Virus record (IMG/VR): IMGVR_UViG_3300013121_000005
Location: 1 to 64,000 of that record
Source of the DNA: a virus
Lineage: Duplodnaviria > Caudoviricetes
Reading direction: 5' to 3' (one strand)
Length of the DNA stretch: 64,000 nt
Shown here: piece after piece, positions 1 to 64,000 of the stretch
Position numbering within the stretch: the stretch's first letter is position 1
Layout: every line of letters starts with the position of its first letter
Notes under the pieces: model-generated
The model's input: only the letters and a program-made list of their open reading frames with translations
What the model was told of the DNA's origin: nothing
Databases searched by the model: none
Program-made: the position numbers and the translations under genes

Positions 1-133
1 ATGCGTCCCGATGGGATCTGGGCTGGGGACTAATGTGAAGCTGGCGTAGGCTGCCGTCGAGGCAGCCTACGCCAGCTTCACAACTATTTCATGATGGAGG
101 TTGAAGGATCCCTCCCTGCTCCGTTAAATTGTC

Positions 134-607
134 ATGCAAGTTGAGTTGTCATTCTATGGAGGCTGGCCAATCACCCCTTCTCGTAAGTGGAAGGGGGAGG
201 GCGCTCTTACTTGTCCCAAGTGCAAGAGCCAACGGATTTCCCTAACCGTGGAACGAGGGGCCTTCGGGACTGGCCCCGGCAACCGTTGGCGTATGGGTGA
301 CCAAGGGGGCCGGGAACTCGCTCTGTGCCAAGATTGCGGCAACAAGGGCTATCACATGGGAATCCCCAAAGCTGGTAGCCTTCAGGAGGGCTCGTTGGTA
401 GCCTTCTCAGGTTGTCGTTGCACCTTTAGAGTTGCAGGTCGAGACGCCAACCACCCCTTGCATGTGGTTTTCACTCAGGTGAGCCACTGTAAGACTCGTG
501 CGTGTAATCTTGCTGCGGGGCAAGAACTTTGGCTCTTTGAGGATGCCCCCATCGCAGGGGTGCCAGGAAAGCACTCCTTCCTTCTCCTGGGGTCGGATGG
601 GGGGTAG
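134..607 (+). CDS. hypothetical Cys-rich (Zn-binding) protein
   Basis: 157 aa ORF with CPKC/CQDC pairs. Confidence 0.5.
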   Translation: MQVELSFYGGWPITPSRKWKGEGALTCPKCKSQRISLTVERGAFGTGPGNRWRMGDQGGRELALCQDCGNKGYHMGIPKAGSLQEGSLVAFSGCRCTFRVAGRDANHPLHVVFTQVSHCKTRACNLAAGQELWLFEDAPIAGVPGKHSFLLLGSDGG

Positions 608-681
608 CCCCTGAACCCTCTCAATTTTCCGTAGGGATATCCTACCTTTACAGAAAAGTGATCGACCTTGCATTTTTTCCC

Positions 682-709
682 TTGCCAAGGTCCCCTAGGG
701 GGTTATACT
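682..709 (+). promoter_or_regulatory. sigma70-like promoter for the large ncRNA
   Basis: TTGCCA-16 nt-TATACT. Confidence 0.6.
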
Positions 710-715
710 GCCCCT

Positions 716-1425
716 CGTTGTTGATGCGGCACTGCACCGGAATCTCCGGTCGGGGCGAACACAACTCACGGCTGGGCGAAAGTTTAGTCGTGAAAGCTTG
801 GGTCAAGCCCCCAATTCGTTGGGGATAGGGTCCAGGCAATCTCGACTCCTTAAAGGGGCTCGGGGGTGTCGAGGGGACGTAAGGAACCTCGAACGGTGTA
901 ATCTTGGAACGTTTTTACGTTACGGGGTTATTTCGTGGTGGTGAGAGCCACTAGCTCACTGGGACCTCCTGAGGGAGGTGAGGTGCGAGGGGACGCAAGA
1001 AACCTCGCTAGTATGGGTGAAAAGCCTATCAAGGACTTCTTGAGAGAGATGCTCCAGGTTAGGCAGTCTATACTACCTAGACGAGAGTTTAGGGCTAATA
1101 AGCTACCGAAAGGTAGCCGAGATGGTCGGCGGGTGACCTAGAGTTGGAGCCTTAGGAAACTAGGGAAGTAGCTCTAGGGAGCTGGGAGCCTGAAAAGGCT
1201 TGCGGATTTCCCGCATAGAGATAGCGGAACATCTTGGCCAAAAACTAAGAAAGTGGTTGTCTCTAAAGTGTCGTGTCGCTTGTCAAGCTAACCCTTGGCA
1301 ACCCCAACCTGAACCTGCGCAAGCAGGTGGGGTGGTCTCTGAAAAATGGGGCCAAACTCAGGACGGAGCCGTGAAGCCGAAAGGTTTCACGGCTTTCGTG
1401 ATTTATGCGCCTGAGTCAGCATAAA
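716..1425 (+). ncRNA. large structured ncRNA (GOLLD/ROOL-like size class, family unassigned)
   Basis: No credible ORF; many GNRA hairpins, long-range helices and a 3' pseudoknot. Confidence 0.65.
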
Positions 1426-1453
1426 ATGGGCCAAGTTGCGCAGGTCTCTGTAG

Positions 1454-1726
1454 ATGCGTAAGGTAGTACGCATGAAATCCGAACCTAAGACCAAGAAGAA
1501 GGCTCGCCGTAGCCCTGTCCCTAAGGGGCAGGTAACTTTGACCCCGCAACAGAAGTACATTGCTAGGCTCGAAGCCGAAGCCAAGAAAGCGGGGGGCTCT
1601 CTTGGTCATCTAGCGTCTGCTGCAAAAATGCGGCCTGACGACTTCTTTTCTCTAAACCCAGAGACTCAATGGGCCATCGACAAAAGTCTTGGCATCCTTG
1701 ATTGGAACGGGGACTGGAAGAGTTAA
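1454..1726 (+). CDS. hypothetical basic protein
   Basis: 90 aa ORF; start may be ATG 1472. Confidence 0.55.
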   Translation: MRKVVRMKSEPKTKKKARRSPVPKGQVTLTPQQKYIARLEAEAKKAGGSLGHLASAAKMRPDDFFSLNPETQWAIDKSLGILDWNGDWKS

Positions 1727-1830
1727 TTTCCCCCAAGTGGAGGCGCTTCCCGGTGTAATAGAGAGCTGACCCGCATAAAGCCCCAATTTCGGGGCGTGCG
1801 TTTGGCCCATAACGGGCATGGAGGGTCATC

Positions 1831-3495
1831 ATGGCTAGTAAGAGTTTCTTCAGTCAAAAGGGCACGACTGTTCCGACGGCAACGGCAACAAACTACTCGG
1901 GTAAGCCAGCCTACAAGCTCTCGTCGAAGTACGCACTGGCGCAACTCGCCGTGACCGGCTGCTTCAACCAGACCTTCTACACGAGTGGCGAGGACCAGCT
2001 CCAGCAGGTTCTTGCACTCGCGAGGGAGTGTGAGCCCGAGTTCGTGGCGAAAGTGGCGATTTACGCCCAAGAGTCCGGCTTCATGAAGGATATGCCTGCG
2101 GCTCTCATGGTCTACCTGACCACGGTAGACTTGGCTGTCGCTCGGAAGGCATTCCCGAGGGTCATCCGCAACGGTAAGATGCTCCGTAACTTCGCTCAGA
2201 TCCTTCGGTCCGGAGCGTTTGGGCGTCACAACCTAAGCGCGAAGGGAATCCAAAAGCTGATCCAGGGGTGGTTCGATGCCCGGACCGAGGACGAACTCTT
2301 CCGAATGTCGGTTGGAAACAACCCATCTTTCGGGGACGTCATCAAGATGGCCCGTGTTACTCCGAAAAGCAAGGAGAGGTCGGCTCTTTACGCTTACTTC
2401 ATCGGGAAGACGGCAGCTCGATTCGGGACGGAAGTCTTCCCGATCGCAGATGTCCTACCTGAGCGGGTGAAGGCGTACGAAGAGTTCCTCAAGAATCCGC
2501 ACCCAACGGAGGAGATCCCGGATGTGCCTCTAGAGATGGCGCTGGGGCTTCAGCTCTCCATTGAGGGATGGAGGACGGTTGCTCGTAGGGCAAGCTGGTT
2601 CCAGACGTTCCGGACGATGAACACCTTTGCTAGACACGGGGTTCTCTCGGATCCGGAAATGGTCGAGTTCCTCTCTAATCGCCTCAGGAACCCAGACTTG
2701 ATCCGCAAGGCTCAAGTCTTCCCGTACCAAATCCTCATGGCCTACAAGGCTATCGTGGAAGGTCAGACCTCTTTCGGTAAGAAGGGGGCTAACGATGGCG
2801 ACAACTATGGCGATCTAGTCAAGATCGCAGGGGCTCTCCAGGATGCCTTGGAGTTTTCTTGTGAAAACATCCCGACTTTGGAAGGTCAGGTAGTCATTTG
2901 TCCGGACGTGTCCGGATCGATGTCGTCTCCTGTCACGGGTAATCGGATCAACCCGAAGACCGGCAAGGTGGAGAGGCATACAACGAAGGTTTCTTGCGTT
3001 GAGGTAGCGGGGCTGATGAGTGCAGCCATTTTGCGGAAAAACTCGCAGGCTCGGGTCATCCCCTTCGATACGGAAGCTTACTCCAGCTTCCCCCTCAACC
3101 CAAGGGATAGTATCCTAACGAATGCCCAAAAGTTGGGTGCACTCAGAGGAGGGGGTACAGATTGCTCCTGTCCGCTCAAGTACCTCAACAAGGCGAGGGC
3201 CAAGGCTGACGTGGTGATCTTCATCTCGGACTACGAGTCTTGGGGCGGGGCCTACGGGGCATCTCGTGGGACTCCCATGATGGAGGAGTGGGGTAAGTTC
3301 CACTCCCGTAACCCGGGAGCGAAGTTGATCTGCATCGATCTCACCCCCCATGGGACGACGCAGACCCCGAACACGCCTAACATCCTACATGTAGGTGGGT
3401 TCTCCGACAAGGTGTTCGAGGTTGTCACGAGCTTCGCTAATGGCAAGCCCGATAAGGCTCACTGGACGAAGGTCATTGAAGACGTCGAGCTGTAA
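1831..3495 (+). CDS. rsr: Ro60/Rsr-like TROVE-domain RNA-binding protein with C-terminal VWA domain
   Basis: ALAQLAVTGCFNQTFY, GFMKDMPA, NGKMLRNF, PYQIL, MIDAS DVSGSM, GGTDCS, ISDYESW, GGFSD; GGAGG RBS. Confidence 0.93.
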   Translation: MASKSFFSQKGTTVPTATATNYSGKPAYKLSSKYALAQLAVTGCFNQTFYTSGEDQLQQVLALARECEPEFVAKVAIYAQESGFMKDMPAALMVYLTTVDLAVARKAFPRVIRNGKMLRNFAQILRSGAFGRHNLSAKGIQKLIQGWFDARTEDELFRMSVGNNPSFGDVIKMARVTPKSKERSALYAYFIGKTAARFGTEVFPIADVLPERVKAYEEFLKNPHPTEEIPDVPLEMALGLQLSIEGWRTVARRASWFQTFRTMNTFARHGVLSDPEMVEFLSNRLRNPDLIRKAQVFPYQILMAYKAIVEGQTSFGKKGANDGDNYGDLVKIAGALQDALEFSCENIPTLEGQVVICPDVSGSMSSPVTGNRINPKTGKVERHTTKVSCVEVAGLMSAAILRKNSQARVIPFDTEAYSSFPLNPRDSILTNAQKLGALRGGGTDCSCPLKYLNKARAKADVVIFISDYESWGGAYGASRGTPMMEEWGKFHSRNPGAKLICIDLTPHGTTQTPNTPNILHVGGFSDKVFEVVTSFANGKPDKAHWTKVIEDVEL

Positions 3496-3513
3496 GTAGA
3501 GAGAATGGGGAAA

Positions 3514-3553
3514 TGAAGGTACCGTAAGAGATTACGGTACCTTCAACTTTTTT
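3514..3553 (+). terminator. intrinsic terminator after Ro60
   Basis: 14-bp hairpin TGAAGGTACCGTAA/TTACGGTACCTTCA followed by T run. Confidence 0.8.
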
Positions 3554-3629
3554 GTCGGGTAGTGTAGGGTTGGCAACTCCGAAAATTCTTCTTATGAAAC
3601 TAGAGAGTTAGCCTCTCTTGGGGGAGCGT

Positions 3630-4130
3630 ATGGCCTTCTCATTAGACCACCTACTTGAAAGTGTAATCCCCGCTGTTATCACAGGCGGAGGCACTGCTGT
3701 CTCAACGATCTTGGCTTTCCTGCGGGATACCAAGAAGCGTTTGGATGACGTGGAAAAGAGAGTCGGGTCTCTCGAAGGGAAGTCGGGTCTTGTCTATTCG
3801 ATGCACCTTTTGGAGGACTCCCTCAAGACCCTCCGAGATAAAGTAGGGGAGCCAGTTCGATGGCGAACCCCCTCTTTCCCTGGGGAGCAAACCACGGATT
3901 TTATCGAGGGAAAGCTAAGGGATTTCGAGCGCAGAATCAAAGACCTAGAGGAATGCCAAGAACGTATTGATGCCAAGATCAAGAAACTTGTATCTGAGGA
4001 TGACTTTGAACAAGCTGATCGGCAGAGGGCTGATGAAATCTCAGCCATTAGGCATACCATGGCTGAAGTGCGGGGGCTTCTACAAGGACTTCAATCAGCT
4101 CTTGGGCTGATTGGGAAAAAGTCTAGGTAA
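3630..4130 (+). CDS. hypothetical membrane-anchored coiled-coil protein
   Basis: Hydrophobic N-terminus, heptad pattern, GGGAG RBS. Confidence 0.65.
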   Translation: MAFSLDHLLESVIPAVITGGGTAVSTILAFLRDTKKRLDDVEKRVGSLEGKSGLVYSMHLLEDSLKTLRDKVGEPVRWRTPSFPGEQTTDFIEGKLRDFERRIKDLEECQERIDAKIKKLVSEDDFEQADRQRADEISAIRHTMAEVRGLLQGLQSALGLIGKKSR

Positions 4131-4149
4131 CCGAAATGGAGGTCACAAA

Positions 4150-4419
4150 ATGGGTGCCGCATTAAAGTTGTTCAGGCGTCAATCTGGTCAATTCCAGGTC
4201 GTTGAGAAAGAGGCCCTGGAGATTCTAGATTGCACTCGAAGGGTGGTAGAGAAACTCAAGAGTGAGCCTCCTCCTTTCTTGGTTGAAAGTGAGCCTCCCC
4301 CTGCTGCGGATAGCGACACTCCTCCTCCTCTTGACAAGCTTCCTCCCCCGTCTATCAAAAAGCTACCTTGGGGTACCGGTTCTTACAGTGTAGTACCTAA
4401 GTTACCTGAGAAGGTCTAG
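4150..4419 (+). CDS. hypothetical Pro-rich protein
   Basis: GGAGG RBS before ATG 4150. Confidence 0.55.
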   Translation: MGAALKLFRRQSGQFQVVEKEALEILDCTRRVVEKLKSEPPPFLVESEPPPAADSDTPPPLDKLPPPSIKKLPWGTGSYSVVPKLPEKV

Positions 4420-4437
4420 CTGCTCGCAGAGGGCAGT

Positions 4438-4833
4438 ATGAAGAAGAACTCGAACGATATTGTTACCTGGCGCGAAGCCACTGAAGCGGATGGGACTATC
4501 CATATGCTTCCGCCGACTGGCGGGCACGTTCCAAATATGGAGTGTCCGTGTAGGCCAATACGCAATCAACTAGCCGGGCCATCTGATAGCCCTTATGTGG
4601 CATCCCACTTTGATGGGCCTCTGATGGTTAGGAGGTTGATCCTAGCCGTCCAAGACTATATGACAGCAACGAATTCGATAGATAGCGGGGTAGCTTACTG
4701 GGAAGCTCGATGTGCCTTGGATGCTATTCGGGCAGTGTTTCGTAAAAGCAGCTCAGTCCCTCCTCCGTATTGCCCGGAATGTCACGAAGAGCTGCCCCAA
4801 AGAACAACCCCTCCCCCTTCTGAAAAATCTTAG
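4438..4833 (+). CDS. hypothetical protein
   Basis: 131 aa, H...CPC and CPEC motifs. Confidence 0.6.
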   Translation: MKKNSNDIVTWREATEADGTIHMLPPTGGHVPNMECPCRPIRNQLAGPSDSPYVASHFDGPLMVRRLILAVQDYMTATNSIDSGVAYWEARCALDAIRAVFRKSSSVPPPYCPECHEELPQRTTPPPSEKS

Positions 4834-4840
4834 TAATTAC

Positions 4841-5341
4841 ATGTTGTTTAGCCCCCACTCCAAGCTCTTGGTGCCCAAACCACATGGGTTTGTACAGGGT
4901 AACTTTACCGCCGATGAGATCCTCCCTAACCTTTGGCAAGGGTCGGTTCCCAATCCTCTCGTAGTGCAAGAGATGGGCGTACACACAGTGGTGCTGTGTG
5001 CAGAGGAGTATCAACCAGCTCCCGCACAATTCCAGGGGGTTGAACTTCTATACGCCCCTAACGAAGACGATTTCTCTCGCATGCCCACAAAGAGAGAGCT
5101 TGAGATCGCTTTCACTGCTGGACGTAAAGTAGCTCACCAAGTTACCTTGGGGAACAAGGTGCTTGTTACTTGCTGGATGGGGTGGAACCGCTCTGGGCTT
5201 GTGAGTGCGTTCGCTCTACACTTTTTGACGAAGAAGCCTGGGGCCTGGTGCGCTAGAGTGGTCAAGTTTGCTCGTCAGGGCGCATTACAGAACCCAGGCT
5301 TCAACAAGGTCTTGAATCGACTTAGGGCGCCGCAGGACTGA
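4841..5341 (+). CDS. dual-specificity protein phosphatase family
   Basis: EILPNLWQG and CX5R loop VTCWMGWNRSG. Confidence 0.85.
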   Translation: MLFSPHSKLLVPKPHGFVQGNFTADEILPNLWQGSVPNPLVVQEMGVHTVVLCAEEYQPAPAQFQGVELLYAPNEDDFSRMPTKRELEIAFTAGRKVAHQVTLGNKVLVTCWMGWNRSGLVSAFALHFLTKKPGAWCARVVKFARQGALQNPGFNKVLNRLRAPQD

Positions 5342-5702
5342 CACAGGTCTCAGGCTTCTTTTTGCGGGCAGCCTCAATTTCCGCACAGGACTTCACCAGA
5401 GAAAGGCATCGCGGGTTGAGGAAAGCCCCGCGTTCCTGAGAGGTGCGGCAGAAGGCTTCGCATGAGACGTTGGGTACGTCTTTGGGGCCAGGGTGATCAG
5501 AGTCGTAGACTGGCTCACCTTCCTCGCACCCGAGCCCTCCTTTAGCTTTAGGCCCAAGGTGTTGGCACATCTTACCGCAGAGGTCGGTATCTGGGGGCTC
5601 AATAGGTGCGGGACTGGGGGTGTCTCGGGTAGGTGGGCAGCCGATGGAGTTTAGCGCTAGGACGATCAGAAGGAGAGTTAGAAGTTTGCGTCGCATACCC
5701 AT
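5322..5702 (-). CDS. Cys-rich lipoprotein
   Basis: Signal peptide ending SIGC; 7 further Cys. Confidence 0.7.
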   Translation of the reverse strand: MGMRRKLLTLLLIVLALNSIGCPPTRDTPSPAPIEPPDTDLCGKMCQHLGPKAKGGLGCEEGEPVYDSDHPGPKDVPNVSCEAFCRTSQERGAFLNPRCLSLVKSCAEIEAARKKKPETCVSPAAP

Positions 5703-5743
5703 CCGTGGCCATCAATAAACTTTTGACGTGCTCTCTTTGGGTG

Positions 5744-6598
5744 ATGACCACTATGATGCCACCCTCTCCCTTTGGCTATAAACCAGACCCGCGTACGGGT
5801 ACTGACCTCAACGGCAAGGAGTTCGACTGGTTCGAGAAGGACAAGGATTTCGACCAGGATCTTCTCCCTCGACTTAATCTGGGAGAAGGAGATGTGGATC
5901 TGTCAGAGTACACTACAGAGACCAATCAGGGAGGTCTCTCTTCCTGTGCCGGTAATGCAACCGGGGATTCAATCGAAGTTCTCAATGACATTGCAGAAAA
6001 GGCAAAGGCTGCCTCAGAAGGTCGAACTCCCGCCCCTCCTATTCAGGTAAGCAGGCTGTTCATCTATTCCATGGCTCGTGGGATGATGGACGATGATGGG
6101 GATGGGCAAGGGGACATCGACAAGGACGCAGGCACCTACATCCGTCTTTGCTTCGAGGTCCTTTCGCGTTTTGGTGTTTGCGACGAAAAGGTCTGGCCCT
6201 ATGACCAGTCGAAGGTATTTGTCGCTCCCAGCATCAAGGCAATGCGTCAGGCTGTTGGGCACCGTATCCACTCGTACTACAGGATCAAGAGTACAGGGGA
6301 CGACCGACTTGACTCCATTGTGGCGGCTCTTCGAGCCAAGCACCCCGTAGTTTTTGGGACGCTTGTCGATTACGACTTCATGCAGTTGAATGGCCCTTCC
6401 GTAATTAACCCCCCAACAGGTGCAACCGCAGGGGGTCATGCGATGCTCTGTGTTGGGTATGTCAACGGGAACTTTCTGGTCAAAAATTCCTGGGGTAAGC
6501 ACTGGCGAGACAACGGCTTTGCCCTCTTGACTCCCGAGTACATGAAGTGGGCAAATACTTGGGACCTTTGGGTTCCCACGAAGTCTATGCCGTTTTGA
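5744..6598 (+). CDS. C1 (papain-like) cysteine peptidase
   Basis: QGGLSSC, SRLFIY, GGHAM, KNSWG. Confidence 0.9.
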   Translation: MTTMMPPSPFGYKPDPRTGTDLNGKEFDWFEKDKDFDQDLLPRLNLGEGDVDLSEYTTETNQGGLSSCAGNATGDSIEVLNDIAEKAKAASEGRTPAPPIQVSRLFIYSMARGMMDDDGDGQGDIDKDAGTYIRLCFEVLSRFGVCDEKVWPYDQSKVFVAPSIKAMRQAVGHRIHSYYRIKSTGDDRLDSIVAALRAKHPVVFGTLVDYDFMQLNGPSVINPPTGATAGGHAMLCVGYVNGNFLVKNSWGKHWRDNGFALLTPEYMKWANTWDLWVPTKSMPF

Positions 6599-6608
6599 AG
6601 GTGCCTTC

Positions 6609-7289
6609 TTGATCCTCGGTCTCGCCTCAACTAAACCTCGCACCGACCGCCAAGGCGGTGTGTTCCAACTGTATTTTGTGAAGTGTGATAGCGGCAATTC
6701 AACTCGGTGCAAAGGGGTGTGGTCGCGGAGGCTGACTCAGAAGATTCGTGACCAGAAGTCCCACCTTTGCAAGCCTTGCCACAACGCCTCCATTGCAGCA
6801 AAAGGCGGGGTCAAAGGGGGTCCTGTATCCGGCAGGCAGGCCGTCAAGACCGGCCAATTCGCGCAAGCCCTTCAGTTGGCGCACACCCCCGAAGCTTACG
6901 CTAAGGGGGAGAGGACCCGTTCCAAGAAAGGGGTTCTGGCCTTCACATCCAAAGTAGAGGGCTTTTTCTACAAGAGATGTCTGGAAAGCTACCCTGACGC
7001 GGTTCGTTGGAAATTTGTTAGGGTCACGGGTAACCACACGTCGATCGACATCTACATCCCCTCCCTTGACGCTTATATCGAAGTGGACGGTGTGTACTGG
7101 CATGGTCTGGATCGACCCTACGAGGAATTAGAACCTAGAATCAGGGCAAAGTACGACCGAGACCGGGTTCTTGATGCTGCGTGCCACGCTCAAGGTATTA
7201 CTCTCTTTCGCATCACCGATCAGCAAGTGCGTGCAAAGGACTGGGGGTGGTTGTTCTCTGAACTACAACGCAGGCAGGTTCAACCGTGA
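6609..7289 (+). CDS. DUF559/Vsr-like endonuclease-domain protein (homing-endonuclease-like)
   Basis: IDIYIPSLDAYIEVDGVYWH...DRDR...LFRI. Confidence 0.7.
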   Translation: MILGLASTKPRTDRQGGVFQLYFVKCDSGNSTRCKGVWSRRLTQKIRDQKSHLCKPCHNASIAAKGGVKGGPVSGRQAVKTGQFAQALQLAHTPEAYAKGERTRSKKGVLAFTSKVEGFFYKRCLESYPDAVRWKFVRVTGNHTSIDIYIPSLDAYIEVDGVYWHGLDRPYEELEPRIRAKYDRDRVLDAACHAQGITLFRITDQQVRAKDWGWLFSELQRRQVQP

Positions 7290-7645
7290 CGGACCTAGCT
7301 GTTCGTGTTGCCGCAAGGTGGATTCAAGCGGCGTACTTTAAGCCCGGCGATATAATTCTGTACGGGAAATACAAGAACCATCGCGGCAAAGTCGTGGGGT
7401 TCGGCAAGGATAAATGGGGCAATCCGACTGTGGAGGTCGAGCCCATCCCCAAGGGACGGAAGCAAAACAAGGTCTTCGGTCTCTTCAAGATTTGGCGAGC
7501 GGACGTGAAAGAGAAAGCCCTCGCCGAACAAGCGAAAGCCCAAGTTGGACCCGTGAAGGTTGGTGGGGTAGAGGGGCTCGCTCTTAGGGTTGCACGACTT
7601 TTCGCTCAAGGGGCAGAAGCCCATGATTTGAAAAAGTTTTTGTAG
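7286..7645 (+). CDS. hypothetical protein with RVAARW N-terminal motif
   Basis: LAVRVAARW; KOW/SH3-like core. Confidence 0.7.
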   Translation: MTDLAVRVAARWIQAAYFKPGDIILYGKYKNHRGKVVGFGKDKWGNPTVEVEPIPKGRKQNKVFGLFKIWRADVKEKALAEQAKAQVGPVKVGGVEGLALRVARLFAQGAEAHDLKKFL

Positions 7646-7736
7646 AATCCCCAAGCACTGTCCCCGCAACATACTTGAGAGAGTTCATACGAGGTCGAGA
7701 TGGCAAAGCTGGCTACCCTTGGGGTGGGGGTCTGAA

Positions 7737-8180
7737 ATGGGTCGCATCATTGAGAGCGCAGGGGTTCATGTCTTGATGGACGCTTTCGTCCGCGACGAGT
7801 CCGTTTTTAACGGAACCCTCCTCAAATCCTTGTTTCATGAGCTGGCTACTGCACTCGACATGACAATCCTGGTAGGGCCAGACTTTATCGAGGTCCCTGT
7901 AGACCCAGAAGTTCTTCGGAAAGCCCAAGAAACTGGCGTTTTTGCTGACGAAGGCGGGATAACCGGGATGTGTGTCATCAATAAGAGCCACATGTCCCTT
8001 CATGCTTGGCCCTTGCAGAAGTTTTTCAGCTTGGATGTGTTCTCCTGCGCTGACTTTGACCCAGAAATCGCCCTGGGGATCATTCGAGACCGGTTGGGTG
8101 TTTCACGCGAGGACACCCATGTCATCAACCGTAAGAAGCCTGTAGCGACCCACCACGGGCAACGGGAAGCGGTCGCTTAG
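7737..8180 (+). CDS. speD: S-adenosylmethionine decarboxylase proenzyme
   Basis: GVHVLMD, GGITG, KSHMSLHAWP, DVFSC. Confidence 0.85.
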   Translation: MGRIIESAGVHVLMDAFVRDESVFNGTLLKSLFHELATALDMTILVGPDFIEVPVDPEVLRKAQETGVFADEGGITGMCVINKSHMSLHAWPLQKFFSLDVFSCADFDPEIALGIIRDRLGVSREDTHVINRKKPVATHHGQREAVA

Positions 8181-8181
8181 C

Positions 8182-8754
8182 TCACCTTCGGGTCCTCTTG
8201 AAGATGGCTTTGCGGAGGAGGTCTCGCTTCAACCATGATAGGTTGCTCGCTACGGTCCAGCCGTTGAGGTGGTCCATCTCGTGTTGGATGACCACAGCGA
8301 GCGTCCCCTCTGCTTCCATCTCGAAGGGCTGGCCGGTTTCAAGGTCCGTGGCTTTGACCCGGACCTTGTTCACCCGCTTCTCCTCGAAACGCTCACCGGG
8401 AAATGAGAGGCAGCCCTCTACAGATCGGATGGTCTCCCCGAGCGGTTCGACCGAAGGGTTGACGAACACGTACGTCTGAGAGTCGACCTTCTTCTCAAAC
8501 CAATCGATGTCAGCCACGAAGAGTCGAATGGCCTTCCCGACCTGCGGGGCCGCCAACCCGATCCCGTTGCCTTTCATCATCGTTAGGATCATGTCGTAGG
8601 CAAGCTGCTTCACCTCGGGGGTGATGGTCTCCACCGGCTTGCACATCTGGTACAGAATAGGGTCTGGGAAGTACCGGAGCGGGAGGGTCTTCGGGGGTCG
8701 ACTTTCGACGCCGCAGATAGACTCAGTTGATAGTTCAAACATCACTTTTTCCAA
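8182..8754 (-). CDS. def: peptide deformylase
   Basis: GIGLAAPQ, EGCLS, QHEMDHL. Confidence 0.95.
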   Translation of the reverse strand: MEKVMFELSTESICGVESRPPKTLPLRYFPDPILYQMCKPVETITPEVKQLAYDMILTMMKGNGIGLAAPQVGKAIRLFVADIDWFEKKVDSQTYVFVNPSVEPLGETIRSVEGCLSFPGERFEEKRVNKVRVKATDLETGQPFEMEAEGTLAVVIQHEMDHLNGWTVASNLSWLKRDLLRKAIFKRTRR

Positions 8755-9308
8755 CTAGCGGCTGCGGTAGGGCCACGTTGGCCCTGGTAATGCGAACCAA
8801 TGGTAGGCCCGTAGGGGTTGATGACTGATCTGTTCAGCCGGTAAAAGCTGGCTTGGGCAATCTTCATTCCTTCCCACAAGACAACGATCCAGGGCCCGTG
8901 GTTAACAATCTCCAGGGTAATCTGCCCCTCCCAACCAGGGTCCACAAATCCTGCCGTTACATGGATTGCTAAGAAAAGTCGCCCAAGAGTCGACTTGCCC
9001 TCAATCCTAGCAAGGGTGTCCATGGGACACCGAAGGACCTCGACTGTAGATGCTAGGAGACAACCCCCAGGAGGTAGTTCATAACCCTCCCCAATCGAGA
9101 CTGGTTGTACGTAGTCTTTGGGGTTATCTTTGCGGAGATCGATCGTTCCTGGACCGTTTACTAAGTCAAATCTTGACTTAGTAATTGGAACTAGTGCTTC
9201 TGTAGCCAGAGTGAGATCGTAACTCGCTGGTTGAACTCTTTCAGGGGAAAACGGTTGAACTAAATGAGGGCGCTGAAGAAGGTCGTAGTCGGAGAGATGT
9301 CCAGGCAT
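8742..9308 (-). CDS. dcd: dCTP deaminase
   Basis: QPASYDL, GKSTLGR, AGFVDPGWEGQITLE, YQGQ. Confidence 0.93.
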   Translation of the reverse strand: MPGHLSDYDLLQRPHLVQPFSPERVQPASYDLTLATEALVPITKSRFDLVNGPGTIDLRKDNPKDYVQPVSIGEGYELPPGGCLLASTVEVLRCPMDTLARIEGKSTLGRLFLAIHVTAGFVDPGWEGQITLEIVNHGPWIVVLWEGMKIAQASFYRLNRSVINPYGPTIGSHYQGQRGPTAAASWKK

Positions 9309-9484
9309 GTCTTGAGCTTACACCAAACTTTGAAGGCGTTGGAAGGGAATCTTGGTCGGCCGTTTGCCAGGTAGCGAGCCGCGTAAGGTGTAGGACACCC
9401 ATCGTCCGTGGAAGGTAGCTAACCCCCCACCCACACCGATTGAAGTTTGGTAATCTTGTAATCAGGGCTAAGAGGTTAACCTCC

Positions 9485-11578
9485 ATGTCAGTCCCTCTTG
9501 TGTGCCGAGTTGCAAAACGGTTCTCCATTCAAGCTGGTGGGGTGGACCTTCGTACCTTGAAGATTACGAGCGAAAACCTGGAGCAAGTGCTCAACGATCT
9601 CATCGCTGGGATCGAAGACCTTGAAGCGGCGGAAGAGAAGCTCGGGCTAAGCTTGCGTAACATGACGCAACTTATGAAGGAATCGGTCCATAACGACGAC
9701 ATCTACCACAATGGGGAAGATGTGTTGACCCATATTGGGTGGGTCATGGATGATGTGCACACGTTGTCGGAGCACATGACAGCCGACAAAAAGGCTCTCT
9801 TGAAGTTGACTGCGCTCTGTCATGACTTGGGTAAGGCATATACATACAGGTATGACCCTGTAAAGAAAAAACACACCTTCCATGGGCATGCGGAGAAGTC
9901 TGTAGAGATTGCCAAGGTTTTCCTGGCTCGCCACAAGGAAGCCCTTGGTGAGCTGTACCAGGATGTGTTGGATTTCACTCGACTACATGATGTGTTCTAC
10001 GCTCTTGCCTACGAGCGAACTCAGGTAAAAGGTACCAAGTACGTTCGTCGTTTGATGAATGAGGCTATCTACCAAAAAGGTCTTCTTCGCGACCTGTTTG
10101 AGTTTGCCAGGGCAGATTCGTACCGAGCAAAGGCTCATGCACAAAAGCTCAAGGAAACGGAAGCCCTCTTTGAGGACCTCGCCGCTGAAGAGCAGTCAGC
10201 AAAGGAGGCTGAGCTTCTTGAGGTACAACGGAAGGCTTTCATCAAGTCCAAGCTGCCAGAAGTCCAGGCATACCTAGAGCAAGTAGCGCCTGATGCCGCA
10301 ACTCTCCTGCCCAATATGGTTGAAGTTAATCAACTACTTGGGCGTACCCGAAGGTTTGACGTCCTCAAGAAGATTAGGAGTATGCTGACATTCCAGGATG
10401 AACGATTCAAGCTGGCGAGTGCGGCCCATGCTCGTTCCGTGGCTCTGATGAAGTTCCTGTCTCGTGCGACCCAAGCACTAGGAATTGCAAAGCATGTCTA
10501 CGTCGTCGGGGGAGCTGTCCGGAATTGGATGCTCAACCAACCGATCAAGGATATCGATGTAGTGATCGATTCGATTGGGGCGAAGAAGGACTCCGAGTGG
10601 CTGGCAAAGCGTCTTAGGGAAGCCATCCCGGCTGGGACCAACCTGACCACAAATCAGTACGGCGTTGCTATCCTCACGGTGAAAGACTCGTGGGTGCTCG
10701 ACGGCCATGATATGCAAGGTGAGGTTATCGAGATTGCTAACGCCCGTAAGGAAAGCTACGGGGGCGAAGAAGGTAAAGGGTACAAACCGCATCTGGTTGA
10801 ACCTGCTACCATCGAGGAAGACCTAAGCCGACGAGAGTTTACGTTCAACACCTTGCTGTGGCGCTTACTTGACTTGGAGCATGGCCCTGACCGTGCTGAG
10901 GTGCTCGACCTGTTGGGGGTAGGTAGGCAGCACCTAGAACAGAAGGAATTGCGGACACCCGTAGACCCCGACAAGACCTTCTCGGATGACCCGACCAGAA
11001 TGCTTCGGGCAATCAAGTTTACGGCTAAGTACAACTTCAAGATTCCCCCGGACGTTGTGGGTAGTATCCGACGCAATGCTCCAAAACTCAAGCAAATGCC
11101 TTGGGATGCTGTACGTAAGATCCTGGTAGAGGATATCCTTGAAGGACCTGCCCCACGGGAGAGCGTGAAGCTACTGAAGCACTTAGGGTTGAGCGATACG
11201 ATCGGGGAAATGCTGCACGAAACTCAAGGGTTCGCTGCCGCTTTGGCTCGCAGTCTGTCTGAAAAAGAGACCCACCTGGTTCTAGACTTGCTTGACCTTG
11301 GGTGGACCATGAAAACCCCCGTGTCCTTCTTGGGGTCAACTGGATTGGTCCGGCTTCGCGAGATTCTTCTCAGCAGTGCGGAAGACCCAGGGTTTGCTGC
11401 TGCCTTCGTACAAGCACTTACAAAGCCCCCTTTGGATCAGCCTAAACTGTTCGTAGAGCTGAATATCCCGCTAAAAGAGCGGGGATCTTTAGTTCAGACA
11501 GCCCGTAAGTTGCTACTTAGCGACCCTCAACTTGCATTGAGGGGGCTGGAAGAAGCTGTGCGAAGAGAGCTGTCCTAA
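9485..11578 (+). CDS. cca: HD-domain + CCA-adding/poly(A) polymerase nucleotidyltransferase fusion
   Basis: N-terminal H...HDLGK...HA..S HD domain; C-terminal VGGAVRN, DIDV, DLSRREFTFN, FSDDPTRMLRAIKF. Confidence 0.85.
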   Translation: MSVPLVCRVAKRFSIQAGGVDLRTLKITSENLEQVLNDLIAGIEDLEAAEEKLGLSLRNMTQLMKESVHNDDIYHNGEDVLTHIGWVMDDVHTLSEHMTADKKALLKLTALCHDLGKAYTYRYDPVKKKHTFHGHAEKSVEIAKVFLARHKEALGELYQDVLDFTRLHDVFYALAYERTQVKGTKYVRRLMNEAIYQKGLLRDLFEFARADSYRAKAHAQKLKETEALFEDLAAEEQSAKEAELLEVQRKAFIKSKLPEVQAYLEQVAPDAATLLPNMVEVNQLLGRTRRFDVLKKIRSMLTFQDERFKLASAAHARSVALMKFLSRATQALGIAKHVYVVGGAVRNWMLNQPIKDIDVVIDSIGAKKDSEWLAKRLREAIPAGTNLTTNQYGVAILTVKDSWVLDGHDMQGEVIEIANARKESYGGEEGKGYKPHLVEPATIEEDLSRREFTFNTLLWRLLDLEHGPDRAEVLDLLGVGRQHLEQKELRTPVDPDKTFSDDPTRMLRAIKFTAKYNFKIPPDVVGSIRRNAPKLKQMPWDAVRKILVEDILEGPAPRESVKLLKHLGLSDTIGEMLHETQGFAAALARSLSEKETHLVLDLLDLGWTMKTPVSFLGSTGLVRLREILLSSAEDPGFAAAFVQALTKPPLDQPKLFVELNIPLKERGSLVQTARKLLLSDPQLALRGLEEAVRRELS

Positions 11579-11629
11579 ACGGGCCCTGGGGCCATCCAGA
11601 CTCTAACGAAGAGTCTGGATGGCTTTGGG

Positions 11630-12736
11630 TCAGCGCAGGAAAGCCGGGGGAGGCTTAACCTTATCGCCCTCGAAGGGGAGAGGCTCTTCTTTCCAATCAG
11701 AGATGAGCTTACTCAGAAGGTCGATATCGCGGCTTAGGGCTTGGATCATCGATTCTGTCTTGTTGACTCGTACTCGAATGAGAGAAGCCCATTGGGCTGG
11801 CCCCTCGCTTTCAGGGGTCATTTTCCGAGCCTTTCCAAAAGCCCCTTCTTCGTAAAGTTCGGCTACCTCGCCAGACTTGAGCTTACGGAGCCAGTTCTTC
11901 TGGTCATCCAACTGCCTATTGAGGATCTTTACGAGGTGCTTAGTGCCTTCGGGGCTTAGCTCAAATGGAGGGAAGGCTACTCCAATGCATTGACCCTGTA
12001 CGGAGCCCCAGCCAGGTCGTTGGTAGCCGTGAAGGACGATGGTTGGGTGATGGTTGCTCTGCGCCTTTAGTTTGATGTTGCGGAAACAGCATGGGCACGT
12101 GCCAGTGTTGTTTCGAGTACGAGGCGTTGTTTTCTCCCTACGCTCTTCTTCGTACGTAGCCATCCCAAGGTTGTTGGAGATTTGCTCCAGGAACTTTGTG
12201 TCCTTGCGGAGCCATGCCTTGAGGCCCCAGATAGGCATCTTTATCGGGTTTGGGTAACGGTTGTCCTGCGCCTCGAACTTGTTCGGGAGCAACTCGAAGA
12301 CCTGACCCTCGGGAGAAGTGAACCGAAGTCCATTCGAGCCCATATACTTCTTGAAGTAGAAGCCCATACGCCCTTCGCCAAACGGCTTGATGGGCGTCAC
12401 GTCCATCGTATAGCGCTGACCGTGCTTTGGGCTCGACGGGAAGCTTTGAACTTCATCCGCTTTGATCTTTTCCCAGAGGTATTGAATCCGGAGGGGATCG
12501 GAATCGGACTCTAGGTTAGGCTTATCCTCACGGATGTCCAAGTGCACAAGCCCAACAAAAGACTCTACTTTCCAGCCGCCAAGATAGTTGAGGGCCTCGA
12601 TGAGTTGCTTCATTGAGACGCTGGCATCAGCCCCCTTCCGGAGTTTGAGGAGCAACTCCTTCATTTTCTCAGGGGCCATGCTTGCTGCAAACCTGGCTGC
12701 GACTCGATTTGCAATCGTCTGGTCTGTACGGGGCAT
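11630..12736 (-). CDS. hypothetical protein with RVAARF motif and Zn-binding domain
   Basis: NRVAARF; GTCPCC...HGY...C. Confidence 0.75.
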   Translation of the reverse strand: MPRTDQTIANRVAARFAASMAPEKMKELLLKLRKGADASVSMKQLIEALNYLGGWKVESFVGLVHLDIREDKPNLESDSDPLRIQYLWEKIKADEVQSFPSSPKHGQRYTMDVTPIKPFGEGRMGFYFKKYMGSNGLRFTSPEGQVFELLPNKFEAQDNRYPNPIKMPIWGLKAWLRKDTKFLEQISNNLGMATYEEERREKTTPRTRNNTGTCPCCFRNIKLKAQSNHHPTIVLHGYQRPGWGSVQGQCIGVAFPPFELSPEGTKHLVKILNRQLDDQKNWLRKLKSGEVAELYEEGAFGKARKMTPESEGPAQWASLIRVRVNKTESMIQALSRDIDLLSKLISDWKEEPLPFEGDKVKPPPAFLR

Positions 12737-12793
12737 GAGTTGGCTTCCTTAGCCAAGAGGAAGTTACAAGAACAAGTTGCACTACGCCGAGAA

Positions 12794-13096
12794 CTACCCT
12801 TCCTGACCTGCAAGGCCAGTGATCTGTTCCCAGCCAGACCCCCCGTAGGTCTTTGAGGCACCTGGACCGTACCAACGATCGTGATTGTTCGTGGTGAACC
12901 CTCGCACCTTTTTCTCCGGCTTACGCTCCGTCATCGAAAAGCCGTAGCTCTTCAATTCGAGAATGATCCCGTGGTTGGATCGCTGAAGGATTTCAGCGAG
13001 TCGAACTACATCCGAGAGGGAGAACGACGTACGGTCATCATCCAGAAGGTAGGTGGCAAATGCTTCCACAGAAGCGTATTCTGGCTCAACTTCCAT
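12794..13096 (-). CDS. hypothetical protein
   Basis: 100 aa ORF. Confidence 0.65.
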   Translation of the reverse strand: MEVEPEYASVEAFATYLLDDDRTSFSLSDVVRLAEILQRSNHGIILELKSYGFSMTERKPEKKVRGFTTNNHDRWYGPGASKTYGGSGWEQITGLAGQEG

Positions 13097-13184
13097 GGAA
13101 GGTTAACGTGGGGGCCCCATAATCTTCAACAAAAAAGTTGATAACTTGTAGGTCAAGACGTTGAGTGTCTAAAGGAGCCCCAAG

Positions 13185-13823
13185 TTGAGCACTGAACCCG
13201 ACCTGTACGAGAAGATGCACCTCTTGATCCCCCCAGGAGTCAAGGGCGGGGTTTCGATCACCCATTTTACGGTGGGTGCCAAAGAGAGGGAGTGGACGAG
13301 TCTACGTGAAGCTATTACGGGAGGGAGGGAGCAAGCTGTCCCAGAGGGGACTTACGTCAAGCTGACCGTCAACGGCACGCTTATGATGAGTGATACCCGG
13401 ATGGAGCAGCTCACCAATTTGGACCTGATCTATCGGGCTCAGGGAGATGTCCTTATCGCAGGACTCGGGATTGGTATGGTAATCCCTCCTCTTTTCAAGA
13501 AGCCAGAGGTAAGGACGGTCACCGTAGTAGAGAAGAGCCAGGAGGTTCTCGACCTTGTAGGGCCCTACTTGGTAAAGAAATACCCAAACTTGTACTTGGT
13601 ACAGGGGGACATTTTCACCTGGAAGCCCAACCCTAGTCAGGTATTTGACCTGGCCTACTTCGACATTTGGCCTTACGTCTGCTCAGACAACCTTGTCGAC
13701 ATGAACAGACTAAAGAGAAAGTTCAAGCGTTACGTTCAGCCCAATGGCTGGCTAGGTTGTTGGTGCGAGAGGGAATGTCGATGGCAACGGGACCGAGATC
13801 GACGGCAGAGGGCGAGATGGTAA
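13185..13823 (+). CDS. spermidine-synthase-like class I SAM-dependent transferase
   Basis: DVLIAGLGIG, VVEKS, GDIF, FDLAYFDIW. Confidence 0.75.
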   Translation: MSTEPDLYEKMHLLIPPGVKGGVSITHFTVGAKEREWTSLREAITGGREQAVPEGTYVKLTVNGTLMMSDTRMEQLTNLDLIYRAQGDVLIAGLGIGMVIPPLFKKPEVRTVTVVEKSQEVLDLVGPYLVKKYPNLYLVQGDIFTWKPNPSQVFDLAYFDIWPYVCSDNLVDMNRLKRKFKRYVQPNGWLGCWCERECRWQRDRDRRQRARW

Positions 13824-13864
13824 CTTGACCCTGCCCCCAGGCAGCAGAGAGGATCTCCAGCAAC

Positions 13865-14191
13865 TTAGCTTACTTCTGTTGGCGGGTACTTGGCCGGTGA
13901 AAGTTTACGCTTTGTTAAGCTAGGATTTTTGATCGATCGCCAAGTGGGTGCGACTCGTACCCCTTCAACGGAGATTAGCTGTCTGGGAGTTCCTTGTCGA
14001 GTGTCGATGACACTTGAGGTCACTCGAAATTCCCCCGAGACATTCAGAATCTCAGTCCTAGTGCCATGCTTACGAGTGAGGTTGAACTCCAGTAGAAGTT
14101 TGGCCCCTAGAGGAAGGGGCCCAGGTAACAGGATATTGACCTTGGGGGAGTTCTTTACATCGGAGAACTCTAGGATACTTGGAATGCTCAT
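13865..14191 (-). CDS. hypothetical protein
   Basis: 108 aa; GGAG upstream. Confidence 0.55.
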   Translation of the reverse strand: MSIPSILEFSDVKNSPKVNILLPGPLPLGAKLLLEFNLTRKHGTRTEILNVSGEFRVTSSVIDTRQGTPRQLISVEGVRVAPTWRSIKNPSLTKRKLSPAKYPPTEVS

Positions 14192-14906
14192 CAGGATTCT
14201 CCATGGGTAACCTAGGGAAGGCTAAGGGGGTCAACTTAGGGTCCCTCAGTGGGTTTTCCTTTGGTGTAGGGTGGAGCTACCCCTCAGGCGACAGAGGGTA
14301 GGTTATAGGGCTCCGTGCTCCCTAGAGGAGTCGAGGTAGAATCAGTGCTTCCTGTCTCTATCCCCGAAAAGACCCCGTTGTTTCGGTCCAGAAAGTCGCC
14401 AGTTGTTTTTCTGGAAGGTCTTCTCTACCCTCAGACACCATGAGGGGGTTTCCTCTTCGAGGAAATTGCTCCGATTCGGGAAGAAGCTAAGGAACCCCGA
14501 GTCGTCTCAGAGAAACGGGTTCATGTGGAAGGGAGTCCCATGAACCTTGGACCAAAGGGCTTGTCCCGATCGACCTTGAAGGATTACCCCCAACTCTGAT
14601 CCTTCCTCTAAAGTTTTGATCTTCTTGATCTTCTCTTTAGGGTAGTGGCGAAAGCCGAAGCAAAAACAACTATACCCTGAACCCTTTCTTGACCCTCAGT
14701 AGTAAGTAGCTCAGTAGGTAGTCCAACCCCCTGTAGGAGAGTAGTAGGAGTAAGAGTAGTGTCCCGAGTCCCTAGTGTAAAATCCCCCGTCTCAAGTCCT
14801 AAATCATACATGATTATGGACCTTAAGCGAAACTGCCCCTACATCGATTGTGTCTGGACACAAGAGGAGGCAGAAGCTGAACTAGCAAGTCTTCTTCGCT
14901 ATTGCC

Positions 14907-15551
14907 CTATAGACCGGGATTGGCACAAGAGACTAGTGGTAGTTCGTTGCTTGAAAAAAAGCTAGCTGCGTAGGTCCAACAGATCGGAGGGTTGGTGCTT
15001 GTGCCAAATTGGGAACCCACTGAAGTGGCCCTCTCAAAGAATTTCTGCGCTTCTGCTAGTCTTCCTTGAGTGAAAAGTTCGAGTGCTTGTGCCCAAAAGT
15101 TGAGACTGAGGGTTTCAGCTTCTCGGTCCGTAGCTTGGTCCCCCCCTTGCATTGTGTCCTTCATGAGGAGGGGGCTCCTTTTTTCAGTGGCGGTTACCCA
15201 TCGCATCCAACTTGTTGCGATGGTGTTGAAGGTTTTCACTCGCCAGCCACCCTTCTTTGGGGGTTCGACGAGTGCTAGGTCTGACCGCTGAATCCCTAAG
15301 CAGTGCGACATGGCGACTACTGTTAGACGGTCCTCCACTGTTCGTTGGGGAGGTCGAATGTTTAGTGCGTAGCGGAGAAGAGCTTCAGCTCGGTCTCGCG
15401 ACCCATTCCTAAAGTTTGCGTCAAAGACTGCCTCTAGGGCGTCCATTTCCGCTAAGATGACCGACAAGCTCTCGTCGTTTTGCTGGGGTAGCTCTACTTG
15501 GGACATTTTTGCTCTGTGTAAGGAGTACACCTTTACGTCCCTTTGAGTCAA
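14907..15551 (-). CDS. hypothetical protein with TPR-like C-terminus
   Basis: AQALELFTQGRLAEAQKFFERA; start may be ATG 15506. Confidence 0.6.
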   Translation of the reverse strand: MTQRDVKVYSLHRAKMSQVELPQQNDESLSVILAEMDALEAVFDANFRNGSRDRAEALLRYALNIRPPQRTVEDRLTVVAMSHCLGIQRSDLALVEPPKKGGWRVKTFNTIATSWMRWVTATEKRSPLLMKDTMQGGDQATDREAETLSLNFWAQALELFTQGRLAEAQKFFERATSVGSQFGTSTNPPICWTYAASFFSSNELPLVSCANPGL

Positions 15552-15712
15552 GTCTTGGTTTTCTTAGGTACTTTTTTGATTTCTTCCCTCGCACCTTGAC
15601 ATCGTTTGCCCAGCTCAGGTACGGTTTTCCAGCTTCAGGGTGGGCTCTGTTTTGTAAATTTCGCGTCTTTAGTTGAAGGTCGAGACATTCAGCCGTTTAG
15701 GGGAAGAGGCTA

Positions 15713-16852
15713 ATGGCGACATTGAAGGCAGATTACGTTCCAACGGATAACCGGGACCTGGTACGACACTATGGGTCCTTCGTGGCCCTACTGGTTCGTC
15801 GGTACAACCGTGTAGATGCAAACTTCTCGGATTTGCTTCAGCATGTCTGGATGAAGTTGATCGAGGTTGACCTTCTCAACAAGTACCATTTGTCGGGGGT
15901 TGTTGGAGACGCACAGGTAGCAGCGGCAGAGCCAACGGTTAGTGCGGTCCAGGCATGCGCTATCCTAGAGGTGACTTGGGCCCAGTGGAAGATGCTCCTC
16001 TGGAGAGGGGCCCATGGGGACGACCGTATCTTGAACAAGATGAGCGTGCCGAAAGCTCTGATGGCTGAGGTAGGGGCCCGAGATCATGGGGTGTGCCATA
16101 GGTGCTCCTCTGATATGTCTCGTCTTCAGACTGCTCTGAAGCAGTTGAAGAGGTGTGACCTTGCGGCTTGGAAAGCTCTTCGTCAACAGATGGCGGCGAA
16201 AGGGGTCGCAGCGAACAAGAGGGTTCTTTGGGTTGCAGAGCGAGTAGCCCCTGGACTTTCAGCGGGCAGTTTTCGGACAGTCTGCCTTTTCTGCGTGTAT
16301 AAGAACCAACCCCCGGTTCTAAGGAAATCTGTATGGATTCCTGCTCCAGTCGAGGGGGCTCTGTACTCCGAAGTAGCGCGGTTCAAGCTTGCGGACATTG
16401 AACGGCTTAGGGCTATTCGAGCAGCAAACCCTCGATGTGTTAGGCACTCTGGGCTTGCTGTTGCGGAGGGGGTGCCTCTTCCTCCTAGGGTTTCTGTCGT
16501 TCAACCTGAGCCTGAGCGTTCGCGTGGTCCCTTCAAGTTGTACTTGGGGCGGGCGGTACACAACATCTACGCGAATTGGTGTCGCACCCGGTCTCGTAGG
16601 TACAAGGAAATGTACCTTGCTCCTGCGGAAGATGGGCAGGCTTGGGAGTCTTTTTTGGAAGATACTCAAGCACCAGGACAAGAGACCGTTGCGACTCTGT
16701 GTCGTGCGGTTCGGCGCATTGCCGGGGGAGAGGCGAAAGAGCAGCAGGTGGTTAGCCTTCTTGCCGACGGTTATTCGTTGGTTGAGGTTGTCCGGATGCT
16801 CTCGTTGCCCAAAACGGTCCTCAGGGCGTTTGCTAAGGGGGGGGTGAGGTGA
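15713..16852 (+). CDS. ECF-like sigma factor with a large Cys-rich insertion
   Basis: Region 2.1-2.2 LVRHY...DLLQHVWMKL; 2.3-2.4 FKLYLGRAVHNIYANWCR; region 4 LLADGYSLVEV. Confidence 0.65.
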   Translation: MATLKADYVPTDNRDLVRHYGSFVALLVRRYNRVDANFSDLLQHVWMKLIEVDLLNKYHLSGVVGDAQVAAAEPTVSAVQACAILEVTWAQWKMLLWRGAHGDDRILNKMSVPKALMAEVGARDHGVCHRCSSDMSRLQTALKQLKRCDLAAWKALRQQMAAKGVAANKRVLWVAERVAPGLSAGSFRTVCLFCVYKNQPPVLRKSVWIPAPVEGALYSEVARFKLADIERLRAIRAANPRCVRHSGLAVAEGVPLPPRVSVVQPEPERSRGPFKLYLGRAVHNIYANWCRTRSRRYKEMYLAPAEDGQAWESFLEDTQAPGQETVATLCRAVRRIAGGEAKEQQVVSLLADGYSLVEVVRMLSLPKTVLRAFAKGGVR

Positions 16853-16879
16853 TGGATCCTTTTATCTCGTCTTAGAGAC

Positions 16880-17671
16880 GTGGGATCCTTTCACCTTATC
16901 CGGGCTGCACAGAATGTTCACCGTCGTGTGTTTGCGAGTCTCCCTTGGGGGTATCGGCTCGCGAGCCTGTTGACAGTCCTGGCCTCATCCGATACGGCTG
17001 GTCTGGGTCGAGTAACTTACGGCTTGTTTCTGATGTATGACGTGACAGGTATGCCTCCCATCAAAGGGGAGGACCCTGCTCTATTTAAGCCAAGTACTCC
17101 ACGAGAAATCGAACGGAAGATTCCGCCTGGGTACGGTGCAGACTTCGGTAAGAGGGCTTACAACATCCTACTTCGACGCTTCTCGAAGCATGGCGTTGAC
17201 TTTGTAGACGAGGTTCTCAGCGAGGGAATGGTCAAGATGCTTCAGGGGGACAAGGCCCTTGCCAACTTGATTAGAGGGAAGAAGCTGAAGGAAGCTGAGA
17301 ACATCTTTTTTACCTCCTTGGTTCACCTTGGGACCGACCTTGAGCGGCGGCGGAGCCGGGAGAAGTCCTTGGTGGATGATGAGGGGGCTGAGGCAGTCGT
17401 CGAGGATCCCCGAGCTTGGCAGGCTCTTGAGAGTCACCTCCCAGAGAGCGAGATTGATTCAATTCGGGAGGAACTGTCTAGAGTGAATCCCCGACTTGCT
17501 CCTGACCTCCCGCTTTACTTCGACTTGCTCCTTGAGGGGTATAGGGATGCGGACATCATTCGGGATCAGATGCTCCCGTTCTTGAGGGACAACCCAATGA
17601 GTCAGCAAGCTTGGAGTCAAGGGTACAAGTCTAAGATCAAGGAAGTTCTTCGTCGACACCTACTAGACTGA
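16880..17671 (+). CDS. divergent sigma-factor-like protein
   Basis: DEVLSEGMVKM...TDLERRRSRE...LLLEGYRDADI. Confidence 0.45.
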   Translation: MGSFHLIRAAQNVHRRVFASLPWGYRLASLLTVLASSDTAGLGRVTYGLFLMYDVTGMPPIKGEDPALFKPSTPREIERKIPPGYGADFGKRAYNILLRRFSKHGVDFVDEVLSEGMVKMLQGDKALANLIRGKKLKEAENIFFTSLVHLGTDLERRRSREKSLVDDEGAEAVVEDPRAWQALESHLPESEIDSIREELSRVNPRLAPDLPLYFDLLLEGYRDADIIRDQMLPFLRDNPMSQQAWSQGYKSKIKEVLRRHLLD

Positions 17672-17686
17672 GGTGTATACCTCCTC

Positions 17687-18520
17687 GTGTCTATCACCCA
17701 TGTTACGTTCGAGGATGGTCTAGTCATAAGGGGTAGCTTTCCGGACCAGGAAGTTCTGGACTTGATTCAGAAGACTCTTCCTGGGGGCAAGACGGGTCTT
17801 TGTATCGCTGACCCGCCCTACGGCAACATCGTCGACAAGGAGTGGGACCGGATCGAGGTGGACGACCGGGAGTTCTGCCGTTGGATGGTCCACTGGACCA
17901 AGATCATCGAGGCGATGAGCCTTCCGGGCGCCGCTCTCTACGTCTGGGGAGGCGTTGGGCTGCCCAGGGATGGTAAGAAGCCACCTTTCCGCCCTTTCTT
18001 GAGGTACCTTGTGGAGGTTGAGCTGGAGACCGGCTACAGTGTTGGGGACCTGATTACGTGGGCCAAGAAACGGGCCTACGGTACGCAAACTCGACTGCTC
18101 TTTACACGGGAAGAGTGTGCCTACCTTGTCCTAGGGCACTTCAAGAAACCTAGGAGATTCAAGGTACCCTACCTTGCAAAAGAACGTGGTTATGCCGGAT
18201 ATAACTCACTCTACCCTGCTAGGAGTCCATTCTTGCGGCGTACGAACGTCTGGACGGATGTGACCGAGCTATTTCGTGGGAAAGTCCACCCCACACAGAA
18301 GCCTGAACGGCTCGCTGAGATTATGATCGAGACGCATACGGATACCGGAGAATTTGTTCTTGACCCATTCGCAGGTTCCGGCTCTACAGCCTTGGCTGCT
18401 CGCAAGCTAGGTCGCAGGTTTGTCCTTGTTGAGCAAGACCCGTCCATGTTTGACTTGGTTGTCGAGCGTTTGCGGTCTCCGGCGCATAAAATGGACGAGC
18501 TTTTCAAGCTCGTCGAGTGA
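17687..18520 (+). CDS. DNA methyltransferase (N6A/N4C, beta class)
   Basis: DPPY...HPTQKP...DPFAGSGS. Confidence 0.92.
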   Translation: MSITHVTFEDGLVIRGSFPDQEVLDLIQKTLPGGKTGLCIADPPYGNIVDKEWDRIEVDDREFCRWMVHWTKIIEAMSLPGAALYVWGGVGLPRDGKKPPFRPFLRYLVEVELETGYSVGDLITWAKKRAYGTQTRLLFTREECAYLVLGHFKKPRRFKVPYLAKERGYAGYNSLYPARSPFLRRTNVWTDVTELFRGKVHPTQKPERLAEIMIETHTDTGEFVLDPFAGSGSTALAARKLGRRFVLVEQDPSMFDLVVERLRSPAHKMDELFKLVE

Positions 18521-18973
18521 CGCATCGTTCTTGATGCGGTTGGCACGAAGAGAGATCACCTGAACGTTCCCCCTTACGTAACCTAGGGAGTTGTCGATCC
18601 GGTCCAGGGAGGGACTTCGCTCTCGGTCGCCCGTGACTCTCTCTAGTTTGAAGCCAAAAACGGGACAGGTGTCAGTCCAGATGGACTTGAGGTAATCTTC
18701 GTCCAAGTCAAATTCCAATCCGCGAGTAACCGCAGATTGCTTTGCCAGTCGAAGTGCGTACTTGAAAGGGTTCTTTTGCACCCACTCTCTGGCACGCGAC
18801 TTCCAAAGCTCAGGGTCCTTGCGGTACCTTTTCTGGTTGTACTGGCGTTGACGCCCAGGGTTAGCTTGGTTGCGCTCCTTATCATAGCAAGAGCGGCACA
18901 TGCCCCGCGCATAGTGCCGAGCGTCGTTGTGTCCGCATGTCGTATGCTGTGCGGGCCGTCCGTTAGGGTTCAT
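18407..18973 (-). CDS. HNH-like homing endonuclease
   Basis: CPVFG...SLDRIDNSLGYVRGNVQVIS..AN. Confidence 0.8.
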   Translation of the reverse strand: MNPNGRPAQHTTCGHNDARHYARGMCRSCYDKERNQANPGRQRQYNQKRYRKDPELWKSRAREWVQKNPFKYALRLAKQSAVTRGLEFDLDEDYLKSIWTDTCPVFGFKLERVTGDRERSPSLDRIDNSLGYVRGNVQVISLRANRIKNDASLDELEKLVHFMRRRPQTLDNQVKHGRVLLNKDKPAT

Positions 18974-19007
18974 ACTTAGAGCCCCTAACAAGTGAAATCC
19001 TTACCTT

Positions 19008-19271
19008 CTACACACGTGATGAAAGTCCCCTCTGAATGAGCAGGAGCTTCTGGGCTCGGGAGAGCTTTTTGACGGCTCGCTCCCGGCGTAGGGCGTCCCC
19101 TTTGGGCCCGACATGCTCCAGGTAGACGATCACCCAGGGACCCCCGACTCGGGTGAACTTCGCCCCCTTCCCAGAGTTGTGTTTCTTGAGCCGAGCTTCC
19201 GGGTCAGGGGAGATCCCTGTGTAGAGCTTGTCCGATTGTTGACCCCGGATGACGTACACCTGCCATGGCAT
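19008..19271 (-). CDS. GIY-YIG nuclease (UPF0213-like)
   Basis: VYVI...LYTGI...RLKKHNSGKGAKFT...ALRRE. Confidence 0.88.
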   Translation of the reverse strand: MPWQVYVIRGQQSDKLYTGISPDPEARLKKHNSGKGAKFTRVGGPWVIVYLEHVGPKGDALRRERAVKKLSRAQKLLLIQRGLSSRV

Positions 19272-19273
19272 GG

Positions 19274-20026
19274 TCAATAGATATGCCCGGCTTCGGTTAG
19301 CGCCGTGTAGACGGCCTTGATGATCTTGGCCTCGTTCATGGAGTTCAAGTGGGGGCTGATCTGCTTCCACTTGTTGCTCGTATTCATGAGCTTGGTGACG
19401 AAGGCGTGGTTGTTCTTGGGCTCTATGCGTCTGAATCCTCGTGCCTTTGGCATGATCTCATCGAGAATTTGTTGCATAAAGGCTCGAACTTCGTGGGGGG
19501 AGTTGTAGTACCCCTTCATGTCCTTCGGTTGGTCGTTTTGATCCACCTGGTTCACCCCCTTCTGGATGAACCAAAACTCAGCAACATGGGTAAGTTCGTG
19601 TACTAACTCGTAGTTGATTAGGTACTTGAGCCCTTTGGCGCCTTCATCGTCTGCGTCTGTGAAGGCGCTCATGGGGAGGCTTCCGTTCAGACCGATTCCG
19701 AGGGATACCTCTCCATCCTCTAGAAGGTCTGCCGTACGGACATTGGCTTCAATGATTAGGCTAGGGGACTTGCTGTACTTCGAGTAGAAGTAACCGTAAA
19801 CTTGAACAGGTCTTCCGGTAACGGTCGTGGTCTTCCAGGTCCAGTCGAGAACCTTGGAGTCATTCCCCATCAGCATGTCTTGGTGGGGTTGTTTCGCGGC
19901 GTAGTTCGCTACCTGCTTCGCCAAGTCTTCGGCGAGCTGCTTGATCGCTTTCTTGTCAAGCGGAATGGGCCGTGTAGCTTCAAGAAATCGAGTTGCGATA
20001 CGGCTGATGATTCGGATTGCCTTCAC
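19274..20026 (-). CDS. HExxH zincin-like protein with RIATRF motif
   Basis: ISRIATRF; HELTH; YYNSPHEVRA. Confidence 0.7.
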   Translation of the reverse strand: MKAIRIISRIATRFLEATRPIPLDKKAIKQLAEDLAKQVANYAAKQPHQDMLMGNDSKVLDWTWKTTTVTGRPVQVYGYFYSKYSKSPSLIIEANVRTADLLEDGEVSLGIGLNGSLPMSAFTDADDEGAKGLKYLINYELVHELTHVAEFWFIQKGVNQVDQNDQPKDMKGYYNSPHEVRAFMQQILDEIMPKARGFRRIEPKNNHAFVTKLMNTSNKWKQISPHLNSMNEAKIIKAVYTALTEAGHIY

Positions 20027-21411
20027 TTGAATGTTTGGCTTTCCTTTATCATGACGTCAACCATAATCTCCGCCACTTCCTTTGGGTGGAGATTGGCCTC
20101 TTGCATGCCTTCCCACATGTCTTTGTGTTTCTTCTTCATTTTGTCCACTGCCGCTGCTGCGAGTTCCAGCAAGTCGAGATCCTCTTCCTTCATGCCGTAG
20201 TAATGGAAGGGCCAGTGGTCACTTAGGTACCCAATGATTCGCAACTCCCATCCCGACCTAACCCCTAGGGATTTGGGGAGTCTTGTAGTCCCAGCTTCCC
20301 GGAAGAATTTGTAGGGGGCTTCTCGGTTGTGTTCCTCGACTTGGCCGAGGGGCTCGTTCCACATCTGGGTGCCCTTCACCACGTAGCAGTTGCCGAGGTC
20401 CCTAGCCTTTGCCTCAGCCTTCGACTTGCTGTCGAAGACTTGGACCTCGGTTGCGTACCCGTGGTCTCTACCTAGGGTGACGACGGACCAAGCTTCCTCT
20501 GACCCATGCTCTCGCTTGAGTTGACGCTTGAGGTCATTCACGATGTCGTCTGCGGCATCAAGCATCGCGTCCCCCATTTTGCCCAGAGGGACTTGCTCGT
20601 GGCGCTTGCCTTTCCAGACTAAGTTGGAAGTGCTTACTGTCCCTGACTTCTTGTCCGGGTCCCAGTAAAAGCTGATCCCTGGACGGTACGCTGCATTGAC
20701 CTGAGGGTGATCGAAGCGGAGGAAGAATGTGGCGTGGATGCCGTCGTAACGGTCCGTGTTAATCGGCTCTTGTGGGTTGTACGTGATGATTGACCCCAGG
20801 CCCATGGTCCGGACCCCATCCCCGACTCTCTTGATGGCTTTGATGATCAGGCTTCGGAACAGGTCCGCCGTAGGCTCTTCGGCTTCAGGCTTCACTGGCT
20901 CCGGCTTCGGGGTCTCTTGCTTGGCTTGCCACTGGTCGAGTTGGATCGGCCGCTTGGTAGCGGGGTCGATGACCCATCCAGCTCTTTGAATCGCTGGGAC
21001 AAGGGTCCCCTTACACAGCGACATCATGTGTTGCTCGAACTTTTCCGGATCGGTCTTGGGGTTCGCGATCCGGTCGAGTTTGTCGAGATGGATGATGTTG
21101 TACCCGGCATCGTTGTGGAACTTCGGGGGTTGGCGCCGTTCGTCCCAGGCCCATCCAGAATCCCCGTTTGTCAGGAAGATGACGAATTCGGCCTTGTCCC
21201 CTTGAAGGCTTGAAATTTCAACGCGCTCAACTTGGTCGTTGAGCCCCTGTGGGATCAGGGTTACCTTGTTACCTGAGGTTGACTTGATTCTAAGGTAAGA
21301 CTTAAAGGGTCCGCCCTTCAGGTAGTCCACCAGCCCCTTCACAACTTCAGGGTGTTTTACTCTGGTTGCGAACTTCTCTGCTACTCGTTGGATGAGGCTC
21401 TTGGTTACCAT
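20023..21411 (-). CDS. hypothetical protein with RVAEKF motif
   Basis: 462 aa; IQRVAEKF. Confidence 0.75.
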   Translation of the reverse strand: MVTKSLIQRVAEKFATRVKHPEVVKGLVDYLKGGPFKSYLRIKSTSGNKVTLIPQGLNDQVERVEISSLQGDKAEFVIFLTNGDSGWAWDERRQPPKFHNDAGYNIIHLDKLDRIANPKTDPEKFEQHMMSLCKGTLVPAIQRAGWVIDPATKRPIQLDQWQAKQETPKPEPVKPEAEEPTADLFRSLIIKAIKRVGDGVRTMGLGSIITYNPQEPINTDRYDGIHATFFLRFDHPQVNAAYRPGISFYWDPDKKSGTVSTSNLVWKGKRHEQVPLGKMGDAMLDAADDIVNDLKRQLKREHGSEEAWSVVTLGRDHGYATEVQVFDSKSKAEAKARDLGNCYVVKGTQMWNEPLGQVEEHNREAPYKFFREAGTTRLPKSLGVRSGWELRIIGYLSDHWPFHYYGMKEEDLDLLELAAAAVDKMKKKHKDMWEGMQEANLHPKEVAEIMVDVMIKESQTFK

Positions 21412-22019
21412 GTGAAGTTTCCTTCGGCCTTCTTGTTCCTAAGGCGGGCGATTGTTAGCGGACCGTATGCCATCATGGCGTAGACCCCTCCGGCCCAACG
21501 TTTTCTGTCATAGTCGTTACCTGTAGTAAAGGCACGTTCTCGCCGCATCTTGATGTTGAAGGCCGCTGCGTCTATGGTCTGTTGGCGGAACTGCTTGTAG
21601 ATGGGGGCATGGGCTAGTACCCAGGTCGCGTAATCAACCTCCCCTTCGTCGTAGAAACAGTCTTCCGACGGGAACTGGGCGAGGGAACCATGTACCAACT
21701 CGTGGGTGAGCTTTTCTAGCGTCTGGCCTGGGTTACCTTCGACTGAGGAGCAGATTTGGATCTGTCCAGTACTCATGTTGAAACTGGCGGTCGCTCCGCT
21801 CATGTGCATCCCATCAGATAGCCCTAGGATGGTGGGAAGGGGCTCCCTTCCGAAAGGTCCAAGGGCATGAGTCAGGAATACATAGAGTTGGGGCATCCAA
21901 GATTCAACGAATTGGTCCCATTCGGAACCAAACACTTTGCAGTGAAATGTCTTCATCGAAGCAGTCCTTGTATGCTTCGACGCAATGTCTAGGTAACGTT
22001 GGGCGTCTTTGGGTAACAT
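21405..22019 (-). CDS. HExxH zincin-like protein
   Basis: HELVH...EG. Confidence 0.7.
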   Translation of the reverse strand: MLPKDAQRYLDIASKHTRTASMKTFHCKVFGSEWDQFVESWMPQLYVFLTHALGPFGREPLPTILGLSDGMHMSGATASFNMSTGQIQICSSVEGNPGQTLEKLTHELVHGSLAQFPSEDCFYDEGEVDYATWVLAHAPIYKQFRQQTIDAAAFNIKMRRERAFTTGNDYDRKRWAGGVYAMMAYGPLTIARLRNKKAEGNFTW

Positions 22020-22053
22020 GTTCGGTAGAGTGCTCTTACAAGAACAAATGTGT

Positions 22054-22845
22054 TCAGTCGTGAGAGGGCAAAAGGACCTCCATGGCTTTTTCCCTCACGT
22101 CGTCAATTGCCCAGTTGATCCATTGACCTTCGGTCTCTACGTCGACCCCGTTCTTCCTTAGGAAGTCCGTGACCTTATCAAGGGTCATCTCTCTAAGAAA
22201 AGTTTGCGTTATGACATGGGTGACCATTTGCCGCTTGCGGGTTGCGGGGTTTTTCTGATCGGGGCCGTACAGCTTAAACCCTATAGGAATCGCTCCCCGT
22301 TCGATGTGGTCAATCTCATAGTTCAACTTGGGTTCAACGAAACGTGTGAAGAACGTTTGGACAAGCCTGTCCATCCTCTTGGTGCTTTCGTCCTTGTTTT
22401 CCTCCACATAGTCGGCCATCCAACTTGCTGCGTCCTGTTGTCGGTCGCGCATTTCGTTTTCGATTCGACGCATTTCTTCATGCGTAACTCGGTTGAGCTG
22501 GCTCTTTTTGTCGAGTTTGATGATCCTTGCTTGTTCAGACCGAGCTTGGTTGTAGAGCTTCTCGTTACCATCTGAGACCCGCCACATGGCGAGGTATTGT
22601 TTCTCTGTGTCGTAGGCCCAGAGGTACTTCCACTTGGTGCTTTGGGGGGTGCGGATGATGCGTGGGTTGTCTATAAGCTCGTCGTCTTCACGATCTCCTA
22701 AGGGCCCCCCATCAGTTGATAGGACATACTTCTTGCCGTTGATTGCAAGGGTTGGTACTCCTTGTTTGGGCTTGAAGGGTAGTACTACTGCTGTTGCAGA
22801 GAGGTACCTGGCTGCAACACGTGCTGCAAGTAGGCGATTGTCCAT
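22054..22845 (-). CDS. hypothetical protein with RVAARY motif
   Basis: AARVAARY. Confidence 0.75.
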   Translation of the reverse strand: MDNRLLAARVAARYLSATAVVLPFKPKQGVPTLAINGKKYVLSTDGGPLGDREDDELIDNPRIIRTPQSTKWKYLWAYDTEKQYLAMWRVSDGNEKLYNQARSEQARIIKLDKKSQLNRVTHEEMRRIENEMRDRQQDAASWMADYVEENKDESTKRMDRLVQTFFTRFVEPKLNYEIDHIERGAIPIGFKLYGPDQKNPATRKRQMVTHVITQTFLREMTLDKVTDFLRKNGVDVETEGQWINWAIDDVREKAMEVLLPSHD

Positions 22846-22955
22846 CGTGTGAGATTTTCTATCGGAAGTTTATCTGAAGCGGTGTAAGGGAGGGGTGTCT
22901 GAGTTCGGTCAAGACCCTCCCTAAGGAAAATCGACCAGGGGGTCAAAAAAAGTCC

Positions 22956-22985
22956 TTGACCCCACCCTACTCGGTGTCTTAGGCT
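22956..22985 (+). promoter_or_regulatory. sigma70-like promoter of the tRNA/Y RNA array
   Basis: TTGACC-18 nt-TAGGCT. Confidence 0.5.
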
Positions 22986-23029
22986 TCAGAGACCAACCTA
23001 CTTCAACTCAACCCTTTTCCATTTAGGTC

Positions 23030-23270
23030 ATGCTTTCCCTCCAAGCCCTCACATCCAAAACGAGTCTCTCGCTAACGGCGGGGATGGCGTTGTGTGGGCT
23101 TAGCCTGGAAGCTCAGGGTCTCTTTCAGGCCCAAGATTTTTCCTGGTACCCCACCTCCAAGCGTCACGTCAATCCGGAGGTGGGACCTTAGAGGCGGCTT
23201 AGCTGAGATACGGAGTACCCGTACTCACACGAGGGCCGCCTGGGAAACCAGAGCGGCCCTCAAGCGTTTC
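23030..23270 (+). promoter_or_regulatory. candidate leader peptide (23030-23191, 53 aa) plus attenuator
   Basis: Short ORF; 23192-23200 pairs with the 5' arm of hairpin 23231-23261. Confidence 0.5.
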
Positions 23271-23354
23271 TACCCCGCAAAAGATTTTTGGTTGAGAAGT
23301 TGCCCCCTGGTTCGTTGAAGGGGCAAGGAGAACGGAAGAAGCGGAAAACATCAT

Positions 23355-23428
23355 GCCTGTGTAGCTTGAAGGTCAAGCAGTCGGTTCTTACCCGATCGTT
23401 GAGGGTTCAATTCCCTCCGCAGGCACCA
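23355..23428 (+). tRNA. tRNA-Lys(CTT)
   Basis: Cloverleaf, CCA encoded. Confidence 0.9.
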
Positions 23429-23459
23429 AAAGTCGGTTAGTTTCGGAGGTTTAGTGTAT

Positions 23460-23545
23460 GGGGTGTGATTATGGCTCTGGGAGTGCCAGCGTGGCTGTAA
23501 ACCACGTGCCTTTAGGCTGAGAGGTTCGATTCCTTCCATGCCCCA
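23460..23545 (+). tRNA. tRNA-Tyr(GTA), atypical 8-bp acceptor
   Basis: CT-GTA-AA loop, V-arm, T-loop. Confidence 0.8.
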
Positions 23546-23607
23546 CTAGGAGAAATAATGATGAAACGGAAACCTAAGCCCGCAAAAGACGGGCCAAAAC
23601 AAGAAAG

Positions 23608-23682
23608 GGGGCGTTAGCTCTGAGGTAGAGCAGGAGACTTTTAATCTCGCAGGTACGGGTTCGACTCCCGTGCGTCCCACCA
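23608..23682 (+). tRNA. tRNA-Lys(TTT)
   Basis: Cloverleaf, CCA. Confidence 0.9.
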
Positions 23683-23687
23683 ACCCT

Positions 23688-23738
23688 GGAGGGTTAGCGT
23701 CAAGGTGACGCACTCTTACTCGACTTCTTGAGTAAGAG
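23688..23738 (+). pseudogene. 5' tRNA fragment upstream of an HNH gene
   Basis: GGAGGGT-TA-GCGTCAAGGTGACGC with no T-arm or 3' acceptor strand. Confidence 0.45.
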
Positions 23739-23758
23739 CTTATACTCAGACCTTGAGT

Positions 23759-24193
23759 ATGAAGGTCTGCACGATCTGCAAGGAAACCAAGTCCCCCAAC
23801 GAGTTCAACACAAACAGCCGGAAGAAGGACGGCAAGCAGAACTACTGTAAGGAGTGTGGAAAGAAAGCTCACGCAGCTTACTACAAGACGAACCGAACCT
23901 CTATGCGGGCTCAGATCAACGAGCGGACTAGGCGCGTGCGGGCTGAGTACCGACAGAAGGTTTTCAACTACCTAGCAGCCCACTCCTGTGTGGACTGCGG
24001 GGAGTCTGACCCGATTGTCTTGGAGTTTGACCATGTTCGGGGTCAGAAGCTCGAAGCAGTCGCCGTTCTTGTTCAGCAGGCTGTAGCTTGGGGTCGTATC
24101 GAAGCTGAGATTGCAAAGTGTGAGGTACGTTGCGCAAATTGTCACCGACGCAAGACGTACAAAGAGTGTGCGAGTTACAGGGTTACAGGGTGA
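23759..24193 (+). CDS. HNH endonuclease (paralog 1)
   Basis: CVDCGESDPIVLEFDH...KCEVRCANCH. Confidence 0.88.
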   Translation: MKVCTICKETKSPNEFNTNSRKKDGKQNYCKECGKKAHAAYYKTNRTSMRAQINERTRRVRAEYRQKVFNYLAAHSCVDCGESDPIVLEFDHVRGQKLEAVAVLVQQAVAWGRIEAEIAKCEVRCANCHRRKTYKECASYRVTG

Positions 24194-24199
24194 CTTTAT

Positions 24200-24274
24200 T
24201 CCGGTCTCGTCTAATGGCTAAGACATTTCGCTCTGAACGAGATGATCGGGGTTCGATTCCCTGGACCGGAACCA
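24200..24274 (+). tRNA. tRNA-Gln(CTG)
   Basis: Cloverleaf, CCA. Confidence 0.9.
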
Positions 24275-24516
24275 AGCTTCTCCTAGAGAAGCCCGTGTTC
24301 CTTGAAAATTCAACAGGATAGAGCCGTGTGCCTTGACCCTTTGGGGTGAAGCAGCCGTGCCGTGATCGACTCCCGATTATACTGGGGGGCTTCAGCGACC
24401 GGGCCTGTGGGGGTGACGTATCTATCCTGCAATTGAGAAAGAGAAGAACGGTAGTCGAACTCTGTATGGAGGGAGTCTACCGGGGGAGGTGCGTGGTAAC
24501 ACACGTTCCTCTTTTT

Positions 24517-24589
24517 TGTCCGGTAGCCAAATGGTAAGGCAGCGAGCTGTTAACTCGTATATGTGCAGGTTCGAGTCCTGCCCGGACAG
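24517..24589 (+). tRNA. tRNA-Asn(GTT)
   Basis: Cloverleaf. Confidence 0.9.
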
Positions 24590-24634
24590 CCGCCGATAGT
24601 AAAGGTCAGAAATGACCTTTACAACTCGGCCAAT

Positions 24635-24706
24635 GTACCTGAAGCTCAATGGTCGAGCAAGAGCCTGTTAGCCTCTAGGAAGAAGGTTCAATTCCTTCCG
24701 GGTACG
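24635..24706 (+). tRNA. tRNA-Asn(GTT), atypical
   Basis: Cloverleaf with a C-C mismatch in the anticodon stem. Confidence 0.65.
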
Positions 24707-24752
24707 CTGATAGTAGGTTGAGGGGTATTCTTGTTGTTCGTTTAGTGTGGGT

Positions 24753-24818
24753 ATGAGCCTTGTGAAGCGTGTGGTAGCTCGTTGGGTTGCAGCCCAGGTT
24801 GAGGATGACGAGCGGTAA
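24753..24818 (+). CDS. 21-aa micro-ORF made mainly of the RVVARW motif
   Basis: MSLVKRVVARWVAAQVEDDER*. Confidence 0.45.
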   Translation: MSLVKRVVARWVAAQVEDDER

Positions 24819-24997
24819 AGCCCCATTCAAGTGGGGCGAGTGACTCGACGCCTCCAAGGGGGCCTTCCAGAGCAAGGTTAAGAAGACCAAAAAGACGGTC
24901 ACGCAAGCGATCGTCAACGTAGAACGTGTTGATGGCAAGCGGCTCTCGCATGAAGAGCGCGAGCACATCGAAGACAAGATGCGGCTGAAGTAGTTTT

Positions 24998-25069
24998 GCC
25001 CGTAAAGCCTAGATGGTGAGGCGCCGCTCTCGTAAGGCGGAGAATCCGGTTCGATTCCGGGTACGGGCT
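24998..25069 (+). tRNA. tRNA-Thr(CGT)
   Basis: Cloverleaf. Confidence 0.88.
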
Positions 25070-25112
25070 CTACTGCGTGCTTCTCCCCCTTGGGGGTTGA
25101 GGGCGTAGGATT

Positions 25113-25183
25113 GCGGATGTAGCTCGAAGGTCGAGCAGAACGTTGCCAACGTTCAGGAGGGGGTTCGATTCCCCTCATCCGCT
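25113..25183 (+). tRNA. tRNA-Gly(GCC)
   Basis: Cloverleaf. Confidence 0.9.
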
Positions 25184-25184
25184 C

Positions 25185-25259
25185 TGCGGGCGAGTGAAAC
25201 GGTTTACACCCACGGCTCATAACCCTGGAACAGCAAGGTTCGACTCCTTGTGCCCGCAA
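25185..25259 (+). tRNA. tRNA-Met(CAT), initiator-like
   Basis: GGCTCATAACC anticodon arm. Confidence 0.8.
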
Positions 25260-25265
25260 CTAAAT

Positions 25266-25337
25266 GGTCCCGTCTGCTAAAGGTAGGCAACCAGATTCTC
25301 AATCTGGGAATGGTGGGTTCAATTCCCCCCGGGATCA
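25266..25337 (+). tRNA. tRNA-Glu(CTC)
   Basis: Cloverleaf. Confidence 0.85.
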
Positions 25338-25339
25338 CT

Positions 25340-25402
25340 AGATCGAATGCTACACAGGACTACATCCGATTAATGCATGTCTTGTGCACTACTTGTCGAT
25401 CT
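25340..25402 (+). ncRNA. Y RNA-like #1 (minimal)
   Basis: AGATC-GAATG-N11-TACA...CTTGTC-GATCT. Confidence 0.8.
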
Positions 25403-25405
25403 TTT

Positions 25406-25477
25406 GCTCCCTTAGACTACTGGCTAGGTCGGCGCCCTTTCAAGGCGTAGGAACGGGATCGATACCCGTAGGGAGTA
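25406..25477 (+). tRNA. tRNA-Glu(TTC)
   Basis: Cloverleaf, T-loop ATCGATA. Confidence 0.85.
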
Positions 25478-25680
25478 CTGGGTGAGGTTAGAAACGGCGG
25501 GGTAGGTGGAGTTCGCACCTATCTGACACAGACCTCCTAGCTAGGGGGTAAAGTCTGAGACCAATATGGGATAGACCTCATCCAACTTGTTGAGGTGTGA
25601 TTCAGCAGAGGGTCTGTTGGGTCACAACGGGTGTCGAGAACTCAACCGGCTGCTGGGGCCGTACCCGTACCAGCACTTTT

Positions 25681-25751
25681 GCGGGTATTACTCGAAGGTC
25701 GAGTGTCTGCCTTCCAAGCAGAATGTGAGGGTTCGATTCCCTCTATCCGCT
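25681..25751 (+). tRNA. tRNA-Gly(TCC)
   Basis: Cloverleaf. Confidence 0.9.
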
Positions 25752-25792
25752 CCGTGGTGAATAGGCTCATTCTTTTGCTTCTGGGGGTTCCA

Positions 25793-25957
25793 ATGATCTG
25801 CATGTACTGCCTGGGGTGCTCGTTCTGTTCTGATCGCGAAGAGTCCCTCGCTGAGAAGAGAGAGCGTGTCCGAAAGGAAGATGCCGCCATGCGAGAGCAT
25901 GGCCTCCCCACCCTCAGTGTGAAGATGAAGGAGTTTTTCATTAAGCCCAGAACATAA
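25793..25957 (+). CDS. small Cys-rich hypothetical protein
   Basis: MICMYCLGCSFC...; 54 aa. Confidence 0.45.
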   Translation: MICMYCLGCSFCSDREESLAEKRERVRKEDAAMREHGLPTLSVKMKEFFIKPRT

Positions 25958-25969
25958 CCCCTGACTTAT

Positions 25970-26042
25970 GCCAAAGTAGCTCAAATGGTAGAGCAGTGGA
26001 CTGAAAATCCGCGTGTAGTTGGTTCGATCCCAACCTTTGGCA
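25970..26042 (+). tRNA. tRNA-Phe(GAA)
   Basis: Cloverleaf. Confidence 0.92.
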
Positions 26043-26043
26043 C

Positions 26044-26185
26044 TGCGATGAATGCTTGGAGGACTACATCGACCTGAGGCTTACGAGCCTGGTTCCTTGC
26101 GGGGGCAGATCCCGCCTTGACGGCGCAAGCCTTCAAGACCGGCACTTAGAAGGGAACCTGCTGTCCTCTACTTCTTGTCGTCGCA
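26044..26185 (+). ncRNA. Y RNA-like #2 (non-tRNA cargo)
   Basis: TGCGAT-GAATG-N10-TACA...CTTGTC-GTCGCA. Confidence 0.8.
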
Positions 26186-26189
26186 AACT

Positions 26190-26327
26190 TTCGTGGTGAA
26201 TGTCGAATGGACTACATGCAATTCAAGCCGGTAACGTTGGTTCAAATCCAACCTCCTGCTCCAACTTATGCGGGGGTCGTCTAGAGGTAGGACACCGTAG
26301 GGTCTTTTCACTTCTTGTCATCACGGA
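26190..26327 (+). ncRNA. yrlA: Y RNA #3, YrlA-type (permuted tRNA mimic)
   Basis: Y stem enclosing T-arm, loop-closed acceptor stem, then D-arm. Confidence 0.85.
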
Positions 26328-26332
26328 ATTTT

Positions 26333-26352
26333 CGGGCGTATAGCCTAGTGGT
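26333..26352 (+). pseudogene. 5' tRNA fragment upstream of an HNH gene
   Basis: CGGGCGTATAGCCTAGTGGT, then breaks off. Confidence 0.45.
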
Positions 26353-26378
26353 TCTGATAATCTTTCGATGGGTTTATC

Positions 26379-26795
26379 ATGACTGTGAAGGATCAAAAAT
26401 ACTGCCCACGGTGCGATACCACCAAGCCTGAGAGCCAGTTTCACAAGCGGGGGGCGTTCCTGATGGGGTACTGCAAGCCCTGCCAGTGTTCGTACGTGGT
26501 CCAGACCAAGAAGAAGCTGTTGGCTCATTTGCGAGGCATCGTCCGGTCAGCCAAGGACAACCCATGTTCCGACTGCGGGGAGCGACACCCGTACTGGGCG
26601 ATGGACTTCGACCACCGAGACCCCGCTCTCAAGAAGTTTGAGATCGGCCAGCTCGGAAGAATTTGTCCCTCTGAGGAGCGTCTCAGAGGAGAGCTTGCAA
26701 AGTGCGATCTCGTATGCGCCCTTTGCCACCGCTACCGAACCAACGGGCAGCGGAGATCACTGGCACGTAGTTCAACGGTTAGAACGCACGTCTGA
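26379..26795 (+). CDS. HNH endonuclease (paralog 2)
   Basis: CSDCGE...MDFDH...KCDLVCALCH; stop lies inside tRNA-Ile. Confidence 0.85.
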   Translation: MTVKDQKYCPRCDTTKPESQFHKRGAFLMGYCKPCQCSYVVQTKKKLLAHLRGIVRSAKDNPCSDCGERHPYWAMDFDHRDPALKKFEIGQLGRICPSEERLRGELAKCDLVCALCHRYRTNGQRRSLARSSTVRTHV

Positions 26796-26837
26796 TAAGC
26801 GTGAGGTTTGGAGGTTCGATTCCTCTCGTGCCAACCA
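26761..26837 (+). tRNA. tRNA-Ile(GAT)
   Basis: Cloverleaf, CCA. Confidence 0.9.
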
Positions 26838-26897
26838 GGTGTTGTTCAGCGGGTCCTCGGGGAGCTTGGAGCCCCGGTGATCACTGAAAAATACCTG

Positions 26898-27038
26898 AAT
26901 ACCGAATGTCAAAGGGACTACAGCCCCCGCCATGAGCCCCGGAGTCGTCTCCGAGGTTCATGGGGGGCTTCGGTTGTGGTCGCCTTCAAAAAGCGAATCG
27001 CCTCCGAGCGAAAGTCTCTGAGGTTCCTTGTCGGTATT
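26898..27038 (+). ncRNA. Y RNA-like #4 (non-tRNA cargo)
   Basis: AATACC-GAATG-N10-TACA...CTTGTC-GGTATT. Confidence 0.8.
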
Positions 27039-27040
27039 TT

Positions 27041-27111
27041 TGGGGAATCGTCTAAAGGCAGGACGCGGGATTTTGATTCCCGCTATCTAGGTTCGACTCC
27101 TAGTTCCCCAG
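27041..27111 (+). tRNA. tRNA-Gln(TTG)
   Basis: Cloverleaf. Confidence 0.9.
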
Positions 27112-27117
27112 CTACAT

Positions 27118-27191
27118 AGAGGTAACAGTCATGGTGACGGCGGAGCCTCCAAAACTCTAGCGAGCGGGTTCGATTCCTGCTACCTCTGCCA
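27118..27191 (+). tRNA. tRNA-Trp(CCA)
   Basis: CT-CCA-AA loop, CCA end. Confidence 0.8.
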
Positions 27192-27192
27192 C

Positions 27193-27268
27193 GGGTCTCA
27201 AGCAATTGTGGTCAATGCGCTGGTCTGAAAAGCCAGACAACTCGGTTCGATCCCGAGGGGGCCCACCA
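27193..27268 (+). tRNA. tRNA-Phe(GAA)
   Basis: Cloverleaf, CCA. Confidence 0.88.
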
Positions 27269-27426
27269 CGACGAATGCTGTCGAGGACTACACCGCACAT
27301 AACGGGGTGGTCGCGAGGTTCGACTCCTCGCTCCCGTAGCCAAGCCTTCAATTTGTTGAGGGCTTGGCTACGGGATAGCTCAGTGGTAGAGCACCTAAAA
27401 GTTGTCTTCGCGATCCTTGTCGTCGT
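27268..27426 (+). ncRNA. yrlA: Y RNA #5, YrlA-type with extended acceptor stem
   Basis: ACGAC-GAATG...GGTTCGACTCC...long hairpin...TAGCTCAGTGGTAGAGC...CTTGTC-GTCGT. Confidence 0.88.
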
Positions 27427-27429
27427 AAT

Positions 27430-27506
27430 CGGGGTGTGGCTCAATCTGGTAGAGCATTCCGTTCGGGACGGAAAGGTTGGACGTTCAAATCGTCTCACCC
27501 CGACCA
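27430..27506 (+). tRNA. tRNA-Pro(CGG)
   Basis: Cloverleaf, CCA. Confidence 0.9.
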
Positions 27507-27743
27507 GGGAAAGAGCAGAACATCGGGTAGCTCCGGTGTTTGTCGGGCGGTGAGTGCTCACCGACAGCTTGGACCCTGACCACTTTCAATGCCTCTGGAG
27601 CCAGATGGTCTGGCGAGGCAAAGGACCTCCTTGGAGGAAAGGCCCCTGAGACCCCGGGGGAGCTTGGAAGAGGGGCTTGCTCTCCCGCTCCGTGAGGCCG
27701 CCAAGGGCCGTCGGACGGGAGGGCGGCCCCTAGGGGTCACTTT

Positions 27744-27826
27744 ATCACTGTGGAGAAATTGGAAGCCTCGCAGCAGCCCCGCTGTGCTCCTTTGGGGGCG
27801 TCCAGGTTCGAGTCCTGGCGGTGACA
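27744..27826 (+). ncRNA. Leu-type tRNA-like RNA without a canonical anticodon loop
   Basis: Leu-like D- and V-arms, 6-nt loop AGCCCC. Confidence 0.65.
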
Positions 27827-27881
27827 CTTTTTTCGGCTGGTGGTTGTGTAATTGGTGTATCGTTCGTTGATCGTTCGTTGA

Positions 27882-27966
27882 GTTCAGATGGCGGAATGGC
27901 AGACGCAGTGGATTTAAAATCCACCGCTCCTCGTGGGCGTGAAGGGTTCGAGTCCCTCTCTGAACA
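27882..27966 (+). tRNA. tRNA-Leu(TAA)
   Basis: Class II cloverleaf. Confidence 0.9.
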
Positions 27967-28136
27967 CAAAGAGGTGTGCGCACACCTCTTAGAGCCGAAA
28001 AGTCCCAATTAGGAGCTTGGCTGCAAACTTGAGGTCACTTGGTAGTGTGGAGGGCTTAGATCCTCCTCTTTGGTTCGATCCCAGTAAGGGCCTCAAATTT
28101 TTGCTGAGGTGTGTGCAACACGTTTTGGCTCGATTT

Positions 28137-28223
28137 GCTCAGATGGCGGAACTAGGCAGACGCGGCGGCTTCAAACTCCGTTGTCCTTGTGGCGTGAGGG
28201 TTCGATTCCCTCTCTGAGCACCA
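28137..28223 (+). tRNA. tRNA-Leu(CAA)
   Basis: Class II cloverleaf, CCA. Confidence 0.85.
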
Positions 28224-28227
28224 ACTA

Positions 28228-28336
28228 GATCGAATGCATGAAGGGTTTACATCCTGCCGATTAGGAAGGCGTGGTTCGATTCCACCCTAAACCAAAGGGG
28301 GCTGGTGCCTCCGTAACTCTTCACTACTTGTCGATC
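28228..28336 (+). ncRNA. Y RNA-like #6 (T-arm remnant)
   Basis: GATC-GAATG-N11-TACA...GGTTCGATTCC...CTTGTC-GATC. Confidence 0.8.
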
Positions 28337-28347
28337 AAGTTGAATCT

Positions 28348-28422
28348 CGGGGTGTAGCTTAGCCTGGCAAAAGTGCTCGTCTGGGGGACGAGAGATCACA
28401 GGTTCAAATCCTGTCATCCCGA
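28348..28422 (+). tRNA. tRNA-Pro(GGG)
   Basis: Cloverleaf. Confidence 0.9.
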
Positions 28423-28428
28423 CTGTAT

Positions 28429-28500
28429 GGGCTGGTAGTTCAGTGGTAGAATGCTTCTTTGACACGGAAGAGATCGGCGGTTCGACCCCGCCCCAGCTCA
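28429..28500 (+). tRNA. tRNA-Val(GAC)
   Basis: Cloverleaf. Confidence 0.9.
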
Positions 28501-28502
28501 CT

Positions 28503-28722
28503 GTCTCGAATGCTGATTAGGAGTACATATCCATAAAGGCCCTAAGGTAGCGATGTTCCCGCGAGGGACTAGCGACGGCACCAATCCCAGACCCCAAGCG
28601 GTAATACGCCGGGTCAGAGACTCTATGAGTCAAAGGTGCGGGACGAGCGGTGGCCATCCCACAAGGAACCACAATGCGTCGGCGGAGCGAAAGCTCCTTC
28701 TCTTAATCGAACTTGTCGAGAT
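28503..28722 (+). ncRNA. Y RNA-like #7 (largest, ~170-nt non-tRNA cargo)
   Basis: GTCTC-GAATG-N11-TACA...CTTGTC-GAGAT. Confidence 0.8.
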
Positions 28723-28730
28723 TTTTCAAT

Positions 28731-28812
28731 GCGCAAATGGCGGAATGGCAGACGCACTAGCTTGAGGTGCTAGCGGTTAACAACCATGGGGGTTCAATTC
28801 CCCCTTTGCGCA
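28731..28812 (+). tRNA. tRNA-Leu(GAG)
   Basis: Class II cloverleaf. Confidence 0.9.
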
Positions 28813-28813
28813 C

Positions 28814-28877
28814 TACTACTGAATGCAGTTGAGAGTACATTTCGGTACATGCCTCTCAACTATTCTTGTCAGTGGTA
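28814..28877 (+). ncRNA. Y RNA-like #8 (minimal)
   Basis: TACTACT-GAATG-N10-TACA...CTTGTC-AGTGGTA. Confidence 0.8.
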
Positions 28878-28881
28878 TCTT

Positions 28882-28964
28882 GCTCAAGTGGCGGAACTAG
28901 GCAGACGCAGTTGGTTCAGAACCAGCCGGGTAAAACCGTAGGGGTTCGATTCCCCTCTTGAGCA
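28882..28964 (+). tRNA. tRNA-Leu(CAG)
   Basis: Class II cloverleaf. Confidence 0.9.
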
Positions 28965-28965
28965 C

Positions 28966-29115
28966 TCACCGTGAATGATGCTTTGGACTACATGTAAAAT
29001 TCAGTCTTTGAGGGTTCGAGTCCCTCTCTGGCTCTTAGGAGTCAGGTGGTGGAATTGGCATACACACTGAAAGCCGAAAGGCATGCGTCCTTGGGCAAAA
29101 AACTTGTCATGGTGA
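28966..29115 (+). ncRNA. yrlA: Y RNA #9, YrlA-type (Leu-like D-loop)
   Basis: T-arm GAGGGTTCGAGTCCCTC, closed acceptor, D-arm GTGGAATTGGCATACAC inside the Y stem. Confidence 0.85.
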
Positions 29116-29119
29116 ATTT

Positions 29120-29193
29120 CGGAGCGTAGCTCAGTCTGGTAGAGTACATGCTTTGGGTGCATGGTGTCGCTGGTTCGATTCCAGTCGCTCCGA
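29120..29193 (+). tRNA. tRNA-Pro(TGG)
   Basis: Cloverleaf. Confidence 0.92.
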
Positions 29194-29228
29194 CTAGGAT
29201 GATATGGAAAGCCTGTCATCCGTTTTTT

Positions 29229-29315
29229 GGATGGTAAACTGGCCAGGGGCCGGGCCTACCTCGAAAGTAGTGCGCACCTCGAAAGGGGTGTGGGGTTCGA
29301 GACCTCTACCTTCCG
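29229..29315 (+). tRNA. tRNA-Ser(CGA), 8/4 fold
   Basis: 8-bp acceptor, 4-bp T-stem, long D-stem. Confidence 0.8.
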
Positions 29316-29324
29316 CTGGTTATT

Positions 29325-29411
29325 GGAGGATGATCCTAACAGGGTTAGGGCCTGCCTGGAAAGCAGTGCGCACCTCGAAAGGGGTGTGGGGTTCGACTCC
29401 CTCGTCTTCCG
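29325..29411 (+). tRNA. tRNA-Ser(GGA), 8/4 fold
   Basis: As above; V-arm identical to that of Ser(CGA). Confidence 0.82.
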
Positions 29412-29936
29412 CTACTGGTGTTCCCAACAGGGGATACAGCGGGGTTCGTAGATATCCAACCCCCCAACCAGTACCTTTTCGTTGCTGAGTACTTTCCGGT
29501 GGGTCCTTGTGGCGCTTTGTCCGCAAATTGAACACCGGGCTTGGAGACGGCGAACTTCGTTCGCCATGCTGATAAATTCTGGCATGGGTCCGAATGGTGC
29601 CCCAAAACAGTCTAAGTCTAGGCCCGTAAGAATGACGGTTGTGCCGTGGGCAAGTAACTTACCTACAACTTCGATAGCTTGAGGCTCAAGGAACTGAGCC
29701 TCATCGATTGCTACAGTTCCCCCTGGCCATACTTGGTCCAGTCGCGGGGATACCCAACTAGCAAAGACTTTACGCCCTGCATGGGAGATTACGTTGGTGG
29801 TATTGGAGTGTCGGGTATCGATGGTGGGCTTGTAGACTCGTACTACATCTTTTGCAGCTAGTACTAATTCAATTAGCCCTTCCGTTTTACCTGCGAACAT
29901 AGGACCACATAGGACCGTGAGCTTGCCGAGGGTCAT
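29412..29936 (-). CDS. tdk: thymidine kinase
   Basis: GPMFAGKT, IDEAQF, GLDLD, C-terminal Zn Cys. Confidence 0.93.
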   Translation of the reverse strand: MTLGKLTVLCGPMFAGKTEGLIELVLAAKDVVRVYKPTIDTRHSNTTNVISHAGRKVFASWVSPRLDQVWPGGTVAIDEAQFLEPQAIEVVGKLLAHGTTVILTGLDLDCFGAPFGPMPEFISMANEVRRLQARCSICGQSATRTHRKVLSNEKVLVGGLDIYEPRCIPCWEHQ

Positions 29937-29964
29937 CGAGGGTCCTTGGGTATCAGTAGATAAT

Positions 29965-30054
29965 GGAAGTAGAATCGGCCATGGGGCCGAGCCTGTTTGC
30001 TAAACAGTGTCGATCGGCGATGAGTCGATTGGGGTTCGAGTCCTCCTGCTTCCG
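29965..30054 (+). tRNA. tRNA-Ser(GCT), 8/4 fold
   Basis: GGAAGTAG/CTGCTTCC acceptor, 4-bp T-stem. Confidence 0.82.
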
Positions 30055-30058
30055 CTAT

Positions 30059-30145
30059 GGGTGGGTTGTCTTTTCCGGTCTTGTCATCGCTCTTTCGGGG
30101 GTCGATGAATGTTGGTGAGGACTACATAAGCAATCGGTACCACCC
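30059..30145 (+). ncRNA. Y RNA-like #10, circularly permuted
   Basis: CTTGTC-ATCG precedes CGAT-GAATG-N11-TACA, joined by a TTCG hairpin. Confidence 0.72.
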
Positions 30146-30179
30146 TGGGTCGGCCTTCGGGCCGACCCCCGATTCCTAT

Positions 30180-30252
30180 GGTGAGTATCGCCTTCTGGAG
30201 AGGGCGCCTGGTTGTGGCCCAGGTAAGGCGGGTTCGATCCCCGTTGCTCACC
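30180..30252 (+). tRNA. tRNA-His(GTG)
   Basis: G-1/C73, cloverleaf. Confidence 0.9.
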
Positions 30253-30254
30253 CC

Positions 30255-30381
30255 GCAGTAAATGCTGATAAGAGTACAACCCAATCATAAGTGCGAGTTC
30301 AAGTCCCGCTCAGTACGTAAGTGCTGATAGCTCAAGTGGTAGAGCATTGATCCCAAACCTCTTGTCGTCTCTTGTTACTGC
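30255..30381 (+). ncRNA. yrlA: Y RNA #11, YrlA-type
   Basis: GCAGT-AAATG...CTTGTT-ACTGC (compensatory A-U pair); T-arm, GTAA-closed acceptor, D-arm. Confidence 0.82.
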
Positions 30382-30384
30382 AAT

Positions 30385-30466
30385 GCCCTCGTAGCCTAGT
30401 GGATAAGGCGCGAGTTTCCTAAACTCGTGACGAGAGTCATCGTAGGTTCGAGTCCTACCGAGGGTG
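30385..30466 (+). tRNA. tRNA-Arg(CCT) with long variable arm
   Basis: V-arm TGAC-GAGA-GTCA. Confidence 0.85.
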
Positions 30467-30736
30467 CTAGAGTATTCTCTTGTGTAGCTTTTGAAGGGCA
30501 GCCGCTTCAATCTGTCGAACTCGTTCTCGGGTAACCCCAAGAATAGCTCCGACTTCCTCCAAAGTCATTCCTCCTTCATCTGCTACGTCTAGTACGCAGG
30601 AGTAGGGGGTCCCTTCGAGGAAGTACCTGCATTGGGGAAATGGGCATGGTCTGGATTCATTGGGTCCTCCGGGTAGGCAGTCTCCGCGAACCTGAGGGAG
30701 GATAGGTAAGTGCATAGCTTGGGTCACGATTTCCAC
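30467..30736 (-). CDS. sigma-70 region 4 HTH protein
   Basis: MTLEEVGAILGVTRERVRQIE. Confidence 0.8.
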   Translation of the reverse strand: MEIVTQAMHLPILPQVRGDCLPGGPNESRPCPFPQCRYFLEGTPYSCVLDVADEGGMTLEEVGAILGVTRERVRQIEAAALQKLHKRIL

Positions 30737-30780
30737 CTTTACACCAGGTGGGTGACCTTACGAGTGAGGTAGGGTGATTT

Positions 30781-30852
30781 GGGGATGTAGGCATCAGGTG
30801 AGGCCGCTGGCTTGTCACGCCAGTGAGGCGGGTTCGAGTCCCGTCGTCCCCG
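30781..30852 (+). tRNA. tRNA-Asp(GTC)
   Basis: Cloverleaf. Confidence 0.88.
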
Positions 30853-30907
30853 CTACTATTGAGTTGAATTGGGGTTCCCCTTAGCTTAGGGGGTTTCAGT
30901 GTGTTTT

Positions 30908-30979
30908 GCCCTCGTACGCATCTGGTGAGGCGGCTCCACTGTCTATGGAGCGAGGTCGGTTCAATTCCGGTCGGGGGCG
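30908..30979 (+). tRNA. tRNA-Asp(GTC)
   Basis: Cloverleaf. Confidence 0.85.
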
Positions 30980-31000
30980 CTACGGTAATCTTGTCCTAGG

Positions 31001-31501
31001 GTGTTCATGGGTAAAGCCATGGCAGACTCGGATAATCGAAATGGTGGTAACTGCACCGGCAGCAAACCTAGGTGTACTTCTGGGGAAGACTTAGATAATG
31101 AGGTTAGTCCACAGATAGAGGAAGACCCTTTCTTGAAGTGGGCAGAGGGGGACCCTGTTACGACGGAGGACTTACGCGAGGGTTTGGTAACTTGTTCAAA
31201 GTACGTGCAGGCATCCCTGCAAAGTACAATCAAACTCTCTAGTGAGTTACGAAGGATCCTTCCATCGATCCAGGTGATGTCGGATCAGATCAAGGTTCTT
31301 GGTCCAAAAGTGGAGTCTAATGCTCGGTCTGTTGACCAGTTGGACCAAGAGTTGGTCAGTATCAGGCGAGACCTTCATGAGGTTCGTAAGGCAGTACAGG
31401 GTTTGCAAGTAGACATGGAGTATGTTAAAGGTCGCGTAGACCTTCTTCCTGGAATCGCATCCTTGTTAGGTGAGGTTATTGGGCGTTTGCCTAGTAAGTA
31501 G
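31001..31501 (+). CDS. hypothetical coiled-coil protein
   Basis: Heptad repeats; start uncertain. Confidence 0.6.
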   Translation: MFMGKAMADSDNRNGGNCTGSKPRCTSGEDLDNEVSPQIEEDPFLKWAEGDPVTTEDLREGLVTCSKYVQASLQSTIKLSSELRRILPSIQVMSDQIKVLGPKVESNARSVDQLDQELVSIRRDLHEVRKAVQGLQVDMEYVKGRVDLLPGIASLLGEVIGRLPSK

Positions 31502-31512
31502 TAGTGTTACAA

Positions 31513-31585
31513 GGGGCTGTAGCTCATCTGGGAGAGCGCCTGGTTTGCATCCAGGAGGTAAGGGGTTCGAGTCCCCTCAGCTCCA
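31513..31585 (+). tRNA. tRNA-Ala(TGC)
   Basis: G3:U70, cloverleaf. Confidence 0.93.
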
Positions 31586-31602
31586 CTGCGGGGATTGGTT
31601 AT

Positions 31603-31676
31603 TCGGGTGTCGTTCAAGGGTAGGACCGGAGACTTTGAATCTTCAGATCGTGGTTCGATTCCACGCGCCCGAACCA
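31603..31676 (+). tRNA. tRNA-Gln(TTG)
   Basis: Cloverleaf, CCA. Confidence 0.88.
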
Positions 31677-31769
31677 CTAGACTTCTTCTTGTAGGTGCTG
31701 TAATGTACGGCACGCCGGTTGAGAGCCTGGTTGGGGAAACTTCGGTAACGGTCTAAATCGTGGTGAAAT

Positions 31770-31842
31770 GGGGCTGTAGCTCATCTGGGAGAGCGCTTCC
31801 ATGGCATGGAAGAGGTAAGGGGTTCGAGTCCCCTCAGCTCCA
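31770..31842 (+). tRNA. tRNA-Ala(GGC)
   Basis: Cloverleaf; body nearly identical to Ala(TGC). Confidence 0.93.
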
Positions 31843-31984
31843 CTGGGGTCAAATGCTTGTGGGGTCTACATTCAAGGTAGAAAACAGACTCCGCTGCCAC
31901 TTGTTGGCCCTAATCTGCGTCTCCAGCACAACGGAGGGCGACACCTGCCAAAGTGGTGTGGCCGCTGGGGAGAGTCCCGCCAAT

Positions 31985-32057
31985 GGGGCCGTAGCTCATC
32001 TGGGAGAGCGCTGCCTTCGCAAGGCAGAGGTGGAGGGTTCGAGTCCCTTCGGCTCCA
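31985..32057 (+). tRNA. tRNA-Ala(CGC)
   Basis: Cloverleaf. Confidence 0.92.
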
Positions 32058-32061
32058 CAAC

Positions 32062-32180
32062 GGGCGTGTAAGCTCAAGTTCCTCGGGGTTCGCTCACGTG
32101 GTTGATGGCGCCGTCAGCACGAGGGAGGGTAGAGCTAGGGCCGAAAGCCCTGTGTGCTGGTTCGAGTCCGGTCACGTCCA
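32062..32180 (+). ncRNA. tRNA-like RNA with ~48-nt D-loop insertion and 5-nt anticodon loop
   Basis: GGGCGTG/CACGTCC acceptor, canonical T-arm, AGGGC-CGAAA-GCCCT. Confidence 0.72.
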
Positions 32181-32197
32181 CTGGTGTAAGGGGTCCT

Positions 32198-32473
32198 ATG
32201 ACTCTCGATCAAGTTCAGACGGTTTTAGTAGCCTATGAAGAGCGCCTTCGTGAGCTGGAAGCGGATCCCAAGAGGGCCGACACAAGCCTCACACGACCTT
32301 CTGAGGCTCAGGCTCTTAGGCATCTGGCTTGGATGTGTCAACAGATGCGTGAGGTTCTTAAGTCGGACTCCCCGAATTCTGAGAAAGTTGCAAGGTGGCT
32401 TGGATTTGTCCAAGGGGTCTCTTGGATGACGGGGCTTTTTTCGATTGATGAAATGCGGGATCACAACCGCTGA
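32198..32473 (+). CDS. hypothetical phage protein
   Basis: HLAWMC...RWLGFVQG; GGTGTA 9 nt upstream. Confidence 0.7.
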   Translation: MTLDQVQTVLVAYEERLRELEADPKRADTSLTRPSEAQALRHLAWMCQQMREVLKSDSPNSEKVARWLGFVQGVSWMTGLFSIDEMRDHNR

Positions 32474-32482
32474 AATGAGTTT

Positions 32483-32555
32483 GGGGATGTTGGGGAATTG
32501 GAACCCCACCGAGTTGTCTACTCGATTTATGCGGGTTCGAGTCCCGTCATTCCCG
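32483..32555 (+). tRNA. tRNA-Asp(GTC)
   Basis: Cloverleaf. Confidence 0.82.
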
Positions 32556-32573
32556 CTGTGTCGTGTGTTCAAT

Positions 32574-32647
32574 CGGAGTGTGGCGAAGTCTGGTATCGCA
32601 CTGCGTTCGGGACGCAGGGTTCGGAGGTTCAAATCCTCTCACTCCGA
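32574..32647 (+). tRNA. tRNA-Pro(CGG)
   Basis: Cloverleaf. Confidence 0.9.
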
Positions 32648-32796
32648 CTGGTTCTGGTGGGGCAGTTGACTGCCAGAACCTACTTTCTGCGCGAGGGCGG
32701 CGGGAAGTTTGATGGGGAGCCTCTGCACCACATAATTGTCAGATGGATGTAAGCTCCCAAGTCCTCCGGTTCTGGTTTTTATACCTGAACCGTTTT

Positions 32797-32865
32797 GGGC
32801 TTGTGTAGAAGGCTACCATCTTCCCTCGCACGGAAGGTGTACGGGAGCGTTACCCGTCAGGTCCA
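32797..32865 (+). tRNA. tRNA-Ala(CGC), atypical T-loop
   Basis: G3:U70; T-loop AGCGTTA; reduced D-arm. Confidence 0.65.
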
Positions 32866-32900
32866 CTAGGAGTAAGTAGTAGGTTTGTTGACTTAATTTC

Positions 32901-32973
32901 GCCCACTTAGCTCACTTGGTAGAGCAGCGCCCTTGTAATGCGCAGGTAGTCGGTTCGATTCCGACAGTGGGCT
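32901..32973 (+). tRNA. tRNA-Thr(TGT)
   Basis: Cloverleaf. Confidence 0.9.
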
Positions 32974-32979
32974 CTGTTT

Positions 32980-33050
32980 GCGGGTATCGTCTAGAGGCAA
33001 GGCCCGAGCCTTCCAAGCTCGTGACGAGGGTTCGACTCCCTCTACCCGCT
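32980..33050 (+). tRNA. tRNA-Gly(TCC)
   Basis: Cloverleaf. Confidence 0.9.
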
Positions 33051-33078
33051 CTGTTGGTAAACCTCTTGTGGTTTTACC

Positions 33079-33606
33079 ATGCTTGTGAAGACCTGCAACC
33101 CGTGTGGTCGAACCCTACCTGAGACTGAGTTTCACTGGCGCAGCAAGGCCAAAGGGCTTCGGATCTCTTGGTGTCGTGAGTGTGCAAGCAAGAAGTCGAA
33201 GGCGCACTACAAGACGAACAAGTCAATGTACTTGCGGAAGACCGCGAAGCACACCAAGCGGATCCGCGCAGAGCTAGCGAGCAAGATTCTCGATTACCTC
33301 AAGGTACACTCGTGCGTTGACTGCGGAGAGGCTGATCCCGTGGTGCTCCACTTCGACCATGTACGGGGGAGGAAGGCGTTCAACATCGCGAAGGCGTCTG
33401 CGAAGGGTTTTGCTTGGGCGCATGTTGAGGAGGAGATTCAGAAGTGTGATGTTCGGTGTGCCAACTGTCACATGAGAAAGACGGCTAAGGACTTCGGTTG
33501 GCGCAAGCTACTTTTTGCCCGTGAGGCTCCTGTGGAGGAGCGCCATCTTGGTAGGATGGAGTCAGAGGGTTCGACTCCCTTCGCGGGCTCTGATCCGAAC
33601 GAATGA
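33079..33606 (+). CDS. HNH endonuclease (paralog 3)
   Basis: CVDCGEADPVVLHFDH...KCDVRCANCH; reads through tRNA-Thr. Confidence 0.85.
   Translation: MLVKTCNPCGRTLPETEFHWRSKAKGLRISWCRECASKKSKAHYKTNKSMYLRKTAKHTKRIRAELASKILDYLKVHSCVDCGEADPVVLHFDHVRGRKAFNIAKASAKGFAWAHVEEEIQKCDVRCANCHMRKTAKDFGWRKLLFAREAPVEERHLGRMESEGSTPFAGSDPNE
33517..33589 (+). tRNA. tRNA-Thr(GGT)
   Basis: Cloverleaf. Confidence 0.85.
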
Positions 33607-33664
33607 CCGTGGGGCTACATTGACTTGTAGGTTCGAGTCCCGGATCCTCTTGTGGTTCGGGTCA
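33591..33664 (+). ncRNA. Y RNA-like #12 (short, divergent)
   Basis: TGATCCGAAC-GAATG-N10-TACA...CTTGTG-GTTCGGGTCA. Confidence 0.68.
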
Positions 33665-33667
33665 GGT

Positions 33668-34021
33668 ATGATCTATGAGTACCGTGCTAAAGCTTTCCGG
33701 GTTGTGGATGGAGATACAGTTTGGCTTGAGGTGGACCTTGGTTTCCATGTCCGAGTTACCTTGGAGTTTCGCCTTGAGGGGTTGAATACGCCAGAGGTAC
33801 TTGGTCCACAGAAAACAGCCGGGTTGGCAGCTAAGGACGAATTGTCACGACTTCTTGGTTTGGGTGACCTTCGAGTGGTGTCTAGTAAGACAGAGAAGTA
33901 TGGGCGCTACCTTGCAACGTTGTATGTGACCCCTACAAATCAACCAGAGATTAACGTCAACCAGGCACTTCTAGATGGCGGTTTCGCAAAACCTTATCTA
34001 GGTTTAGGGCCGAAGTTGTAG
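33668..34021 (+). CDS. thermonuclease (SNase) family protein
   Basis: RVVDGDT, RLEGLNTPE, KYGRYLA. Confidence 0.9.
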   Translation: MIYEYRAKAFRVVDGDTVWLEVDLGFHVRVTLEFRLEGLNTPEVLGPQKTAGLAAKDELSRLLGLGDLRVVSSKTEKYGRYLATLYVTPTNQPEINVNQALLDGGFAKPYLGLGPKL

Positions 34022-34115
34022 GTCTTCAAGGTACCAATGGTGGTACCTTGGGGTGGTGGACACGGCGGGTAACCGTCGCCCCCGAAGGGTCGGAGTAAAA
34101 CCCGACCCTTCATTT

Positions 34116-34187
34116 GCGGGTGTAGCTCAGTGGTAGAGCATCGGCTTCCCATGCCGAACGCCGAGGGTTCGAGTCCCTTCGCCCGCT
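34116..34187 (+). tRNA. tRNA-Gly(CCC)
   Basis: Cloverleaf. Confidence 0.92.
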
Positions 34188-34188
34188 C

Positions 34189-34293
34189 TGAAGTGAATGC
34201 AGGTAGGGGGTACATTTGGTTCGATCCCGAGATCCCGGGCTCTATCCGGGATCGCCTATTGGGGGCAAACTCTTTGCTCCACTTGTCGCTTCA
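34189..34293 (+). ncRNA. Y RNA-like #13
   Basis: TGAAGT-GAATG-N11-TACA...CTTGTC-GCTTCA. Confidence 0.78.
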
Positions 34294-34297
34294 ACAT

Positions 34298-34368
34298 GAC
34301 GGGGTGCTCCGGCGAGTAACGCGGTCTGCAAAACCGCGCAGATGTGGGTTCAACTCCCCTCCCCGTCT
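34298..34368 (+). tRNA. tRNA-Cys(GCA)
   Basis: GCGGT-CTGCAAA-ACCGC, U73. Confidence 0.82.
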
Positions 34369-34388
34369 CCGGTGGTGTAGTTCAAGGC

Positions 34389-34922
34389 GTGAAGAAGAAG
34401 ACCTTCGACCCGAAGTTCGACCCGAAGACGACCACGCTCGCTCAGGCCCAGCAGGTCTTGAAGGACCACGCGGTTGAAGGCGCCGTCTGCCCCTGCTGTC
34501 GGCAGCTCGTGAAGCTTTACGCGAGGGAAATCACTTCCTCGATGGCGTACGTGCTGATCCTGCTGCACCGTCACTTCGAGAAGGCTCCGGACTACATCCA
34601 CGTCCCCAACTACCTCTCGGGCATGACCAAGCTCGGCTCGATGATCCGTGGAGGGGACTTCGCCAAGCTCCGCTACTGGGGGCTCCTGGAAGAGATGCCC
34701 GATGCCAAGCGCACGGACGGGAGCAAGAGAGCCGGGTTCTACCGGATGCCGGAGAAGGGTCACCAGTTCGCGAAGGGGGAGATCAAGGTCCCGAAGACCA
34801 TCTACCTCTACAACGACACCTTCCTTGGTTTCGGCCCCGGGGACACGAGCATCCACGAGTGCCTCGGGAAGGACTTCAACTACGACGACCTGATGGGCCG
34901 ACTAGGCGGCTTCCTCGTCTGA
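34389..34922 (+). CDS. hypothetical phage protein (CPCC, wHTH-like)
   Basis: Strong codon bias; KLRYWGLL. Confidence 0.75.
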   Translation: MKKKTFDPKFDPKTTTLAQAQQVLKDHAVEGAVCPCCRQLVKLYAREITSSMAYVLILLHRHFEKAPDYIHVPNYLSGMTKLGSMIRGGDFAKLRYWGLLEEMPDAKRTDGSKRAGFYRMPEKGHQFAKGEIKVPKTIYLYNDTFLGFGPGDTSIHECLGKDFNYDDLMGRLGGFLV

Positions 34923-34930
34923 CTTCATTT

Positions 34931-35005
34931 GCCCCTGTAGCCAAATTGGATAAGGCAGCCGTCTTCTAAGCGGCAGATTTGCAGGTTCGAGTCCTGCCGG
35001 GGGTG
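34931..35005 (+). tRNA. tRNA-Arg(TCT)
   Basis: Cloverleaf. Confidence 0.92.
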
Positions 35006-35206
35006 CTAGGGTGGCTCGGGGTCTTCTGTGAAGGAGATTTCGTTAAGCTCGTTCGGGTCGAAGAAGTAGGTTAGCCCTCTTTTCACATTTTCACGAGCCT
35101 CCTCCTTAGTCTTCCCTTCAGCATGACAGCCTGGTACAGTGTAAATACTGGCTAGCCAACCGCCCTCAGACAATCCATATGTGATGTGGAAGTTCCGAGT
35201 TGCCAT
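35006..35206 (-). CDS. HicB-like antitoxin N-terminal domain
   Basis: GGW.A...VPGCHAEGKTKEEARENV. Confidence 0.75.
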   Translation of the reverse strand: MATRNFHITYGLSEGGWLASIYTVPGCHAEGKTKEEARENVKRGLTYFFDPNELNEISFTEDPEPP

Positions 35207-35349
35207 CTTGGTAAGAGCGGTCGTATTGGAAGTTTTTCAACTTGACGAAGGGGTAGCGTTACCTTAGCTTCAGATGGTGTTAAAGGGAAACAAGGGCTTC
35301 TTTTTTAGCTTGAAGAACCCAAGGGCTATTCGTTGATAGAGCATGTTTT

Positions 35350-35423
35350 CTCTCCGTCGTGACGGATACACGCACGGGTCTACGAAACCCGTTGACTAGG
35401 TTCGACTCCTAGCGGAGAGACCA
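35350..35423 (+). tRNA. tRNA-Arg(ACG)
   Basis: Cloverleaf, CCA. Confidence 0.85.
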
Positions 35424-35463
35424 TGAGTAGAGACCATGAGTAGATTTTCAATCCATAAGTACG

Positions 35464-35697
35464 GTGAAAGGTGGGACTTATGTGCTGAAACAGCACACTG
35501 GAGGTCCCATGCACATCAATCACCGTCGGAAGAATTTCTATAAGAGTTACCATCCTCGTTGGGGGGTTTCCCTTCATGAGTGGCGACGTAGGTACTGGAA
35601 GGCTGAACGTTCCCGAGTCCATATTGCTATGGCTCAGGCGCAGTTCGATGATCTTCTGGCTAGGCACCCTCAAAGCATTCTTTGGGATGTGTTTTGA
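35464..35697 (+). CDS. hypothetical protein
   Basis: 77 aa ORF between tRNAs. Confidence 0.45.
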   Translation: MKGGTYVLKQHTGGPMHINHRRKNFYKSYHPRWGVSLHEWRRRYWKAERSRVHIAMAQAQFDDLLARHPQSILWDVF

Positions 35698-35721
35698 AAT
35701 CTTGGGTCGAAAGGCCCATCT

Positions 35722-35794
35722 GTCCTCGTAGCCTAGTGGATGAGGCACGGGTTTCCGAAGCCCGGTTACGCAGGTTCGATTCCTGCCGAGGACA
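35722..35794 (+). tRNA. tRNA-Arg(CCG)
   Basis: Cloverleaf. Confidence 0.9.
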
Positions 35795-35928
35795 CTTACT
35801 TTTCAGCCTTTGCGTCTGTGGCCCCCACTTCGACATAGGGGGGCTCTTCAGGGAGGGTGCTTGGGCTGGTGGTGTTGACGTACCCGGTGAGGGTCAGTGC
35901 GATTACTAATCGTTTGGTCCACATGTTT

Positions 35929-36002
35929 GCCCCTGTAGCTCAACTGGATTGAGCGTCGGTCTTCGGAACCGAAGGTTGAAGGTTCGAGTCCTTCCAGGGG
36001 TG
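35929..36002 (+). tRNA. tRNA-Arg(TCG)
   Basis: Cloverleaf. Confidence 0.9.
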
Positions 36003-36004
36003 CC

Positions 36005-36082
36005 GTGCTGAATGTCTGTTAGGACTACATCGTCGAATTGATACTCGATCTAATGATGTCTTAGCAACTTCCTTGTCAGCAC
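36005..36082 (+). ncRNA. Y RNA-like #14 (minimal)
   Basis: GTGCT-GAATG-N11-TACA...CTTGTC-AGCAC. Confidence 0.8.
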
Positions 36083-36085
36083 TAT

Positions 36086-36156
36086 CGCGGCGACCCATTG
36101 GACGGGGCCGGTCTCTCATAAGGATCTGGAAGAGGTTTCGAGCACCTCCGTCGCGA
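36086..36156 (+). tRNA. tRNA(CAT), elongator Met or Ile2, atypical
   Basis: GGTCT-CTCATAA-GGATC. Confidence 0.72.
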
Positions 36157-36160
36157 CTGT

Positions 36161-36766
36161 TTACACACTCTTGTTGAGGTACTGATCGTACATGATGTCT
36201 AGAGAGAACAAGCCTGGGTGCGAGGCGAGCGCTACTCCAACAGGGGTAATTGCTTCGATTTTCATCGACATATAGTATTGAGCTGCAAGTCCTACTAGAG
36301 CTACACTAGAGGTCCGATGTACTAGTCGAGTTGTAGTTCCAGCGTCGTCGTAAGTGTCTTCGACTTCAGCTACTGTAGGGGTGATCGCTGCATCCCCAGA
36401 AGTTGTTGGGGATGAGGCGAAGACTACATAGGTAACTCGCCAACGGACAGCTTTCCCTTGTTCGTTAGCGTTGCTGGTTTTTGTCCAGTGTAGGTGAAAG
36501 GTCCCATTGCCTGCGTAGTTGGATGGGATCTTGAATTGCCTGAATGCGGCGTCGTTGTTCAGGGAGAAATCTAGGTAGATAAAAGGGCCCACTACTGCTG
36601 GGGTAGGGGTGGTACCTGGTAGCCCACTGTAGTAGCTGGCGGTGACGATAGGTCCATGGAATGTCCCGATTTCGTTTTCAACCGCAAGTAGAGCTGGGTT
36701 GATATCGCGACGGAGATCCGCTTTGGGTAGCGGTTTTCCGAATTTGGACCATACGGGTGCGCTCAT
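36161..36766 (-). CDS. hypothetical beta-rich (possibly virion) protein
   Basis: 201 aa, beta-strand pattern. Confidence 0.65.
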   Translation of the reverse strand: MSAPVWSKFGKPLPKADLRRDINPALLAVENEIGTFHGPIVTASYYSGLPGTTPTPAVVGPFIYLDFSLNNDAAFRQFKIPSNYAGNGTFHLHWTKTSNANEQGKAVRWRVTYVVFASSPTTSGDAAITPTVAEVEDTYDDAGTTTRLVHRTSSVALVGLAAQYYMSMKIEAITPVGVALASHPGLFSLDIMYDQYLNKSV

Positions 36767-36824
36767 AGTAGGTATTGGGGTTCTCCCCTACTGTAGGGGT
36801 GTCATCGAGAGACTATCGAACCCT

Positions 36825-37709
36825 TTACGGTCTACACGCTCCATCGACACATGTTTGTACTCCACACAAGATGGCTTGTGCCCAAGCTCCTTGACTCCCA
36901 CAGGTTTCAACGATGTTGACGGTGACACCCATGATGACAGTGGTGGAGCACCTTCGGGAACCTGGGGCACAAGTACCTGTACATTGTGCGTCTGGGTTGA
37001 GGGTGCACACATAGGGGCAAACCGCGTCTGTCTGCCAGGCTCCGAGTCCAGTACAGGTTTGATCTTCGTTGCCTAGACAACGAGTGGCCCCAGGGTTGCA
37101 TTCGTAGCAGGCCCCGCTCAAACAAATTGGGGTACCTCCTGCACATGCTGGGAGGTTGGTCCAATTCCCAGACCCATCGCAGACTTGAGGGGTGCCCAGG
37201 AGGCACCTTCTGGTGCCTGGGTTACAGACCACACATTCCCCTCCGAAGCATAGGGCAGGGCATGCGGGTAGGTCGTTCCAAGTGAACCCCTGTGCATCGC
37301 AGACTTGTGGTGTAGTAGTGCCAGAAGAACACTGCTTGGACCCTGGGGTACAGATGGGAAGGGGAGGGGCTACATCGGTACCCGCATCCTCTGCATCTGT
37401 TACTGCATCTGTTCCGACTTCTACAGCGGCGTCCTCTACCCCGGCGTCGTTTTTTCCAGCGTCCCCTCCAGTTTCTTTGCTGCTACTGTCGGAAGCTTGA
37501 CTAGCATCCTTTCCCTCAGGGGGGCTGTCCGCCTCAGCGTCGTTCGGTTTAGCTCCATCTGTTTGGCTTGAAGCTACTGCTGCCCCACCTCCCTCAAATT
37601 CTTCTTTACTTGCTTTTCCCTCTGTATTACTAGGGGTGGAGTCTCCGAATGAGGAGCATGCAACGATAGCGGAAACACTTGTAATCAGTACGTGTCGTCG
37701 TTGGAACAT
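36825..37709 (-). CDS. Cys-repeat lipoprotein, myxobacterial style
   Basis: Lipobox IVAC, DAG-rich linker, repeated CxPGxxxC modules. Confidence 0.8.
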   Translation of the reverse strand: MFQRRHVLITSVSAIVACSSFGDSTPSNTEGKASKEEFEGGGAAVASSQTDGAKPNDAEADSPPEGKDASQASDSSSKETGGDAGKNDAGVEDAAVEVGTDAVTDAEDAGTDVAPPLPICTPGSKQCSSGTTTPQVCDAQGFTWNDLPACPALCFGGECVVCNPGTRRCLLGTPQVCDGSGNWTNLPACAGGTPICLSGACYECNPGATRCLGNEDQTCTGLGAWQTDAVCPYVCTLNPDAQCTGTCAPGSRRCSTTVIMGVTVNIVETCGSQGAWAQAILCGVQTCVDGACRP

Positions 37710-37767
37710 GGTTACTTAGACCTCTGAGGGAGAAACGTAGTAAAGCAGTTTTTCTTCAAAAATCTGG

Positions 37768-37796
37768 TTGAGCCTTTGGGGTTTCAACGTTAAGCT
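37768..37796 (+). promoter_or_regulatory. sigma70-like promoter before tRNA-Val
   Basis: TTGAGC-17 nt-TAAGCT. Confidence 0.5.
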
Positions 37797-37808
37797 TACA
37801 TACATAGA

Positions 37809-37879
37809 GCCGGATTAGTTCAGTGGTAGAATGCTCCTTTTACACGGGAGATAGGGGGGTTCGATTCCCTCATCCGGTA
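37809..37879 (+). tRNA. tRNA-Val(TAC)
   Basis: Cloverleaf. Confidence 0.88.
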
Positions 37880-37883
37880 CTAC

Positions 37884-37967
37884 GCTCGTGTGGCGGAATG
37901 GCAGACGCATCGGATTTAGGTTCCGACGGGTAAAACCGTGAGGGTTCGACTCCCTCCACGAGCACCA
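37884..37967 (+). tRNA. tRNA-Leu(TAG)
   Basis: Class II cloverleaf, CCA. Confidence 0.92.
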
Positions 37968-38023
37968 GATTCTTCTTGTAGCTTCCTCTTGAAGGAGGGG
38001 TTGAATCTCCTCCTTGGAGGTTT

Positions 38024-38323
38024 TTGATGAGACGCTCAGGGCGGGCGGTGGGCAAGCAGCCCCAGCAGAGTCGAGAGGCGAAAAAACCTAAGCAAAAGAA
38101 GACGTTGGAGGAGGAGTGTAGGATTCGGATCACTGCGCTCCATGATGCTGTTCGTGATCGGGCAGCATTAGCCAACAAAGAAAAGTACCGTGAAGCTGAG
38201 GATGAGGTGCTGAGGATGGTGTATGGTCCTAACTGGAGGACCCTTGACCTTCCTCATGACCCTAAGCCATCTAAGGTTGCCGTCAATGCGGATGTGGAAG
38301 ATGCAGAGCGCAAAGCCGGGTGA
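38024..38323 (+). CDS. hypothetical protein
   Basis: GGAGG RBS. Confidence 0.65.
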   Translation: MMRRSGRAVGKQPQQSREAKKPKQKKTLEEECRIRITALHDAVRDRAALANKEKYREAEDEVLRMVYGPNWRTLDLPHDPKPSKVAVNADVEDAERKAG

Positions 38324-38357
38324 GGCGTTTAGCATATGAGGTAACTAACTGCTTTTT

Positions 38358-38436
38358 GGGCCGTCACCTAAGCTGCTGGTCGCAGTAACACGTCTTATGA
38401 GCGTGAGGTTTGGGGGTTCGACTCCTCGGCGGCCTA
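38358..38436 (+). tRNA. tRNA-Ile(TAT), 8/4 fold
   Basis: CACGT-CTTATGA-GCGTG; 8-bp acceptor, 4-bp T-stem. Confidence 0.72.
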
Positions 38437-38466
38437 CTAAGGGATGTAGATGAAAGTGAGGATCAA

Positions 38467-38979
38467 ATGAGGGTTACAGGTTACGCCATTCGGGAGGCAA
38501 TTAAGCAGTGGGAGCTACGTAGGGATACGGCGGCGAGGGCTTTTGATGGCTCCCTGAAGGTATTTGATGAGGAGAGGGGGACTAAGGAGTCTCCTGATCA
38601 AATCATCCAAGCCTTTCTCAAGGCTGAGTTGGCCATTTCTAAGCTTCAGGTCGCTCAAGCGAGGTACAATCTTTGGGTGCTCGTTGACACCCCTGAGCGC
38701 ATGATGAGCCTTTCTCAGGCCATCAAGATGGTAGGGGGGGTAGCTAGGGCGGAAAAGATGTGGCGTTCGGCTACGGGTCCAAAGAAGGAACGTTACGGTT
38801 ACAGTGACGACGAGAGGGACCCGAACAAGATTGTGGCCAAGCCAACAATTACGGTCGCGCATGCTGTGGCCCAGGCCACTCTCCTGGGTAAGCGGGCAGG
38901 TAGCTTTCGAGCAGCTATCGCTGTTGCCAATGCTAAGGAGCTTGAAATCGAAGACTTGGATGAGACACTCTTTGAGTAG
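38467..38979 (+). CDS. helical protein resembling the DIP1984/DUF6847 family
   Basis: ESPDQII...KL....RYN...MSLSQAI...AAIAVAN pattern, recognised by eye. Confidence 0.5.
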   Translation: MRVTGYAIREAIKQWELRRDTAARAFDGSLKVFDEERGTKESPDQIIQAFLKAELAISKLQVAQARYNLWVLVDTPERMMSLSQAIKMVGGVARAEKMWRSATGPKKERYGYSDDERDPNKIVAKPTITVAHAVAQATLLGKRAGSFRAAIAVANAKELEIEDLDETLFE

Positions 38980-39182
38980 TCTCATTTGAGAGCCCTGAAA
39001 GGGGCTTGGTGAAGAGGACTTCCTAAGTTAGTGGTGAGTGCCACTGGAACGGATCCAAAATTCAGCCGAAGCTTCCTAAGTTCATCTAACGTCTTTTCTT
39101 GGTGTGTTTGCACTGGGCTGGCGGGAGAAATAAGCTATCGCTTGAATGGTAACCTTTTCTTGCTCCTGTTTCCTCTTCATCT

Positions 39183-39225
39183 GGGCCTGTCTGCTCTCTC
39201 GGGTAGACAGGCCCGCCTAATTTTA
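39183..39225 (+). terminator. terminator-like hairpin
   Basis: GGGCCTGTCTGCTC/GGGTAGACAGGCCC. Confidence 0.55.
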
Positions 39226-39271
39226 ACGTTGTGTACCTAACCCTAGAGGTGTATTGTTTGAGTGTGTGTTT

Positions 39272-39614
39272 GGGGCTGCCAGGTTTCGACACAGGAAGGA
39301 AGGTAAAATCTGCGTGCGAGCGGCCCTCGATCCGCTCTGACCAATCGAGGCGAATACGACTGCCAACGATAACGGCACTGCTTTCGCGGCTGCGGCCTGA
39401 AAGCCGATCTCTAGCTGGGTCGTCCTAGCGGCGAAGAGATCGTCACCCACCAGGGCTGGCTGAACCTCCGGGTTTCCGGGAGATAGGCGAGTTCAACAGG
39501 AAAACTAGGTCTCGGCCGAATCCGAGAGCCCAGCCGACGGGGTTACTTCGGCTACGCACGTAGAAGATTTTCCCAGATGTCTTGTGGACAGGGGTTCGAT
39601 TCCCCTCAGCTCCA
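39272..39614 (+). ncRNA. ssrA: tmRNA; tag ANDNGTAFAAAA
   Basis: 5' GGGGCTG..GGTTTCGAC, tag ORF 39362-39400, 3' GGGGTTCGATTCCCCTCAGCTCCA. Confidence 0.95.
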
Positions 39615-39631
39615 CCCCTTGAAAGAGTAGT

Positions 39632-39865
39632 ATGAAAACGTTGGGCTCATTTTCCCCTCCTGCGGATGGGGTTCAGGCATTCGCGATCAACCCCAGCATT
39701 TTCCAGGCGTATGCGATCTGGAAAAAAAAGGCTAAGGTGGAAGTTCTCCATCGAGAGGTGGTTTTAGGCCAGGGGGGTACTGGGGCCCTTCTTGTGTGGT
39801 ATCGGGTTAGGCCGAAGAAACGTGGTAGGTCGAAAAGTTCGCTAGAGGAACCGTCTGTTAGTTGA
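39632..39865 (+). CDS. hypothetical protein
   Basis: 77 aa ORF. Confidence 0.5.
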   Translation: MKTLGSFSPPADGVQAFAINPSIFQAYAIWKKKAKVEVLHREVVLGQGGTGALLVWYRVRPKKRGRSKSSLEEPSVS

Positions 39866-39938
39866 GAAAACCTACTCTGTACGTTGATTTGGTTGGGCAT
39901 GATGTGCCCAACATGTGTAGGAGAAGGCGAAGGTAGTC

Positions 39939-40496
39939 ATGGAGAGGGCGTTACTTTTGAACTCGTGGGGTCTTCCTCACGCAGTTCTTAACTGGGATGA
40001 AGCGATTTGTCTTGTATACCAAGACAAAGCTCTTGTACTAGAGGAGTACGATGAGACGGTGAGTTCCCCGTCTACGACTTACTTCATCCCAGCCGTACTT
40101 CAACTCAGGGAGCCGGTCCGAGGGTTCAAAAAGGGCGTAAAGTTCTCCCGTATCAACGTCTTCACCCGGGATGGGTTTCGGTGTCAGTACTGTGGGGTGC
40201 GTCGTATGATGCGTGAGCTGAACTACGACCACGTGCTCCCCAGGCGGCAGGGCGGTAAGACTAACTGGGAGAACATCGTGACTTGCTGCTACCCGTGCAA
40301 CGACCGTAAGGGTGGTCGCACGCCGGAGCAGGCAGGGATGACGTTGCTCCGCAGCCCGGGGAAGCCTCATTCTCTTCCTCTACACCCGGTCTTTATCCCA
40401 GCAAAGGGGATTCCTCCCGTTTGGGAGGCATACCTGGATCTGTCAAAGGCTCTTCCACATGGGGAGGGGTACTACCTGGTTGGGGTTTCGGCTTAG
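39939..40496 (+). CDS. HNH endonuclease (McrA/HNH_5 type)
   Basis: RDGFRCQYCG...DHVLPR..GG.T.WENIVTCC..CN. Confidence 0.92.
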   Translation: MERALLLNSWGLPHAVLNWDEAICLVYQDKALVLEEYDETVSSPSTTYFIPAVLQLREPVRGFKKGVKFSRINVFTRDGFRCQYCGVRRMMRELNYDHVLPRRQGGKTNWENIVTCCYPCNDRKGGRTPEQAGMTLLRSPGKPHSLPLHPVFIPAKGIPPVWEAYLDLSKALPHGEGYYLVGVSA

Positions 40497-40518
40497 CTAG
40501 TAGGCTGTAGCTCCCAGG

Positions 40519-40553
40519 AAACGGGGTCTCCTTTACGGGGTCCCCGTTTTTTT
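40519..40553 (+). terminator. intrinsic terminator
   Basis: AAACGGGG...CCCCGTTT followed by T run. Confidence 0.7.
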
Positions 40554-40739
40554 GTCCCAAAGGTTTTGTGTTGTGGTGTAGACTCTATTGGGAACCGCGC
40601 TTAGGCTTGGGTTCTTTTTCGACGAGCCGCACCTTTGGGTTTGGGCGTAGTCGCGGACGTATTTGGAAACGTTGAGGGATTTGAGAGATTTGTCCATCTC
40701 TGCATCCCTAACTCAGACCCCACGTTCACGGTGAAAGCT

Positions 40740-42197
40740 ATGGAAATCAAACCCAAGTTTACGTTCGAGTCCGTCCGTTGTGACCAGAGCAATGACCTTC
40801 ATTTGGTTGTTGAGCTTACGGCCCCTAAGAGCGACTGGCAGGTCAATCGTCCGCCGCTCTGTATTGTTCCAGTTCTCGATATTTCTGGTTCGATGGCAGG
40901 TCCGAAGCTCGCCTACGCAAAGCAGTCAATTCTTAAGCTGATTGAGCACCTGTCGTCGGACGACTACTTCGGGATCGTCAGTTTCTCGTCTGCTGCCCGG
41001 GTCGATGCTGTCCCACGGAAGATGACTCCTGAGGTAAAGGAGTCGTTGAGGGTCCTAGTTAACAATTTTCAGACAGAGGGTGCGACCAACTTCTCTGGGG
41101 GGATGCTCCTTGGGCTCAAGACCGCTAATGAGATGGACCTCCCCGAGTCTACCATCGTTCGGGTCATCACGTTTACGGATGGTCAGCCGACCCATGGGGT
41201 GACTGATCCTAAGGGCCTTTGTGACCTCTTGGAAAAGCAGGTAGGGCGAGCGAGTGTTTCTGCCTTTGGTTACGGTTCGGACGCTAACCAAACTCTCTTG
41301 AGTGACTTGGCAACCAAGGGCAAAGGTAACTATGCCTTCGTGCAAGAGCCTGATGCAGCTCTTGCCGCTTTCGGTAAGGAATTGGGGGGTCTTCTGAGCA
41401 TGTATGCTCAGAATATTCGCGTCGACCTGACACCTCGTAATGGGCACCAGATCATGGAGGTCCTTACGGATGCTGATGTGGAGGAGGAGACTACTGGGGA
41501 GGTCGAGGTTAGGCTTCCGCAGATTCTTAGTGAGGAAACTACTAATGTCGTTGTTGCGGTGAGGCTTAGCGAGCAGAAGCAAGCAGGTCCTCGTCAGGTC
41601 AATGTGATTGACGTGAAGCTCCGCTACCAGGTCATCGATCAGGATGGGAAGCTCACGGAGAAGACTGTGGAGACCAAGGCGAAGGTCCAATTCGTCAAGG
41701 CTGGTGACGAGCAGAAGACCCCCACCAAGGAGGTTGACGAGATCGTTGCCAGGGCTCAGCTCGTGAAGGTGCAGATTGAAGCGGAGGCCCAGGCTAAGCA
41801 GGGTAACTTCTCCGCAGTCACTGAGGCTTTCAATGGATTTAAAGCCTCAGTTAAGACTCGTGGTCTGGGCCTATTGGCTGAGATTGCAAACCACGTTGGG
41901 GGGTACTACCAACCTCAACAGTATGCAGGGTCTGCTGGTAATCGGGTAGGGCTCCGTCGGGCTATGACTCGTGGAGTAGGTACTTCAGGTCTAGCCCTAG
42001 AAGATCAGGTTGTTCTTAGCTCCTGTAGTTTTTCGCTTGCCAATGAAGCTCAGGAAATGACTTCTCAAGCATTTTCTGCCGCTGGGGCTCCTCCAGTAGC
42101 TCCTCCTCCAGTGGAGGGTCCTGTAACAGGGGCATCGACTCCTCCCGTTGTTTTGGGGAGGAACTTGAGCAAGCGTAGGAGTTCTCGTTGGGCTTAG
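40740..42197 (+). CDS. VWA-domain protein (YfbK-like)
   Basis: LDISGSM, GATN, FTDGQPT, FGYG. Confidence 0.88.
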   Translation: MEIKPKFTFESVRCDQSNDLHLVVELTAPKSDWQVNRPPLCIVPVLDISGSMAGPKLAYAKQSILKLIEHLSSDDYFGIVSFSSAARVDAVPRKMTPEVKESLRVLVNNFQTEGATNFSGGMLLGLKTANEMDLPESTIVRVITFTDGQPTHGVTDPKGLCDLLEKQVGRASVSAFGYGSDANQTLLSDLATKGKGNYAFVQEPDAALAAFGKELGGLLSMYAQNIRVDLTPRNGHQIMEVLTDADVEEETTGEVEVRLPQILSEETTNVVVAVRLSEQKQAGPRQVNVIDVKLRYQVIDQDGKLTEKTVETKAKVQFVKAGDEQKTPTKEVDEIVARAQLVKVQIEAEAQAKQGNFSAVTEAFNGFKASVKTRGLGLLAEIANHVGGYYQPQQYAGSAGNRVGLRRAMTRGVGTSGLALEDQVVLSSCSFSLANEAQEMTSQAFSAAGAPPVAPPPVEGPVTGASTPPVVLGRNLSKRRSSRWA

Positions 42198-42313
42198 TGT
42201 CTCCGGACGTCGAGGACCGCTAGGGGTTTTTTATCCACGTGGGGGGTGTGTGCCAGGGTGTGCACACACCCCCACACAGTTTGATCGTAAGCCCGTTCGT
42301 AGGGGGCTAGCCT

Positions 42314-43072
42314 ATGTCGTATCCTATCTTAGGTAACATTGAAGCTACCTCCTTCTACGTTCGCTATCGAGAAGAGTTTCCCGACGGTGAATTGTGCGAT
42401 TATGCTCGTAGGGGCATGTGGACGCATGGAGTAGAAACGAGACCATTCTACTGGGCCGATGACCTTACTGAGAAGGTAGACCTAAGTCCGACAGTAGGGG
42501 TCGCTGGGTTCATTGGGGATGTCCACGCAGGGTTAAGGGCTATGGGTAGGACTCCACCTGAAAATGTGGACTACCCAGAGGAACTTCAACCCTACTTAGG
42601 TCGTACGCTTGGTACGGCAACCATGGTTGAAGTTCGCTCCAGTATCGAGCCTATCTTCATCAAGCCAAAGGAGCACAAGCTCTTTACAGGTCTGCTTTGG
42701 ATTGGAGATGTGGAGTCTAGAGCCAGGACCGTAACCGTGCCCGATGACACTCTGCTTTGGACGTCAACTCCAGTGCAGTTTGTAGCTGAGTACCGAGCGT
42801 TTATCCTGCAAGGGCATATTCTAGATGTTCGCCTGTATCGTGGGGATTGGTCGAAATCCCCTGACAGATTCATTATCGAGCAAGCTACAGCCGTACACCA
42901 AGAAGCTGGGGCCCCAATCGCCTATTGTTGCGACTGGGGGGTAACCGCTGACGGGCTAACCTTGCTTGTCGAGCGCAACGAGGGGTACTCCTTTGGGCAC
43001 TACGGCCTTAAGCCAGCGGATTATGCTCGAATGTTATCGGCACGCTGGTTCGAGATGGCAGGGGGTATCTGA
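42314..43072 (+). CDS. ATP-grasp domain protein (DUF4343/R2K-like)
   Basis: DYPEEL, FIKP..HKLFTG, EYRAF, LVERNEGYSFG. Confidence 0.8.
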   Translation: MSYPILGNIEATSFYVRYREEFPDGELCDYARRGMWTHGVETRPFYWADDLTEKVDLSPTVGVAGFIGDVHAGLRAMGRTPPENVDYPEELQPYLGRTLGTATMVEVRSSIEPIFIKPKEHKLFTGLLWIGDVESRARTVTVPDDTLLWTSTPVQFVAEYRAFILQGHILDVRLYRGDWSKSPDRFIIEQATAVHQEAGAPIAYCCDWGVTADGLTLLVERNEGYSFGHYGLKPADYARMLSARWFEMAGGI

Positions 43073-43165
43073 TGAACGTGTACGTGGATGGACTCCACCC
43101 CCAACTAGCAGTCCTAAAATGTCCCTGCCGTAAGCTGTTTGCGGTGTAGGATTGGATTACTCCCT

Positions 43166-43747
43166 ATGATGGTTGACCACTACGAAGTTTACGTCAGCAC
43201 TGACATCGAAACGGACGGCCCCATTCCGGGACCGAATTCGATGCTCTCCTTTGGATCAGCCGCCTTCACATTGAATGCGGGTAAGGTTGGCACCTTCTCG
43301 GCGAACCTGGAGACCCTCCCTGGGGCGTCCATGGACCCCATCACGAAGACGGAGTTCTGGGACAAAAACCCGGAAGCTTGGGCGGCTTGCCGCACGGACT
43401 TGAAACCCATCGAGCCGACCATGAGGGCCTACGTCGAGTGGGTTCGTCGTCTGCCGGGACGGCCAGTGTTCGTGGGCTATCCGGCCACCTTCGACTTCAT
43501 GTTCGTGTACTGGTACATCCGGAAGCACGGCCTCGAAAGCCCCTTCAGCTTCTCGGCGCTCGACATCAAGAGCTACGTGATGAGCTACTTGGGCACGACC
43601 TTCCGGGACAGCACCAAGCGGAACATGCCCAAGAAGTGGTTTCCTGCAAGTCGTCACACCCACATCGCCCTCGACGATGCTATCGAGCAGGGCGAGCTGT
43701 TCATGAACATTTTGCGAGAAAGGCGAGAAAGATTATTTAGCGGTTGA
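43166..43747 (+). CDS. DEDD 3'-5' exoribonuclease (Rv2179c-like)
   Basis: [10 protein letters not shown]...FDF...HIALDDA. Confidence 0.85.
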
Positions 43748-43788
43748 CATTCTTTCCTAAGTGGCGTAGGGGTTATGTGTAGTATATT

Positions 43789-43876
43789 GGAAGGCAAACC
43801 GGCCAGGGGTCGGCACCGTTTTGAAAACGGATGGGCGCTGAAAGGCGTTGGGGTTCGAGACCTCTGTCTTCCGCCA
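43789..43876 (+). tRNA. tRNA-Ser(TGA), 8/4 fold
   Basis: GGAAGGCA/TGTCTTCC acceptor, CCA. Confidence 0.85.
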
Positions 43877-43899
43877 AAGGGTGTAAGGTTTGAGTCGTT

Positions 43900-44286
43900 G
43901 TGCCTATCCCGATTGAAGCCCACACCTGGGACCAGGAGAGACTCTTACAAGAGATCGCTGTTCGTCTTCCAAAAGGTTGGGGGATTGAATTTGGGCAGGA
44001 CCCGGATTCTTTCCTATGGTGCGTCTCTCTTCTCAAAGAGGACCGTTCTCTTGTTTGGGAATCGGAAGAGGTAGCCCCTAACCTTGTTCTCCTCAATGCC
44101 CTTGGTTGGGTTGAGCTGCGAGCCGCGAGATCGGAGCGAGTGCCCTCCCCATGGGCACCTAGAGTTGCGGAGATAGACCCTCGGAAGCTTCACGAGGTGG
44201 TTTTCCGATTGCAGTCTGAGGACCCTCCGGATCTTGACCCGGGGGAGGTTGACTTGATATACTCTCGGTTTCCACGAAAAAGGTAA
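43900..44286 (+). CDS. hypothetical protein
   Basis: 128 aa ORF upstream of groEL. Confidence 0.6.
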   Translation: MPIPIEAHTWDQERLLQEIAVRLPKGWGIEFGQDPDSFLWCVSLLKEDRSLVWESEEVAPNLVLLNALGWVELRAARSERVPSPWAPRVAEIDPRKLHEVVFRLQSEDPPDLDPGEVDLIYSRFPRKR

Positions 44287-44295
44287 GGCAGGCAC

Positions 44296-45927
44296 ATGGC
44301 TATCAAACAAGGGACTGATATCCGGTCGAAGCTCCAAGCTGGCGTTGGTAAGCTTGCAGATGCTGTAACCATAACGCTCGGCCCTCGGGGTCGTAACGTC
44401 TGCATTGAAAAGGCTTTTGGGGCGCCCCTCATCACCAAAGATGGAGTGAGTGTCGCTAAGGAAATTGAGTTGTCCGACCCTTGGGAGAACATGGGTGCAC
44501 GGCTGGTTCGAGAGGTTTCCTCAAAGACTTCTGACAATGCTGGGGATGGTACAACAACCGCGACAGTTCTTTCGCGGAGTATGTTTGACCAAGGTATGAA
44601 GTTCATCTCTGCTGGTTACGCCCCAGTCCAACTTAAGCGAGGGATGGACAAGGCGTGTAGGCTTTTGGAGGAGGCAATCGTTGATCAGTCGCTTCCAGTT
44701 AGGACTCAAGAGGATATTGCGGGGGTGGCTACCATCAGTGCTAATGGGGATGAGGAGATTGGGAGGATCATAGCTGAAGCGGTAGCGAAGGTGGGTAAGG
44801 ATGGGATCGTTAATATCGAGGAGGGTAAAACAACCTCCATCTCGATAGAAGCCTCTGATGGTATGCAGATTGAGCGGGGCTGGCTCAGCCCCGCATTCAA
44901 GATGGACTCTGCAACCTACTCTTCTACGCTGGATAACCCCTATGTCTTCGTTACCGATATGGTGATTAGTGACATCAGGCCATTCCTTCCTGTCTTGGAG
45001 AAGTTCGTTGAGTGGGGTCGACCGGTACTTTGGGTTGCTGCTGACTTCGAGGGGGAAGCTCTAGCCGTTCTGTGCAAGAATTTCGGAGCAAAGACGCTAA
45101 TTTCGCAGCTAGTCAAAGCCCCGTCTTTTGGGCATCAGCAGACGGAGGTGCTCAAGGACCTTGCAGTGCTGACAGGGGCAACCTTCTTGTCCAAGGAGAT
45201 GGGGGCAACCTTTGAGAGTGTGGACATCTTGATGTTCGGTTCAGCTCGTTTGGTTACGGTTACGGATCGAACGACTACCATTGTGGATGGGGCTGGTTCG
45301 GAAGACAGTCTGACCGCACGTATCTCGCAAATTAAAGCGGAGATTGAACGTACTGGCAGTGAGTTCGATCGAGAGCGTCTTCAAGAGCGGCTAGGTAAGC
45401 TGCTGGGGGGAGTATGCTCGATTAAAGTGGGAGCCCCTACAGAATTGGCTCTCAAAGAGATCAAGGCCAGGATGGAAGATGCTCTGTATGCGACCAGAGC
45501 AGCTATTGACGAGGGGGTGGTACCTGGAGGGGGTATGTGTCTCGTGCGGGCGTCTTGGGCTGTTCGGGATCGTTGGAAGAGGCTACAGCAGCTCCCCCTC
45601 TTGGAAACTCCTGACGAGGAAGTGGGGTTCGGTATTGTTTTGGATGCTTGTAGGGCACCATTTGATGCCATCCTGAGTAATGCCGGAGTGAAGAACCCTG
45701 ATAGGTACTTGGATAGGTTGGCTGAGGATGATGCAGAGTTCAGTGGGGTTGATGCTCGGTTGTTGGAGATTGTAGACCTCAAAGAGGCTGGTATTTTGGA
45801 CCCTACCAAGGTTGTTCGGACAGCTCTGTCAAATGCGGTTTCCTTGACTGGAACCCTCCTTACCACTGAGGTAGCTATCCGAAAGGTCCCTAGCCCTGGT
45901 CGCGACGAAGGGGTGGCCCGTGGCTGA
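44296..45927 (+). CDS. groEL: chaperonin GroEL
   Basis: TLGPRGRNV, ITKDGVSVA, GDGTTTAT, GVVPGGG. Confidence 0.97.
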   Translation: MAIKQGTDIRSKLQAGVGKLADAVTITLGPRGRNVCIEKAFGAPLITKDGVSVAKEIELSDPWENMGARLVREVSSKTSDNAGDGTTTATVLSRSMFDQGMKFISAGYAPVQLKRGMDKACRLLEEAIVDQSLPVRTQEDIAGVATISANGDEEIGRIIAEAVAKVGKDGIVNIEEGKTTSISIEASDGMQIERGWLSPAFKMDSATYSSTLDNPYVFVTDMVISDIRPFLPVLEKFVEWGRPVLWVAADFEGEALAVLCKNFGAKTLISQLVKAPSFGHQQTEVLKDLAVLTGATFLSKEMGATFESVDILMFGSARLVTVTDRTTTIVDGAGSEDSLTARISQIKAEIERTGSEFDRERLQERLGKLLGGVCSIKVGAPTELALKEIKARMEDALYATRAAIDEGVVPGGGMCLVRASWAVRDRWKRLQQLPLLETPDEEVGFGIVLDACRAPFDAILSNAGVKNPDRYLDRLAEDDAEFSGVDARLLEIVDLKEAGILDPTKVVRTALSNAVSLTGTLLTTEVAIRKVPSPGRDEGVARG

Positions 45928-46105
45928 TTTGGTGAGCGGCTACCGAGCACGCCCGCACGATGGCGCGGCTGGGCCTTGGCTCTACGTCGAGGCCCTCTTT
46001 GAGTTGGAAGACTACTACTCCGAGCACGGCTGCACACTTGTGGTCGAGCGCTTCGATATGCCGCGCGACGAATACGAGAAGCTAGGAGACTTCGATGGCT
46101 GGTAG
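45920..46105 (+). CDS. small acidic hypothetical protein
   Basis: Coupled to groEL; ends LGDFDGW. Confidence 0.6.
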   Translation: MADLVSGYRARPHDGAAGPWLYVEALFELEDYYSEHGCTLVVERFDMPRDEYEKLGDFDGW

Positions 46106-46178
46106 CTTCGACTGAGGGAGAGTGGGTCGTGAGCGAGAGGTGGTAGCGCGGTGAAGTAGTTATCTTTTTGGTTGTGTC

Positions 46179-46571
46179 GTGGACAACCGAATGCAAGCTA
46201 CTTACGGGGTTCGGCCTCATCGACTCACTAAGAATGAGATCCCTGCTCTCACCAGAGCTATCCTGGCATTCCAGAGGCGTCAGGCTTCTGTAGGTAAGTA
46301 TGTGCTACAGGGGACCGCTTGCATTCGGATCTACAATGAGGCTGGTATCAATGTGATGGTCCGGGCAGACGATTGGGCCAAGATCGTTCCTTATCTTAGG
46401 GACGGTACGTTTAATCCGAATGTCGTCCCAGTACCTAGTCCGTCAGTTATGCACCCAAACCAGTATAGAGATGTGTCGGTTTTGGATCAGAATGAGCCTG
46501 AGTTGTACCTCAGGATCTACGCAGTTCTGCTGAGATTGTTTCCGATAGAGTTCCCAGTCTCCAACTTGTAG
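46179..46571 (+). CDS. hypothetical protein
   Basis: 130 aa ORF. Confidence 0.6.
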   Translation: MDNRMQATYGVRPHRLTKNEIPALTRAILAFQRRQASVGKYVLQGTACIRIYNEAGINVMVRADDWAKIVPYLRDGTFNPNVVPVPSPSVMHPNQYRDVSVLDQNEPELYLRIYAVLLRLFPIEFPVSNL

Positions 46572-46585
46572 TGGAGGGAGTTACC

Positions 46586-46822
46586 ATGTCCGCTTTTGAC
46601 CCCAAAGGTACTTCTCCAGGTTTGACGCAAAGTGCACCGGAGCGACCAAAAGTCTTTCAAATGCGTTGTCGAAGAGATGGTTGTACCTCCGCACGGGCAG
46701 TCCAGATTCAGGCTGGTCCACGTGATGATGAGGCAGGGGTTGCGCCTTCCCAAAGGCTCTATCAGTGTGTGGAGTGCAAGAACACTTGGGCTATGGCCGT
46801 CGGAGGGGCAGTCTCTTTCTGA
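46586..46822 (+). CDS. Zn-ribbon protein
   Basis: CRRDGC...CVEC; GGAG RBS. Confidence 0.6.
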   Translation: MSAFDPKGTSPGLTQSAPERPKVFQMRCRRDGCTSARAVQIQAGPRDDEAGVAPSQRLYQCVECKNTWAMAVGGAVSF

Positions 46823-46861
46823 TCTTCGATAGTCTCTTTTTTGAGCTGCTTTCTCAGCTCA

Positions 46862-47548
46862 ATGATAACCCTTCAAGACCTTCAGGCGTTCGAGGCAGAT
46901 ACCGCAGCAGTAGTCCCGGGGTTCCGGATAGCTTGGAAGAATGAGTCCACATTTCAGAAGCTTGTGGGGTTGTTCGCTAAGCCATTCAACCCAGATTACT
47001 GTACGAAGTACACAACGACTATAGGTTCGACAGTGTACTTCCCTTCCCGGCAGTTTTACGAGTTAGACCCTAGGCGCTCTTTTGCGATTTTGGCTCATGA
47101 GCGAGTCCATCTTCTCGACTCGAAGAAGCACCCTTTCTGGTTTCCAGTTTCCTATGCTTTCCCCCAGATTTTGTTTCTACCGTTAGTGGTTATGGGGGTT
47201 GTTCTGGCCTTCTTCGTAGGTTGGTGGTCGCTCTTGGCTTTTGGGTTGGCTCTTGTCACTCTTGGACCTTGGCCTGCTCCTGGGAGAGTCCATTGGGAGC
47301 AACGTGGCTATGCAATGTCCATGGCATGTGCTTTCTGGCTCTTTGGGGGCATTCTTTCCTTCCAGAAGGAGTCCATTCGCAAGCAGTTTCTCGGGTGGGC
47401 TTATTTCCGTATGAGTTGGCGTGAGGCGGCGGTTGATGACTGGCTAAGTCGAACCGAGAAGTCTATTCGTAGTGGTGTTTTGCCAGTAATAGACTCCACT
47501 TACGGGGATGTTCTTAAATTCCTTCGTGCCTCTGGGAATGTATCGTGA
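46862..47548 (+). CDS. membrane protein with HExxH motif
   Basis: HERVH, hydrophobic segments, EQRGY. Confidence 0.7.
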   Translation: MITLQDLQAFEADTAAVVPGFRIAWKNESTFQKLVGLFAKPFNPDYCTKYTTTIGSTVYFPSRQFYELDPRRSFAILAHERVHLLDSKKHPFWFPVSYAFPQILFLPLVVMGVVLAFFVGWWSLLAFGLALVTLGPWPAPGRVHWEQRGYAMSMACAFWLFGGILSFQKESIRKQFLGWAYFRMSWREAAVDDWLSRTEKSIRSGVLPVIDSTYGDVLKFLRASGNVS

Positions 47549-47766
47549 GTGGGTCCAATATTGGGTTGCTACGGTGTACCAGGTCCGGGTGTGTAGGCAT
47601 CTTGGGGTCTAGTGGCCAGGAGGTATACCGTATGGTCTGTGGGAATTGCGGGCAGAACTATTTTGTGGTGCTTCAGGTGACCCCAGTTGAGTCTGCTGAC
47701 CGTCGGTTAGAGGGAGGGGTTGACTTGCAGGAACCTCTTTCCCTTCCGGTGGGTCGTGTTGAGTGA
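47545..47766 (+). CDS. Zn-finger hypothetical protein
   Basis: CTRSGC...CGNC. Confidence 0.55.
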   Translation: MSGSNIGLLRCTRSGCVGILGSSGQEVYRMVCGNCGQNYFVVLQVTPVESADRRLEGGVDLQEPLSLPVGRVE

Positions 47767-48703
47767 TGTTGTAGGGCAAGAGGAGGGGGTTGCCTACTTA
47801 CGTCGCATTGTGGAGGGTCAGACCCAATCCCTTATTTTGGTAGGGGAAGAAGGGGTTGGGCGTAAGTTTGCGGTTACTCAGGCATTTAAGGAAATCGTTG
47901 TCCGGCAACGAGGTCTGGGTAGTTCCGAAACTACGCAGGTAGATCGCGGGGTTCATGCTGACTTTACCGTGGTCACAGCACCCGCAGAGAAAGAGATTGG
48001 GGTGGATGCGATTCGTGAGGCGGTGGCTCAAGCTCTTTCGTACCCCTCATCAGCACCCTGTCGATTCTTCGTAATCGACGGGGCGGACCGGCTAACTGAT
48101 GCTGCTGCGAATGCTCTTCTGAAGACGTTGGAGGAGCCTCCTGCACTTTCCCGCTTTTTTCTGCTGGCAGAATCCTATGCCCGTGTGCTCCCTACCATCC
48201 GATCGAGGTGCGGGAGAGTTCGATTTCGGAAGCTCCCTGAATTGTTCATCCTCGATAAGATTGCGAAATTTGAAGAGGACCGTGATAAAGCTCTTGTCTA
48301 CTCTCGTATGGGAGAAGGTTCGGTTGGGAGAGCTATCCAGTACTGGGGAGCAAACCGAATTAGCGTTAGAGACCAAGCTCTAGCTGTTTTGCGAGCTGGA
48401 GTTGCGGGGGATCTGTCAGGTTCGTTCGCTTCGATTGATTCTTTTGGGAAAGACCTACTCCCCTTAGGGGTTCGCTTTCTGTGCTTTCTGACTCACGACC
48501 TTTTAGTGAGTGGGGTTGACCCTCAACGAGCTATCAATCTGGATATTCTTGACGACCTAACTAACATGCGTGATCAAGCCCCCAGAAGTACTTGGTTTAA
48601 GCTCTGGAGAGAGCTGAAGGTTGTTTTGGGACGGTATGAGTCCGTCTACGTTAGTTTGGCGTTCCAGGCGAAGACAGCACTCGCATCGACCTTCTGCGAG
48701 TAG
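47756..48703 (+). CDS. holB: DNA polymerase III delta-prime clamp-loader subunit
   Basis: DVVGQE, GEEGVG, AANALLKTLEEP, LPTIRSRC. Confidence 0.9.
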   Translation: MLSDVVGQEEGVAYLRRIVEGQTQSLILVGEEGVGRKFAVTQAFKEIVVRQRGLGSSETTQVDRGVHADFTVVTAPAEKEIGVDAIREAVAQALSYPSSAPCRFFVIDGADRLTDAAANALLKTLEEPPALSRFFLLAESYARVLPTIRSRCGRVRFRKLPELFILDKIAKFEEDRDKALVYSRMGEGSVGRAIQYWGANRISVRDQALAVLRAGVAGDLSGSFASIDSFGKDLLPLGVRFLCFLTHDLLVSGVDPQRAINLDILDDLTNMRDQAPRSTWFKLWRELKVVLGRYESVYVSLAFQAKTALASTFCE

Positions 48704-48712
48704 GGGTCTCCC

Positions 48713-49696
48713 ATGGCTTTTCGCTTTGCTACGCCAATCGTCGTGTCTTTTGGAGAGGAAACTTTCTTCCTAGACCGGGATTTCAATCAGTTTTGTGCCC
48801 AGCCTCAGTATACGGTTGTGACTCTGGATGGGTCTGACTTGTCGGACGGGGAGTTGATCTCTACCTGCTCTACATTTTCAGTAGATTTGGATGACCCTTC
48901 CAGCACGAAGTCTCGTGTCGTTGTTGTGGACGATGCCCACAAACTCAAGGCTGGGAAAGAACTAAAGACATACCTAGAGCAGAAGCCATCAGACGAATAT
49001 GATTGCATCCTAGCTCTTGTCTTCAGGAGCGAGAAACTCCCTTCTTTCTGGTCTAAGTTGGGTAGTAAGGTAACGTTCCGGGAGCACAAGAAGCTCAAAA
49101 CTTGGGACAACAACAATGAGGTTGTCAGGTGGGTACAGGAGGAAGCGAAACGTTTGAAGCTTTCGCTGGATGCTAAAATGGCTTGGGGGATGTTTCAGCT
49201 TGCCGGGGATGACTTGTACCGGCTGGCTAGTGAGCTGCGAAAGTTAGTCCTGTTGGTTGGGCCTGGGGTTCCCATCACGATAGAGCACTTGAAGCTTGTG
49301 CTTTCCCCAGGTACGACTGCTGAACCTTGGACCGTGGCTGAGGCAGCTTTCGGGAAGAGCCCCCAGAAGGCCATTAACTTACTTTCTTTACTCTACCGTT
49401 ACTCTTCTGACGATCCTTCTATCCCTGTGATGGGTGCGATGATGCGTCAAGCGGAGAAGTTGTTGCTTGTAAGGTCCATGCTTGATCGGAATGCGTCTCA
49501 CGAGGAGATCGCAGGGCGTCTAGGCATGCACCCTTATAGGTTTAAGATGTCTCTTTTGCCGCAGGTTGGGAAACACACTCAACGTGAACTTGTTCGTGCT
49601 ATGCGAAATCTATGTAAATTGGATGTAGACCTGAAGAGTACCAGTCGCTCTCGGAGAACTCTCTTAGAGTTGGTGGTCATCGGCCTTGCAAGTTAG
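48713..49696 (+). CDS. holA: DNA polymerase III delta clamp-loader subunit
   Basis: FGEETF, GDDL..L.SEL.KL, LGMHPY, D.DLK. Confidence 0.85.
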
Positions 49697-49716
49697 GAAA
49701 GAGGAGTTGGGGTCCC

Positions 49717-52560
49717 ATGGAGAACGTCACGGTCGCAGCCATCCCTGAGAAAAAGAACGAGCCCGTTTTGATTGGGCGTCATTTCACGAAGGGGTCCCCT
49801 CCAGTGAAGTGGGAGCAACGCACTGCTAAAATCAAGGACCCTGATGGTTCGATCGTGTTTAGCATGGATAACGTAGAAGTGCCTTCGTTTTTCTCTCAGC
49901 TTGCAACTGACATCGCGGTTAGCAAGTACTTTCGGAAGGCAGGGATTAACGGGGATCCGAAGAAAGGTGAAACCTCATTTTCTCAGGTCGTCTTCCGTGT
50001 AGCTCATTCAATTCGGAGGGCTGGGGAGGAGCGTGGGTATTTTGAGAGTCTTGAGGAGGCAATTACTTTCGAGAGTGAGCTAACCTATATGCTCACTCAT
50101 CAAATCGGTGCGTTCAACTCTCCTGTATGGTTCAACTGTGGTCTTTGGCAGCAGTATGGGATTAAGGGGAATGGTGGGACGTGGGCGTACAATGAGGAGT
50201 ACGATGCAAGTTTGAACGGGCAGAACGAGAAGCCTGAGATCATGGAGATGTCCAACGCTTATGAGCGTCCTCAGTGTTCTGCGTGTTTCATTCAGGCCGT
50301 GGATGATGACCTGATGTCAATCTTTGACCTGGTGAAAAACGAAGCTCGTCTGTTCAAGTATGGTTCTGGTACGGGGTCGAACTTCTCGAATCTTCGCTCA
50401 AAGTATGAGAAGCTTTCTGGTGGTGGTCTCAGCTCCGGGCTTATGAGCTTCTTGGAGGTGTTTGATCGTGGGGCGGGTGCGACCAAATCCGGAGGGACTA
50501 CTCGGCGAGCAGCTAAGATGGTTTGCCTTGATATGGATCACCCGGAGATCGTGGACTTCATCGAGTGGAAGATGCGAGAGGAGAAGAAGGCAAAGGCTCT
50601 TATCGCGGCAGGGTGGCCTTCAGATTTCAACGGTGAGGCTTACCACACGGTGTCCGGACAGAACTCGAACAATTCAGTGCGAATTACAGATGAGTTCATG
50701 AAGGCTGTCGAGGCCAACGGGGATTGGCAGACGACTTCTCGTACGACAGGGGAGGTAATCCATACCTACAAGGCGAAGGCCATTTGGGACAAGATTGCGG
50801 AGGCTGCCTGGGCTTGTGCAGACCCTGGGGTTCAGTACGACACCACTATCAACGAATGGCACACGGTACCCAATACAGGTCGAATTCGTGCAAGTAACCC
50901 CTGTAGCGAGTACATGCACCTTGATGAGACTGCGTGTAATCTCGCTAGCTTGAACTTGATGAAGTTCTTGAGGGGGGATGGAACGTTTGACGTCGAGTCC
51001 TATCAGCATGCCATTCGTGTGTTTTTCGTGGCTCAGGATATCCTAGTCGACTTCTCGTCTTACCCAACAGCGAATATCGCTAAGAATAGCCACCGCTATC
51101 GTCCGTTGGGGTTGGGGTATGCCAATCTTGGTTCCTTGCTCATGGTCTCGGGGGTTCCTTACGACTCTGATAAGGGACGAGCAATTGCTGGGGCTTTGTC
51201 AGCGATTCTTACAGGGCATGCGTACCAGACCAGTGCGCAGATTGCTACCCGTAAGGGTCCGTTTGCTGGGTTTGCGAAGAATCGAGAGCCTATGCTTCGG
51301 GTGATGCGTAAGCATCAGCAGGCGGTAAGTGGGATTGATGCCCAATATTGCCCGGATCTTGTCAGAGCTGCGGAGCAGGACTGGGAAGAGGTGGTCCGGC
51401 TGGGGGAGCTGCATGGCTTCCGAAATGCCCAGGCTACGGTTATCGCACCCACGGGTACGATCGGTTTGCTGATGGACTGCGATACGACAGGGATTGAGCC
51501 CGATTTCTCGCTAGTTAAGTACAAAAAGTTGGCTGGTGGGGGGACAATGAAGATTCCCAACCAGTCTGTGGGTAAGGCGTTGGCTCGCTTTGGGTTTGGC
51601 CCTTCAGACGTCGCAAAGATTTTGGCTTATATTGAGGAGAATGAGACCATCGAGGGCTGTCCGCTCGTGACGGATGTGATGCTACCGGTCTTTGATTGTG
51701 CCAATCGGTGCGGTAAGACTGGGGTTCGGTTTTTGTCGCCTGCCAGCCATGTGCGGATGATGGCCGCAGTTCAGCCATTTGTCTCTGGGGCAATTTCTAA
51801 GACTGTGAACTTGCCCAATGAGGCGACGGTTGAGGAAATCCGAGACCTTTACTTTTTGAGTTGGAAGCTGGGGCTCAAAGCAGTTGCCTTGTACCGTGAT
51901 GGGTGCAAGTCTAGTCAGCCTCTTAGTGCTCAAGAAACTAAGGCTCCTGCAAAGAAAGAGGAGGCCAAGGCTTCATCAGTTGCTCGACCTTCTGGAGTTA
52001 GGGTTCGTTTGCCGAAGAAGCGTGGGGGTTTCACACAAGAGGCTTTGGTTGGGGGGCACAAAATCTTCCTCCGTACAGGGGAGTATGAGGATGGCTCTCT
52101 TGGTGAGATTTTCATTGATATGCACAAGGAAGGCGCCGCTTTCCGTAGTATCATGAATTGTCTCGCAATGGCAGTAAGCCTTGGGCTTCAATATGGAGTT
52201 CCCCTTAGCTCGTATGTGAGACAATTTGTCTTCACTCGGTTCGAGCCCGCAGGTCAAGTTGAAGGCCATGCGAACATCAGGATGGCCACTAGTGTTGTAG
52301 ATTACATTTTCCGAACTCTTGGGATTGAGTACCTGGATCGTCATGACCTTGCTCATGTCAAACCGATGGCAGCTTCGACAGCAGACCCAGGTGAGGTAAG
52401 TGCTTTGGGTTCTGTGGAGTCGGCCTCTCCTACTTCTAACCGGCACTATGCGGAGTTGATGGGCGATGCTCCTGCCTGTGATCAGTGTGGGCACATTACT
52501 GTTCGTAATGGTACTTGCTACAGGTGCCTAAATTGCGGTAACTCGATGGGTTGCTCGTGA
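49717..52560 (+). CDS. nrdJ: B12-dependent class II ribonucleotide reductase with TSCPD domain
   Basis: [29 protein letters not shown]-terminal Zn ribbon. Confidence 0.95.
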
Positions 52561-52586
52561 CTTAGACCCTAAGATAGTCAGTAGTA

Positions 52587-52623
52587 AAGGGAGCCCTTGT
52601 CTGGTGTAGACAAGGGCTCCCTT
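52587..52623 (+). terminator. long hairpin after nrdJ
   Basis: AAGGGAGCCCTTGTCT/AGACAAGGGCTCCCTT. Confidence 0.6.
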
Positions 52624-52644
52624 GTGTTCTGAAAGGGGTTTGGT

Positions 52645-53496
52645 TTGCGTAAAGTCATTCTTGGGGACAATCTTACGGTCTTAGCTAGTTTGCCAAGTGG
52701 GTTTGCTTCGGTCATCTATATCGACCCGCCATTTAATACAGGGAGGATTCAGAAGCGGGATCGGATCAAGACGACCGTAACGGATGGTCCTGGCGATCGA
52801 GGCGGCTTTGGCGGCCGTCGCTACAACGTCGAGAAGGTAGACAGCAGCACCTACGAGGACTCGTTCGAGGACTTTGAGGGCTTCTTGATGCCCCGCATTG
52901 AAGCGGCCCTTCGGTGTCTCACCAAGACGGGCCAGTTGTTCGTTCACCTCGACTACCGAGAGGTCCATTACATCAAGGTGGCCCTCGACCGCATCCTCGG
53001 GCGAGACCGCTTCGTGAACGAGATCATTTGGGCCTACGACTACGGTGGTCGACCGAAGAACCGTTGGCCCGCGAAGCACGACACGATTCTTTGGTACGTC
53101 ATGGACCCGAGCGACTACGTGTTCGACTTCGACGCAATCGATCGGATCCCGTATATGGCGCCGACTCTTGTGGGGAAGGAGAAAGCGGAACAGGGGAAGA
53201 CCCCAACCGACGTTTGGTGGCATACGATCGTCCCGACCAACGGTAAAGAGAAAACGGGCTATCCGACGCAGAAGCCGTTTGGCGTGTTGAGCCGCCTTGT
53301 GAAGGTCCACTCTCGTCAGGGCGACGTAGTGTTGGATTTCTTCGCGGGAAGTGGCACTACGGGCGAGGCGGCTGCGAAGAATGATCGTGGTTTTGTCTTG
53401 GTTGACAGCAATCCGGAAGCGTTTGCGGTTATGTCAAAGAGATTAGCTCCATTTGACCCTGAGTTAGTAAGGTACGAGCTTGAGGTATTGGTGTAG
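52645..53496 (+). CDS. DNA methyltransferase (N6A/N4C, beta class)
   Basis: IDPPF, YPTQKP, DFFAGSGT. Confidence 0.93.
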   Translation: MRKVILGDNLTVLASLPSGFASVIYIDPPFNTGRIQKRDRIKTTVTDGPGDRGGFGGRRYNVEKVDSSTYEDSFEDFEGFLMPRIEAALRCLTKTGQLFVHLDYREVHYIKVALDRILGRDRFVNEIIWAYDYGGRPKNRWPAKHDTILWYVMDPSDYVFDFDAIDRIPYMAPTLVGKEKAEQGKTPTDVWWHTIVPTNGKEKTGYPTQKPFGVLSRLVKVHSRQGDVVLDFFAGSGTTGEAAAKNDRGFVLVDSNPEAFAVMSKRLAPFDPELVRYELEVLV

Positions 53497-53520
53497 GGGA
53501 TAGACCCCAGGAGGTTGTGT

Positions 53521-53853
53521 ATGTCGTCAGAGGTTAGTTTCACATTCCTAAATACGTACCTTGTTGAGGGGGTTGTGGAGTTAGACCCCATGGCAGATCG
53601 TATGACCATTAGGACGGTTGATCCCAATGGAAACCCTTTTAACTTTGACCTCCAAAAGGTTCTGAGGGCTCTTCATGGGCAGGAAGTCCGGGTAATAGTT
53701 GCCCCTTTGGTGGCAGTTAGAGAACTTGAGCAAATGGTTCAAGCCCAACAGGCTCAAGGGGAAAGCGTTGTTGTGGGGGAACCGCCCGCAGAAGGCGGTA
53801 AAATTGAATTGGCTGCCTCTTTGAAGGGAGGGAAAGGGGGTCTTACGTCATGA
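53521..53853 (+). CDS. hypothetical protein
   Basis: GGAGG RBS; overlaps the ligA start. Confidence 0.65.
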   Translation: MSSEVSFTFLNTYLVEGVVELDPMADRMTIRTVDPNGNPFNFDLQKVLRALHGQEVRVIVAPLVAVRELEQMVQAQQAQGESVVVGEPPAEGGKIELAASLKGGKGGLTS

Positions 53854-55745
53854 CGAATGAGGAGCGCCAAGTACGAATTTCAGAGTTGGAGAGTCGAATC
53901 TCAAAAGCTCGTGAAGCGTACTACAATGGATCCTCCCCGATCATGACAGATGCGGAGTACGACGCTCTTTCGGATGAGCTTTTTGAGCTAGATGCGATTA
54001 ACCAGATAGCCAAGTCTATAGGAGCCCCCCCTCCTGTATCTGAGTGGCAGAAGGTCCGCCACGAGCACCCCATGGGTTCCCTCGATAAGGTGAACACTAT
54101 GGAGGAGTTGACCAACTGGGTCAACTCCCGTTGCCCCAGGGAAGCCCTGTTTGTCACGGAGAAGCTCGATGGGATCTCTGTCCAGGTGAAGTACGTGGGC
54201 GGCAAGCTTGTTCAGGCGTTGACCCGAGGGGACGGAATCACGGGGGAGGACATCACCCAGAATGTCCTCAAGATGAAGGGGGTCCAGCCCCGGCTTTCCC
54301 AGAAGATTTCCGCGACTTTCCGAGGGGAGATCCTTCTTTTGCGAAGTGATCATCAAGCCTGGTTTAAGGAAGACTACGCCAACACTCGTAATGCAGCCGC
54401 AGGGATCACTAAGAGATATGATGGTCGGGGGTGTGAGCACTTGACTGTGATGTTCTACCAAGTGGTTGATGGGTTGAAGGTCGCAACTGAGGAAGAGCAG
54501 TTTAAGTTCTTGGAGGATCTTGGGTTCAATACCCCGAACCGGTACTTTTCTGGCATAGAGGTAAAGGCGTCTCATGCCCTTTGGGTCGATTACCAGCAGG
54601 GTAAACGAGATCGCCTTGATTATGACATCGACGGGCTTGTTGTCCGCATTAATGACCTCACAAAACAGGCGGCCCTCGGAGACAAGGACCTCCGACCGCT
54701 TGGTGCGGTGGCCTTCAAGTTTGCGGCAATCACTCGTGAGACTGTCGTCCGTCAGATCCTTCGTCAGACGGGTGGGACGGGTCGTATCACTCCGGTCGCT
54801 GTGTTCGACCCGGTGAGCCTTCTTGGGGCGAACGTCACCAACGCCAGCCTCTACAACTGGAAGTACATCCGGGAGTTGGGCTTGGACGTAGGGTCGCGGG
54901 TGCTAGTCGCCAGGGCCAACGATGTCATTCCTCGGGTAGTGAAGGTTACCTGGAGCACCGATACGATCAGTCAGCCCCCGGAGACCTGTGATGCTTGCGG
55001 GACGGCGGTTGCGCAGGATGGTGAGTTCCACGTCTGCCCGAACCGTGAGACGTGCCCTGCCCAGGTGACGGGCCGCATCTCCCAGTGGATCTCTTCGCTC
55101 AACATCTTGGAGTGGGGGGACACGCTGCTAGAGAAGCTCGTCACGACTGGCCTGGTCAAGTCGGTGCCAGACTTGTACCGCCTGACGACCGAGCAGCTTG
55201 AAGGCTTGGACCGTATGGGTCCGAAGCTGGCTGAAAAGCTCCTTGCCAACCTCCATGCTGAGAAGGTGCTCCCGATGGAGGTCCTCCTGGGATCCCTGTC
55301 GATCCCAGGCATCGCAGCCTCTTCCATCAAGATGGCCATGGATGCGGGGATCGACACGCCTGAGGCGTTGCGTTCGGCACCCCTTGAGGCGCTGGGGAAG
55401 ATCCCTGGGTTTGGTCCCGTCAAGGCTGAGGCCCTCTTCAACTGGCTTCGGTCCTACGGTCAGATCCTCGACGAGCTTGCGGGAGTAGGGGTTACGGTTA
55501 AAGAGAAGGTGAAGGGTAAGTTCAATGGGATGAGTTTTTGCTTCACTGGTACGATGCGTAACAAGCGTCCCGACTTGGAAGCGATGGTTCTGGGCAACGG
55601 GGGTGAAGTGAAGTCCTCCGTCACCAAGAAGCTCACCTATCTGGTCTTGGCTGATCATACGACAACGAAGGCTGCTACCGCTAAGAAGTACGGGACCAAG
55701 CTTTTGACGGAGGAGCAGTTCCTTGAGGCTGTGGGGCAAGGATGA
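53850..55745 (+). CDS. ligA: NAD-dependent DNA ligase
   Basis: EKLDG, TRGDG, RNAAAG, DGLV, Zn finger, BRCT. Confidence 0.96.
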   Translation: MTNEERQVRISELESRISKAREAYYNGSSPIMTDAEYDALSDELFELDAINQIAKSIGAPPPVSEWQKVRHEHPMGSLDKVNTMEELTNWVNSRCPREALFVTEKLDGISVQVKYVGGKLVQALTRGDGITGEDITQNVLKMKGVQPRLSQKISATFRGEILLLRSDHQAWFKEDYANTRNAAAGITKRYDGRGCEHLTVMFYQVVDGLKVATEEEQFKFLEDLGFNTPNRYFSGIEVKASHALWVDYQQGKRDRLDYDIDGLVVRINDLTKQAALGDKDLRPLGAVAFKFAAITRETVVRQILRQTGGTGRITPVAVFDPVSLLGANVTNASLYNWKYIRELGLDVGSRVLVARANDVIPRVVKVTWSTDTISQPPETCDACGTAVAQDGEFHVCPNRETCPAQVTGRISQWISSLNILEWGDTLLEKLVTTGLVKSVPDLYRLTTEQLEGLDRMGPKLAEKLLANLHAEKVLPMEVLLGSLSIPGIAASSIKMAMDAGIDTPEALRSAPLEALGKIPGFGPVKAEALFNWLRSYGQILDELAGVGVTVKEKVKGKFNGMSFCFTGTMRNKRPDLEAMVLGNGGEVKSSVTKKLTYLVLADHTTTKAATAKKYGTKLLTEEQFLEAVGQG

Positions 55746-55924
55746 ACCCTAAGAGTTTTGCCGCATGGCTTTTTTGGACGGGGTTTCCTATAGTTGTCGC
55801 TATACTTGGAGTCCTCTGGCTGGCTCATGACATCGCGGACCTTCGACGACAGAAGTTGGAACTAGAGGTGGAACTCAAAAGGGTAAGATCGTCGTGTCCG
55901 TGTGCCCTCGAAATGGGTAAGTGA
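55742..55924 (+). CDS. small membrane protein
   Basis: One TM helix; translationally coupled. Confidence 0.55.
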   Translation: MNPKSFAAWLFWTGFPIVVAILGVLWLAHDIADLRRQKLELEVELKRVRSSCPCALEMGK

Positions 55925-58122
55925 TAATGGAATCCCTTACGGGCAGAGTGCGGTCTGTCATTCATAAGTCTGATGATTTTTACATCTTCTCTGTTGAGCC
56001 TTCTGAGGTTGGCTACGACCGAAAAGTGGTCTGTAAGGGACGCCTTTTTGGGATCCAGGGGATTGCTCCTGGGGTGCCCCTAGAGTTGTTTGGGGAGTGG
56101 ACTTATCACCCGAAGTTTGGTAGGCAGTTTGACTTACACGGGTGGGGGGTTTGGGCTAACTCTGAGTCGGGGGTGGAATCCTTTTTGCGGGTTTGCCTCG
56201 GGCTTGAGGAATCCTTGGTCCTTGCTCTGGTCGATGCTTTCAGTCTGAACGTGTTTCAGGTTCTCAATGAGGAACCTGAGCGGCTGAAGACGGTTCCTGG
56301 GTTTGACGAGGGAATCATTGAGTCTTTTAGAGACCTATGGGTTCTTGCTCAGATTAGTGCCGAGCTTTCCAAGTTTCTTGCCGACCACGACGTGACGGCG
56401 GCGCAGATGAAGGCGCTCTACGACACGTTCAAGTCGGATTCCAAACGTATCCTCCTGGAGAATCCCTACCGACTCCTGGAGGTCGAGGGGTTCCACTTCG
56501 TCAAGGTTGATGAAATTGCAGAGGGTAGGGGAGTTCCTAGGTCTGATCCCCGGAGGTTTGAAGGGGCGGTTCTTTGGGTTTTGAGGGAGGCTGCTTCGGC
56601 TGGACACCTTTGTGTTCGTCGGGGTGGGATCTCTACTCAGCTTGAAAGTCTTAGCAAGAAGGCATCTGAGGTTCATGCCTTCGAGGCAGATGACCTTGTT
56701 AAGGAGCTGAACCAGGCAGTTGATAGGTTGAGTCAGAGAGGCGTTGTCAAGATTGACCCTGATGTAGGGGTTTACCTAAGTTCTCACTTTCGGCATGAGA
56801 GGGAAGCCGCAGAGTACCTTGCCCGGCTCATAACCCCTCTTCAGCTTGATGTGGAGGTTGGGGAGTTTATCGCTTCTTACGAGACCCTCAACCAAATCAA
56901 GCTATCTGTCGACCAAAAGCAAGCTATTGTAATGTTGGCTCACAGTAGGGTCCTTGTCTTGACTGGGTTACCTGGGACAGGGAAAACTACAGTTATCAGG
57001 GCAGTGGTCAGCTTCTTTGAGCAAGCTGGAATTTCATTTGTGTTGATGGCCCCAACTGGAATAGCTTCTAAACGACTGTCGGCTGTGACGGGTCACCCCG
57101 CAGCTACGATCCATCGTACATTTAGGTATGATGGTAAAACCTGGGGGTACGATCGTCATAACAAGTACCCAGTTGGGGCGGTTATTGTCGATGAGATGTC
57201 GATGGTGGACCAGGAGCTTTTCTATCGGATTCTCGACTCTTTGGAGGAGGGGACGATTCTTGTCTTGGTTGGGGATGATGCTCAATTGCCTTCTGTTGGT
57301 CCTGGTAATGTCCTGAGGGAGTTGATCAGGTGTGAGTCGGTTCCCACGATTCGTCTGACCCAAATTTTTCGTCAGGCTGAACAAAGTGACATCATCCTGA
57401 ACTCCCATCGGATTAATAGAGGGGAGTCGATTGGGACAGAGGGCAAGCTTTCTGACTCTGACTTCCGATTTGTTCCGATTGCAGACGAGGATGTAATTGC
57501 GAATCTAATCGTGCAGATGGCCCATAAGCTTAAGGCTAGGGACGCCAACTTCCAGGTGCTTTCACCGAAATACGATGGTGCTGTTGGGGTCAGTAACCTT
57601 AATGACCGATTGAGGGAGATGCTTAACCCCCCAATGGATACGAAAAAGGAGTGCGCTGTAGGGCCTTTTAGATTTCGGGAGGGGGATCGTGTGATGGTCG
57701 TGAAGAACGACTACGAATTAGGGATCTACAACGGGGATATGGGGAAGCTTATGTCGATAGCCTCAGATCACTTCATGGTTCGGGTCCATGGGGCTGGGGA
57801 AGACGGGCTTGACTTGTATGTCAAGATTCCTCGCAAGGAAGTCGTTCAGAAGCTTCGGTTGGCCTACGCCATTACCGTCCATAAGTCTCAGGGCTCTGAA
57901 TTCGATACGGTTATCTTGCCTATGGTCAAGTCCCAGGGGCGTATGCTCCAGCGTAATTTGTTCTACACGGCAGTTACCAGAGCCAAGAAGCAGGTTTTCC
58001 TTCTTGGGGAACGCAGTGCGGTTTCTTGTGCTATTGCTAATGACCTGGTAGTGCAGAGAAGTACTGGGTTTGAACGGGCGGTTCGTTTGGCGGTTCGTCG
58101 TCAATTGGATGGGAGTAAGTGA
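55921..58122 (+). CDS. recD2: RecD2-like SF1 helicase
   Basis: GLPGTGKT, DEMSM, GDDAQLPSV, YAITVHKSQGSEF. Confidence 0.95.
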   Translation: MIMESLTGRVRSVIHKSDDFYIFSVEPSEVGYDRKVVCKGRLFGIQGIAPGVPLELFGEWTYHPKFGRQFDLHGWGVWANSESGVESFLRVCLGLEESLVLALVDAFSLNVFQVLNEEPERLKTVPGFDEGIIESFRDLWVLAQISAELSKFLADHDVTAAQMKALYDTFKSDSKRILLENPYRLLEVEGFHFVKVDEIAEGRGVPRSDPRRFEGAVLWVLREAASAGHLCVRRGGISTQLESLSKKASEVHAFEADDLVKELNQAVDRLSQRGVVKIDPDVGVYLSSHFRHEREAAEYLARLITPLQLDVEVGEFIASYETLNQIKLSVDQKQAIVMLAHSRVLVLTGLPGTGKTTVIRAVVSFFEQAGISFVLMAPTGIASKRLSAVTGHPAATIHRTFRYDGKTWGYDRHNKYPVGAVIVDEMSMVDQELFYRILDSLEEGTILVLVGDDAQLPSVGPGNVLRELIRCESVPTIRLTQIFRQAEQSDIILNSHRINRGESIGTEGKLSDSDFRFVPIADEDVIANLIVQMAHKLKARDANFQVLSPKYDGAVGVSNLNDRLREMLNPPMDTKKECAVGPFRFREGDRVMVVKNDYELGIYNGDMGKLMSIASDHFMVRVHGAGEDGLDLYVKIPRKEVVQKLRLAYAITVHKSQGSEFDTVILPMVKSQGRMLQRNLFYTAVTRAKKQVFLLGERSAVSCAIANDLVVQRSTGFERAVRLAVRRQLDGSK

Positions 58123-58123
58123 T

Positions 58124-59050
58124 ATGGAACCTTCTTGGGTTGAGCGGGTTTACGATGAAATCCTTACTATGGGGATTGAGCTTGATCCTGACCCTACCAT
58201 CCTAGGCCCTCGTTACCTTAATGAGGTTTTGTCAAGGTGCCGTAATTACCTGAACCGTGTGACTTTCATTCTCCTGGAGCTTCAGCGGGAGAAGAGGACG
58301 CTCACTAGAGCGTTGGCGGGGGAGGAAACATCCTACAAGATGGAGTTTGACCAGATTCTTGCTGAGAATGAGTCCATCAAGCGGCTCCCGAACATTAAGG
58401 ACCGAGAGTCTTCAGCGAATGTGCTTCTTGCAGGTCGAAGGAGGGCTATTGCGGACTTTGAGTTGCAGATTCTTGACCTTGAAATGGTTGAGAAAACTGT
58501 GAAGTTCCGGCATCAGGAGTTGGTTCGCACAAGTGAGAACATTCGGGTTCAACGTTCTCTTCTTACTGCGGACCGAGTAACCGGAGCTGGGTATGGGGAT
58601 GAGTTTGATGGTAATAGGGACGCTAAGGGGCGGAATCTTCCTTCGGGAGACTCCATTGATGAAGAGGAATTGGACCGTATTTTGAATGGGGCTCAGGAGG
58701 AGGGGGGAGGAGCAGCCCCATCTCCCCCATCTCCCCCACCTCCCCCATCTCCCCCACCTCCCCCTGAAGCAGCCCCACCTCCCCCTGAAGCAGCCCCACC
58801 TCCCCCTGAAGCAGCCCCACCTCCCCCTGAAGTCCTTCCGTCTCTTCCTCTTGAGGAAGATGTCGCTAACTTTCTCTCTAGTGTTGGGCCAGAAGGTCCA
58901 CCTGCACCCGTGAAGTCTAGCAGCAATAAGGGTCGTTCTGAGACCCCTACCCCTGCAAAGCCTAGTAGTAGCGCTGGGGTTGTAAAGCCTAGTGGTAGTC
59001 TTGGAGGTGACGAGGACTTTGATTTTTCTGACTTATTGAGTAATCTGTGA
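58124..59050 (+). CDS. coiled-coil protein with Pro-rich linker and acidic tail
   Basis: Helical N-half; tail DFDFSDLLSNL. Confidence 0.7.
   Translation: MEPSWVERVYDEILTMGIELDPDPTILGPRYLNEVLSRCRNYLNRVTFILLELQREKRTLTRALAGEETSYKMEFDQILAENESIKRLPNIKDRESSANVLLAGRRRAIADFELQILDLEMVEKTVKFRHQELVRTSENIRVQRSLLTADRVTGAGYGDEFDGNRDAKGRNLPSGDSIDEEELDRILNGAQEEGGGAAPSPPSPPPPPSPPPPPEAAPPPPEAAPPPPEAAPPPPEVLPSLPLEEDVANFLSSVGPEGPPAPVKSSSNKGRSETPTPAKPSSSAGVVKPSGSLGGDEDFDFSDLLSNL
58711..58831 (+). repeat. coding tandem repeat (21-bp EAAPPPP x3 plus SPPPPP units)
   Basis: CCCCACCTCCCCCTGAAGCAG repeats. Confidence 0.85.
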
Positions 59051-59078
59051 TTGAGTTTTTTGGGATTCGGGGTATACT
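59051..59078 (+). promoter_or_regulatory. sigma70-like promoter
   Basis: TTGAGT-16 nt-TATACT. Confidence 0.5.
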
Positions 59079-59219
59079 GTATTTGCGGTGGCGTCACATG
59101 ACCATGCCCGGGGAAACCCATGGCCCTGTCCAGTGACGCCCCGCACTTCCCCAAACCAGCCTGTTCCCGGCAATACCCAATTGGAGCTATCCGGGCGGCA
59201 TGTTCAGGAGTAATCATAA

Positions 59220-60086
59220 ATGAGTGACGAAATCTTCGATATCGATCCGAACGAGAACATTGGTCTTGGTGACGAGGACAAGGGCAAGGTTAATAGTAAC
59301 CAGACCGAGTGGTATAAGGGAGAGAAGGGCCGTACCGACCGCGTGGCCCTCGTCTACTTCAACTCCATCGACATGGCCCAGCTCATGAAGGCTTTGCGGG
59401 CCAAGCCAGACCTCAGCGATGCTCAGAAAAAGGAGTTGGTCGAGAAGGTCCGGGCAGCGCTGGCCCAAAAGCTCGGTAAGGCCCCTGACCAACTCGATCA
59501 AGTCGATCTTCTTGATTTGAGCGAAGCCCGTTTTAAGCCGTGTTCAGGCTACTACAAGCAGGGGGTTGGGTACGTTAGTCACCCCAAAGGGCCTCTCGCT
59601 CCGGAAGAGGCCAAGGTCTGGGCAAAGCTCGGTGAGAAGAAGGACTACGTGACGACCCTTCTTCTGATCTACCCCACAGATCGCGACGGGGAGGTCGACA
59701 AGGATGCTCTCGGTCGCAAGTGGCAGATCAAGCCCTGGCGCATGTCGCCGGATAAGTACGAAGTGTTCCGGAAGATCAACCGGGGTCTTTTGGAGGGCGG
59801 GTCTACCATTTCGGCTACGGACCTTCATTTGTCGTGTTCTGACACCCAGTACCAGAAGATCACGATCACCCAGGCAGGGCCTGCGATCTACTTGCGTAAC
59901 GAGGCGTTCAGGCGCCAAATTCTTGCTAAGGCCGTGACCTACTACAAGAAGTTGAACCCGTTCCGGGACATGACCACGGACGACCTTCGTGAGAAGCTTG
60001 GCTTGGCTCCTACTGCCGGTGCTTCCGTTTCGGTGGGTTCTGACTTCTCTACGGAAGACCTTACGAACCTCCTAGGCAACGTCTGA
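59220..60086 (+). CDS. putative phage ssDNA-binding protein
   Basis: Strong codon bias, acidic tail, position in recombination module; function inferred. Confidence 0.5.
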   Translation: MSDEIFDIDPNENIGLGDEDKGKVNSNQTEWYKGEKGRTDRVALVYFNSIDMAQLMKALRAKPDLSDAQKKELVEKVRAALAQKLGKAPDQLDQVDLLDLSEARFKPCSGYYKQGVGYVSHPKGPLAPEEAKVWAKLGEKKDYVTTLLLIYPTDRDGEVDKDALGRKWQIKPWRMSPDKYEVFRKINRGLLEGGSTISATDLHLSCSDTQYQKITITQAGPAIYLRNEAFRRQILAKAVTYYKKLNPFRDMTTDDLREKLGLAPTAGASVSVGSDFSTEDLTNLLGNV

Positions 60087-60158
60087 CTGGGGGCTTGAGG
60101 GTTGAAGGGGGCTGGGTGGGCATTCTAGCCCTGCCCCCTTCTCCCTTGGGAAGGCGCC

Positions 60159-60809
60159 ATGCTTTGCATTGGGCTTGACCCGTCGATGTCGGGCTTTGGG
60201 TGGTGCGTCCATGACGCCAACGCCTTCGGAAAGAAGCGTGTTGTCGATAAGGGGCGCTTTGCTAGTCCGTCGTCCGACGTGTTCGTCGAGAGGTACATGG
60301 GCCTTCGGGCTTGTGTCTCTGACTTGCTTGACGATTGGCCTGAGGTGAGGCGAGTGGGGGTAGAGTCCCCGCCGTTTGGTGAGCTGTGGTCGGAGGGGCT
60401 CTACGGGCTCTTCTTGTACGTCAACGAGGCCATCTACACGAGGCGCCGTGATGTCGTGTACTTCGACCCTTCCATCTTGAAGTTCCTCACCAAAGAGGAT
60501 CCGGAGGTCCGTCGAGGCAAGATGTTCAAAGCTGACATGGTGGCTATGGCCAAAGCGGATACCGGAATTTCTAGGTGGAATTCGGATGAAGCTGACGCCT
60601 ATCATATTGCCAGATTCGCGGCTAGGTTCTGGATGCTGTTCGATGGTGTGATTGAGAGCGATGTTTTGCTTCCTACCGAGCGGGCCATTTTCCTCAAGGA
60701 GAAGACGTTCTCTAGAGGCAAGCATGCCGGGGAAACCCATCAGCTAGGTACTGTTTTTCGTGAAGATGACCGTTTCTTTAGATTCTCACAAGTTCCGGAG
60801 ACTAGATGA
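60159..60809 (+). CDS. RuvC-like Holliday junction resolvase
   Basis: GLDPS, VE, K..M, DEADA. Confidence 0.8.
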   Translation: MLCIGLDPSMSGFGWCVHDANAFGKKRVVDKGRFASPSSDVFVERYMGLRACVSDLLDDWPEVRRVGVESPPFGELWSEGLYGLFLYVNEAIYTRRRDVVYFDPSILKFLTKEDPEVRRGKMFKADMVAMAKADTGISRWNSDEADAYHIARFAARFWMLFDGVIESDVLLPTERAIFLKEKTFSRGKHAGETHQLGTVFREDDRFFRFSQVPETR

Positions 60810-62017
60810 GCAAAGTAGCTGCCGTTAACAAGTCTAAGGTCGTTGCAGGCGCTCTTCTTGCTATCAAGAAGATGACCGGGCAAACACCAGTGGGGTCGAC
60901 GCTTACAACGTTCCCACATATCCCCTCTGGAATTGTTCAGATTGACAACCTTCTTGGGGGGACCCTTTTGCCGGATGGCAGTGGAATGGTTTGCCCGGGA
61001 TACGCTCGTGGGCGTATTATTGAGGTGTATGGCGCGGAGTCGAGTGGGAAAACAACACTGGCTTTGGGGGCCATTGGCGCTGTCCGTAAAATGGGTGGGA
61101 TCTCGATGTTCTTGGACTTTGAGAATGCTCTCCACTATGGGTACGCTCAGAAGGTCATGGGGGGACCTTTCAACGATACCGACACTATTTGCTATGCCCC
61201 AGACACTCTTGAGGAGGGGTTTAAGATGCTTTACGTGGCCATCAAGTCAAACTTCGACCTTGTAGTCGTTGACTCGGTAGCTGCGATGATCCCCAAGAAG
61301 GAAATGGAAAAGAAGCTTGGGGATGCTGCTGCTATCGGGGCTTTGGCTCGTGCTATGGCTGAGAACATCAGCAAGTTGGTCCAGTGGCAAAAGAAGTCCC
61401 CTAATACAGTCCTCATGTTGCTTAATCAAATTCGGTCGCTCATTTCTGACCATGGGGGTGATGAGACAACGACAGGGGGTAAGGCAGTCAAGTTTTACGC
61501 AACCCATCGTCTCAAGCTGACTCGCGTTCGCTCGGACTTTGTGGAGAAGGCCGATCCTGTGACTTTCAAGAAGAAGCGCACTCCGTACGGTAACGTCACC
61601 CAAGTGAAAGTTGTCAAGAACAAGCTTGACGGTAAACAGGGGCATACAGGGGAGATTTTCATCCGCTACGGGTACGGGGTGGATGAGTACCAGAGTCTCA
61701 TCGAATCAGCCATTCCGCGTAAGATCATCGTGAAAGAAGGAGCCAGTTACACCTTCAACGGGGAGAAATTCAGGGGCAAGGAACGTCTCCGCAAGTACCT
61801 TGTTGACAACCCTAAGGCAGTTGGTGACCTTCGGGGGAAGATTCAAAAGGTTATGCTGTCTGAGAAACCTGAGGCTCTTAGTGGGGCGGATGAGATCGAG
61901 GACGATGATATCGTATCGGATCTTCAAGAGGGGGTTGCGGATGATGACTTGGCGGAGGGGGTAGATGAAGAGGCAATTGACGTGGCTTTGTCTGAGGCCG
62001 AAGTTGAGGCCCCTTAG
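60806..62017 (+). CDS. recA: RecA recombinase
   Basis: GRIIEVYGAESSGKTT, VVDSVAA, NQIR, TTGGKAVKFYA. Confidence 0.95.
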   Translation: MSKVAAVNKSKVVAGALLAIKKMTGQTPVGSTLTTFPHIPSGIVQIDNLLGGTLLPDGSGMVCPGYARGRIIEVYGAESSGKTTLALGAIGAVRKMGGISMFLDFENALHYGYAQKVMGGPFNDTDTICYAPDTLEEGFKMLYVAIKSNFDLVVVDSVAAMIPKKEMEKKLGDAAAIGALARAMAENISKLVQWQKKSPNTVLMLLNQIRSLISDHGGDETTTGGKAVKFYATHRLKLTRVRSDFVEKADPVTFKKKRTPYGNVTQVKVVKNKLDGKQGHTGEIFIRYGYGVDEYQSLIESAIPRKIIVKEGASYTFNGEKFRGKERLRKYLVDNPKAVGDLRGKIQKVMLSEKPEALSGADEIEDDDIVSDLQEGVADDDLAEGVDEEAIDVALSEAEVEAP

Positions 62018-62028
62018 GGGGGTGTCCG

Positions 62029-63252
62029 GTGAGTCCGGTGATTAACGTTGAGGTACGGGGTTTTCAGTCTATTGAACATGTGAAAGCCCACCTTGATGGT
62101 TTCACTGTTCTGGTTGGCCGGTCAAATAGAGGTAAAAGTGCCGTGGTGAGGGCGATTAAAAGCGCCCTCACCAACTCTACAGGGACAGCCTTCGTCCGCC
62201 ATAACCCGAGTGAGTGTGCCAGGGCTTTGCGCAAAGCCAAGACCTGTCGTTGCCAAGCGAGTGTCCATATTCAGACAGAAGGGTTCGACCTTCTGTGGGA
62301 AAAAGGGGATGCCGTTAATCGCTACACTTACAATGGTCAAGTGTACGATAAGCCTGGGCAGGGGATTCCTGAATTTTTGACCTCTAGCGGATTTTCCCCG
62401 GTTCGGGTGGGTGGGGAGTCAGGGCTTATTCAAGTCGCGGACCAATTCTTCCCCATCTTCTTGCTTAATCAGTCGGGCCCAGCAGCAGCAGAGGCCATCT
62501 CGGACGTTTCTCGGCTAGACCGGATTAATGCTGCGACTCGATTGGTTGAGAAAGATCGACGGGAAACTCTTTCTGAGAAGAAGGTCCGAGAAAAGGACTT
62601 GGAGGGGTTCCAAGAACGGCTTGACTCCTATGCTGGCTTGGATGGTGCTCTGGGCAAGGTGCAAGCTGCTGTTGATGGTTTGGCCCTAGTTGAGTCTCAA
62701 AAGTCAAAAGTAGACCAGCTTACAGGGTACATGTTGGCTTCAGGGGCCTTGGTAGACCGTATTCGTGCGATCTGGCAAGTGGGCTCGGTTGTAGTTCCGG
62801 ACGCGGTTGCACTTGAGGGTTTGGCTAGTACAGAGCTAACCCTTCGTCGTTACTTGGTTGAGTTGGTGAAGCGAGAGGCTGCGTGTAAAGCCCTACATTG
62901 GGTTGAGGGCTTGGAGGCATTGCCCTTACCTGATTCGTTACTGGAGGTTGCAGACCGAACGAAACGTCTGAATGTGTGGGTAGAGAAGCTTCGGTCCTAT
63001 AGAGACCGGTTCTTGCACTTAGCTAAGGTAGACAGCATCCCGGTACAAGAGGAAGGGGGGCTTAAGCACAATCTCAATGAGATGGCTGCCTATCTCGCAC
63101 GTTATGTGGCGTTGACTAACTCTGTTGCAAAGCTAGAGCAGGAGCTGGTTGAGGTGGAGAAAGAAGAGGAGCTTGTCCAAGAAGAGGTAGCTGCTATTGG
63201 AGTGTGCCCTACCTGCACCCAACCCTTTCACGCTGGACATCAGCATGCCTAG
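62029..63252 (+). CDS. SbcC/Rad50-like ATPase (N-terminal part)
   Basis: GFQS, GRSNRGKS, Q-loop, CPTC zinc hook. Confidence 0.8.
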   Translation: MSPVINVEVRGFQSIEHVKAHLDGFTVLVGRSNRGKSAVVRAIKSALTNSTGTAFVRHNPSECARALRKAKTCRCQASVHIQTEGFDLLWEKGDAVNRYTYNGQVYDKPGQGIPEFLTSSGFSPVRVGGESGLIQVADQFFPIFLLNQSGPAAAEAISDVSRLDRINAATRLVEKDRRETLSEKKVREKDLEGFQERLDSYAGLDGALGKVQAAVDGLALVESQKSKVDQLTGYMLASGALVDRIRAIWQVGSVVVPDAVALEGLASTELTLRRYLVELVKREAACKALHWVEGLEALPLPDSLLEVADRTKRLNVWVEKLRSYRDRFLHLAKVDSIPVQEEGGLKHNLNEMAAYLARYVALTNSVAKLEQELVEVEKEEELVQEEVAAIGVCPTCTQPFHAGHQHA

Positions 63253-64000
63253 ACTCTCATTCCTGTTTCGTACGGACACTCATGTTTCTGACCGTAACCC
63301 TTTATCTTGGAAGGGGGATTACCCTTCGGAGATATGGTCGAATCTTGAGCAGGTTGGGAGGATCGCTAAGGAGCGAGAGGTCACTGCTGTTCTTGATGGG
63401 GGTGACTACTTTCATGTTAAAGCAGCTTCCAGGAATCCGCATCGTCTTGTAGAGAAAACAGCTAGAATCCATCGAGCCTATACGTGCCCAACCTTTGAGG
63501 TAGAGGGCAATCACGATATTGCCTACAACAACCTCAGCACTTTACCGGACCAGCCTTTAGGGGTTTTGTTCGCAAGTGGGGTATTCCAGCCTCTTCGAGA
63601 GGAGGTCTTTGTGGATGGGGACCTACAGATTCGGGTGGTTGGGGTTCCGTATAGTCCTGTACGACGGTTGGATGAACTTTTGCAGATCCAAAAGAAACCA
63701 GGAGACACGCATCTCCTTGCCGTGGTGCATGGGTTAGCTGCGAAAGACCCTCCCCCTCAGGTTGAGGACTTTTGGAATGAGCCTGTCTTCTCTTACGAGA
63801 GCCTTGTAAGTCGGAACGGCCCAGATATTTGGATGTTTGGTCATTGGCATAAGGACCAGGGGATCGAGACGATCCGTGGGAAGCGCTTCATTAATCTAGG
63901 GGCTCTTTCCCGAGGGTCTTTGGTCAGAGAGAATCTGAAACGGGTCCCTAAGGTAGCTCTCATCGAGGTGACTTCTGGGGATTTGAGTGTCACGCCAATT
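63245..64000 (+). CDS. SbcD/Mre11-like metallophosphoesterase (runs off the window)
   Basis: DTH, GGDYF, GNHD, HG, GHWH. Confidence 0.85.
   Translation, partial: MPRLSFLFRTDTHVSDRNPLSWKGDYPSEIWSNLEQVGRIAKEREVTAVLDGGDYFHVKAASRNPHRLVEKTARIHRAYTCPTFEVEGNHDIAYNNLSTLPDQPLGVLFASGVFQPLREEVFVDGDLQIRVVGVPYSPVRRLDELLQIQKKPGDTHLLAVVHGLAAKDPPPQVEDFWNEPVFSYESLVSRNGPDIWMFGHWHKDQGIETIRGKRFINLGALSRGSLVRENLKRVPKVALIEVTSGDLSVTPI

What the first reader, a model, noticed from the sequence alone, without database searches (positions are those of the whole stretch)
716..1425. ~700-nt structured ncRNA upstream of Ro60
Seen: its own promoter (682-709), no credible ORF, many GNRA-type hairpins (GCTACC-GAAA-GGTAGC, CCTGC-GCAA-GCAGG), a duplicated motif GAGGGGACG(T/C)AAG(G/A)AACCTC (871-890, 987-1006), long-range pairings 725-733/1267-1275 and 795-808/1278-1289, and a 3' pseudoknot (1356-1362/1410-1416 with 1402-1408/1419-1425). 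Known: GOLLD and ROOL are giant ncRNAs of this size linked to phages and tRNA clusters. I cannot assign a family by eye; it may be new.
Basis: partly seen in the sequence, partly recalled or inferred. Interest (0 to 1): 0.75.

Follow-up and report, generated by a model that had tools for sequence, protein, structure and literature searches.

The report
New large folded jumbo-phage RNA
The gene-free stretch upstream of this giant phage's Ro60 gene encodes a real, roughly 690-base, intricately folded non-coding RNA with its own promoter and terminator; it matches no catalogued RNA family, was found in only one other phage, and its job is unknown.

Summary
The finding holds. Window 716-1404 (+), not 716-1425, is a self-contained RNA gene in a 363-kb IMG/VR jumbo-phage record.

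- Fold: far more stable than shuffles on the + strand (z = -15.3) than on the - strand (z = -2.9), and more stable than 80 sampled 690-nt segments of the same genome.
- Homolog: one full-length copy (68% identical) lies in a gene-free gap of a related phage contig, L004.
- Transcription signals: the sigma70-type promoter and the terminator hairpin are conserved in both.
- Non-coding: indels are mostly 1-2 nt and substitutions show no codon periodicity.
- Covariation: a fold predicted from the window alone is kept in L004. Where both bases of a pair changed, 36 pairs are kept and 14 broken; on the reverse strand it is 15 and 15.
- Loops: 11 of 19 hairpin loops are GNRA tetraloops, all retained in L004.
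- Known families: no Rfam 15 family matches either copy, even at E up to 10.

The long-range closing helix is compatible with both copies but not proven.

The family has only two distinct sequences. It is absent from the closest RNA-less relative and from 19 other Ro60-carrying viral records. This scan's index holds no look-alike DNA, although it has noted other, unrelated large jumbo-phage RNAs. Function is unknown. My best guess is a trans-acting folded scaffold RNA, GOLLD/ROOL-like in kind but not a member of either family.

The parts
650..681 (+). A/T-rich stretch upstream of the -35 hexamer (AAAAGTGA ... CATTTTTT), shared with L004; left part of the cassette, possibly an UP-like element
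   Evidence: Alignment A8: the window and L004 are alike here. The RNA-less relative L143 diverges from L004 right after the stop codon of the upstream gene.
682..709 (+). Sigma70-type promoter TTGCCA-16 nt-TATACT; predicted transcription start near 716
   Evidence: 10 of 12 matches. The same hexamers and spacing occur at L004 4422-4449 with a diverged spacer. It is one of only 7 such sites in the 363-kb genome.
716..1404 (+). The structured non-coding RNA, about 690 nt
   Evidence: z = -15.3 on + against -2.9 on -. Full-length homolog at L004 4457-5151, nhmmer E = 7e-83. 42 of 209 consensus pairs are doubly compensatory against 2-6 in slid controls. The non-circular test gives 36 kept and 14 broken. 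Non-coding.
722..733 (+). 5' strand of the candidate long-range closing helix, pairing with 1267-1278
   Evidence: 11 of 11 pairs kept in both sequences, with 1 double and 4 single changes. p = 0.72 in the window and 0.06 in L004, where a structure containing it is 3.2 kcal/mol above the MFE. Not settled.
766..793 (+). Hairpin capped by a GAAA tetraloop
   Evidence: 11 pairs, 5 with changes on both sides; loop CGAAAG is identical in both copies.
796..837 (+). Two-tier hairpin (796-803/830-837 and 809-815/818-824)
Evidence: 15 pairs, 2 doubly compensatory and 3 changed on one side.
840..983 (+). Central multi-branch domain closed by a 24-bp helix (840-867/954-983), with a variable arm at 893-950
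   Evidence: Pairing probability 0.86-0.93 in both sequences folded independently; 2 double and 3 single changes in the closing helix. L004 carries an 8-nt insertion in the variable arm.
869..892 (+). Twin motif, copy A: a 6-bp stem (UCGAGG/CCUCGA in the window), a GGA/GAA internal loop, and a C-G pair closing a GUAA tetraloop
   Evidence: The stem has 2 compensatory changes in L004. The tetraloop stays GNRA (GUAA becomes GCAA) and the rest of the loop is unchanged.
985..1008 (+). Twin motif, copy B (GCAA tetraloop)
   Evidence: One compensatory change in the stem; the GCAA tetraloop and most loop positions are conserved in L004.
1009..1117 (+). Three hairpin elements: 1009-1075 (inner GAGA loop), 1076-1093 (GAGA loop) and 1102-1117 (GAAA loop)
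   Evidence: The helices carry 4+1+2, 2 and 0 doubly compensatory pairs; all loops stay GNRA in L004.
1137..1265 (+). Three hairpin elements: 1137-1178 (GAAA, GCAA in L004), 1182-1205 (GAAA) and 1216-1265
   Evidence: 2, 2 and 6 doubly compensatory pairs; pairing probability for 1216-1265 is 0.96 and 0.80.
1280..1354 (+). 3' domain hairpins: 1280-1301, 1302-1332 (GCAA loop) and 1333-1354
   Evidence: 2, 1 and 1 doubly compensatory pairs.
1351..1404 (+). A 54-nt block identical in both phages; it holds the terminator-like hairpin 1358-1401 (GAAA loop, internal mismatch and 2-nt bulge) and the U-rich tail
   Evidence: Longest identical run is 54 nt, P about 2e-7 at 68% identity. Terminator called at 1365-1396 and at L004 5112-5143. 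Homology ends just after it.
1454..1726 (+). Context: 90-aa ORF with no family match, between the RNA and Ro60; not present in L004, which has an unrelated 238-aa gene there
1831..3495 (+). Context: phage Ro60 (TROVE plus vWA) gene
   Evidence: Pfam vWA_Ro60 at E = 1.2e-17; thousands of homologs.

Best explanation
Window 716-1404 (+) is a stand-alone gene for a roughly 690-nt, highly structured non-coding RNA of a family not in Rfam.

Shown: it is carried on a discrete, moron-like cassette (short A/T-rich upstream tract, sigma70-type promoter, RNA, intrinsic-terminator-like hairpin). In two related jumbo phages the cassette sits between different genes, one gene upstream of Ro60.

Inferred: the host RNA polymerase transcribes it early in infection and stops at the 3' hairpin. 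The transcript folds into about 15 hairpin or multi-branch elements around a 145-nt central domain, possibly closed by a long-range 5'/3' helix. The eleven conserved GNRA tetraloops and the two copies of a conserved loop motif probably make the tertiary or intermolecular contacts that hold a compact particle together.

Most likely it acts in trans as a folded scaffold or decoy RNA, as GOLLD and ROOL are thought to, within this phage's RNA-handling programme (Ro60, Y-like RNAs, about 39 tRNAs, tmRNA). It is unlikely to act as a message or a leader. The RNA gene, its boundaries and its secondary structure are shown. The timing, the tertiary role of the loops and the trans-acting scaffold function are inferred.
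For: - Fold stability and strand bias: z = -15.3 against -2.9. Its MFE of -315 kcal/mol is below all 80 sampled 690-nt segments of the same genome (mean -241, sd 22, minimum -292), and its GC content is average.
- Homolog: full-length copy at 68% identity in a gene-free gap of L004.
- Transcription signals: promoter and terminator are conserved at equivalent positions.
- Non-coding.
- Covariation: 42 of 209 pairs doubly compensatory against 2-6 in slid controls and 20.8 in shuffles. With the window-only fold tested on L004, 36 pairs are kept and 14 broken on the + strand, against 15 and 15 on the - strand. Independent folds share 135 pairs on + and 37 on -.
- G-U pairs: 42 in the window and 38 in L004 out of 209, which explains the strand bias.
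- Loops: 11 of 19 hairpin loops are GNRA and all are retained, some by switching within the class.
- Cassette boundaries: defined against the RNA-less relatives L143 and L005. The genes on either side differ between the two phages.
- Other: no antisense target in the phage genome. No known family matches.
Against: - There are only two distinct sequences, so no statistical covariation test such as R-scape is possible and the long-range architecture is unresolved.
- No conserved pseudoknot was found. The solved or well-studied ornate RNAs are rich in pseudoknots.
- The element is dispensable: the closest relatives lack it.
- The terminator's U-tract is interrupted (UUUCGUGAUUU), so read-through into the downstream genes is possible.
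- Nothing here tests the scaffold or decoy function.
Confidence: 0.55

Rival explanations
1. It is the RNA partner or a dedicated substrate of the phage Ro60. In this reading a giant Y-like RNA uses its long, bulged and perfectly conserved 3' hairpin, or its terminal helix, to bind the Ro60 ring and tether it to other factors.
For: In both phages that carry it, the RNA lies on the same strand within about 1 kb upstream of Ro60, although the gene in between and the upstream gene differ. The 3' hairpin is a long stem with a mismatch and a 2-nt bulge, and it is 100% conserved over 54 nt, P about 2e-7, as expected for a protein-binding site. Y RNAs are normally encoded next to Ro60 (PMC4201824). 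L004 also carries an RlaP RNA-repair-type gene two genes upstream.
Against: Y RNAs are 80-130 nt with a terminal stem formed by the 5' and 3' ends (PMC4201824); this RNA is about 690 nt. No Rfam Y RNA model matches at E up to 10. The phage's own Y-like signature, GAAUG-N9-12-UACA, occurs 13 times in the tRNA array (0.97 expected) and never in this RNA. Ro60 genes 53-69% identical, in L005, L007, L009 and 19 viral records, have no such RNA.
Confidence: 0.15
2. It is one primary transcript that is cut into several independent small structured RNAs, that is, a non-coding operon of modules and not one large folded molecule.
For: The local hairpin elements are robust in both sequences, whereas the long-range helices that would make it a single fold are not favoured in L004's own ensemble (p = 0.06, and 0.00 for 734-739/1130-1134). 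No pseudoknot links the domains. Another agent in this scan described a modular RNA operon beside a different jumbo-phage Ro60 (e1-5325897, unchecked).
Against: The two copies are colinear over the whole length with no module gained, lost or rearranged. No internal promoter, terminator, tRNA or known processing signal was detected. The closing helix keeps 11 of 11 pairs, including one compensatory change. The density of GNRA loops points to tertiary packing of a single particle.
Confidence: 0.12
3. It is a cis-acting leader. In this reading a very large 5' UTR uses its conserved terminator as a regulated attenuator controlling read-through into the downstream ORF and Ro60.
For: It has the same orientation as the downstream genes and lies 40-50 nt ahead of the next start codon in both phages. 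No sigma70-type promoter is detected between the terminator and Ro60. The terminator has an interrupted U-tract and its sequence is invariant.
Against: The downstream gene differs between the two phages (a 90-aa ORF against an unrelated 238-aa gene). The 238-aa/Ro60 module exists without the RNA in L005 and L009 and keeps its own upstream sequence in L004 downstream of the terminator. No alternative anti-terminator pairing is conserved. Known leaders are several-fold smaller.
Confidence: 0.1
4. It is not a functional RNA: either a decayed protein-coding gene or an accidentally structured spacer.
For: Relatives carry a called gene of similar length (237-238 aa) just upstream of Ro60.
Against: tblastn of that protein and its neighbours against the window gives no hit. 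In L004 the RNA and the 238-aa gene are both present, side by side. Strand-specific compensatory evolution, retained GNRA loops and a conserved promoter and terminator are not expected from decaying or neutral DNA.
Confidence: 0.03

Closest known systems
GOLLD RNA (Rfam RF01998)
   Same: A large (over 600 nt), elaborately folded non-coding RNA encoded by a phage, with its own transcription signals and unknown function. The 3' part is more conserved than the 5' and central parts. The phage is rich in tRNA genes.
   Different: The Rfam model gives no match at E up to 10 for either copy. This RNA is shorter than typical GOLLD, which exceeds 800 nt. It lies 22 kb from the tRNA array, not beside it. 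No pseudoknots were detected. Oligomerisation is untested.
ROOL RNA (Rfam RF03087)
   Same: Similar size class (about 600-700 nt), phage-borne, multi-stem architecture, no identified protein partner, function unknown.
   Different: No match to the Rfam model. ROOL is described as having multiple pseudoknots and as often lying near tRNA islands; neither holds here.
Bacterial and phage Y RNAs (YrlA type; Chen et al. 2014, PMC4201824)
   Same: Encoded close to, and on the same strand as, a Ro60 gene; contains a long bulged stem that is strictly conserved.
   Different: About 690 nt against 80-130 nt. There is no tRNA-like domain and no Rfam match. It lacks the GAAUG...UACA signature of the 13 Y-like modules that this phage carries in its tRNA array. 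Most related Ro60 loci have no such RNA.
Phage morons (autonomous promoter-gene-terminator cassettes inserted between phage genes; textbook concept from lambdoid phages)
   Same: A discrete unit with its own sigma70-type promoter and terminator, present or absent among close relatives and lying between different genes in different genomes.
   Different: The cargo is a large structured RNA, not a protein-coding gene.

Membership tests
GOLLD (RF01998) | Match to the family covariance model | tested here: not met
   No hit at gathering score or at E up to 10 in window 500-1900 or L004 4350-5250.
GOLLD (RF01998) | Often adjacent to, or containing, tRNA genes | tested here: not met
   The nearest tRNA is at 23355, about 22 kb away. 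No tRNA is called in L004.
GOLLD / ROOL | RNA-only homo-oligomeric nanocage (cryo-EM, 10.1101/2024.12.08.627333) | not testable with these tools
   Needs purified RNA and cryo-EM, mass photometry or native gels.
ROOL (RF03087) | Match to the family covariance model | tested here: not met
   no hit.
ROOL (RF03087) | Multiple pseudoknots | tested here: inconclusive
   No complementarity of 5 bp or more is conserved in both copies among unpaired columns. Two sequences and one consensus fold cannot exclude pseudoknots.
OLE, HEARO, raiA, RNase P, group I/II introns, tmRNA, 6S, riboswitches, self-cleaving ribozymes (all Rfam 15 families) | Match to any of the 4227 covariance models | tested here: not met
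   Only noise hits (9-17 bits, E from 0.11 to 9.6, far below gathering scores), and they differ between the two copies.
Y RNA / YrlA | Length 80-130 nt, terminal stem made by the 5' and 3' ends carrying the Ro60 site, large internal loop or tRNA-like domain (PMC4201824) | tested here: not met
   The length is about 690 nt. There is no Rfam Y RNA or tRNA hit inside it. The phage's Y-like signature is absent.
Y RNA / YrlA | Encoded next to Ro60 | tested here: met
   426 nt upstream of Ro60 in the window, and about 850 nt upstream in L004.
Y RNA / YrlA | Physical binding to Ro60 | not testable with these tools
   Needs a gel-shift assay or co-immunoprecipitation.
Structured non-coding RNA gene (generic) | Conserved secondary structure with compensatory changes, on one strand, in non-coding sequence | tested here: met
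   The limit is that only two sequences are available.
Structured non-coding RNA gene (generic) | Evidence of transcription | not tested
   Promoter and terminator are predicted and conserved.

The most novel reading that the evidence does not exclude
This is the founding member of a new class of giant phage RNAs that assemble, through their many GNRA loops and the twin loop motif, into a higher-order particle working with the phage Ro60 ring. That would be a viral RNA-quality-control or tRNA-handling machine built around a roughly 690-nt RNA in place of a 100-nt Y RNA.
Probability: 0.1. Interest if true: 0.85.

Novelty: new variant of a known kind. Interest (0 to 1): 0.58.

Why it matters
Large, intricately folded RNAs with no known function are rare. 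GOLLD, ROOL and OLE were recently shown to form unprecedented RNA-only assemblies, and each new class widens what natural RNA is known to build. This one is compact and unusually rich in GNRA tetraloops. It has clear 5' and 3' ends, so it can be transcribed in vitro directly for probing or cryo-EM. It also sits beside a phage Ro60 in a genome packed with tRNAs, a tmRNA and Y-like RNAs, which gives a concrete and testable link to viral RNA quality control. Its weaknesses are that only two natural variants are known and that no host or culture is available.

Tried and rejected
Homolog searches that found nothing beyond L004 (plus L146, a short contig from another sample that matches L004's promoter and first 80 nt or so of the RNA):
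- blastn against GenBank phages, distant and near modes.
- IMG/VR scans with five patterns. All hits were chance matches, as nhmmer showed. L148 is a tandem-repeat region.
- One metagenome scan and one genome scan with a 17-mer from the invariant block: 64 and 37 loci, all chance.
- Covariance models R1-R3 on 28 loci, on 19 whole Ro60-bearing viral records of which six are complete, and on the phage's own genome.
- Contigs reached through Ro60 relatives and through both upstream-gene relatives: L005-L010, L118, L119, L143, L144, L147, L149. P0004's contig returned no DNA, and P0006 could not be fetched.

Other items:
- Weak model matches were set aside as generic hairpins or terminators: R3 at window 27282-27376 (24 bits), R2 at G004 29104-29218 (22.5 bits), and L128.
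- Relatives cannot be drawn for a virus record.
- A decayed-gene origin was rejected.
- A boxB-like or 11-nt tetraloop-receptor reading of some hairpins was considered by eye and dropped, because the motifs are not kept in L004.
- An antisense-regulator role was rejected: only 13-14-nt chance matches in the genome.
- This scan's index holds no look-alike DNA.

Full report
**Where it is.** The window is the first 64 kb of a 363,484-bp IMG/VR virus record, estimated 76% complete. It is a jumbo phage whose window also carries 39 tRNA genes and a tmRNA. The finding lies between a 157-aa ORF with no Pfam match (134-607) and a 90-aa ORF (1454-1726), which is followed by a Ro60 gene (1831-3495; vWA_Ro60 at E = 1.2e-17).

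- The promoter-like site TTGCCA-16 nt-TATACT is at 682-709.
- The 20-nt duplicated motif is at 871-890 and 987-1006: 2 matches, 0.00 expected.
- The named GNRA hairpins exist.
- As RNA, the + strand of 716-1425 folds to -325.6 kcal/mol against -248 ± 5 for dinucleotide shuffles (z = -15.3). The - strand gives z = -2.9.
- The 690-nt core (-315 kcal/mol) is more stable than every one of 80 sampled 690-nt segments (40 windows, both strands) of the same genome (mean -241, sd 22, minimum -292), and its GC is average (0.535 against 0.537).

**A homolog.** Ro60 relatives in the large protein collection led to contig L004 (Logan, 31 kb, Ro60 73% identical). Positions 4444-5157 of L004 align with the window element end to end: blastn 69.5% identity, nhmmer E = 7e-83. 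In the trimmed alignment 468 of 688 aligned positions are identical. No gene is called in that gap of L004. A 1-kb contig from a different sample (L146) matches L004's promoter and first 80 nt or so of the RNA exactly.

**It is not coding.**
- Ten of the eleven indels between the copies are not multiples of three: 2, 2, 8, 1, 1, 1 and 6 nt in one row and 2, 2, 2 and 1 nt in the other.
- Substitutions fall evenly on the three phases (66, 72, 82). The neighbouring Ro60 gene is less diverged (76.8% identity) and shows the coding signature (105, 75, 200).
- Short translated similarities hop between frames and strands.
- The 237-238-aa gene that precedes Ro60 in relatives has no tblastn match in the window. 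In L004 it coexists with the RNA. A decayed-gene origin is therefore excluded.

**Boundaries.** The -35 and -10 hexamers and their 16-nt spacing are conserved while the spacer sequence is not. About 65 nt upstream of the -35 hexamer are also similar. The RNA-less relative L143 is homologous to L004 only up to the stop codon of the upstream gene. At the 3' end, a 14-bp hairpin with a GAAA loop and a U-rich tail is called as a terminator at equivalent positions (1365-1396 and L004 5112-5143). Homology between the window and L004 stops at about 1404. From there L004 becomes homologous to the region upstream of the 238-aa gene in L005. The element is thus a discrete, moron-like cassette of promoter, RNA and terminator, lying between different genes in the two phages. 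Only seven sigma70-type sites with 10 or more of 12 matches exist in the whole 363-kb genome. Transcription by the host polymerase, probably early, is a reasonable inference.

**Conserved structure.** RNAalifold on the two copies gives 209 pairs, all standard in both, and 42 have changes on both sides. In controls, sliding the 3' partners by 1-3 columns leaves 2-6 such pairs, and shuffling gives 20.8 ± 3.3, with 0 of 500 shuffles reaching 42. That structure was derived from both sequences, so I repeated the test without circularity. I folded the window alone and asked what L004's substitutions do to those pairs.

| Test | + strand | - strand |
|---|---|---|
| Both bases changed: pairs kept / broken | 36 / 14 | 15 / 15 |
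| Pairs shared by the two independently predicted folds | 135 of about 241 | 37 of about 200 |

(Both rows.) One fifth of the consensus pairs are G-U, 42 in the window and 38 in L004 out of 209, which explains the strand bias.

**Anatomy (coordinates).**
- A 5' region with a small hairpin.
- Hairpin 766-793 with a GAAA loop and 5 compensatory pairs.
- A two-tier hairpin at 796-837.
- A 145-nt central domain closed by a 24-bp helix (840-867/954-983). Its pairing probability is about 0.9 in each sequence alone, and it has a variable arm.
- The twin motif hairpins at 869-892 and 985-1008.
- Eight further hairpin elements up to 1354.
- The terminator hairpin at 1358-1401.

Eleven of 19 hairpin loops are GNRA tetraloops (GAAA, GCAA, GUAA, GAGA). 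All eleven are GNRA in L004 too, with some switching within the class: GUAA to GCAA and GAAA to GCAA. The twin motif reads as a 6-bp stem, a GGA/GAA purine-rich internal loop, and a C-G pair closing a GYAA tetraloop. Its stems covary while most loop positions, including the tetraloop class, are conserved. This suggests a repeated docking or protein-binding element, which is an inference.

**What is not supported.**
- The 3' pseudoknot uses 1402-1425, which lies beyond the conserved RNA.
- The long-range helix 722-733/1267-1278 keeps all 11 pairs in both copies (1 double and 4 single changes). Its probability is 0.72 in the window's ensemble but 0.06 in L004's, where a structure containing it is 3.2 kcal/mol above the MFE. 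An alternative partner for the 5' end (717-724 with 1295-1302) also fits both sequences.
- I found no conserved pseudoknot of 5 bp or more among unpaired columns.

Whether this is one globular fold or a string of domains is therefore not settled.

**An odd feature.** The last 54 nt (1351-1404) are identical in the two phages, although the RNA overall is 68% identical (P about 2e-7). A terminator that only had to be a hairpin could covary, so the sequence itself seems constrained. That could reflect a protein site, a tertiary contact or recent gene conversion.

**Comparison with known families.** Rfam 15 (4227 models) gives nothing at gathering scores in the window or in six related loci. At E up to 10 it gives only noise, which differs between the two copies. 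That excludes membership of GOLLD, ROOL, OLE, HEARO, RNase P, introns, Y RNA and the rest, as far as the models can see. The RNA shares the kind with GOLLD and ROOL: a large, ornate, phage-borne RNA of unknown function (10.1101/2024.12.08.627333). It is not next to tRNAs, and pseudoknots were not found. Against a Y-RNA reading, Y RNAs are 80-130 nt (PMC4201824). This phage's own Y-like signature, GAAUG-N9-12-UACA, occurs 13 times in the tRNA array (0.97 expected) and never here. That signature was a lead from another note of this scan (e1-5707515), and I checked only the pattern count. Full-text searches found no description of such an RNA.

**Distribution.** The family has two distinct sequences. 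It is absent from the following:
- the closest RNA-less relative, at both candidate positions (L005 and L143);
- other Ro60 relatives;
- 19 whole Ro60-bearing viral records, six of them complete;
- GenBank phages by blastn;
- every motif scan of IMG/VR, JGI metagenomes and GTDB genomes.

It is single-copy in its own genome. It is therefore a rare, dispensable accessory element. This scan's index has no look-alike DNA, though other agents have reported unrelated large RNAs in other jumbo phages, some beside Ro60 (unchecked).

**How it probably works.** The evidence shows a separately transcribed, non-coding, strongly folded RNA on a mobile-looking cassette. From the density of conserved GNRA loops, the repeated loop motif, the lack of antisense targets and the different downstream genes, I infer a trans-acting folded scaffold or decoy RNA, with confidence about 0.55. 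The main rivals are:
- a Ro60 partner or substrate (0.15), supported by linkage to Ro60 in both phages and by the invariant bulged 3' hairpin;
- a processed multi-RNA transcript (0.12);
- a cis-acting attenuating leader (0.10).

**Verdict.** This is a genuine new RNA family, of a known general kind but not a member of any described family. Its interest is moderate to high, limited by its rarity, the two-sequence evidence base and the lack of any functional handle beyond its position next to Ro60.

Noticed in passing
window 25345-36029 (+): The signature GAATG-N9-12-TACA occurs 13 times, all on the + strand inside the tRNA array (0.97 expected). This fits the Y-RNA-like modules reported by another note and makes them the more likely Ro60 partners.
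   Followed up: partly
window 27282-27376 (+): The 5'-domain model R3 gives a 24-bit match inside one of those modules. The stretch contains a T-arm-like GGUUCGACUCC and a hairpin resembling 796-837 of the big RNA. It is probably generic but was not examined further.
   Followed up: partly
window 1351-1404 and L004 5098-5151: A 54-nt run is identical between two RNAs that are otherwise 68% identical, and it covers the whole terminator hairpin. The sequence itself appears constrained, not only the structure, and I have no explanation.
   Followed up: partly
G000:C1 about 320001-320690 (+), outside the window: This sampled 690-nt segment folds to -292 kcal/mol on the + strand against -247 on the - strand, the most stable of 40 sampled windows. 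It may be another structured RNA.
   Followed up: no
whole G000 (363 kb): Only seven sigma70-type promoter matches with 10 or more of 12 positions occur in the genome (near 682, 44234, 76319, 134889, 230554, 251263 and 285442). Most genes presumably use phage-specific promoters.
   Followed up: no
L004 2658-3815 and L143 3850-5019: An RlaP-family (PF10127, RNA-repair-associated nucleotidyltransferase) gene lies two genes upstream of the RNA cassette in L004. In L143 the same RlaP/186-aa pair is followed by other genes. CoaE and NUDIX genes are nearby.
   Followed up: no
L009 3858-4637 and L010 1757-2536: A gene with a faint LAGLIDADG homing-endonuclease hit sits upstream of the Ro60 module in another relative, so this neighbourhood is a hotspot for insertions.
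   Followed up: no
L148 (IMGVR_UViG_3300042888_004050) 1-1143: A tandem-repeat region in which a GGGACGCAAGGAAC-like word recurs dozens of times at spacings that are multiples of 18 nt. It is probably a collagen-like coding repeat and is unrelated to the RNA.
   Followed up: partly
G004:C1:29104-29218 (-) (locus L140): The 3'-domain model R2 gives a 22.5-bit match (E = 7.8e-4 per genome) in a 114-kb viral contig. It is likely a similar terminator hairpin and was not inspected.
   Followed up: no

What the first reader, a model, noticed from the sequence alone, without database searches (positions are those of the whole stretch)
25340..36082. Fourteen Y RNA-like modules in a phage tRNA array, with a phage-encoded Ro60
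Seen: 14 elements share [4-10 bp stem]-GAAUG-N10/11-UACA-[cargo]-...-CUUGUC-[stem]. Starts are 25340, 26044, 26190, 26898, 27268, 28228, 28503, 28814, 28966, 30059, 30255, 33591, 34189 and 36005. Stem sequences vary between copies yet stay complementary; #11 has a G-C to A-U change (AAAUG/CUUGUU), and a second helix just before UACA also covaries. Lengths run from 63 to 220 nt. Known: bacterial Y RNAs bind Ro60/Rsr through a bulged terminal helix with a GNCGAAN(0-1)G-type 5' strand, and YrlA RNAs carry a tRNA mimic; I recall only one or a few per genome. A Ro60 gene lies at 1831-3495. Inference: one Ro60 plus a library of interchangeable RNA adaptors that recruit different partners or act as decoys during infection.
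Basis: partly seen in the sequence, partly recalled or inferred. Interest (0 to 1): 0.95.

Follow-up and report, generated by a model that had tools for sequence, protein, structure and literature searches.

The report
Fifteen Y RNAs in phage tRNA operon
A 363-kb uncultured phage that encodes the RNA-binding ring protein Ro60 also carries, wedged between its tRNA genes, fifteen small RNA genes that share the known Ro60-docking "handle" but display about ten different conserved interiors, the largest such set I found described and a natural test bed for what these RNAs recruit.

Summary
The window holds 14 canonical elements plus one circularly permuted one. All lie on the + strand at 25,340-36,082, inside a 47-tRNA array.

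- **Shared handle.** Each element has a 6-11 bp terminal helix ending in GA/UC, an AUGY loop, a second helix ending in GGAC/GUCU with a conserved G.U pair, then UACA ... CUUGUC. This equals the consensus Ro60-binding module of Rfam YrlA. Four elements give sub-threshold YrlA hits (best 49 bits, gathering score 69).
- **Covariation.** Both helices covary strongly: 96-97% of cells are paired and 12-13 of 15 pairs show compensatory changes.
- **Independent detection.** A model trained only on relatives' elements recovers 14 of the 15 and nothing else in the 64 kb.
- **Processing geometry.** Twelve elements start -1 to 4 nt after a tRNA 3' end, so tRNA processing would probably release them.
- **Cargo.** Interiors fall into about ten classes that are orthologous across phages. 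Some are tRNA mimics, some keep only a T arm, and some are unknown folds.
- **Link to Ro60.** Relatives with Ro60 carry at least 7-11 elements. Four complete relatives without Ro60 carry none, despite 32-49 tRNAs. Searching unrelated phage contigs by handle alone found a Ro60 gene in 4 of 5.

Binding, expression and function remain untested. This scan noted similar multi-Y arrays (4-10 copies) in other phages. Verdict: a new variant of a known kind.

The parts
1831..3495 (+). Ro60/Rsr orthologue (554 aa)
   Evidence: Pfam vWA_Ro60 at 1.2e-17 and a weak TROVE match. Full-length phmmer match to D. radiodurans Rsr (2NVO, E 2.8e-19), Xenopus and human Ro60, and phage phiLo Ro60.
23355..37967 (+). 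tRNA array (47 tRNA genes, none with encoded CCA at the junctions read) that hosts the Y elements
   Evidence: ARAGORN, Rfam tRNA, and sequence read.
25340..25402 (+). Y1: short hairpin type (63 nt), between tRNA-Glu(ctc) and tRNA-Glu(ttc)
   Evidence: R2 76 bits and R3 53.8 bits. 7-bp terminal helix. Rfam YrlB 24.1 bits.
26044..26185 (+). Y2: class A cargo (structured, not tRNA-like), flush after tRNA-Phe
   Evidence: R2 30.1 and R3 46.1 bits. 8-bp helix. Orthologue in G001.
26189..26328 (+). Y3: class B, YrlA-type tRNA mimic (T arm, closed acceptor hairpin, D arm), 3 nt after Y2
   Evidence: R2 36.6 and R3 42.9 bits. Rfam YrlA 23.8 bits. Orthologue in G001.
26897..27039 (+). Y4: class C cargo (two long hairpins, not tRNA-like), ends 1 nt before tRNA-Gln
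   Evidence: R2 26.7 and R3 49.7 bits. 9-bp helix. Orthologues in G002 and G008.
27268..27426 (+). Y5: class D, the clearest YrlA-type tRNA mimic, between tRNA-Phe and tRNA-Pro
   Evidence: Rfam YrlA 49.2 bits, E 1.5e-8, aligned over the full model. R3 63.1 bits. It is the only element with the literal GNCGAANG motif.
28228..28336 (+). Y6: class E (T arm plus small hairpins)
   Evidence: R2 39.7 and R3 42.0 bits. Orthologue in G002.
28503..28722 (+). Y7: class F, 168-nt cargo of unknown fold
   Evidence: R3 39.3 bits, E 2.3e-9. Helices read. Orthologue in G008. No Rfam match.
28814..28877 (+). Y8: short hairpin type (64 nt), between two tRNA-Leu genes
   Evidence: R2 67.5 and R3 44.6 bits. 9-bp helix.
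28966..29115 (+). Y9: class G, tRNA-like (T arm, acceptor-like hairpin, D-like arm)
   Evidence: R3 22.7 bits and R2 13.3 bits. Rfam YrlA 21.6 bits. 9-bp helix. Orthologues in G002 and G008.
30059..30145 (+). Y10p: circularly permuted element. The handle is closed by a loop and the ends lie on the cargo side.
   Evidence: Read from sequence. MFE fold with both handle helices, z -2.57. Unique to this genome. Not detectable by the covariance models because of the permutation.
30255..30381 (+). Y11: class H, YrlA-type tRNA mimic with AAAUG/CUUGUU, between tRNA-His and tRNA-Arg
   Evidence: R2 34.7 and R3 43.9 bits. Rfam YrlA 28.7 bits.
31844..31912 (+).
   Evidence: R1 33.1, R2 61.7 and R3 52.3 bits. 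9-bp helix.
33591..33668 (+). Y13: weak variant (CUUGUG) with a T-loop-like cargo, flush after tRNA-Thr(ggt) and just upstream of an SNase-like ORF
   Evidence: R2 18.6 and R3 19.6 bits (E 0.0014). Fold.
34189..34293 (+). Y14: class I (T-arm-like hairpin plus two hairpins), between tRNA-Gly(ccc) and tRNA-Cys
   Evidence: R2 32.3 and R3 41.9 bits. Orthologues in G002 and G001.
36005..36082 (+). Y15: short hairpin type (78 nt), flush after tRNA-Arg(tcg)
   Evidence: R2 57.6 and R3 55.8 bits. 7-bp helix.
9440..11578 (+). HD plus PolyA_pol-head protein (CCA-adding-enzyme type). This is context, not a proven part.
   Evidence: Pfam PolyA_pol 2.3e-15 and HD 2e-8.

Best explanation
These are fifteen genes for Y RNAs of the bacterial/phage YrlA-YrlB kind, and they are the RNA partners of the phage's own Ro60 ring protein.

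**Shown**
- All fifteen share one constant two-helix handle that matches the Ro60-binding module of YrlA.
- The handle is under structural selection.
- The elements sit flush between tRNA genes.
- Their interiors form about ten distinct classes that are conserved between phages.
- Handle RNAs and Ro60 genes are gained and lost together.

**Inferred**
- The elements are transcribed as part of the tRNA operon.
- The enzymes that trim the neighbouring tRNAs cut them out: RNase Z-type cleavage after the upstream discriminator base, and RNase P at the next tRNA's 5' end.
- Each RNA then docks on Ro60 through the handle and displays a different interior. These include full tRNA mimics, T-arm-only modules, simple hairpins and three larger unknown folds.
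- Each interior either tethers Ro60 to a different partner, such as host PNPase or tRNA-binding enzymes, or gates the ring.
- The net effect would be to retool structured-RNA surveillance and decay during infection, in a phage that brings its own tRNAs, tmRNA and CCA-adding-type enzyme.
For: **The elements are real and clustered.**
- Motif enrichment is 13 observed against 0.57 expected.
- Genome-wide, the sites cluster on one strand.
- Exact terminal helices have different sequences in every copy.

**The handle is YrlA-like.**
- The Rfam YrlA alignment shows the same consensus: CgaAUGC...CUAc / AcUuGucG.
- YrlA gives hits to Y5, Y11, Y3 and Y9.

**The helices covary.**
- In this genome, 96.4% of cells are paired and 12 of 15 pairs show compensatory changes; slid controls give 35-58%.
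- In 30 elements from other genomes, 96.9% are paired and 13 of 15 pairs are compensatory.

**Models cross-detect the elements.**
- A model trained on 4 short copies finds 9 more.
- A model trained only on other genomes finds 14 here and nothing else in the window.

**The protein is Ro60.**

**Handle RNAs track Ro60.**
- Ro60-positive relatives G001, G002, G008 and G011 carry at least 7, 11, 9 and 4 elements.
- Ro60-negative complete relatives G004, G006, G010 and G012 have 32-49 tRNAs. They give no hit at E<=1 with filters off over 104 kb of arrays, and no strict-motif hit.
- The two states interleave on a capsid-locus tree with three sister contrasts.
- Of 5 unrelated viral records found by handle alone, 4 encode a vWA_Ro60 ORF.

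**Cargo classes are conserved.** Each class is orthologous across genomes and shows compensatory changes.

**Junctions are flush with tRNAs.**
Against: - No transcript, binding or functional data exist. The phage is uncultured.
- No element reaches Rfam's gathering score for YrlA (best 49.2 against 69).
- The literal GNCGAAN0-1G motif is present in 1 of 15.
- The elements lie 22-33 kb from Ro60, not within the 4 kb typical of described YrlA genes.
- The closest relative, G003, keeps at least 8 good elements while its Ro60 is a remnant: residues 171-217 are fused to 434-554. That record is only about 60% complete.
- Ro60 and the array lie in the same roughly 35-kb block. Part of their co-occurrence could therefore be physical linkage in a recombining module.
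- The covariation alignments were fitted to the model structure, which favours pairing.
- No RtcB was found in this record, and no PNPase gene was looked for. Any effector would have to be of host origin or unrecognised.
Confidence: 0.75

Rival explanations
1. The elements are tRNA-mimic decoys or sponges rather than adaptors. Their job would be to soak up a host factor, such as host Rsr, a tRNA-targeting nuclease, or tRNA-modifying or processing enzymes. Phage Ro60 would merely stabilise them, or would itself be held inactive ('gated') by them.
For: - Seven of 15 interiors carry a T arm, and four are full tRNA mimics without an anticodon loop.
- They are made in the same operon as the phage tRNAs, so they would be abundant when the tRNAs are.
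- A gate role for Y RNAs is proposed in the literature (10.1101/312249).
- G003 keeps its elements with a broken Ro60.
Against: - Eight interiors are not tRNA-like, and three are large, individually conserved folds. A single decoy target does not explain this.
- Strict co-loss with Ro60 in four complete relatives argues that the RNAs are of little use without Ro60.
Confidence: 0.12
2. The handle is a processing or punctuation signal of the tRNA operon. It would be read by some factor other than Ro60, for example a phage nuclease. The link with Ro60 would reflect only physical linkage within one recombining genome block.
For: - Elements are flush with tRNA ends.
- Ro60 and the array lie about 16-25 kb apart in G000 and in the four Ro60-positive relatives where the distance could be read.
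- An SNase-like ORF lies inside the array.
Against: - The handle equals the consensus of YrlA. Members of that family are shown experimentally to be bound by Rsr in Salmonella and M. smegmatis (PMC4201824).
- Ro60-less relatives process 32-49 tRNAs without any such element.
- Unrelated phage lineages found by the handle also carry Ro60.
- Interiors are conserved as distinct classes, which a simple spacer does not need.
Confidence: 0.08
3. The elements are decaying tRNA-derived relics or selfish repeats that spread next to tRNA genes, with no function of their own.
For: - One copy is permuted (Y10p) and one is degenerate (Y13).
- Some cargo contains tRNA pieces.
Against: - Compensatory changes occur in 12-13 of 15 handle pairs.
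- Each cargo is closer to an orthologue in another phage than to any paralogue. Those phages have Ro60 proteins only about 50% identical to this one. The cargo helices also covary.
- The elements are completely absent from Ro60-less relatives.
Confidence: 0.03

Closest known systems
YrlA / YrlB Y RNAs with Rsr (Ro60) of Salmonella Typhimurium, Mycobacterium smegmatis and mycobacteriophages (Rfam RF02553, RF02565; Chen et al. 2014, PMC4201824; Wang et al. 2018, 10.1101/312249)
   Same: - Same handle consensus: terminal helix, GAAUGC, second helix, CUAC(A) ... CUUGUC.
- Same modular build of a handle plus an effector domain.
- Four elements have the same permuted-tRNA interior, with the T arm 5' of the D arm and a closed acceptor hairpin.
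- Short hairpin members resemble YrlB.
- A Ro60 gene lies on the same strand.
- The elements lie next to tRNA genes. Chen et al. note that some Y RNAs lie next to tRNAs.
   Different: - There are 15 genes, against an average of about 1.3 reported per genome (355 in 276 genomes).
- They lie 22-33 kb from Ro60, not within 4 kb.
- They are embedded flush inside a 47-tRNA operon.
- Most interiors (11 of 15) are not full tRNA mimics, and three classes are larger unknown folds.
- One member is circularly permuted.
- None reaches the Rfam gathering score.
Thermus phage phiLo Ro60 with Yrl1 and Yrl2 (PMC12135203)
   Same: A phage-encoded Ro60 with phage-encoded Y-like RNAs. Binding, and assembly with host PNPase, were shown in vitro there. 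This makes the same mechanism plausible here.
   Different: - phiLo has two RNAs directly upstream of its Ro60 gene, and they were defined by a CGAA motif.
- Here there are 15 RNAs, far from the gene, inside the tRNA array, with diversified conserved interiors.
- CGAA is present in the handle of only 6 of the 15.
Deinococcus radiodurans Rsr-Yrn1-PNPase (RYPER) and metazoan Y RNAs (as described in 10.1101/312249 and PMC4201824)
   Same: The same principle applies: a constant Ro60-binding stem plus a variable module that tethers an effector or gates the ring. Several Y RNA species share one Ro60.
   Different: - The handle lineage differs. In Yrn1 and metazoan Y RNAs both strands are conserved, with a bulged C.
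- The copy number here is about fourfold higher than the four human Y RNAs (four named in PMC4030889).
- Release by tRNA processing is inferred here, rather than transcription from separate units.
Other non-coding RNAs embedded in tRNA arrays, e.g. GOLLD in Mycobacterium and phage tRNA arrays (cited in PMC9569102)
   Same: Structured non-coding RNAs ride in tRNA arrays of phages and mobile elements.
   Different: GOLLD is one large RNA with no known protein partner and no shared handle family.

Membership tests
YrlA-type Y RNA (Rfam RF02553) | Score at or above the Rfam gathering threshold (69 bits) | tested here: not met
   The best hit is Y5 at 49.2 bits (E 1.5e-8). Y11 scores 28.7, Y3 23.8, Y9 21.6 and Y2 14.5 bits. 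These are significant as homology but lie below the curated cut-off.
YrlA-type Y RNA (Rfam RF02553) | Terminal helix formed by the 5' and 3' ends that carries the conserved 5'-strand motif GNCGAAN0-1G | tested here: inconclusive
   - A terminal helix is present in 14 of 15, and is closed by a loop in the permuted one.
- The literal motif is present only in Y5.
- The core GAA-N-G is present in 13 of 15, and AAAUG with a compensating CUUGUU in 2.
- The Rfam consensus CgaAUGC / AcUuGucG is matched.
YrlA-type Y RNA (Rfam RF02553) | tRNA-like effector domain: T arm 5' of D arm, with the acceptor stem closed by a loop | tested here: met
   Met for Y3, Y5, Y9 and Y11. The other 11 elements do not meet it: three have a T arm only, four are simple hairpins, three are other folds, and one is permuted.
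YrlA-type Y RNA (Rfam RF02553) | Encoded within about 4 kb of, and on the same strand as, a Ro60 gene (criterion of Chen et al. 2014) | tested here: not met
   The strand is the same. The distance is 21.8-32.6 kb. No model hit lies within 20 kb of Ro60.
Y RNA in general (Ro60 ligand) | Co-occurrence with a Ro60 gene across genomes | tested here: met
   - Ro60-positive relatives have arrays of elements.
- Four complete Ro60-negative relatives have none.
- The tree shows three sister contrasts.
- Of 5 unrelated handle-bearing records, 4 have vWA_Ro60.
- Exception: G003 has only a Ro60 remnant.
Y RNA in general (Ro60 ligand) | Physical binding to Ro60 through the handle | not testable with these tools
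   This needs EMSA or RIP with recombinant Ro60 and handle mutants.
YrlB (Rfam RF02565) | Score at or above the gathering threshold (97 bits); a short Y RNA without a tRNA-like domain | tested here: not met
   Y1 scores 24.1 bits, E 0.58. The architecture (handle plus simple hairpin) is alike for Y1, Y8, Y12 and Y15.
Ro60 / Rsr protein | TROVE HEAT-repeat ring followed by a vWA domain, homologous over its full length to solved Ro60 structures | tested here: met
   - Pfam vWA_Ro60 64.8 bits (cut-off 27.7).
- TROVE 20.2 bits, below its cut-off of 23.
- phmmer against 2NVO: E 2.8e-19 over residues 20-539.
- Also matches 1YVP, 9NEN and 9KOP.

The most novel reading that the evidence does not exclude
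A virus-encoded, multi-adaptor Ro60 system. One Ro60 ring would be served by about ten evolutionarily stable classes of Y RNA, each made in the tRNA operon and cut out by tRNA-processing enzymes. Each class would direct the ring to a different partner or substrate class. Together they would act as a programmable hub for RNA surveillance, decay or repair during infection. The system would be widespread among large phages that carry their own translation-related genes.
Probability: 0.35. Interest if true: 0.85.

Novelty: new variant of a known kind. Interest (0 to 1): 0.64.

Why it matters
What Y RNA effector modules bind is a long-standing open question. So is the reason bacterial Y RNAs mimic tRNA (PMC4201824; 10.1101/312249).

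This phage clade offers a natural series that bears on it. One constant Ro60 handle carries about ten distinct interiors that are conserved across phages. These range from full tRNA mimics to unknown folds, and their presence tracks Ro60 across sister genomes. The adaptor hypothesis therefore becomes directly testable: pull-downs per cargo class, with handle mutants as controls.

The finding has three further consequences:
- Published searches limited to within 4 kb of Ro60 have under-counted phage Y RNAs.
- Unannotated spacers in phage tRNA arrays can hold functional RNA genes.
- Huge phages that import tRNAs, tmRNA and a CCA-adding-type enzyme may also import an RNA quality-control machine.

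Tried and rejected
1. **MAFFT alignment of the copies.** It misaligned the 3' halves. I bootstrapped covariance models from one copy instead.
2. **Megablast against GenBank phages.** No match. The phage has no sequenced close relative there.
3. **Loose first look of the genome search.** With the RNA model it finds only about half of the elements (6 of 13 here). Counts therefore rest on filter-off searches of fetched arrays.
4. **Rfam on the non-tRNA cargo.** The interiors of Y7, Y2 and Y4 gave nothing.
5. **RtcB.** Absent from this record, so there is no RNA-repair operon context as in Salmonella.
6. **Y10 as a long nested element.** A 5-bp pairing to 30362 was rejected. That CUUGUC is the second-helix strand of Y11, and the upstream 3' half gives both handle helices.
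7. **Possible Y relic in Ro60-less G004.** A relaxed-regex hit after tRNA-Gly(ccc) looks like the start of an ORF and is not an element.
8. **Rfam YrlA hit at 32501-32633 (29.4 bits).** It spans two adjacent true tRNAs. Chen et al. warned of exactly this dimeric-tRNA false positive. It has no handle and was rejected.
9. **Raw 14-base handle pattern in IMG/VR.** Most hits are chance. Only those confirmed by the model were used.

Full report
**Setting.** The window is the first 64 kb of a single-contig, 363,484-bp IMG/VR virus record with 53% G+C. All 47 tRNA genes of the genome lie on the + strand at 23.3-38.0 kb, followed by a tmRNA gene at 39,272-39,617.

The ORF at 1831-3495 is a genuine Ro60/Rsr orthologue. 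Pfam vWA_Ro60 scores 1.2e-17, and TROVE gives a weak match. The protein also aligns over its full length to D. radiodurans Rsr (2NVO, E 2.8e-19), to Xenopus and human Ro60, and to the Ro60 of Thermus phage phiLo.

An HD plus poly(A)-polymerase-head protein of the CCA-adding-enzyme type lies at 9440-11578. At the junctions I read, the tRNA genes do not encode CCA.

- GAATG-N10/11-TACA occurs 13 times, against 0.57 expected.
- Allowing G or A at the first base gives 15 sites. All are on the + strand within 25,345-36,010, while the other 300 kb shows only scattered background hits on both strands.
- For 13 sites, an uninterrupted 6-11 bp helix joins the bases up to and including the GA of GAAUG to the bases right after a downstream CUUG. 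Every copy has a different helix sequence.
- Minimum-free-energy folds give the same plan throughout: terminal helix H1; an asymmetric internal loop (AUGY on the 5' side, N3-6 plus CUUG on the 3' side); a second helix H2 ending in GGAC/GUCU; UACA; then a variable interior.

Three corrections apply:
- A fifteenth element at 31844-31912 was missed.
- The element at 33591 is a weak variant.
- The element listed at 30059 is circularly permuted. The 3' strands of H2 and H1 come first, a 13-nt loop closes H1, then the 5' strands and UACA follow. The RNA's ends would lie on a 7-bp stem on the cargo side. It is the only such case in the six arrays examined. It looks like the product of a tandem duplication followed by loss of the outer halves. 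Whether it is functional is open.

**Structure and selection.** MAFFT could not align the 3' halves, so I bootstrapped covariance models.
- A model from one copy found the other three short copies.
- A model from those four (R2) then found nine longer copies over its full length. There was no other hit below E = 1 in the 64 kb.
- On the 13 aligned copies, 96.4% of cells form standard pairs, against 67.6% after shuffling and 35-58% when partners are slid. Twelve of 15 pairs show compensatory changes.
- Thirty elements from four other phage genomes, none used in training, give 96.9% paired and 13 of 15 compensatory pairs. They also show a nearly invariant G.U pair in H2.
- A model built only from those 30 foreign elements (R3) recovers 14 elements in this window at E <= 0.0014, including the 220-nt Y7. 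Nothing else scores below E = 0.7.

One caveat applies. These alignments are fitted to the model structure, which favours pairing. The exact-helix calls are independent of that.

**What are they?** Rfam's gathering thresholds report only tRNAs and the tmRNA. At E-value thresholds the YrlA model hits Y5 at 49.2 bits (E 1.5e-8) over the whole model. It also hits Y11 (28.7), Y3 (23.8) and Y9 (21.6). YrlB hits Y1 weakly.

The printed alignment shows that the YrlA consensus for the Ro60-binding module is CgaAUGC, a helix, CUAc ... AcUuGucG. That is the handle shared by all fifteen elements.

YrlA RNAs are the tRNA-mimicking Y RNAs bound by Rsr in Salmonella and M. smegmatis. They are also predicted in mycobacteriophages (PMC4201824; structure in 10.1101/312249).

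The literal published motif GNCGAAN0-1G is present only in Y5. The base before GAA belongs to H1 and covaries, so the conserved core here is (G/A)AAUG.

**Interiors.**
- Four elements (Y3, Y5, Y9, Y11) have the YrlA interior: variable stem, T arm, closed acceptor-like hairpin, D arm.
- Three (Y6, Y13, Y14) keep only a T-arm-like hairpin.
- Four (Y1, Y8, Y12, Y15) are simple hairpins, like YrlB.
- Three (Y2, Y4, Y7) carry larger folds with no Rfam match.

Each long interior in this genome is much closer to an interior in another phage than to any paralogue here. Normalised alignment scores are 0.24-0.53 for the cross-genome matches and 0.15 or less for paralogues. The orthologous pairs show compensatory changes in the cargo helices. 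The Ro60 proteins of those phages are only 47-53% identical to this one. The classes are therefore old and individually maintained.

**Placement.** Twelve of the 14 canonical elements begin -1 to 4 nt after the 3' end of an ARAGORN-called tRNA; nine of the twelve are within 0 +/- 1 nt. Y3 follows Y2 by 3 nt. Nine elements end 1-11 nt before the next tRNA (Y13). The same holds in the relatives. From this I infer, but have not shown, co-transcription with the tRNAs and release by the enzymes that trim them.

**Link to Ro60.**
- Two relatives found through Ro60 (G001, 512 kb; G002, 407 kb) carry at least 7 and at least 11 elements in their tRNA arrays.
- More than 580 IMG/VR contigs share the capsid protein at over 90% identity.
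- Among the 19 largest I scanned, Ro60 and the elements appear together in G008, G011 and G018.
- The complete genomes G004, G006, G010 and G012 have no Ro60. They have 32-49 tRNAs each. They give no model hit at E <= 1 with filters off over 104 kb of arrays, and no strict-motif hit on either strand.
- On a tree of the capsid locus, the two states interleave with three supported sister contrasts: G008+/G006-, G011+/G010-, and the G002 clade+/G004-. The pairing has therefore changed state several times. This rests on a single locus.
- Independently, I scanned IMG/VR with a 14-base handle pattern and kept only model-confirmed hits. This found multi-copy arrays in other viral records: six in tandem in a 190-kb genome, and four, three and two in others. 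Four of the five records I checked encode a 534-573-aa vWA_Ro60 protein.

Three caveats apply to this link:
- G003, the closest relative, keeps at least 8 well-scoring elements while its Ro60 is a remnant, with residues 171-217 fused to 434-554. That record is about 60% complete.
- Ro60 lies about 16-25 kb from the array in G000 and in the four Ro60-positive relatives where the distance could be read. Linkage within one block may therefore add to the signal.
- Fragmentary records cannot be scored.

**Mechanism.** The best-supported reading is as follows.
- These are Y RNAs of the YrlA/YrlB lineage.
- They are produced from the tRNA operon.
- Each docks on the phage Ro60 through the constant handle.
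- Each presents a different interior that tethers a partner or gates the ring.

This is as shown or proposed for Yrn1-Rsr-PNPase, for YrlA, and in vitro for phage phiLo Ro60-Yrl-PNPase. I put about 0.75 on their being Ro60-bound Y RNAs, and about 0.35 on the stronger claim of a multi-partner adaptor library.

The rivals are a decoy or gate role, a Ro60-independent processing signal, and relics. Each is weighed in its own section of this report.

**Novelty.** Ro60 plus one or two Y RNAs in phages is published (PMC4201824; PMC12135203). So is the observation that some Y RNAs lie beside tRNAs (10.1101/312249). In four full-text searches I found no description of any of the following:
- ten or more Y RNA genes in one genome;
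- such genes lying flush inside a phage tRNA operon tens of kb from Ro60;
- about ten conserved interior classes, including non-tRNA folds;
- a permuted member.

Chen et al. reported only hits within 4 kb of Ro60, which would have missed all of these.

Earlier notes of this scan describe comparable arrays of 4-10 handle-bearing RNAs beside Ro60-like genes in other phages. The phenomenon is therefore recurrent. This case is the largest noted in this scan so far, and it carries the canonical YrlA handle and a canonical Ro60. I class it as a new variant of a known kind.

Noticed in passing
window 30059-30145: One handle element is circularly permuted. The 3' strands come first, the terminal helix is closed by a 13-nt loop, and the open ends lie on a 7-bp cargo stem. 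A strong UUCG hairpin follows at 30147-30169. No counterpart was seen in five related arrays.
   Followed up: partly
L101:4010-4520 (G003, closest relative): The Ro60 gene is reduced to a remnant, with residues 171-217 joined to 434-554. The same record still has at least 8 well-scoring Y elements in its tRNA array (L099). This could be a recent loss, a second copy in the missing 40% of the genome, or use of a host Ro60.
   Followed up: partly
window 28503-28722 and L097:16473-16745(-): The class F interior (168-221 nt) is highly conserved between two phages whose Ro60 proteins are about 47% identical to each other's counterpart here. It has no Rfam match. It is an unknown structured RNA domain mounted on the Ro60 handle.
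   Followed up: partly
handle helix 2, e.g. window 25357-25360 with 25379-25382: A G.U wobble pair in GGAC/GUCU is kept in 9 of 13 copies here and in 27 of 30 copies in other genomes. Neighbouring pairs covary freely. It is a likely protein-recognition point.
   Followed up: no
window 39272-39617: Phage-encoded tmRNA (Rfam 114 bits) just downstream of the tRNA array. Relatives G001 and G002 also have one, with different tag peptides.
   Followed up: no
window 9440-11578: 712-aa protein with an HD domain and a poly(A)-polymerase head domain (CCA-adding-enzyme type). This fits tRNA genes that do not encode CCA.
   Followed up: no
window 29412-29936 (-) and 33515-34021 (+): Protein genes sit inside the tRNA array. 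One is a thymidine kinase (Pfam TK, 7e-32) on the opposite strand. The other is a staphylococcal-nuclease-like ORF (5e-7) whose likely start lies just after Y13.
   Followed up: no
window 26379-26795 and 33079-33606: Two similar Cys-rich ORFs lie inside the array, with paired CxxC motifs and an HNH-like D-H...C-H pattern by eye. Neither has a Pfam hit. They may be homing endonucleases.
   Followed up: no
window 27117-27188, 29965-30053, 29204-29290: tRNA-like stretches that ARAGORN does not call. Two of them score 32-36 bits with Rfam's tRNA-Sec model. They may be odd long-arm tRNAs or pseudo-tRNAs.
   Followed up: no
G000 bases 1-100 and 363385-363484: The last roughly 97 bases repeat the first bases of the record, offset by 3, with three mismatches. 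The record may therefore be a complete genome with terminal repeats, although it is labelled linear and 76% complete.
   Followed up: no
L135:6308-7028 (190-kb viral record G022): Six handle elements lie in an uninterrupted tandem row in an unrelated, lower-GC phage that also encodes a 537-aa vWA_Ro60 protein. Similar clusters occur in G023, G024 and G025.
   Followed up: partly
L090, L095-L096 (Ro60-less relatives G010, G004): Their tRNA arrays still contain 16-18 spacers of 55-300 nt that are not Y elements. These spacers may hold other unannotated small RNAs.
   Followed up: no
window 5633-6598 and 7719-8180: A papain-family cysteine protease-like ORF and an S-adenosylmethionine decarboxylase ORF lie between Ro60 and the tRNA array.
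   Followed up: no

Follow-up and report, generated by a model that had tools for sequence, protein, structure and literature searches.

Conserved non-tRNA domains on YrlA-type Y RNA modules of a Ro60-encoding jumbo phage, including an rRNA-like domain

Three Y RNA-type modules of a jumbo phage, designated #2, #4 and #7, carry domains (cargos) that are real, conserved and structured in related Ro60-encoding giant phages, and the 5' third of the #7 cargo is a local copy, in both sequence and structure, of a universally conserved piece of 23S rRNA. We consider that the three modules are probably phage Y RNA paralogs, in which a predicted Ro60-bound stem presents alternative effector or decoy modules, the one in #7 being an rRNA mimic.

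The analysed window of 64 kb is the start of a 363-kb jumbo-phage record, which is 76% complete, and contains 47 tRNA genes, one tmRNA gene and about 14 modules with a Y RNA stem (Table 1). The product of the Ro60 gene scored 64.8 bits against the Pfam model vWA_Ro60, with a weak match to TROVE, and phmmer revealed a full-length match to Deinococcus radiodurans Rsr (2nvo, E 2.8e-19), as well as to Xenopus and human Ro60 and to the distantly related TROVE protein of the Thermus phage phiLo (E 1.8e-9). This gene is located 23–27 kb from modules #2, #4 and #7 and is thus not their neighbour. The modules are interspersed with tRNA genes in an array that also comprises minimal stem-only copies and HNH-like ORFs. 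A megablast search of the array region against GenBank phages gave no match, and no viral relatives were found for the protein encoded upstream of it.

Table 1. Positions of Y RNA modules, their parts and the Ro60 gene in the 64-kb window.
Feature	Position	Strand	Details
Ro60 (Rsr/TROVE + vWA) ortholog, full-length, 554 aa	1831-3495	+	Pfam, phmmer
Whole Y-module array, ~14 modules among tRNAs	25340-36082	+	stem search
Y RNA module #2	26044-26185	+	92-98 nt enclosed; 8 orthologs (alignment A8)
#2 junction core	26091-26158	+	P1 and two enclosed hairpins
Y RNA module #4	26897-27039	+	~90 nt enclosed; 4 orthologs (alignment A9)
#4 long irregular hairpin CCCCC-G-CCAUGAGCC..GGUUCAUGG-GGGGG	26924-26967	+	alignments A6, A9
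Y RNA module #7, largest cargo	28503-28722	+	173-176 nt enclosed; 5 orthologs (alignment A7)
23S rRNA look-alike inside #7 (E. coli 1916 to ~1975)	28533-28582	+	alignment to E. coli 23S
#7 GGC strand of helix P0, closing the core	28681-28683	+	pairs with G28539-C28541
Other modules (1)	25340-25402, 26189-26328, 27268-27426, 28228-28336, 28814-28877	+	minimal hairpin or tRNA-like
Other modules (2)	28966-29115, 30255-30381, 31844-31912, 34189-34293, 36005-36082	+	minimal hairpin or tRNA-like

The modules were located by a structure-aware regular expression (Python), since a covariance model built from the minimal modules (R1) recovered the short copies and lost those with large cargos even with the filters off. 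To count as a module, a site had to combine the 5' motif GAATG-N6-12-..TACA with the 3' CTTGTC and with complementarity in the terminal helix. The plus strand has 10 copies of the 5' motif, a 40-fold enrichment over the 0.24 expected from shuffled sequences, and across the 363-kb genome no convincing modules were found outside 25.3–36.1 kb of the plus strand. All of the approximately 14 modules have a YrlA-type stem (5' CGAAUG..GGACUACA / 3' CUUGUCG) in which GAAUG, GGA(C/G)UACA and CUUGUC vary little or not at all, and the Rfam YrlA consensus (CgaAUGCuu.ggGgaaCUAc ... cUuGucG) could be aligned with it. In single-sequence folds the 5' and 3' ends of #2, #4 and #7 pair into a long stem with an internal loop or bulge. 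Among orthologs of #2, helices 1 and 2 of the stem are paired in 100% and 96% of cases, with three compensatory pairs each, helix 1 of #7 is paired in 97%, and a G-C pair of GAAUG/CUUGUC in #4 is replaced by A-U in two relatives.

Like YrlA (RF02553), the modules thus show the stem consensus CGAAUGC..GGNACUAC / CUUGUCG on both strands and reside in a genome with a Ro60 ortholog, and the sister module at 27268-27429 is itself a sub-threshold YrlA (49.2 bits, E 1.6e-10, versus a gathering score of 69). Unlike YrlA, however, #2, #4 and #7 lack both T and D arms as well as an acceptor-like stem; #2 scored only 14.5 bits and the other two gave no match at E<=10. Their multi-helix cargos also set them apart from YrlB (RF02565), the sole match to which in the array, with 24 bits, is located at 25335-25407, outside the three modules. 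Altogether, stem pairing, stem sequence and the Ro60 gene in the same genome identify #2, #4 and #7 as Y RNA-type modules, in agreement with the original prediction that they are Y RNA copies with non-tRNA cargos, and the YrlA-type stem is the predicted binding site of the phage's own Ro60.

The three cargos are multi-helix domains of 90–176 nt, and the enclosed lengths correspond to the ~95, ~90 and ~170 nt proposed originally. No tRNA features were called within them by ARAGORN or by the Rfam tRNA model and clan, and their hairpin loops are GGCAGAU, GNRA or UACG rather than T or D loops. The hairpins quoted in the prediction (GGC-GCAA-GCC, CCATGAGCC...GGTTCATGG and GGAGC-GAAA-GCTCC) were all found, as was the lack of mutual similarity between the cargos: a BLAST search with each module against the relatives returned its own ortholog alone. 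Rfam searches with each cargo and the region 27500-27840 at permissive thresholds yielded nothing beyond chance-level miRNA-type matches, and no cargo matched a catalytic or ligand-binding family (group I intron, ribozyme, riboswitch). The fold z-scores of the isolated cargos were -1.8 for #2, -5.1 for #4 and -2.2 for #7.

For #2, #4 and #7, respectively, eight, four and five distinct orthologs are present in related giant phages encoding Ro60. The relatives G001, G002 and G004 each have a Ro60 with 47–53% identity together with Y modules; #2 and #4 remained unmatched by BLAST in G003 and G004, and #4 in G001. Ro60 and the modules are both absent from two complete giant phages and one 68%-complete record that share the HNH-like ORF of the array, G006 and G007 among them. 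Of the complete phage genomes examined, only Ro60 encoders were found to have modules.

In alignment A8 the structure of #2 comprises 39 pairs, paired in 93% of cases, with 19 compensatory changes versus 9.4+-1.9 in shuffles; 44 pairs with eight compensatory changes were found for #4 in A9, and 48 pairs (94% paired) for #7 in A7, with 15 compensatory changes versus 3.9+-1.6 in shuffles and one to three in slid controls. The numbers of orthologs behind these values are small, and for two of the three modules the consensus structure was tested on the same alignment that had yielded it. Lack of conservation or of structure in homologous phages, which would have spoken against functional cargos, was thus observed for none of the three.

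Module #2 consists of a terminal helix, an internal loop AAUGC/CUUGU, a second helix, UACA and a cargo organised as a three-way junction. Helix P1 of the junction (26091-26098 with 26151-26158, A8 columns 51-58/111-118) encloses a hairpin of 5 bp with the 7-nt loop GGCAGAU, a variable hairpin, and the conserved single strand GGCACUUAGA at 26141-26150. At the P1 column pair 53/116 all of AU, UA, GC, CG and GU occur, and P1 was found independently by minimum free energy folding in three of the four #2 orthologs tested. Module #4 contains a long irregular hairpin, the sequence of which is near-invariant among the relatives. Comparison of #2 and #4 with E. coli 16S, 23S and 5S rRNA revealed no site common to the orthologs; the best 5S match, at ~46-59 (AGAAG), recurred in three of four #2 orthologs with scores at noise level.

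Given the many paralogs in the array, some reduced to the stem, one could suppose that the cargos are functionless decaying copies of tRNA-like YrlA genes. This is hardly credible, because each cargo type is conserved across four to eight phages with compensatory pair changes; moreover, #4 is near-invariant in sequence, and no traces of T or D arms are left. The original prediction had proposed two roles for the cargos, as effector-recruiting aptamers or as antisense guides delivered by Ro60. Conserved structured domains are what one would expect of effector-binding modules, and the first role is to this extent supported. As guides, the cargos would direct Ro60, possibly with a nuclease, to phage transcripts or to the rRNA or mRNA of the host, and conserved single strands that could serve this purpose do exist, e.g., GGCAYUUAGA in #2. 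However, exact complementarity to the 363-kb genome extends over no more than 13 nt (E 0.36-0.72), sense and antisense matches are equally frequent, and the scores against E. coli 16S, 23S and 5S rRNA (14-23) do not exceed the best scores of shuffled #7 (mean ~22). Since, in addition, the rRNA-like part of #7 is in sense orientation, which makes it a mimic and not a guide, the antisense role is very improbable.

The likeness of #7 to 23S rRNA, which the original prediction had not mentioned, is confined to the 5' third of the cargo and corresponds to 23S 1914-1975. In order, this stretch contains AUAA, the 3' strand of H69, C-UAA-G, GUAGCG, a short GNRA hairpin in place of H71, and CUAGCGAYGGC; its invariant bases are GUAGCGAUG / GGGACUAGCGA. 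The same 23S site is the best rRNA match in all five #7 orthologs, which have 36–43 identical positions colinear with 23S 1911-1974. Two of the orthologs reach 21/21 (E. coli) and 26/29 identities (z 9.4 and 8.4), while the score of the one in G002 indicates just a weak likeness to 23S (z 0.7). According to the 23S consensus structure (RF02541 on E. coli rrlB), compensatory changes in #7 affect the counterparts of C1925-G1929 and of the basal pairs of H69. Helix P0, which closes the core, agrees with the base of H69 in both letters and pairs (G1906-C1924, G1907.U1923 and C1908-G1922); it is 100% paired (A7 columns 39-41/266-268), with A-U in place of G-C in G002 and U.G in place of C-G in G001, and was also recovered in single-sequence minimum free energy folds.

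Shared with domain IV H69-H71 are equivalents of the C1925-G1929 pair and of the pairs at the base of H69, together with a hairpin in the position of H71. Unlike 23S, however, #7 is no rRNA gene: the likeness spans just ~50 of 173 nt, H71 is shortened to a GNRA hairpin, and the H69 5' strand comes from the 3' end of the cargo, making the topology permuted. No consistent rRNA site was found for #7 beyond its first 55 nt, the bacterial LSU model RF02541 gave no match at E<=10 on 28495-28730, and the core pattern of #7 was absent among 185,579 reference prokaryote genomes. The best reading is that #7 is an rRNA mimic, parallel to the mimicry of tRNA by YrlA (Chen et al. 2014, PMC4201824).

The 23S-like stretch could instead be a relic of captured host rDNA, e.g., from an intron or homing-endonuclease hotspot near 1923, retained for structural reasons and without mimicry. 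The restriction of the likeness to ~50 nt and the HNH-like ORFs in the array fit this explanation, and the 21-mer of a #7 ortholog identical to 23S may coincide with a classic rDNA homing site (I-CeuI). It is nevertheless improbable, since no other part of #7 is as well conserved across the five diverged phages, the Ro60 proteins of which share just 47–53% identity, the compensatory changes fall at pairs present in real 23S, and no intron family was matched. The stretch CAGAGACUC in #7 resembles the R element of group I introns; a group I intron identity for #7 found no Rfam support.

Another explanation is that the stem is a generic clamp or processing cassette shielding unrelated small RNAs, such as aptamers, small ribozymes or regulators, with autonomous cargos and Ro60 acting as a stabiliser at most. 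One stem type indeed encloses very different inserts (17–176 nt), and in the orthologs of #7 the junction nucleotides are conserved while the peripheral hairpins vary and insertions of 25–70 nt occur, as is typical of autonomous functional RNAs; nuclease protection was also considered as one role of the tRNA-like module by Chen et al. (PMC4201824). We regard this as unlikely, however, because the stem is conserved in sequence beyond pairing and resembles the YrlA consensus, the modules occur only in those complete phage genomes examined that encode Ro60, and no known ribozyme or riboswitch family was matched.

According to the effector or decoy explanation that we prefer, the tRNA-like domain of YrlA would have been replaced in each module by a different conserved folded effector module. 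The modules would be transcribed together with the tRNAs of the polycistronic array and set free when the tRNA ends are processed, their own ends being set by 3' maturation of the upstream tRNA and by RNase P at the next one. Module #2 begins 0–1 nt downstream of tRNA-Phe (25970-26043), #4 ends 1 nt before tRNA-Gln (27041-27112), and #7 lies 1 nt after tRNA-Val (28429-28501) and 8 nt before tRNA-Leu (28731-28813). D. radiodurans Yrn2, too, is co-transcribed with a tRNA and excised from the polycistron (PMC4201824). Within the Ro60 RNP, the surface of the cargo may then tether or titrate a host factor. As the surface of #7 would imitate the 23S H69-H71 junction, its likeliest partner would be a factor that normally recognises this part of LSU rRNA: one acting in assembly or splitting, a modifying enzyme, the 30S interface, or a defence toxin that cleaves rRNA, such as those of the helix/loop-70 MazF type. 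MazF-mt3 and MazF-mt6 target helix/loop 70 (PMC5408214); however, a MazF partner is not favoured for #7, since the cut word UUCCU is not conserved and reads UUCCC or UGCCCC.

These modules may be compared with several known systems. YrlA occurs in one or two copies beside rsr, whereas the phage has about 14 copies in a tRNA array; here, too, a putative Ro60-binding stem is joined to a second domain that, in #7, appears to imitate RNA of the translation apparatus, although the second domains are three unrelated folds, of which one is rRNA-like. As in D. radiodurans Yrn1/Yrn2 and the RYPER complex (Ro60-Y RNA-PNPase), the Y RNA would tether an effector to Ro60, but the stem is YrlA-like and not Yrn-like, and a search of the phage record for a PNPase-type gene was negative; RtcB, RNase PH-, RumA/TrmA- and RluD-type partner genes were likewise absent from the 76%-complete record. 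In phiLo, host PNPase and a pair of phage Yrl RNAs are bound by the phage's Ro60, and hijacking of a host factor in counter-defence was proposed (PMC12135203, 2025). Both phages encode Ro60 and Y-like RNAs, but the two Yrl RNAs of phiLo are small and adjoin its Ro60 gene, in contrast to the present 14-member array with large diversified cargos.

A possible, though doubtful, extension of the analogy with YrlA is that #7 represents a circularly permuted mini 23S H67-H71 junction in which the Ro60-binding stem takes the position of the H69 loop, much as YrlA corresponds to a permuted tRNA joined through its anticodon stem, and that the whole array displays imitations of translation RNAs on Ro60. 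If so, #2 and #4 would imitate other partners, and host factors would be titrated or redirected by the array, for example defence nucleases that cleave rRNA or tRNA, GTPases of ribosome assembly or splitting, or the 30S interface.

The second modules of known bacterial and phage Y RNAs are either tRNA-like (YrlA, Yrn1) or simple hairpins (YrlB, Yrn2), and #2, #4 and #7 add three further conserved module types on a YrlA-type stem. Judged by its sequence, #7 appears to be the first Y RNA domain, as far as could be found, that copies rRNA, and phage Y RNAs may therefore imitate rRNA as well as tRNA. An rRNA-like domain narrows the range of candidate partners and makes recognition by bacterial-type Ro60 RNPs testable. 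The findings suggest that giant phages deploy arrays of RNA mimics displayed on Ro60 beside their tRNA sets, possibly as a form of counter-defence at the RNA level.

Y-type modules were defined by the 5' word GAATG-N6-12-..TACA (10 occurrences on the plus strand versus 0.24 expected), a 3' CTTGTC and a complementary terminal helix. About 14 of them are present in the genome, all on the plus strand and within 25.3–36.1 kb; a scan of the rest of the 363-kb IMG/VR record, which begins with the 64-kb window and is estimated to be 76% complete, revealed no convincing further copy. In the shared fold, a terminal helix of 5–9 bp, whose last pair joins G of GAAUG with C of CUUGUC, is followed by an internal loop (AAUGC / N3-5 CUUGU), a second helix of 8–10 bp, UACA, and a variable insert. 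For modules #2, #4, and #7, the originally predicted positions and hairpins were both verified in the sequence. ARAGORN and the Rfam tRNA clan make no call inside these modules, in line with the predicted absence of T- and D-loops, and no similarity among the three inserts ("cargos") was detected, as had also been proposed.

Positions of the modules with non-tRNA inserts and of accessory genes in the window
Feature	Position	Strand	Insert or location	Detail
Module #2	26044-26185	+	insert 92-98 nt	
Module #4	26897-27039	+	insert ~90 nt	
Module #7	28503-28722	+	insert 173-176 nt	
Ro60 ortholog	1831-3495		upstream of array	554 aa; Pfam vWA_Ro60, 64.8 bits
CCA-adding/poly(A) polymerase with HD domain	9440-11578		upstream of array	
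tmRNA	39272-39617		downstream of tRNA array	114 bits
vWA protein	40635-42197			
GroEL-type chaperonin	44296-45927			

The proposal that the modules are Y RNA copies is supported by the match of their stem to YrlA, the tRNA-mimicking bacterial and phage Y RNA, and by their co-occurrence with the Y RNA-binding protein Ro60. A sister module at 27268-27429 matches the whole Rfam YrlA model (RF02553) with 49.2 bits (E 1.6e-10), below the gathering score of 69, and the sequence conserved throughout the modules, on either strand, is that of the YrlA consensus CgaAUGCuu.ggGgaaCUAc ... cUuGucG. The Ro60 of the window gives a full-length match to Deinococcus radiodurans Rsr (PDB 2nvo; E 2.8e-19). The complete giant phages G001 (512 kb), G002 (407 kb), and G004 (435 kb) combine arrays of the same modules with Ro60 proteins 47–53% identical to that of the window; Ro60 and the modules are both absent from two other complete giant phages and from a record of 68% completeness, all of which carry the HNH-like ORF of the array. 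Judged by stem and genomic company, #2, #4, and #7 belong to the YrlA lineage of Y RNAs but fall outside Rfam YrlA and YrlB, since they neither reach the score threshold nor contain the defining tRNA-like domain. A strict minimal-module pattern (CGAATG..GGASTACA..CTTGTCG) matched 30 viral contigs (IMG/VR L121-L148, 8–435 kb), many of them far below giant-phage size, so this stem type extends far beyond the clade analysed here.

The loop-proximal UACAU following the second helix is near-invariant in most modules (25340-36082). This word is cut by MazF-bs/EndoA-type toxins (table in PMC5408214), but CUAC belongs to the YrlA consensus, so the match is probably a coincidence.

The array includes 47 tRNA genes at 23.3–38 kb, all on the plus strand. 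Module #2 starts 0–1 nt past tRNA-Phe, #7 starts 1 nt past tRNA-Val and ends 8 nt ahead of tRNA-Leu, and #4 ends 1 nt ahead of tRNA-Gln. This spacing suggests that the three RNAs would be freed by tRNA end-processing; D. radiodurans Yrn2 is likewise cut out of a tRNA polycistron (PMC4201824). tRNA-His (30181-30254) lies amid interleaved Y-stem elements (30104-30381), namely 5' motifs at 30104 and 30255 and two 3' strands in tandem, CTTGTCGTC followed by CTTGTTACTGC; the arrangement could represent a nested or alternative-pairing Y module enclosing a real tRNA. The stretch 27507-27830 comprises about 240 nt of GC-rich, hairpin-dense sequence ending in an 84-nt tRNA-like element (27744-27827), called tRNA-Arg (ccg) by ARAGORN alone, with the Rfam tRNA model silent; no Rfam family matched the stretch at E<=5, and a weak homolog occurs in a close relative (L092:3765-3891). 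In the G002 array, ARAGORN predicts a tRNA whose anticodon loop has 8 nt (anticodon ctgg; L089:11948-12021); it may be quadruplet-reading or frameshift-suppressor-like. Within the array also lies the 138-aa HNH-like ORF (26379-26795, plus strand), recognised by eye from CxxC pairs and a DH..D motif; it has 148 IMG/VR relatives, many in giant phages, no Pfam match at E<=0.01, and is probably a mobile endonuclease.

Loci linked to Ro60 or HNH, pattern scans of IMG/VR and of JGI metagenomes, and BLAST searches of fetched loci yielded 8 distinct cargo orthologs for #2, 4 for #4, and 5 for #7. The orthologs are few, sequence kinship inflates shuffle tests, and most structures were predicted from the alignments used to test them; with these caveats, the #2 alignment has 39 pairs (93.2% of cells paired), of which 19 show both-sided changes versus 9.4+-1.9 in column shuffles (0/500 reach 19) and 4–11 in slid-partner controls; the 48-pair structure of #7 (94.0% paired) has 15 compensatory pairs versus 3.9+-1.6 (0/500) and 1–3, and #4 has 8 among 44 pairs. 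According to RNAalifold, hairpin 1 of #2 is followed by helix P1 (26091-26098 with 26151-26158), in which one column pair occurs as AU, UA, GC, CG, and GU. P1 closes a three-way junction that contains a 5-bp hairpin, whose 7-nt loop, GGCAGAU, is invariant, as well as a variable hairpin; the conserved single strand GGYAYYUAGA follows. In #4, a stem pair changes from G-C to A-U in two relatives (CAAAUG/CUUGUUGG), and an irregular 44-nt hairpin is almost invariant and very stable (z -5.1). In #7, the structure is closed by P0, a helix of 3 bp, and includes a conserved segment in the junction. The long-range helix GCACC/GGUGC (in G001, GAGCC/GGCUC) holds two hairpins, one of which accepts insertions of 25–70 nt; a helix ACG/CGU (GCG/CGC in G004) around another hairpin and a GNRA hairpin complete the plan. 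Junction strands such as GUAGCGAUG, GGGACUAGCGAYGG, CAGAGACUC, CGGGRCGARCGG, and AAUGYG show little or no variation. The cargos are thus conserved and structured in homologous phages, and we give next to no credence to the modules being decaying paralogs.

None of the Rfam families, among them the LSU model, introns, riboswitches, and large ncRNAs of phages, matched a cargo at E<=10. The original prediction also considered antisense guides. Over the whole phage genome, the longest complementarity was 13 nt, with chance E-values and equal sense and antisense frequencies, and antisense scores against E. coli rRNAs did not exceed those of shuffled sequences; these chance-level results make guides very improbable.

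Local alignment of #7 orthologs to E. coli 16S, 23S, and 5S rRNA, with z-scores from dinucleotide shuffles, placed the best match at one common 23S site for every ortholog tested (4 in one run, all 5 in another). In G001, 21 nt are identical to 1916-1936 (AUAACGGUCCUAAGGUAGCGA; z 9.4); a metagenome ortholog (L092) matches 1914-1942 at 26/29 positions (z 8.4), the window copy matches at 23/27 (z 5.4), and G002 reaches a z of only 0.7. With softer gap costs, the first 53–55 nt of each cargo are colinear with 1911/1916 to 1964/1974 (36–43 identities). No consistent rRNA likeness was found for #2 and #4. Because the #7 core does not occur in any of 185,579 reference prokaryote genomes, it is a phage feature as far as sampled.

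On E. coli rrlB, to which the Rfam LSU consensus was mapped, the H69 3' strand is followed at this site by C1925-UAA-G1929, a mini-hairpin of a single pair, then by GUAGC, which is unpaired, by H71, around which G1935 closes onto C1962, and by UGCACGAAU-GGCG. The order in #7 is the same: AUAA, (A/C)GGYC, C-UAA-G, GUAGCG, a short GNRA-capped hairpin in the H71 position, and CUAGCGAYGGC. The mini-hairpin pair changes from C..G to U..A in G002, covarying exactly on the rRNA pair. In P0, the letters of the H69 3' strand are paired with GGC(C) from the cargo's 3' end, a strand that reads as the H69 5' strand G1906-G1907-C1908(-C1909); variation here (G-C to A-U in G002, a native G.U in G001) also falls on rRNA pairs. 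The base of H69 is thus rebuilt in #7, with its 5' strand coming from the far end. An exapted rDNA relic without mimic function is, in our view, quite unlikely to account for this stretch. The Y stem occupies the place of the H69 loop, and UGGC, which begins the H67 3' strand in 23S, is also the start of the next helix in #7. Such a topology would result from circularly permuting the H67-H71 junction, paralleling the permuted tRNA of YrlA; since no sequence likeness to rRNA was found past the first 55 nt, we give the full permuted-junction model a fairly low probability.

Phage YrlA genes were described in 2014, followed in 2025 by two small Yrl RNAs of a Thermus phage (PMC12135203); a jumbo-phage survey mentions some phages with a TROVE protein and a tRNA-like partner, and nothing further on these RNAs. 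We found no description of diversified Y RNA arrays or of an rRNA-like Y RNA domain in the literature searched.

Translation- and RNA-related accessory genes flank the array (CCA-adding/poly(A) polymerase-HD, tmRNA, vWA protein, and GroEL-type chaperonin). Genes for RtcB and for enzymes of the PNPase, RumA, and RluD types are absent from the phage record, 76% complete. The partner is therefore expected to come from the host, which fits the binding of host PNPase by the Ro60-Yrl complex of Thermus phage phiLo (PMC12135203). The partner of #7 should be a recogniser of the H69-H71 junction. MazF-mt3 and MazF-mt6, toxins whose cleavage target is helix/loop 70 of free 50S subunits (PMC5408214), are candidates, but their word UUCCU is not conserved in #7, which counts against them. 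Other putative partners of #7 are RRF, GTPases of assembly or splitting, modification enzymes, and the 30S interface. It is unlikely that the Y stem is a mere stabilising cassette for autonomous RNAs. The reading we favour, with moderate confidence, is that Ro60 binds #2, #4, and #7 as Y RNAs whose tRNA-like module would have given way to other effector modules, so that the Ro60 RNP may employ the cargos to tether or titrate host factors.
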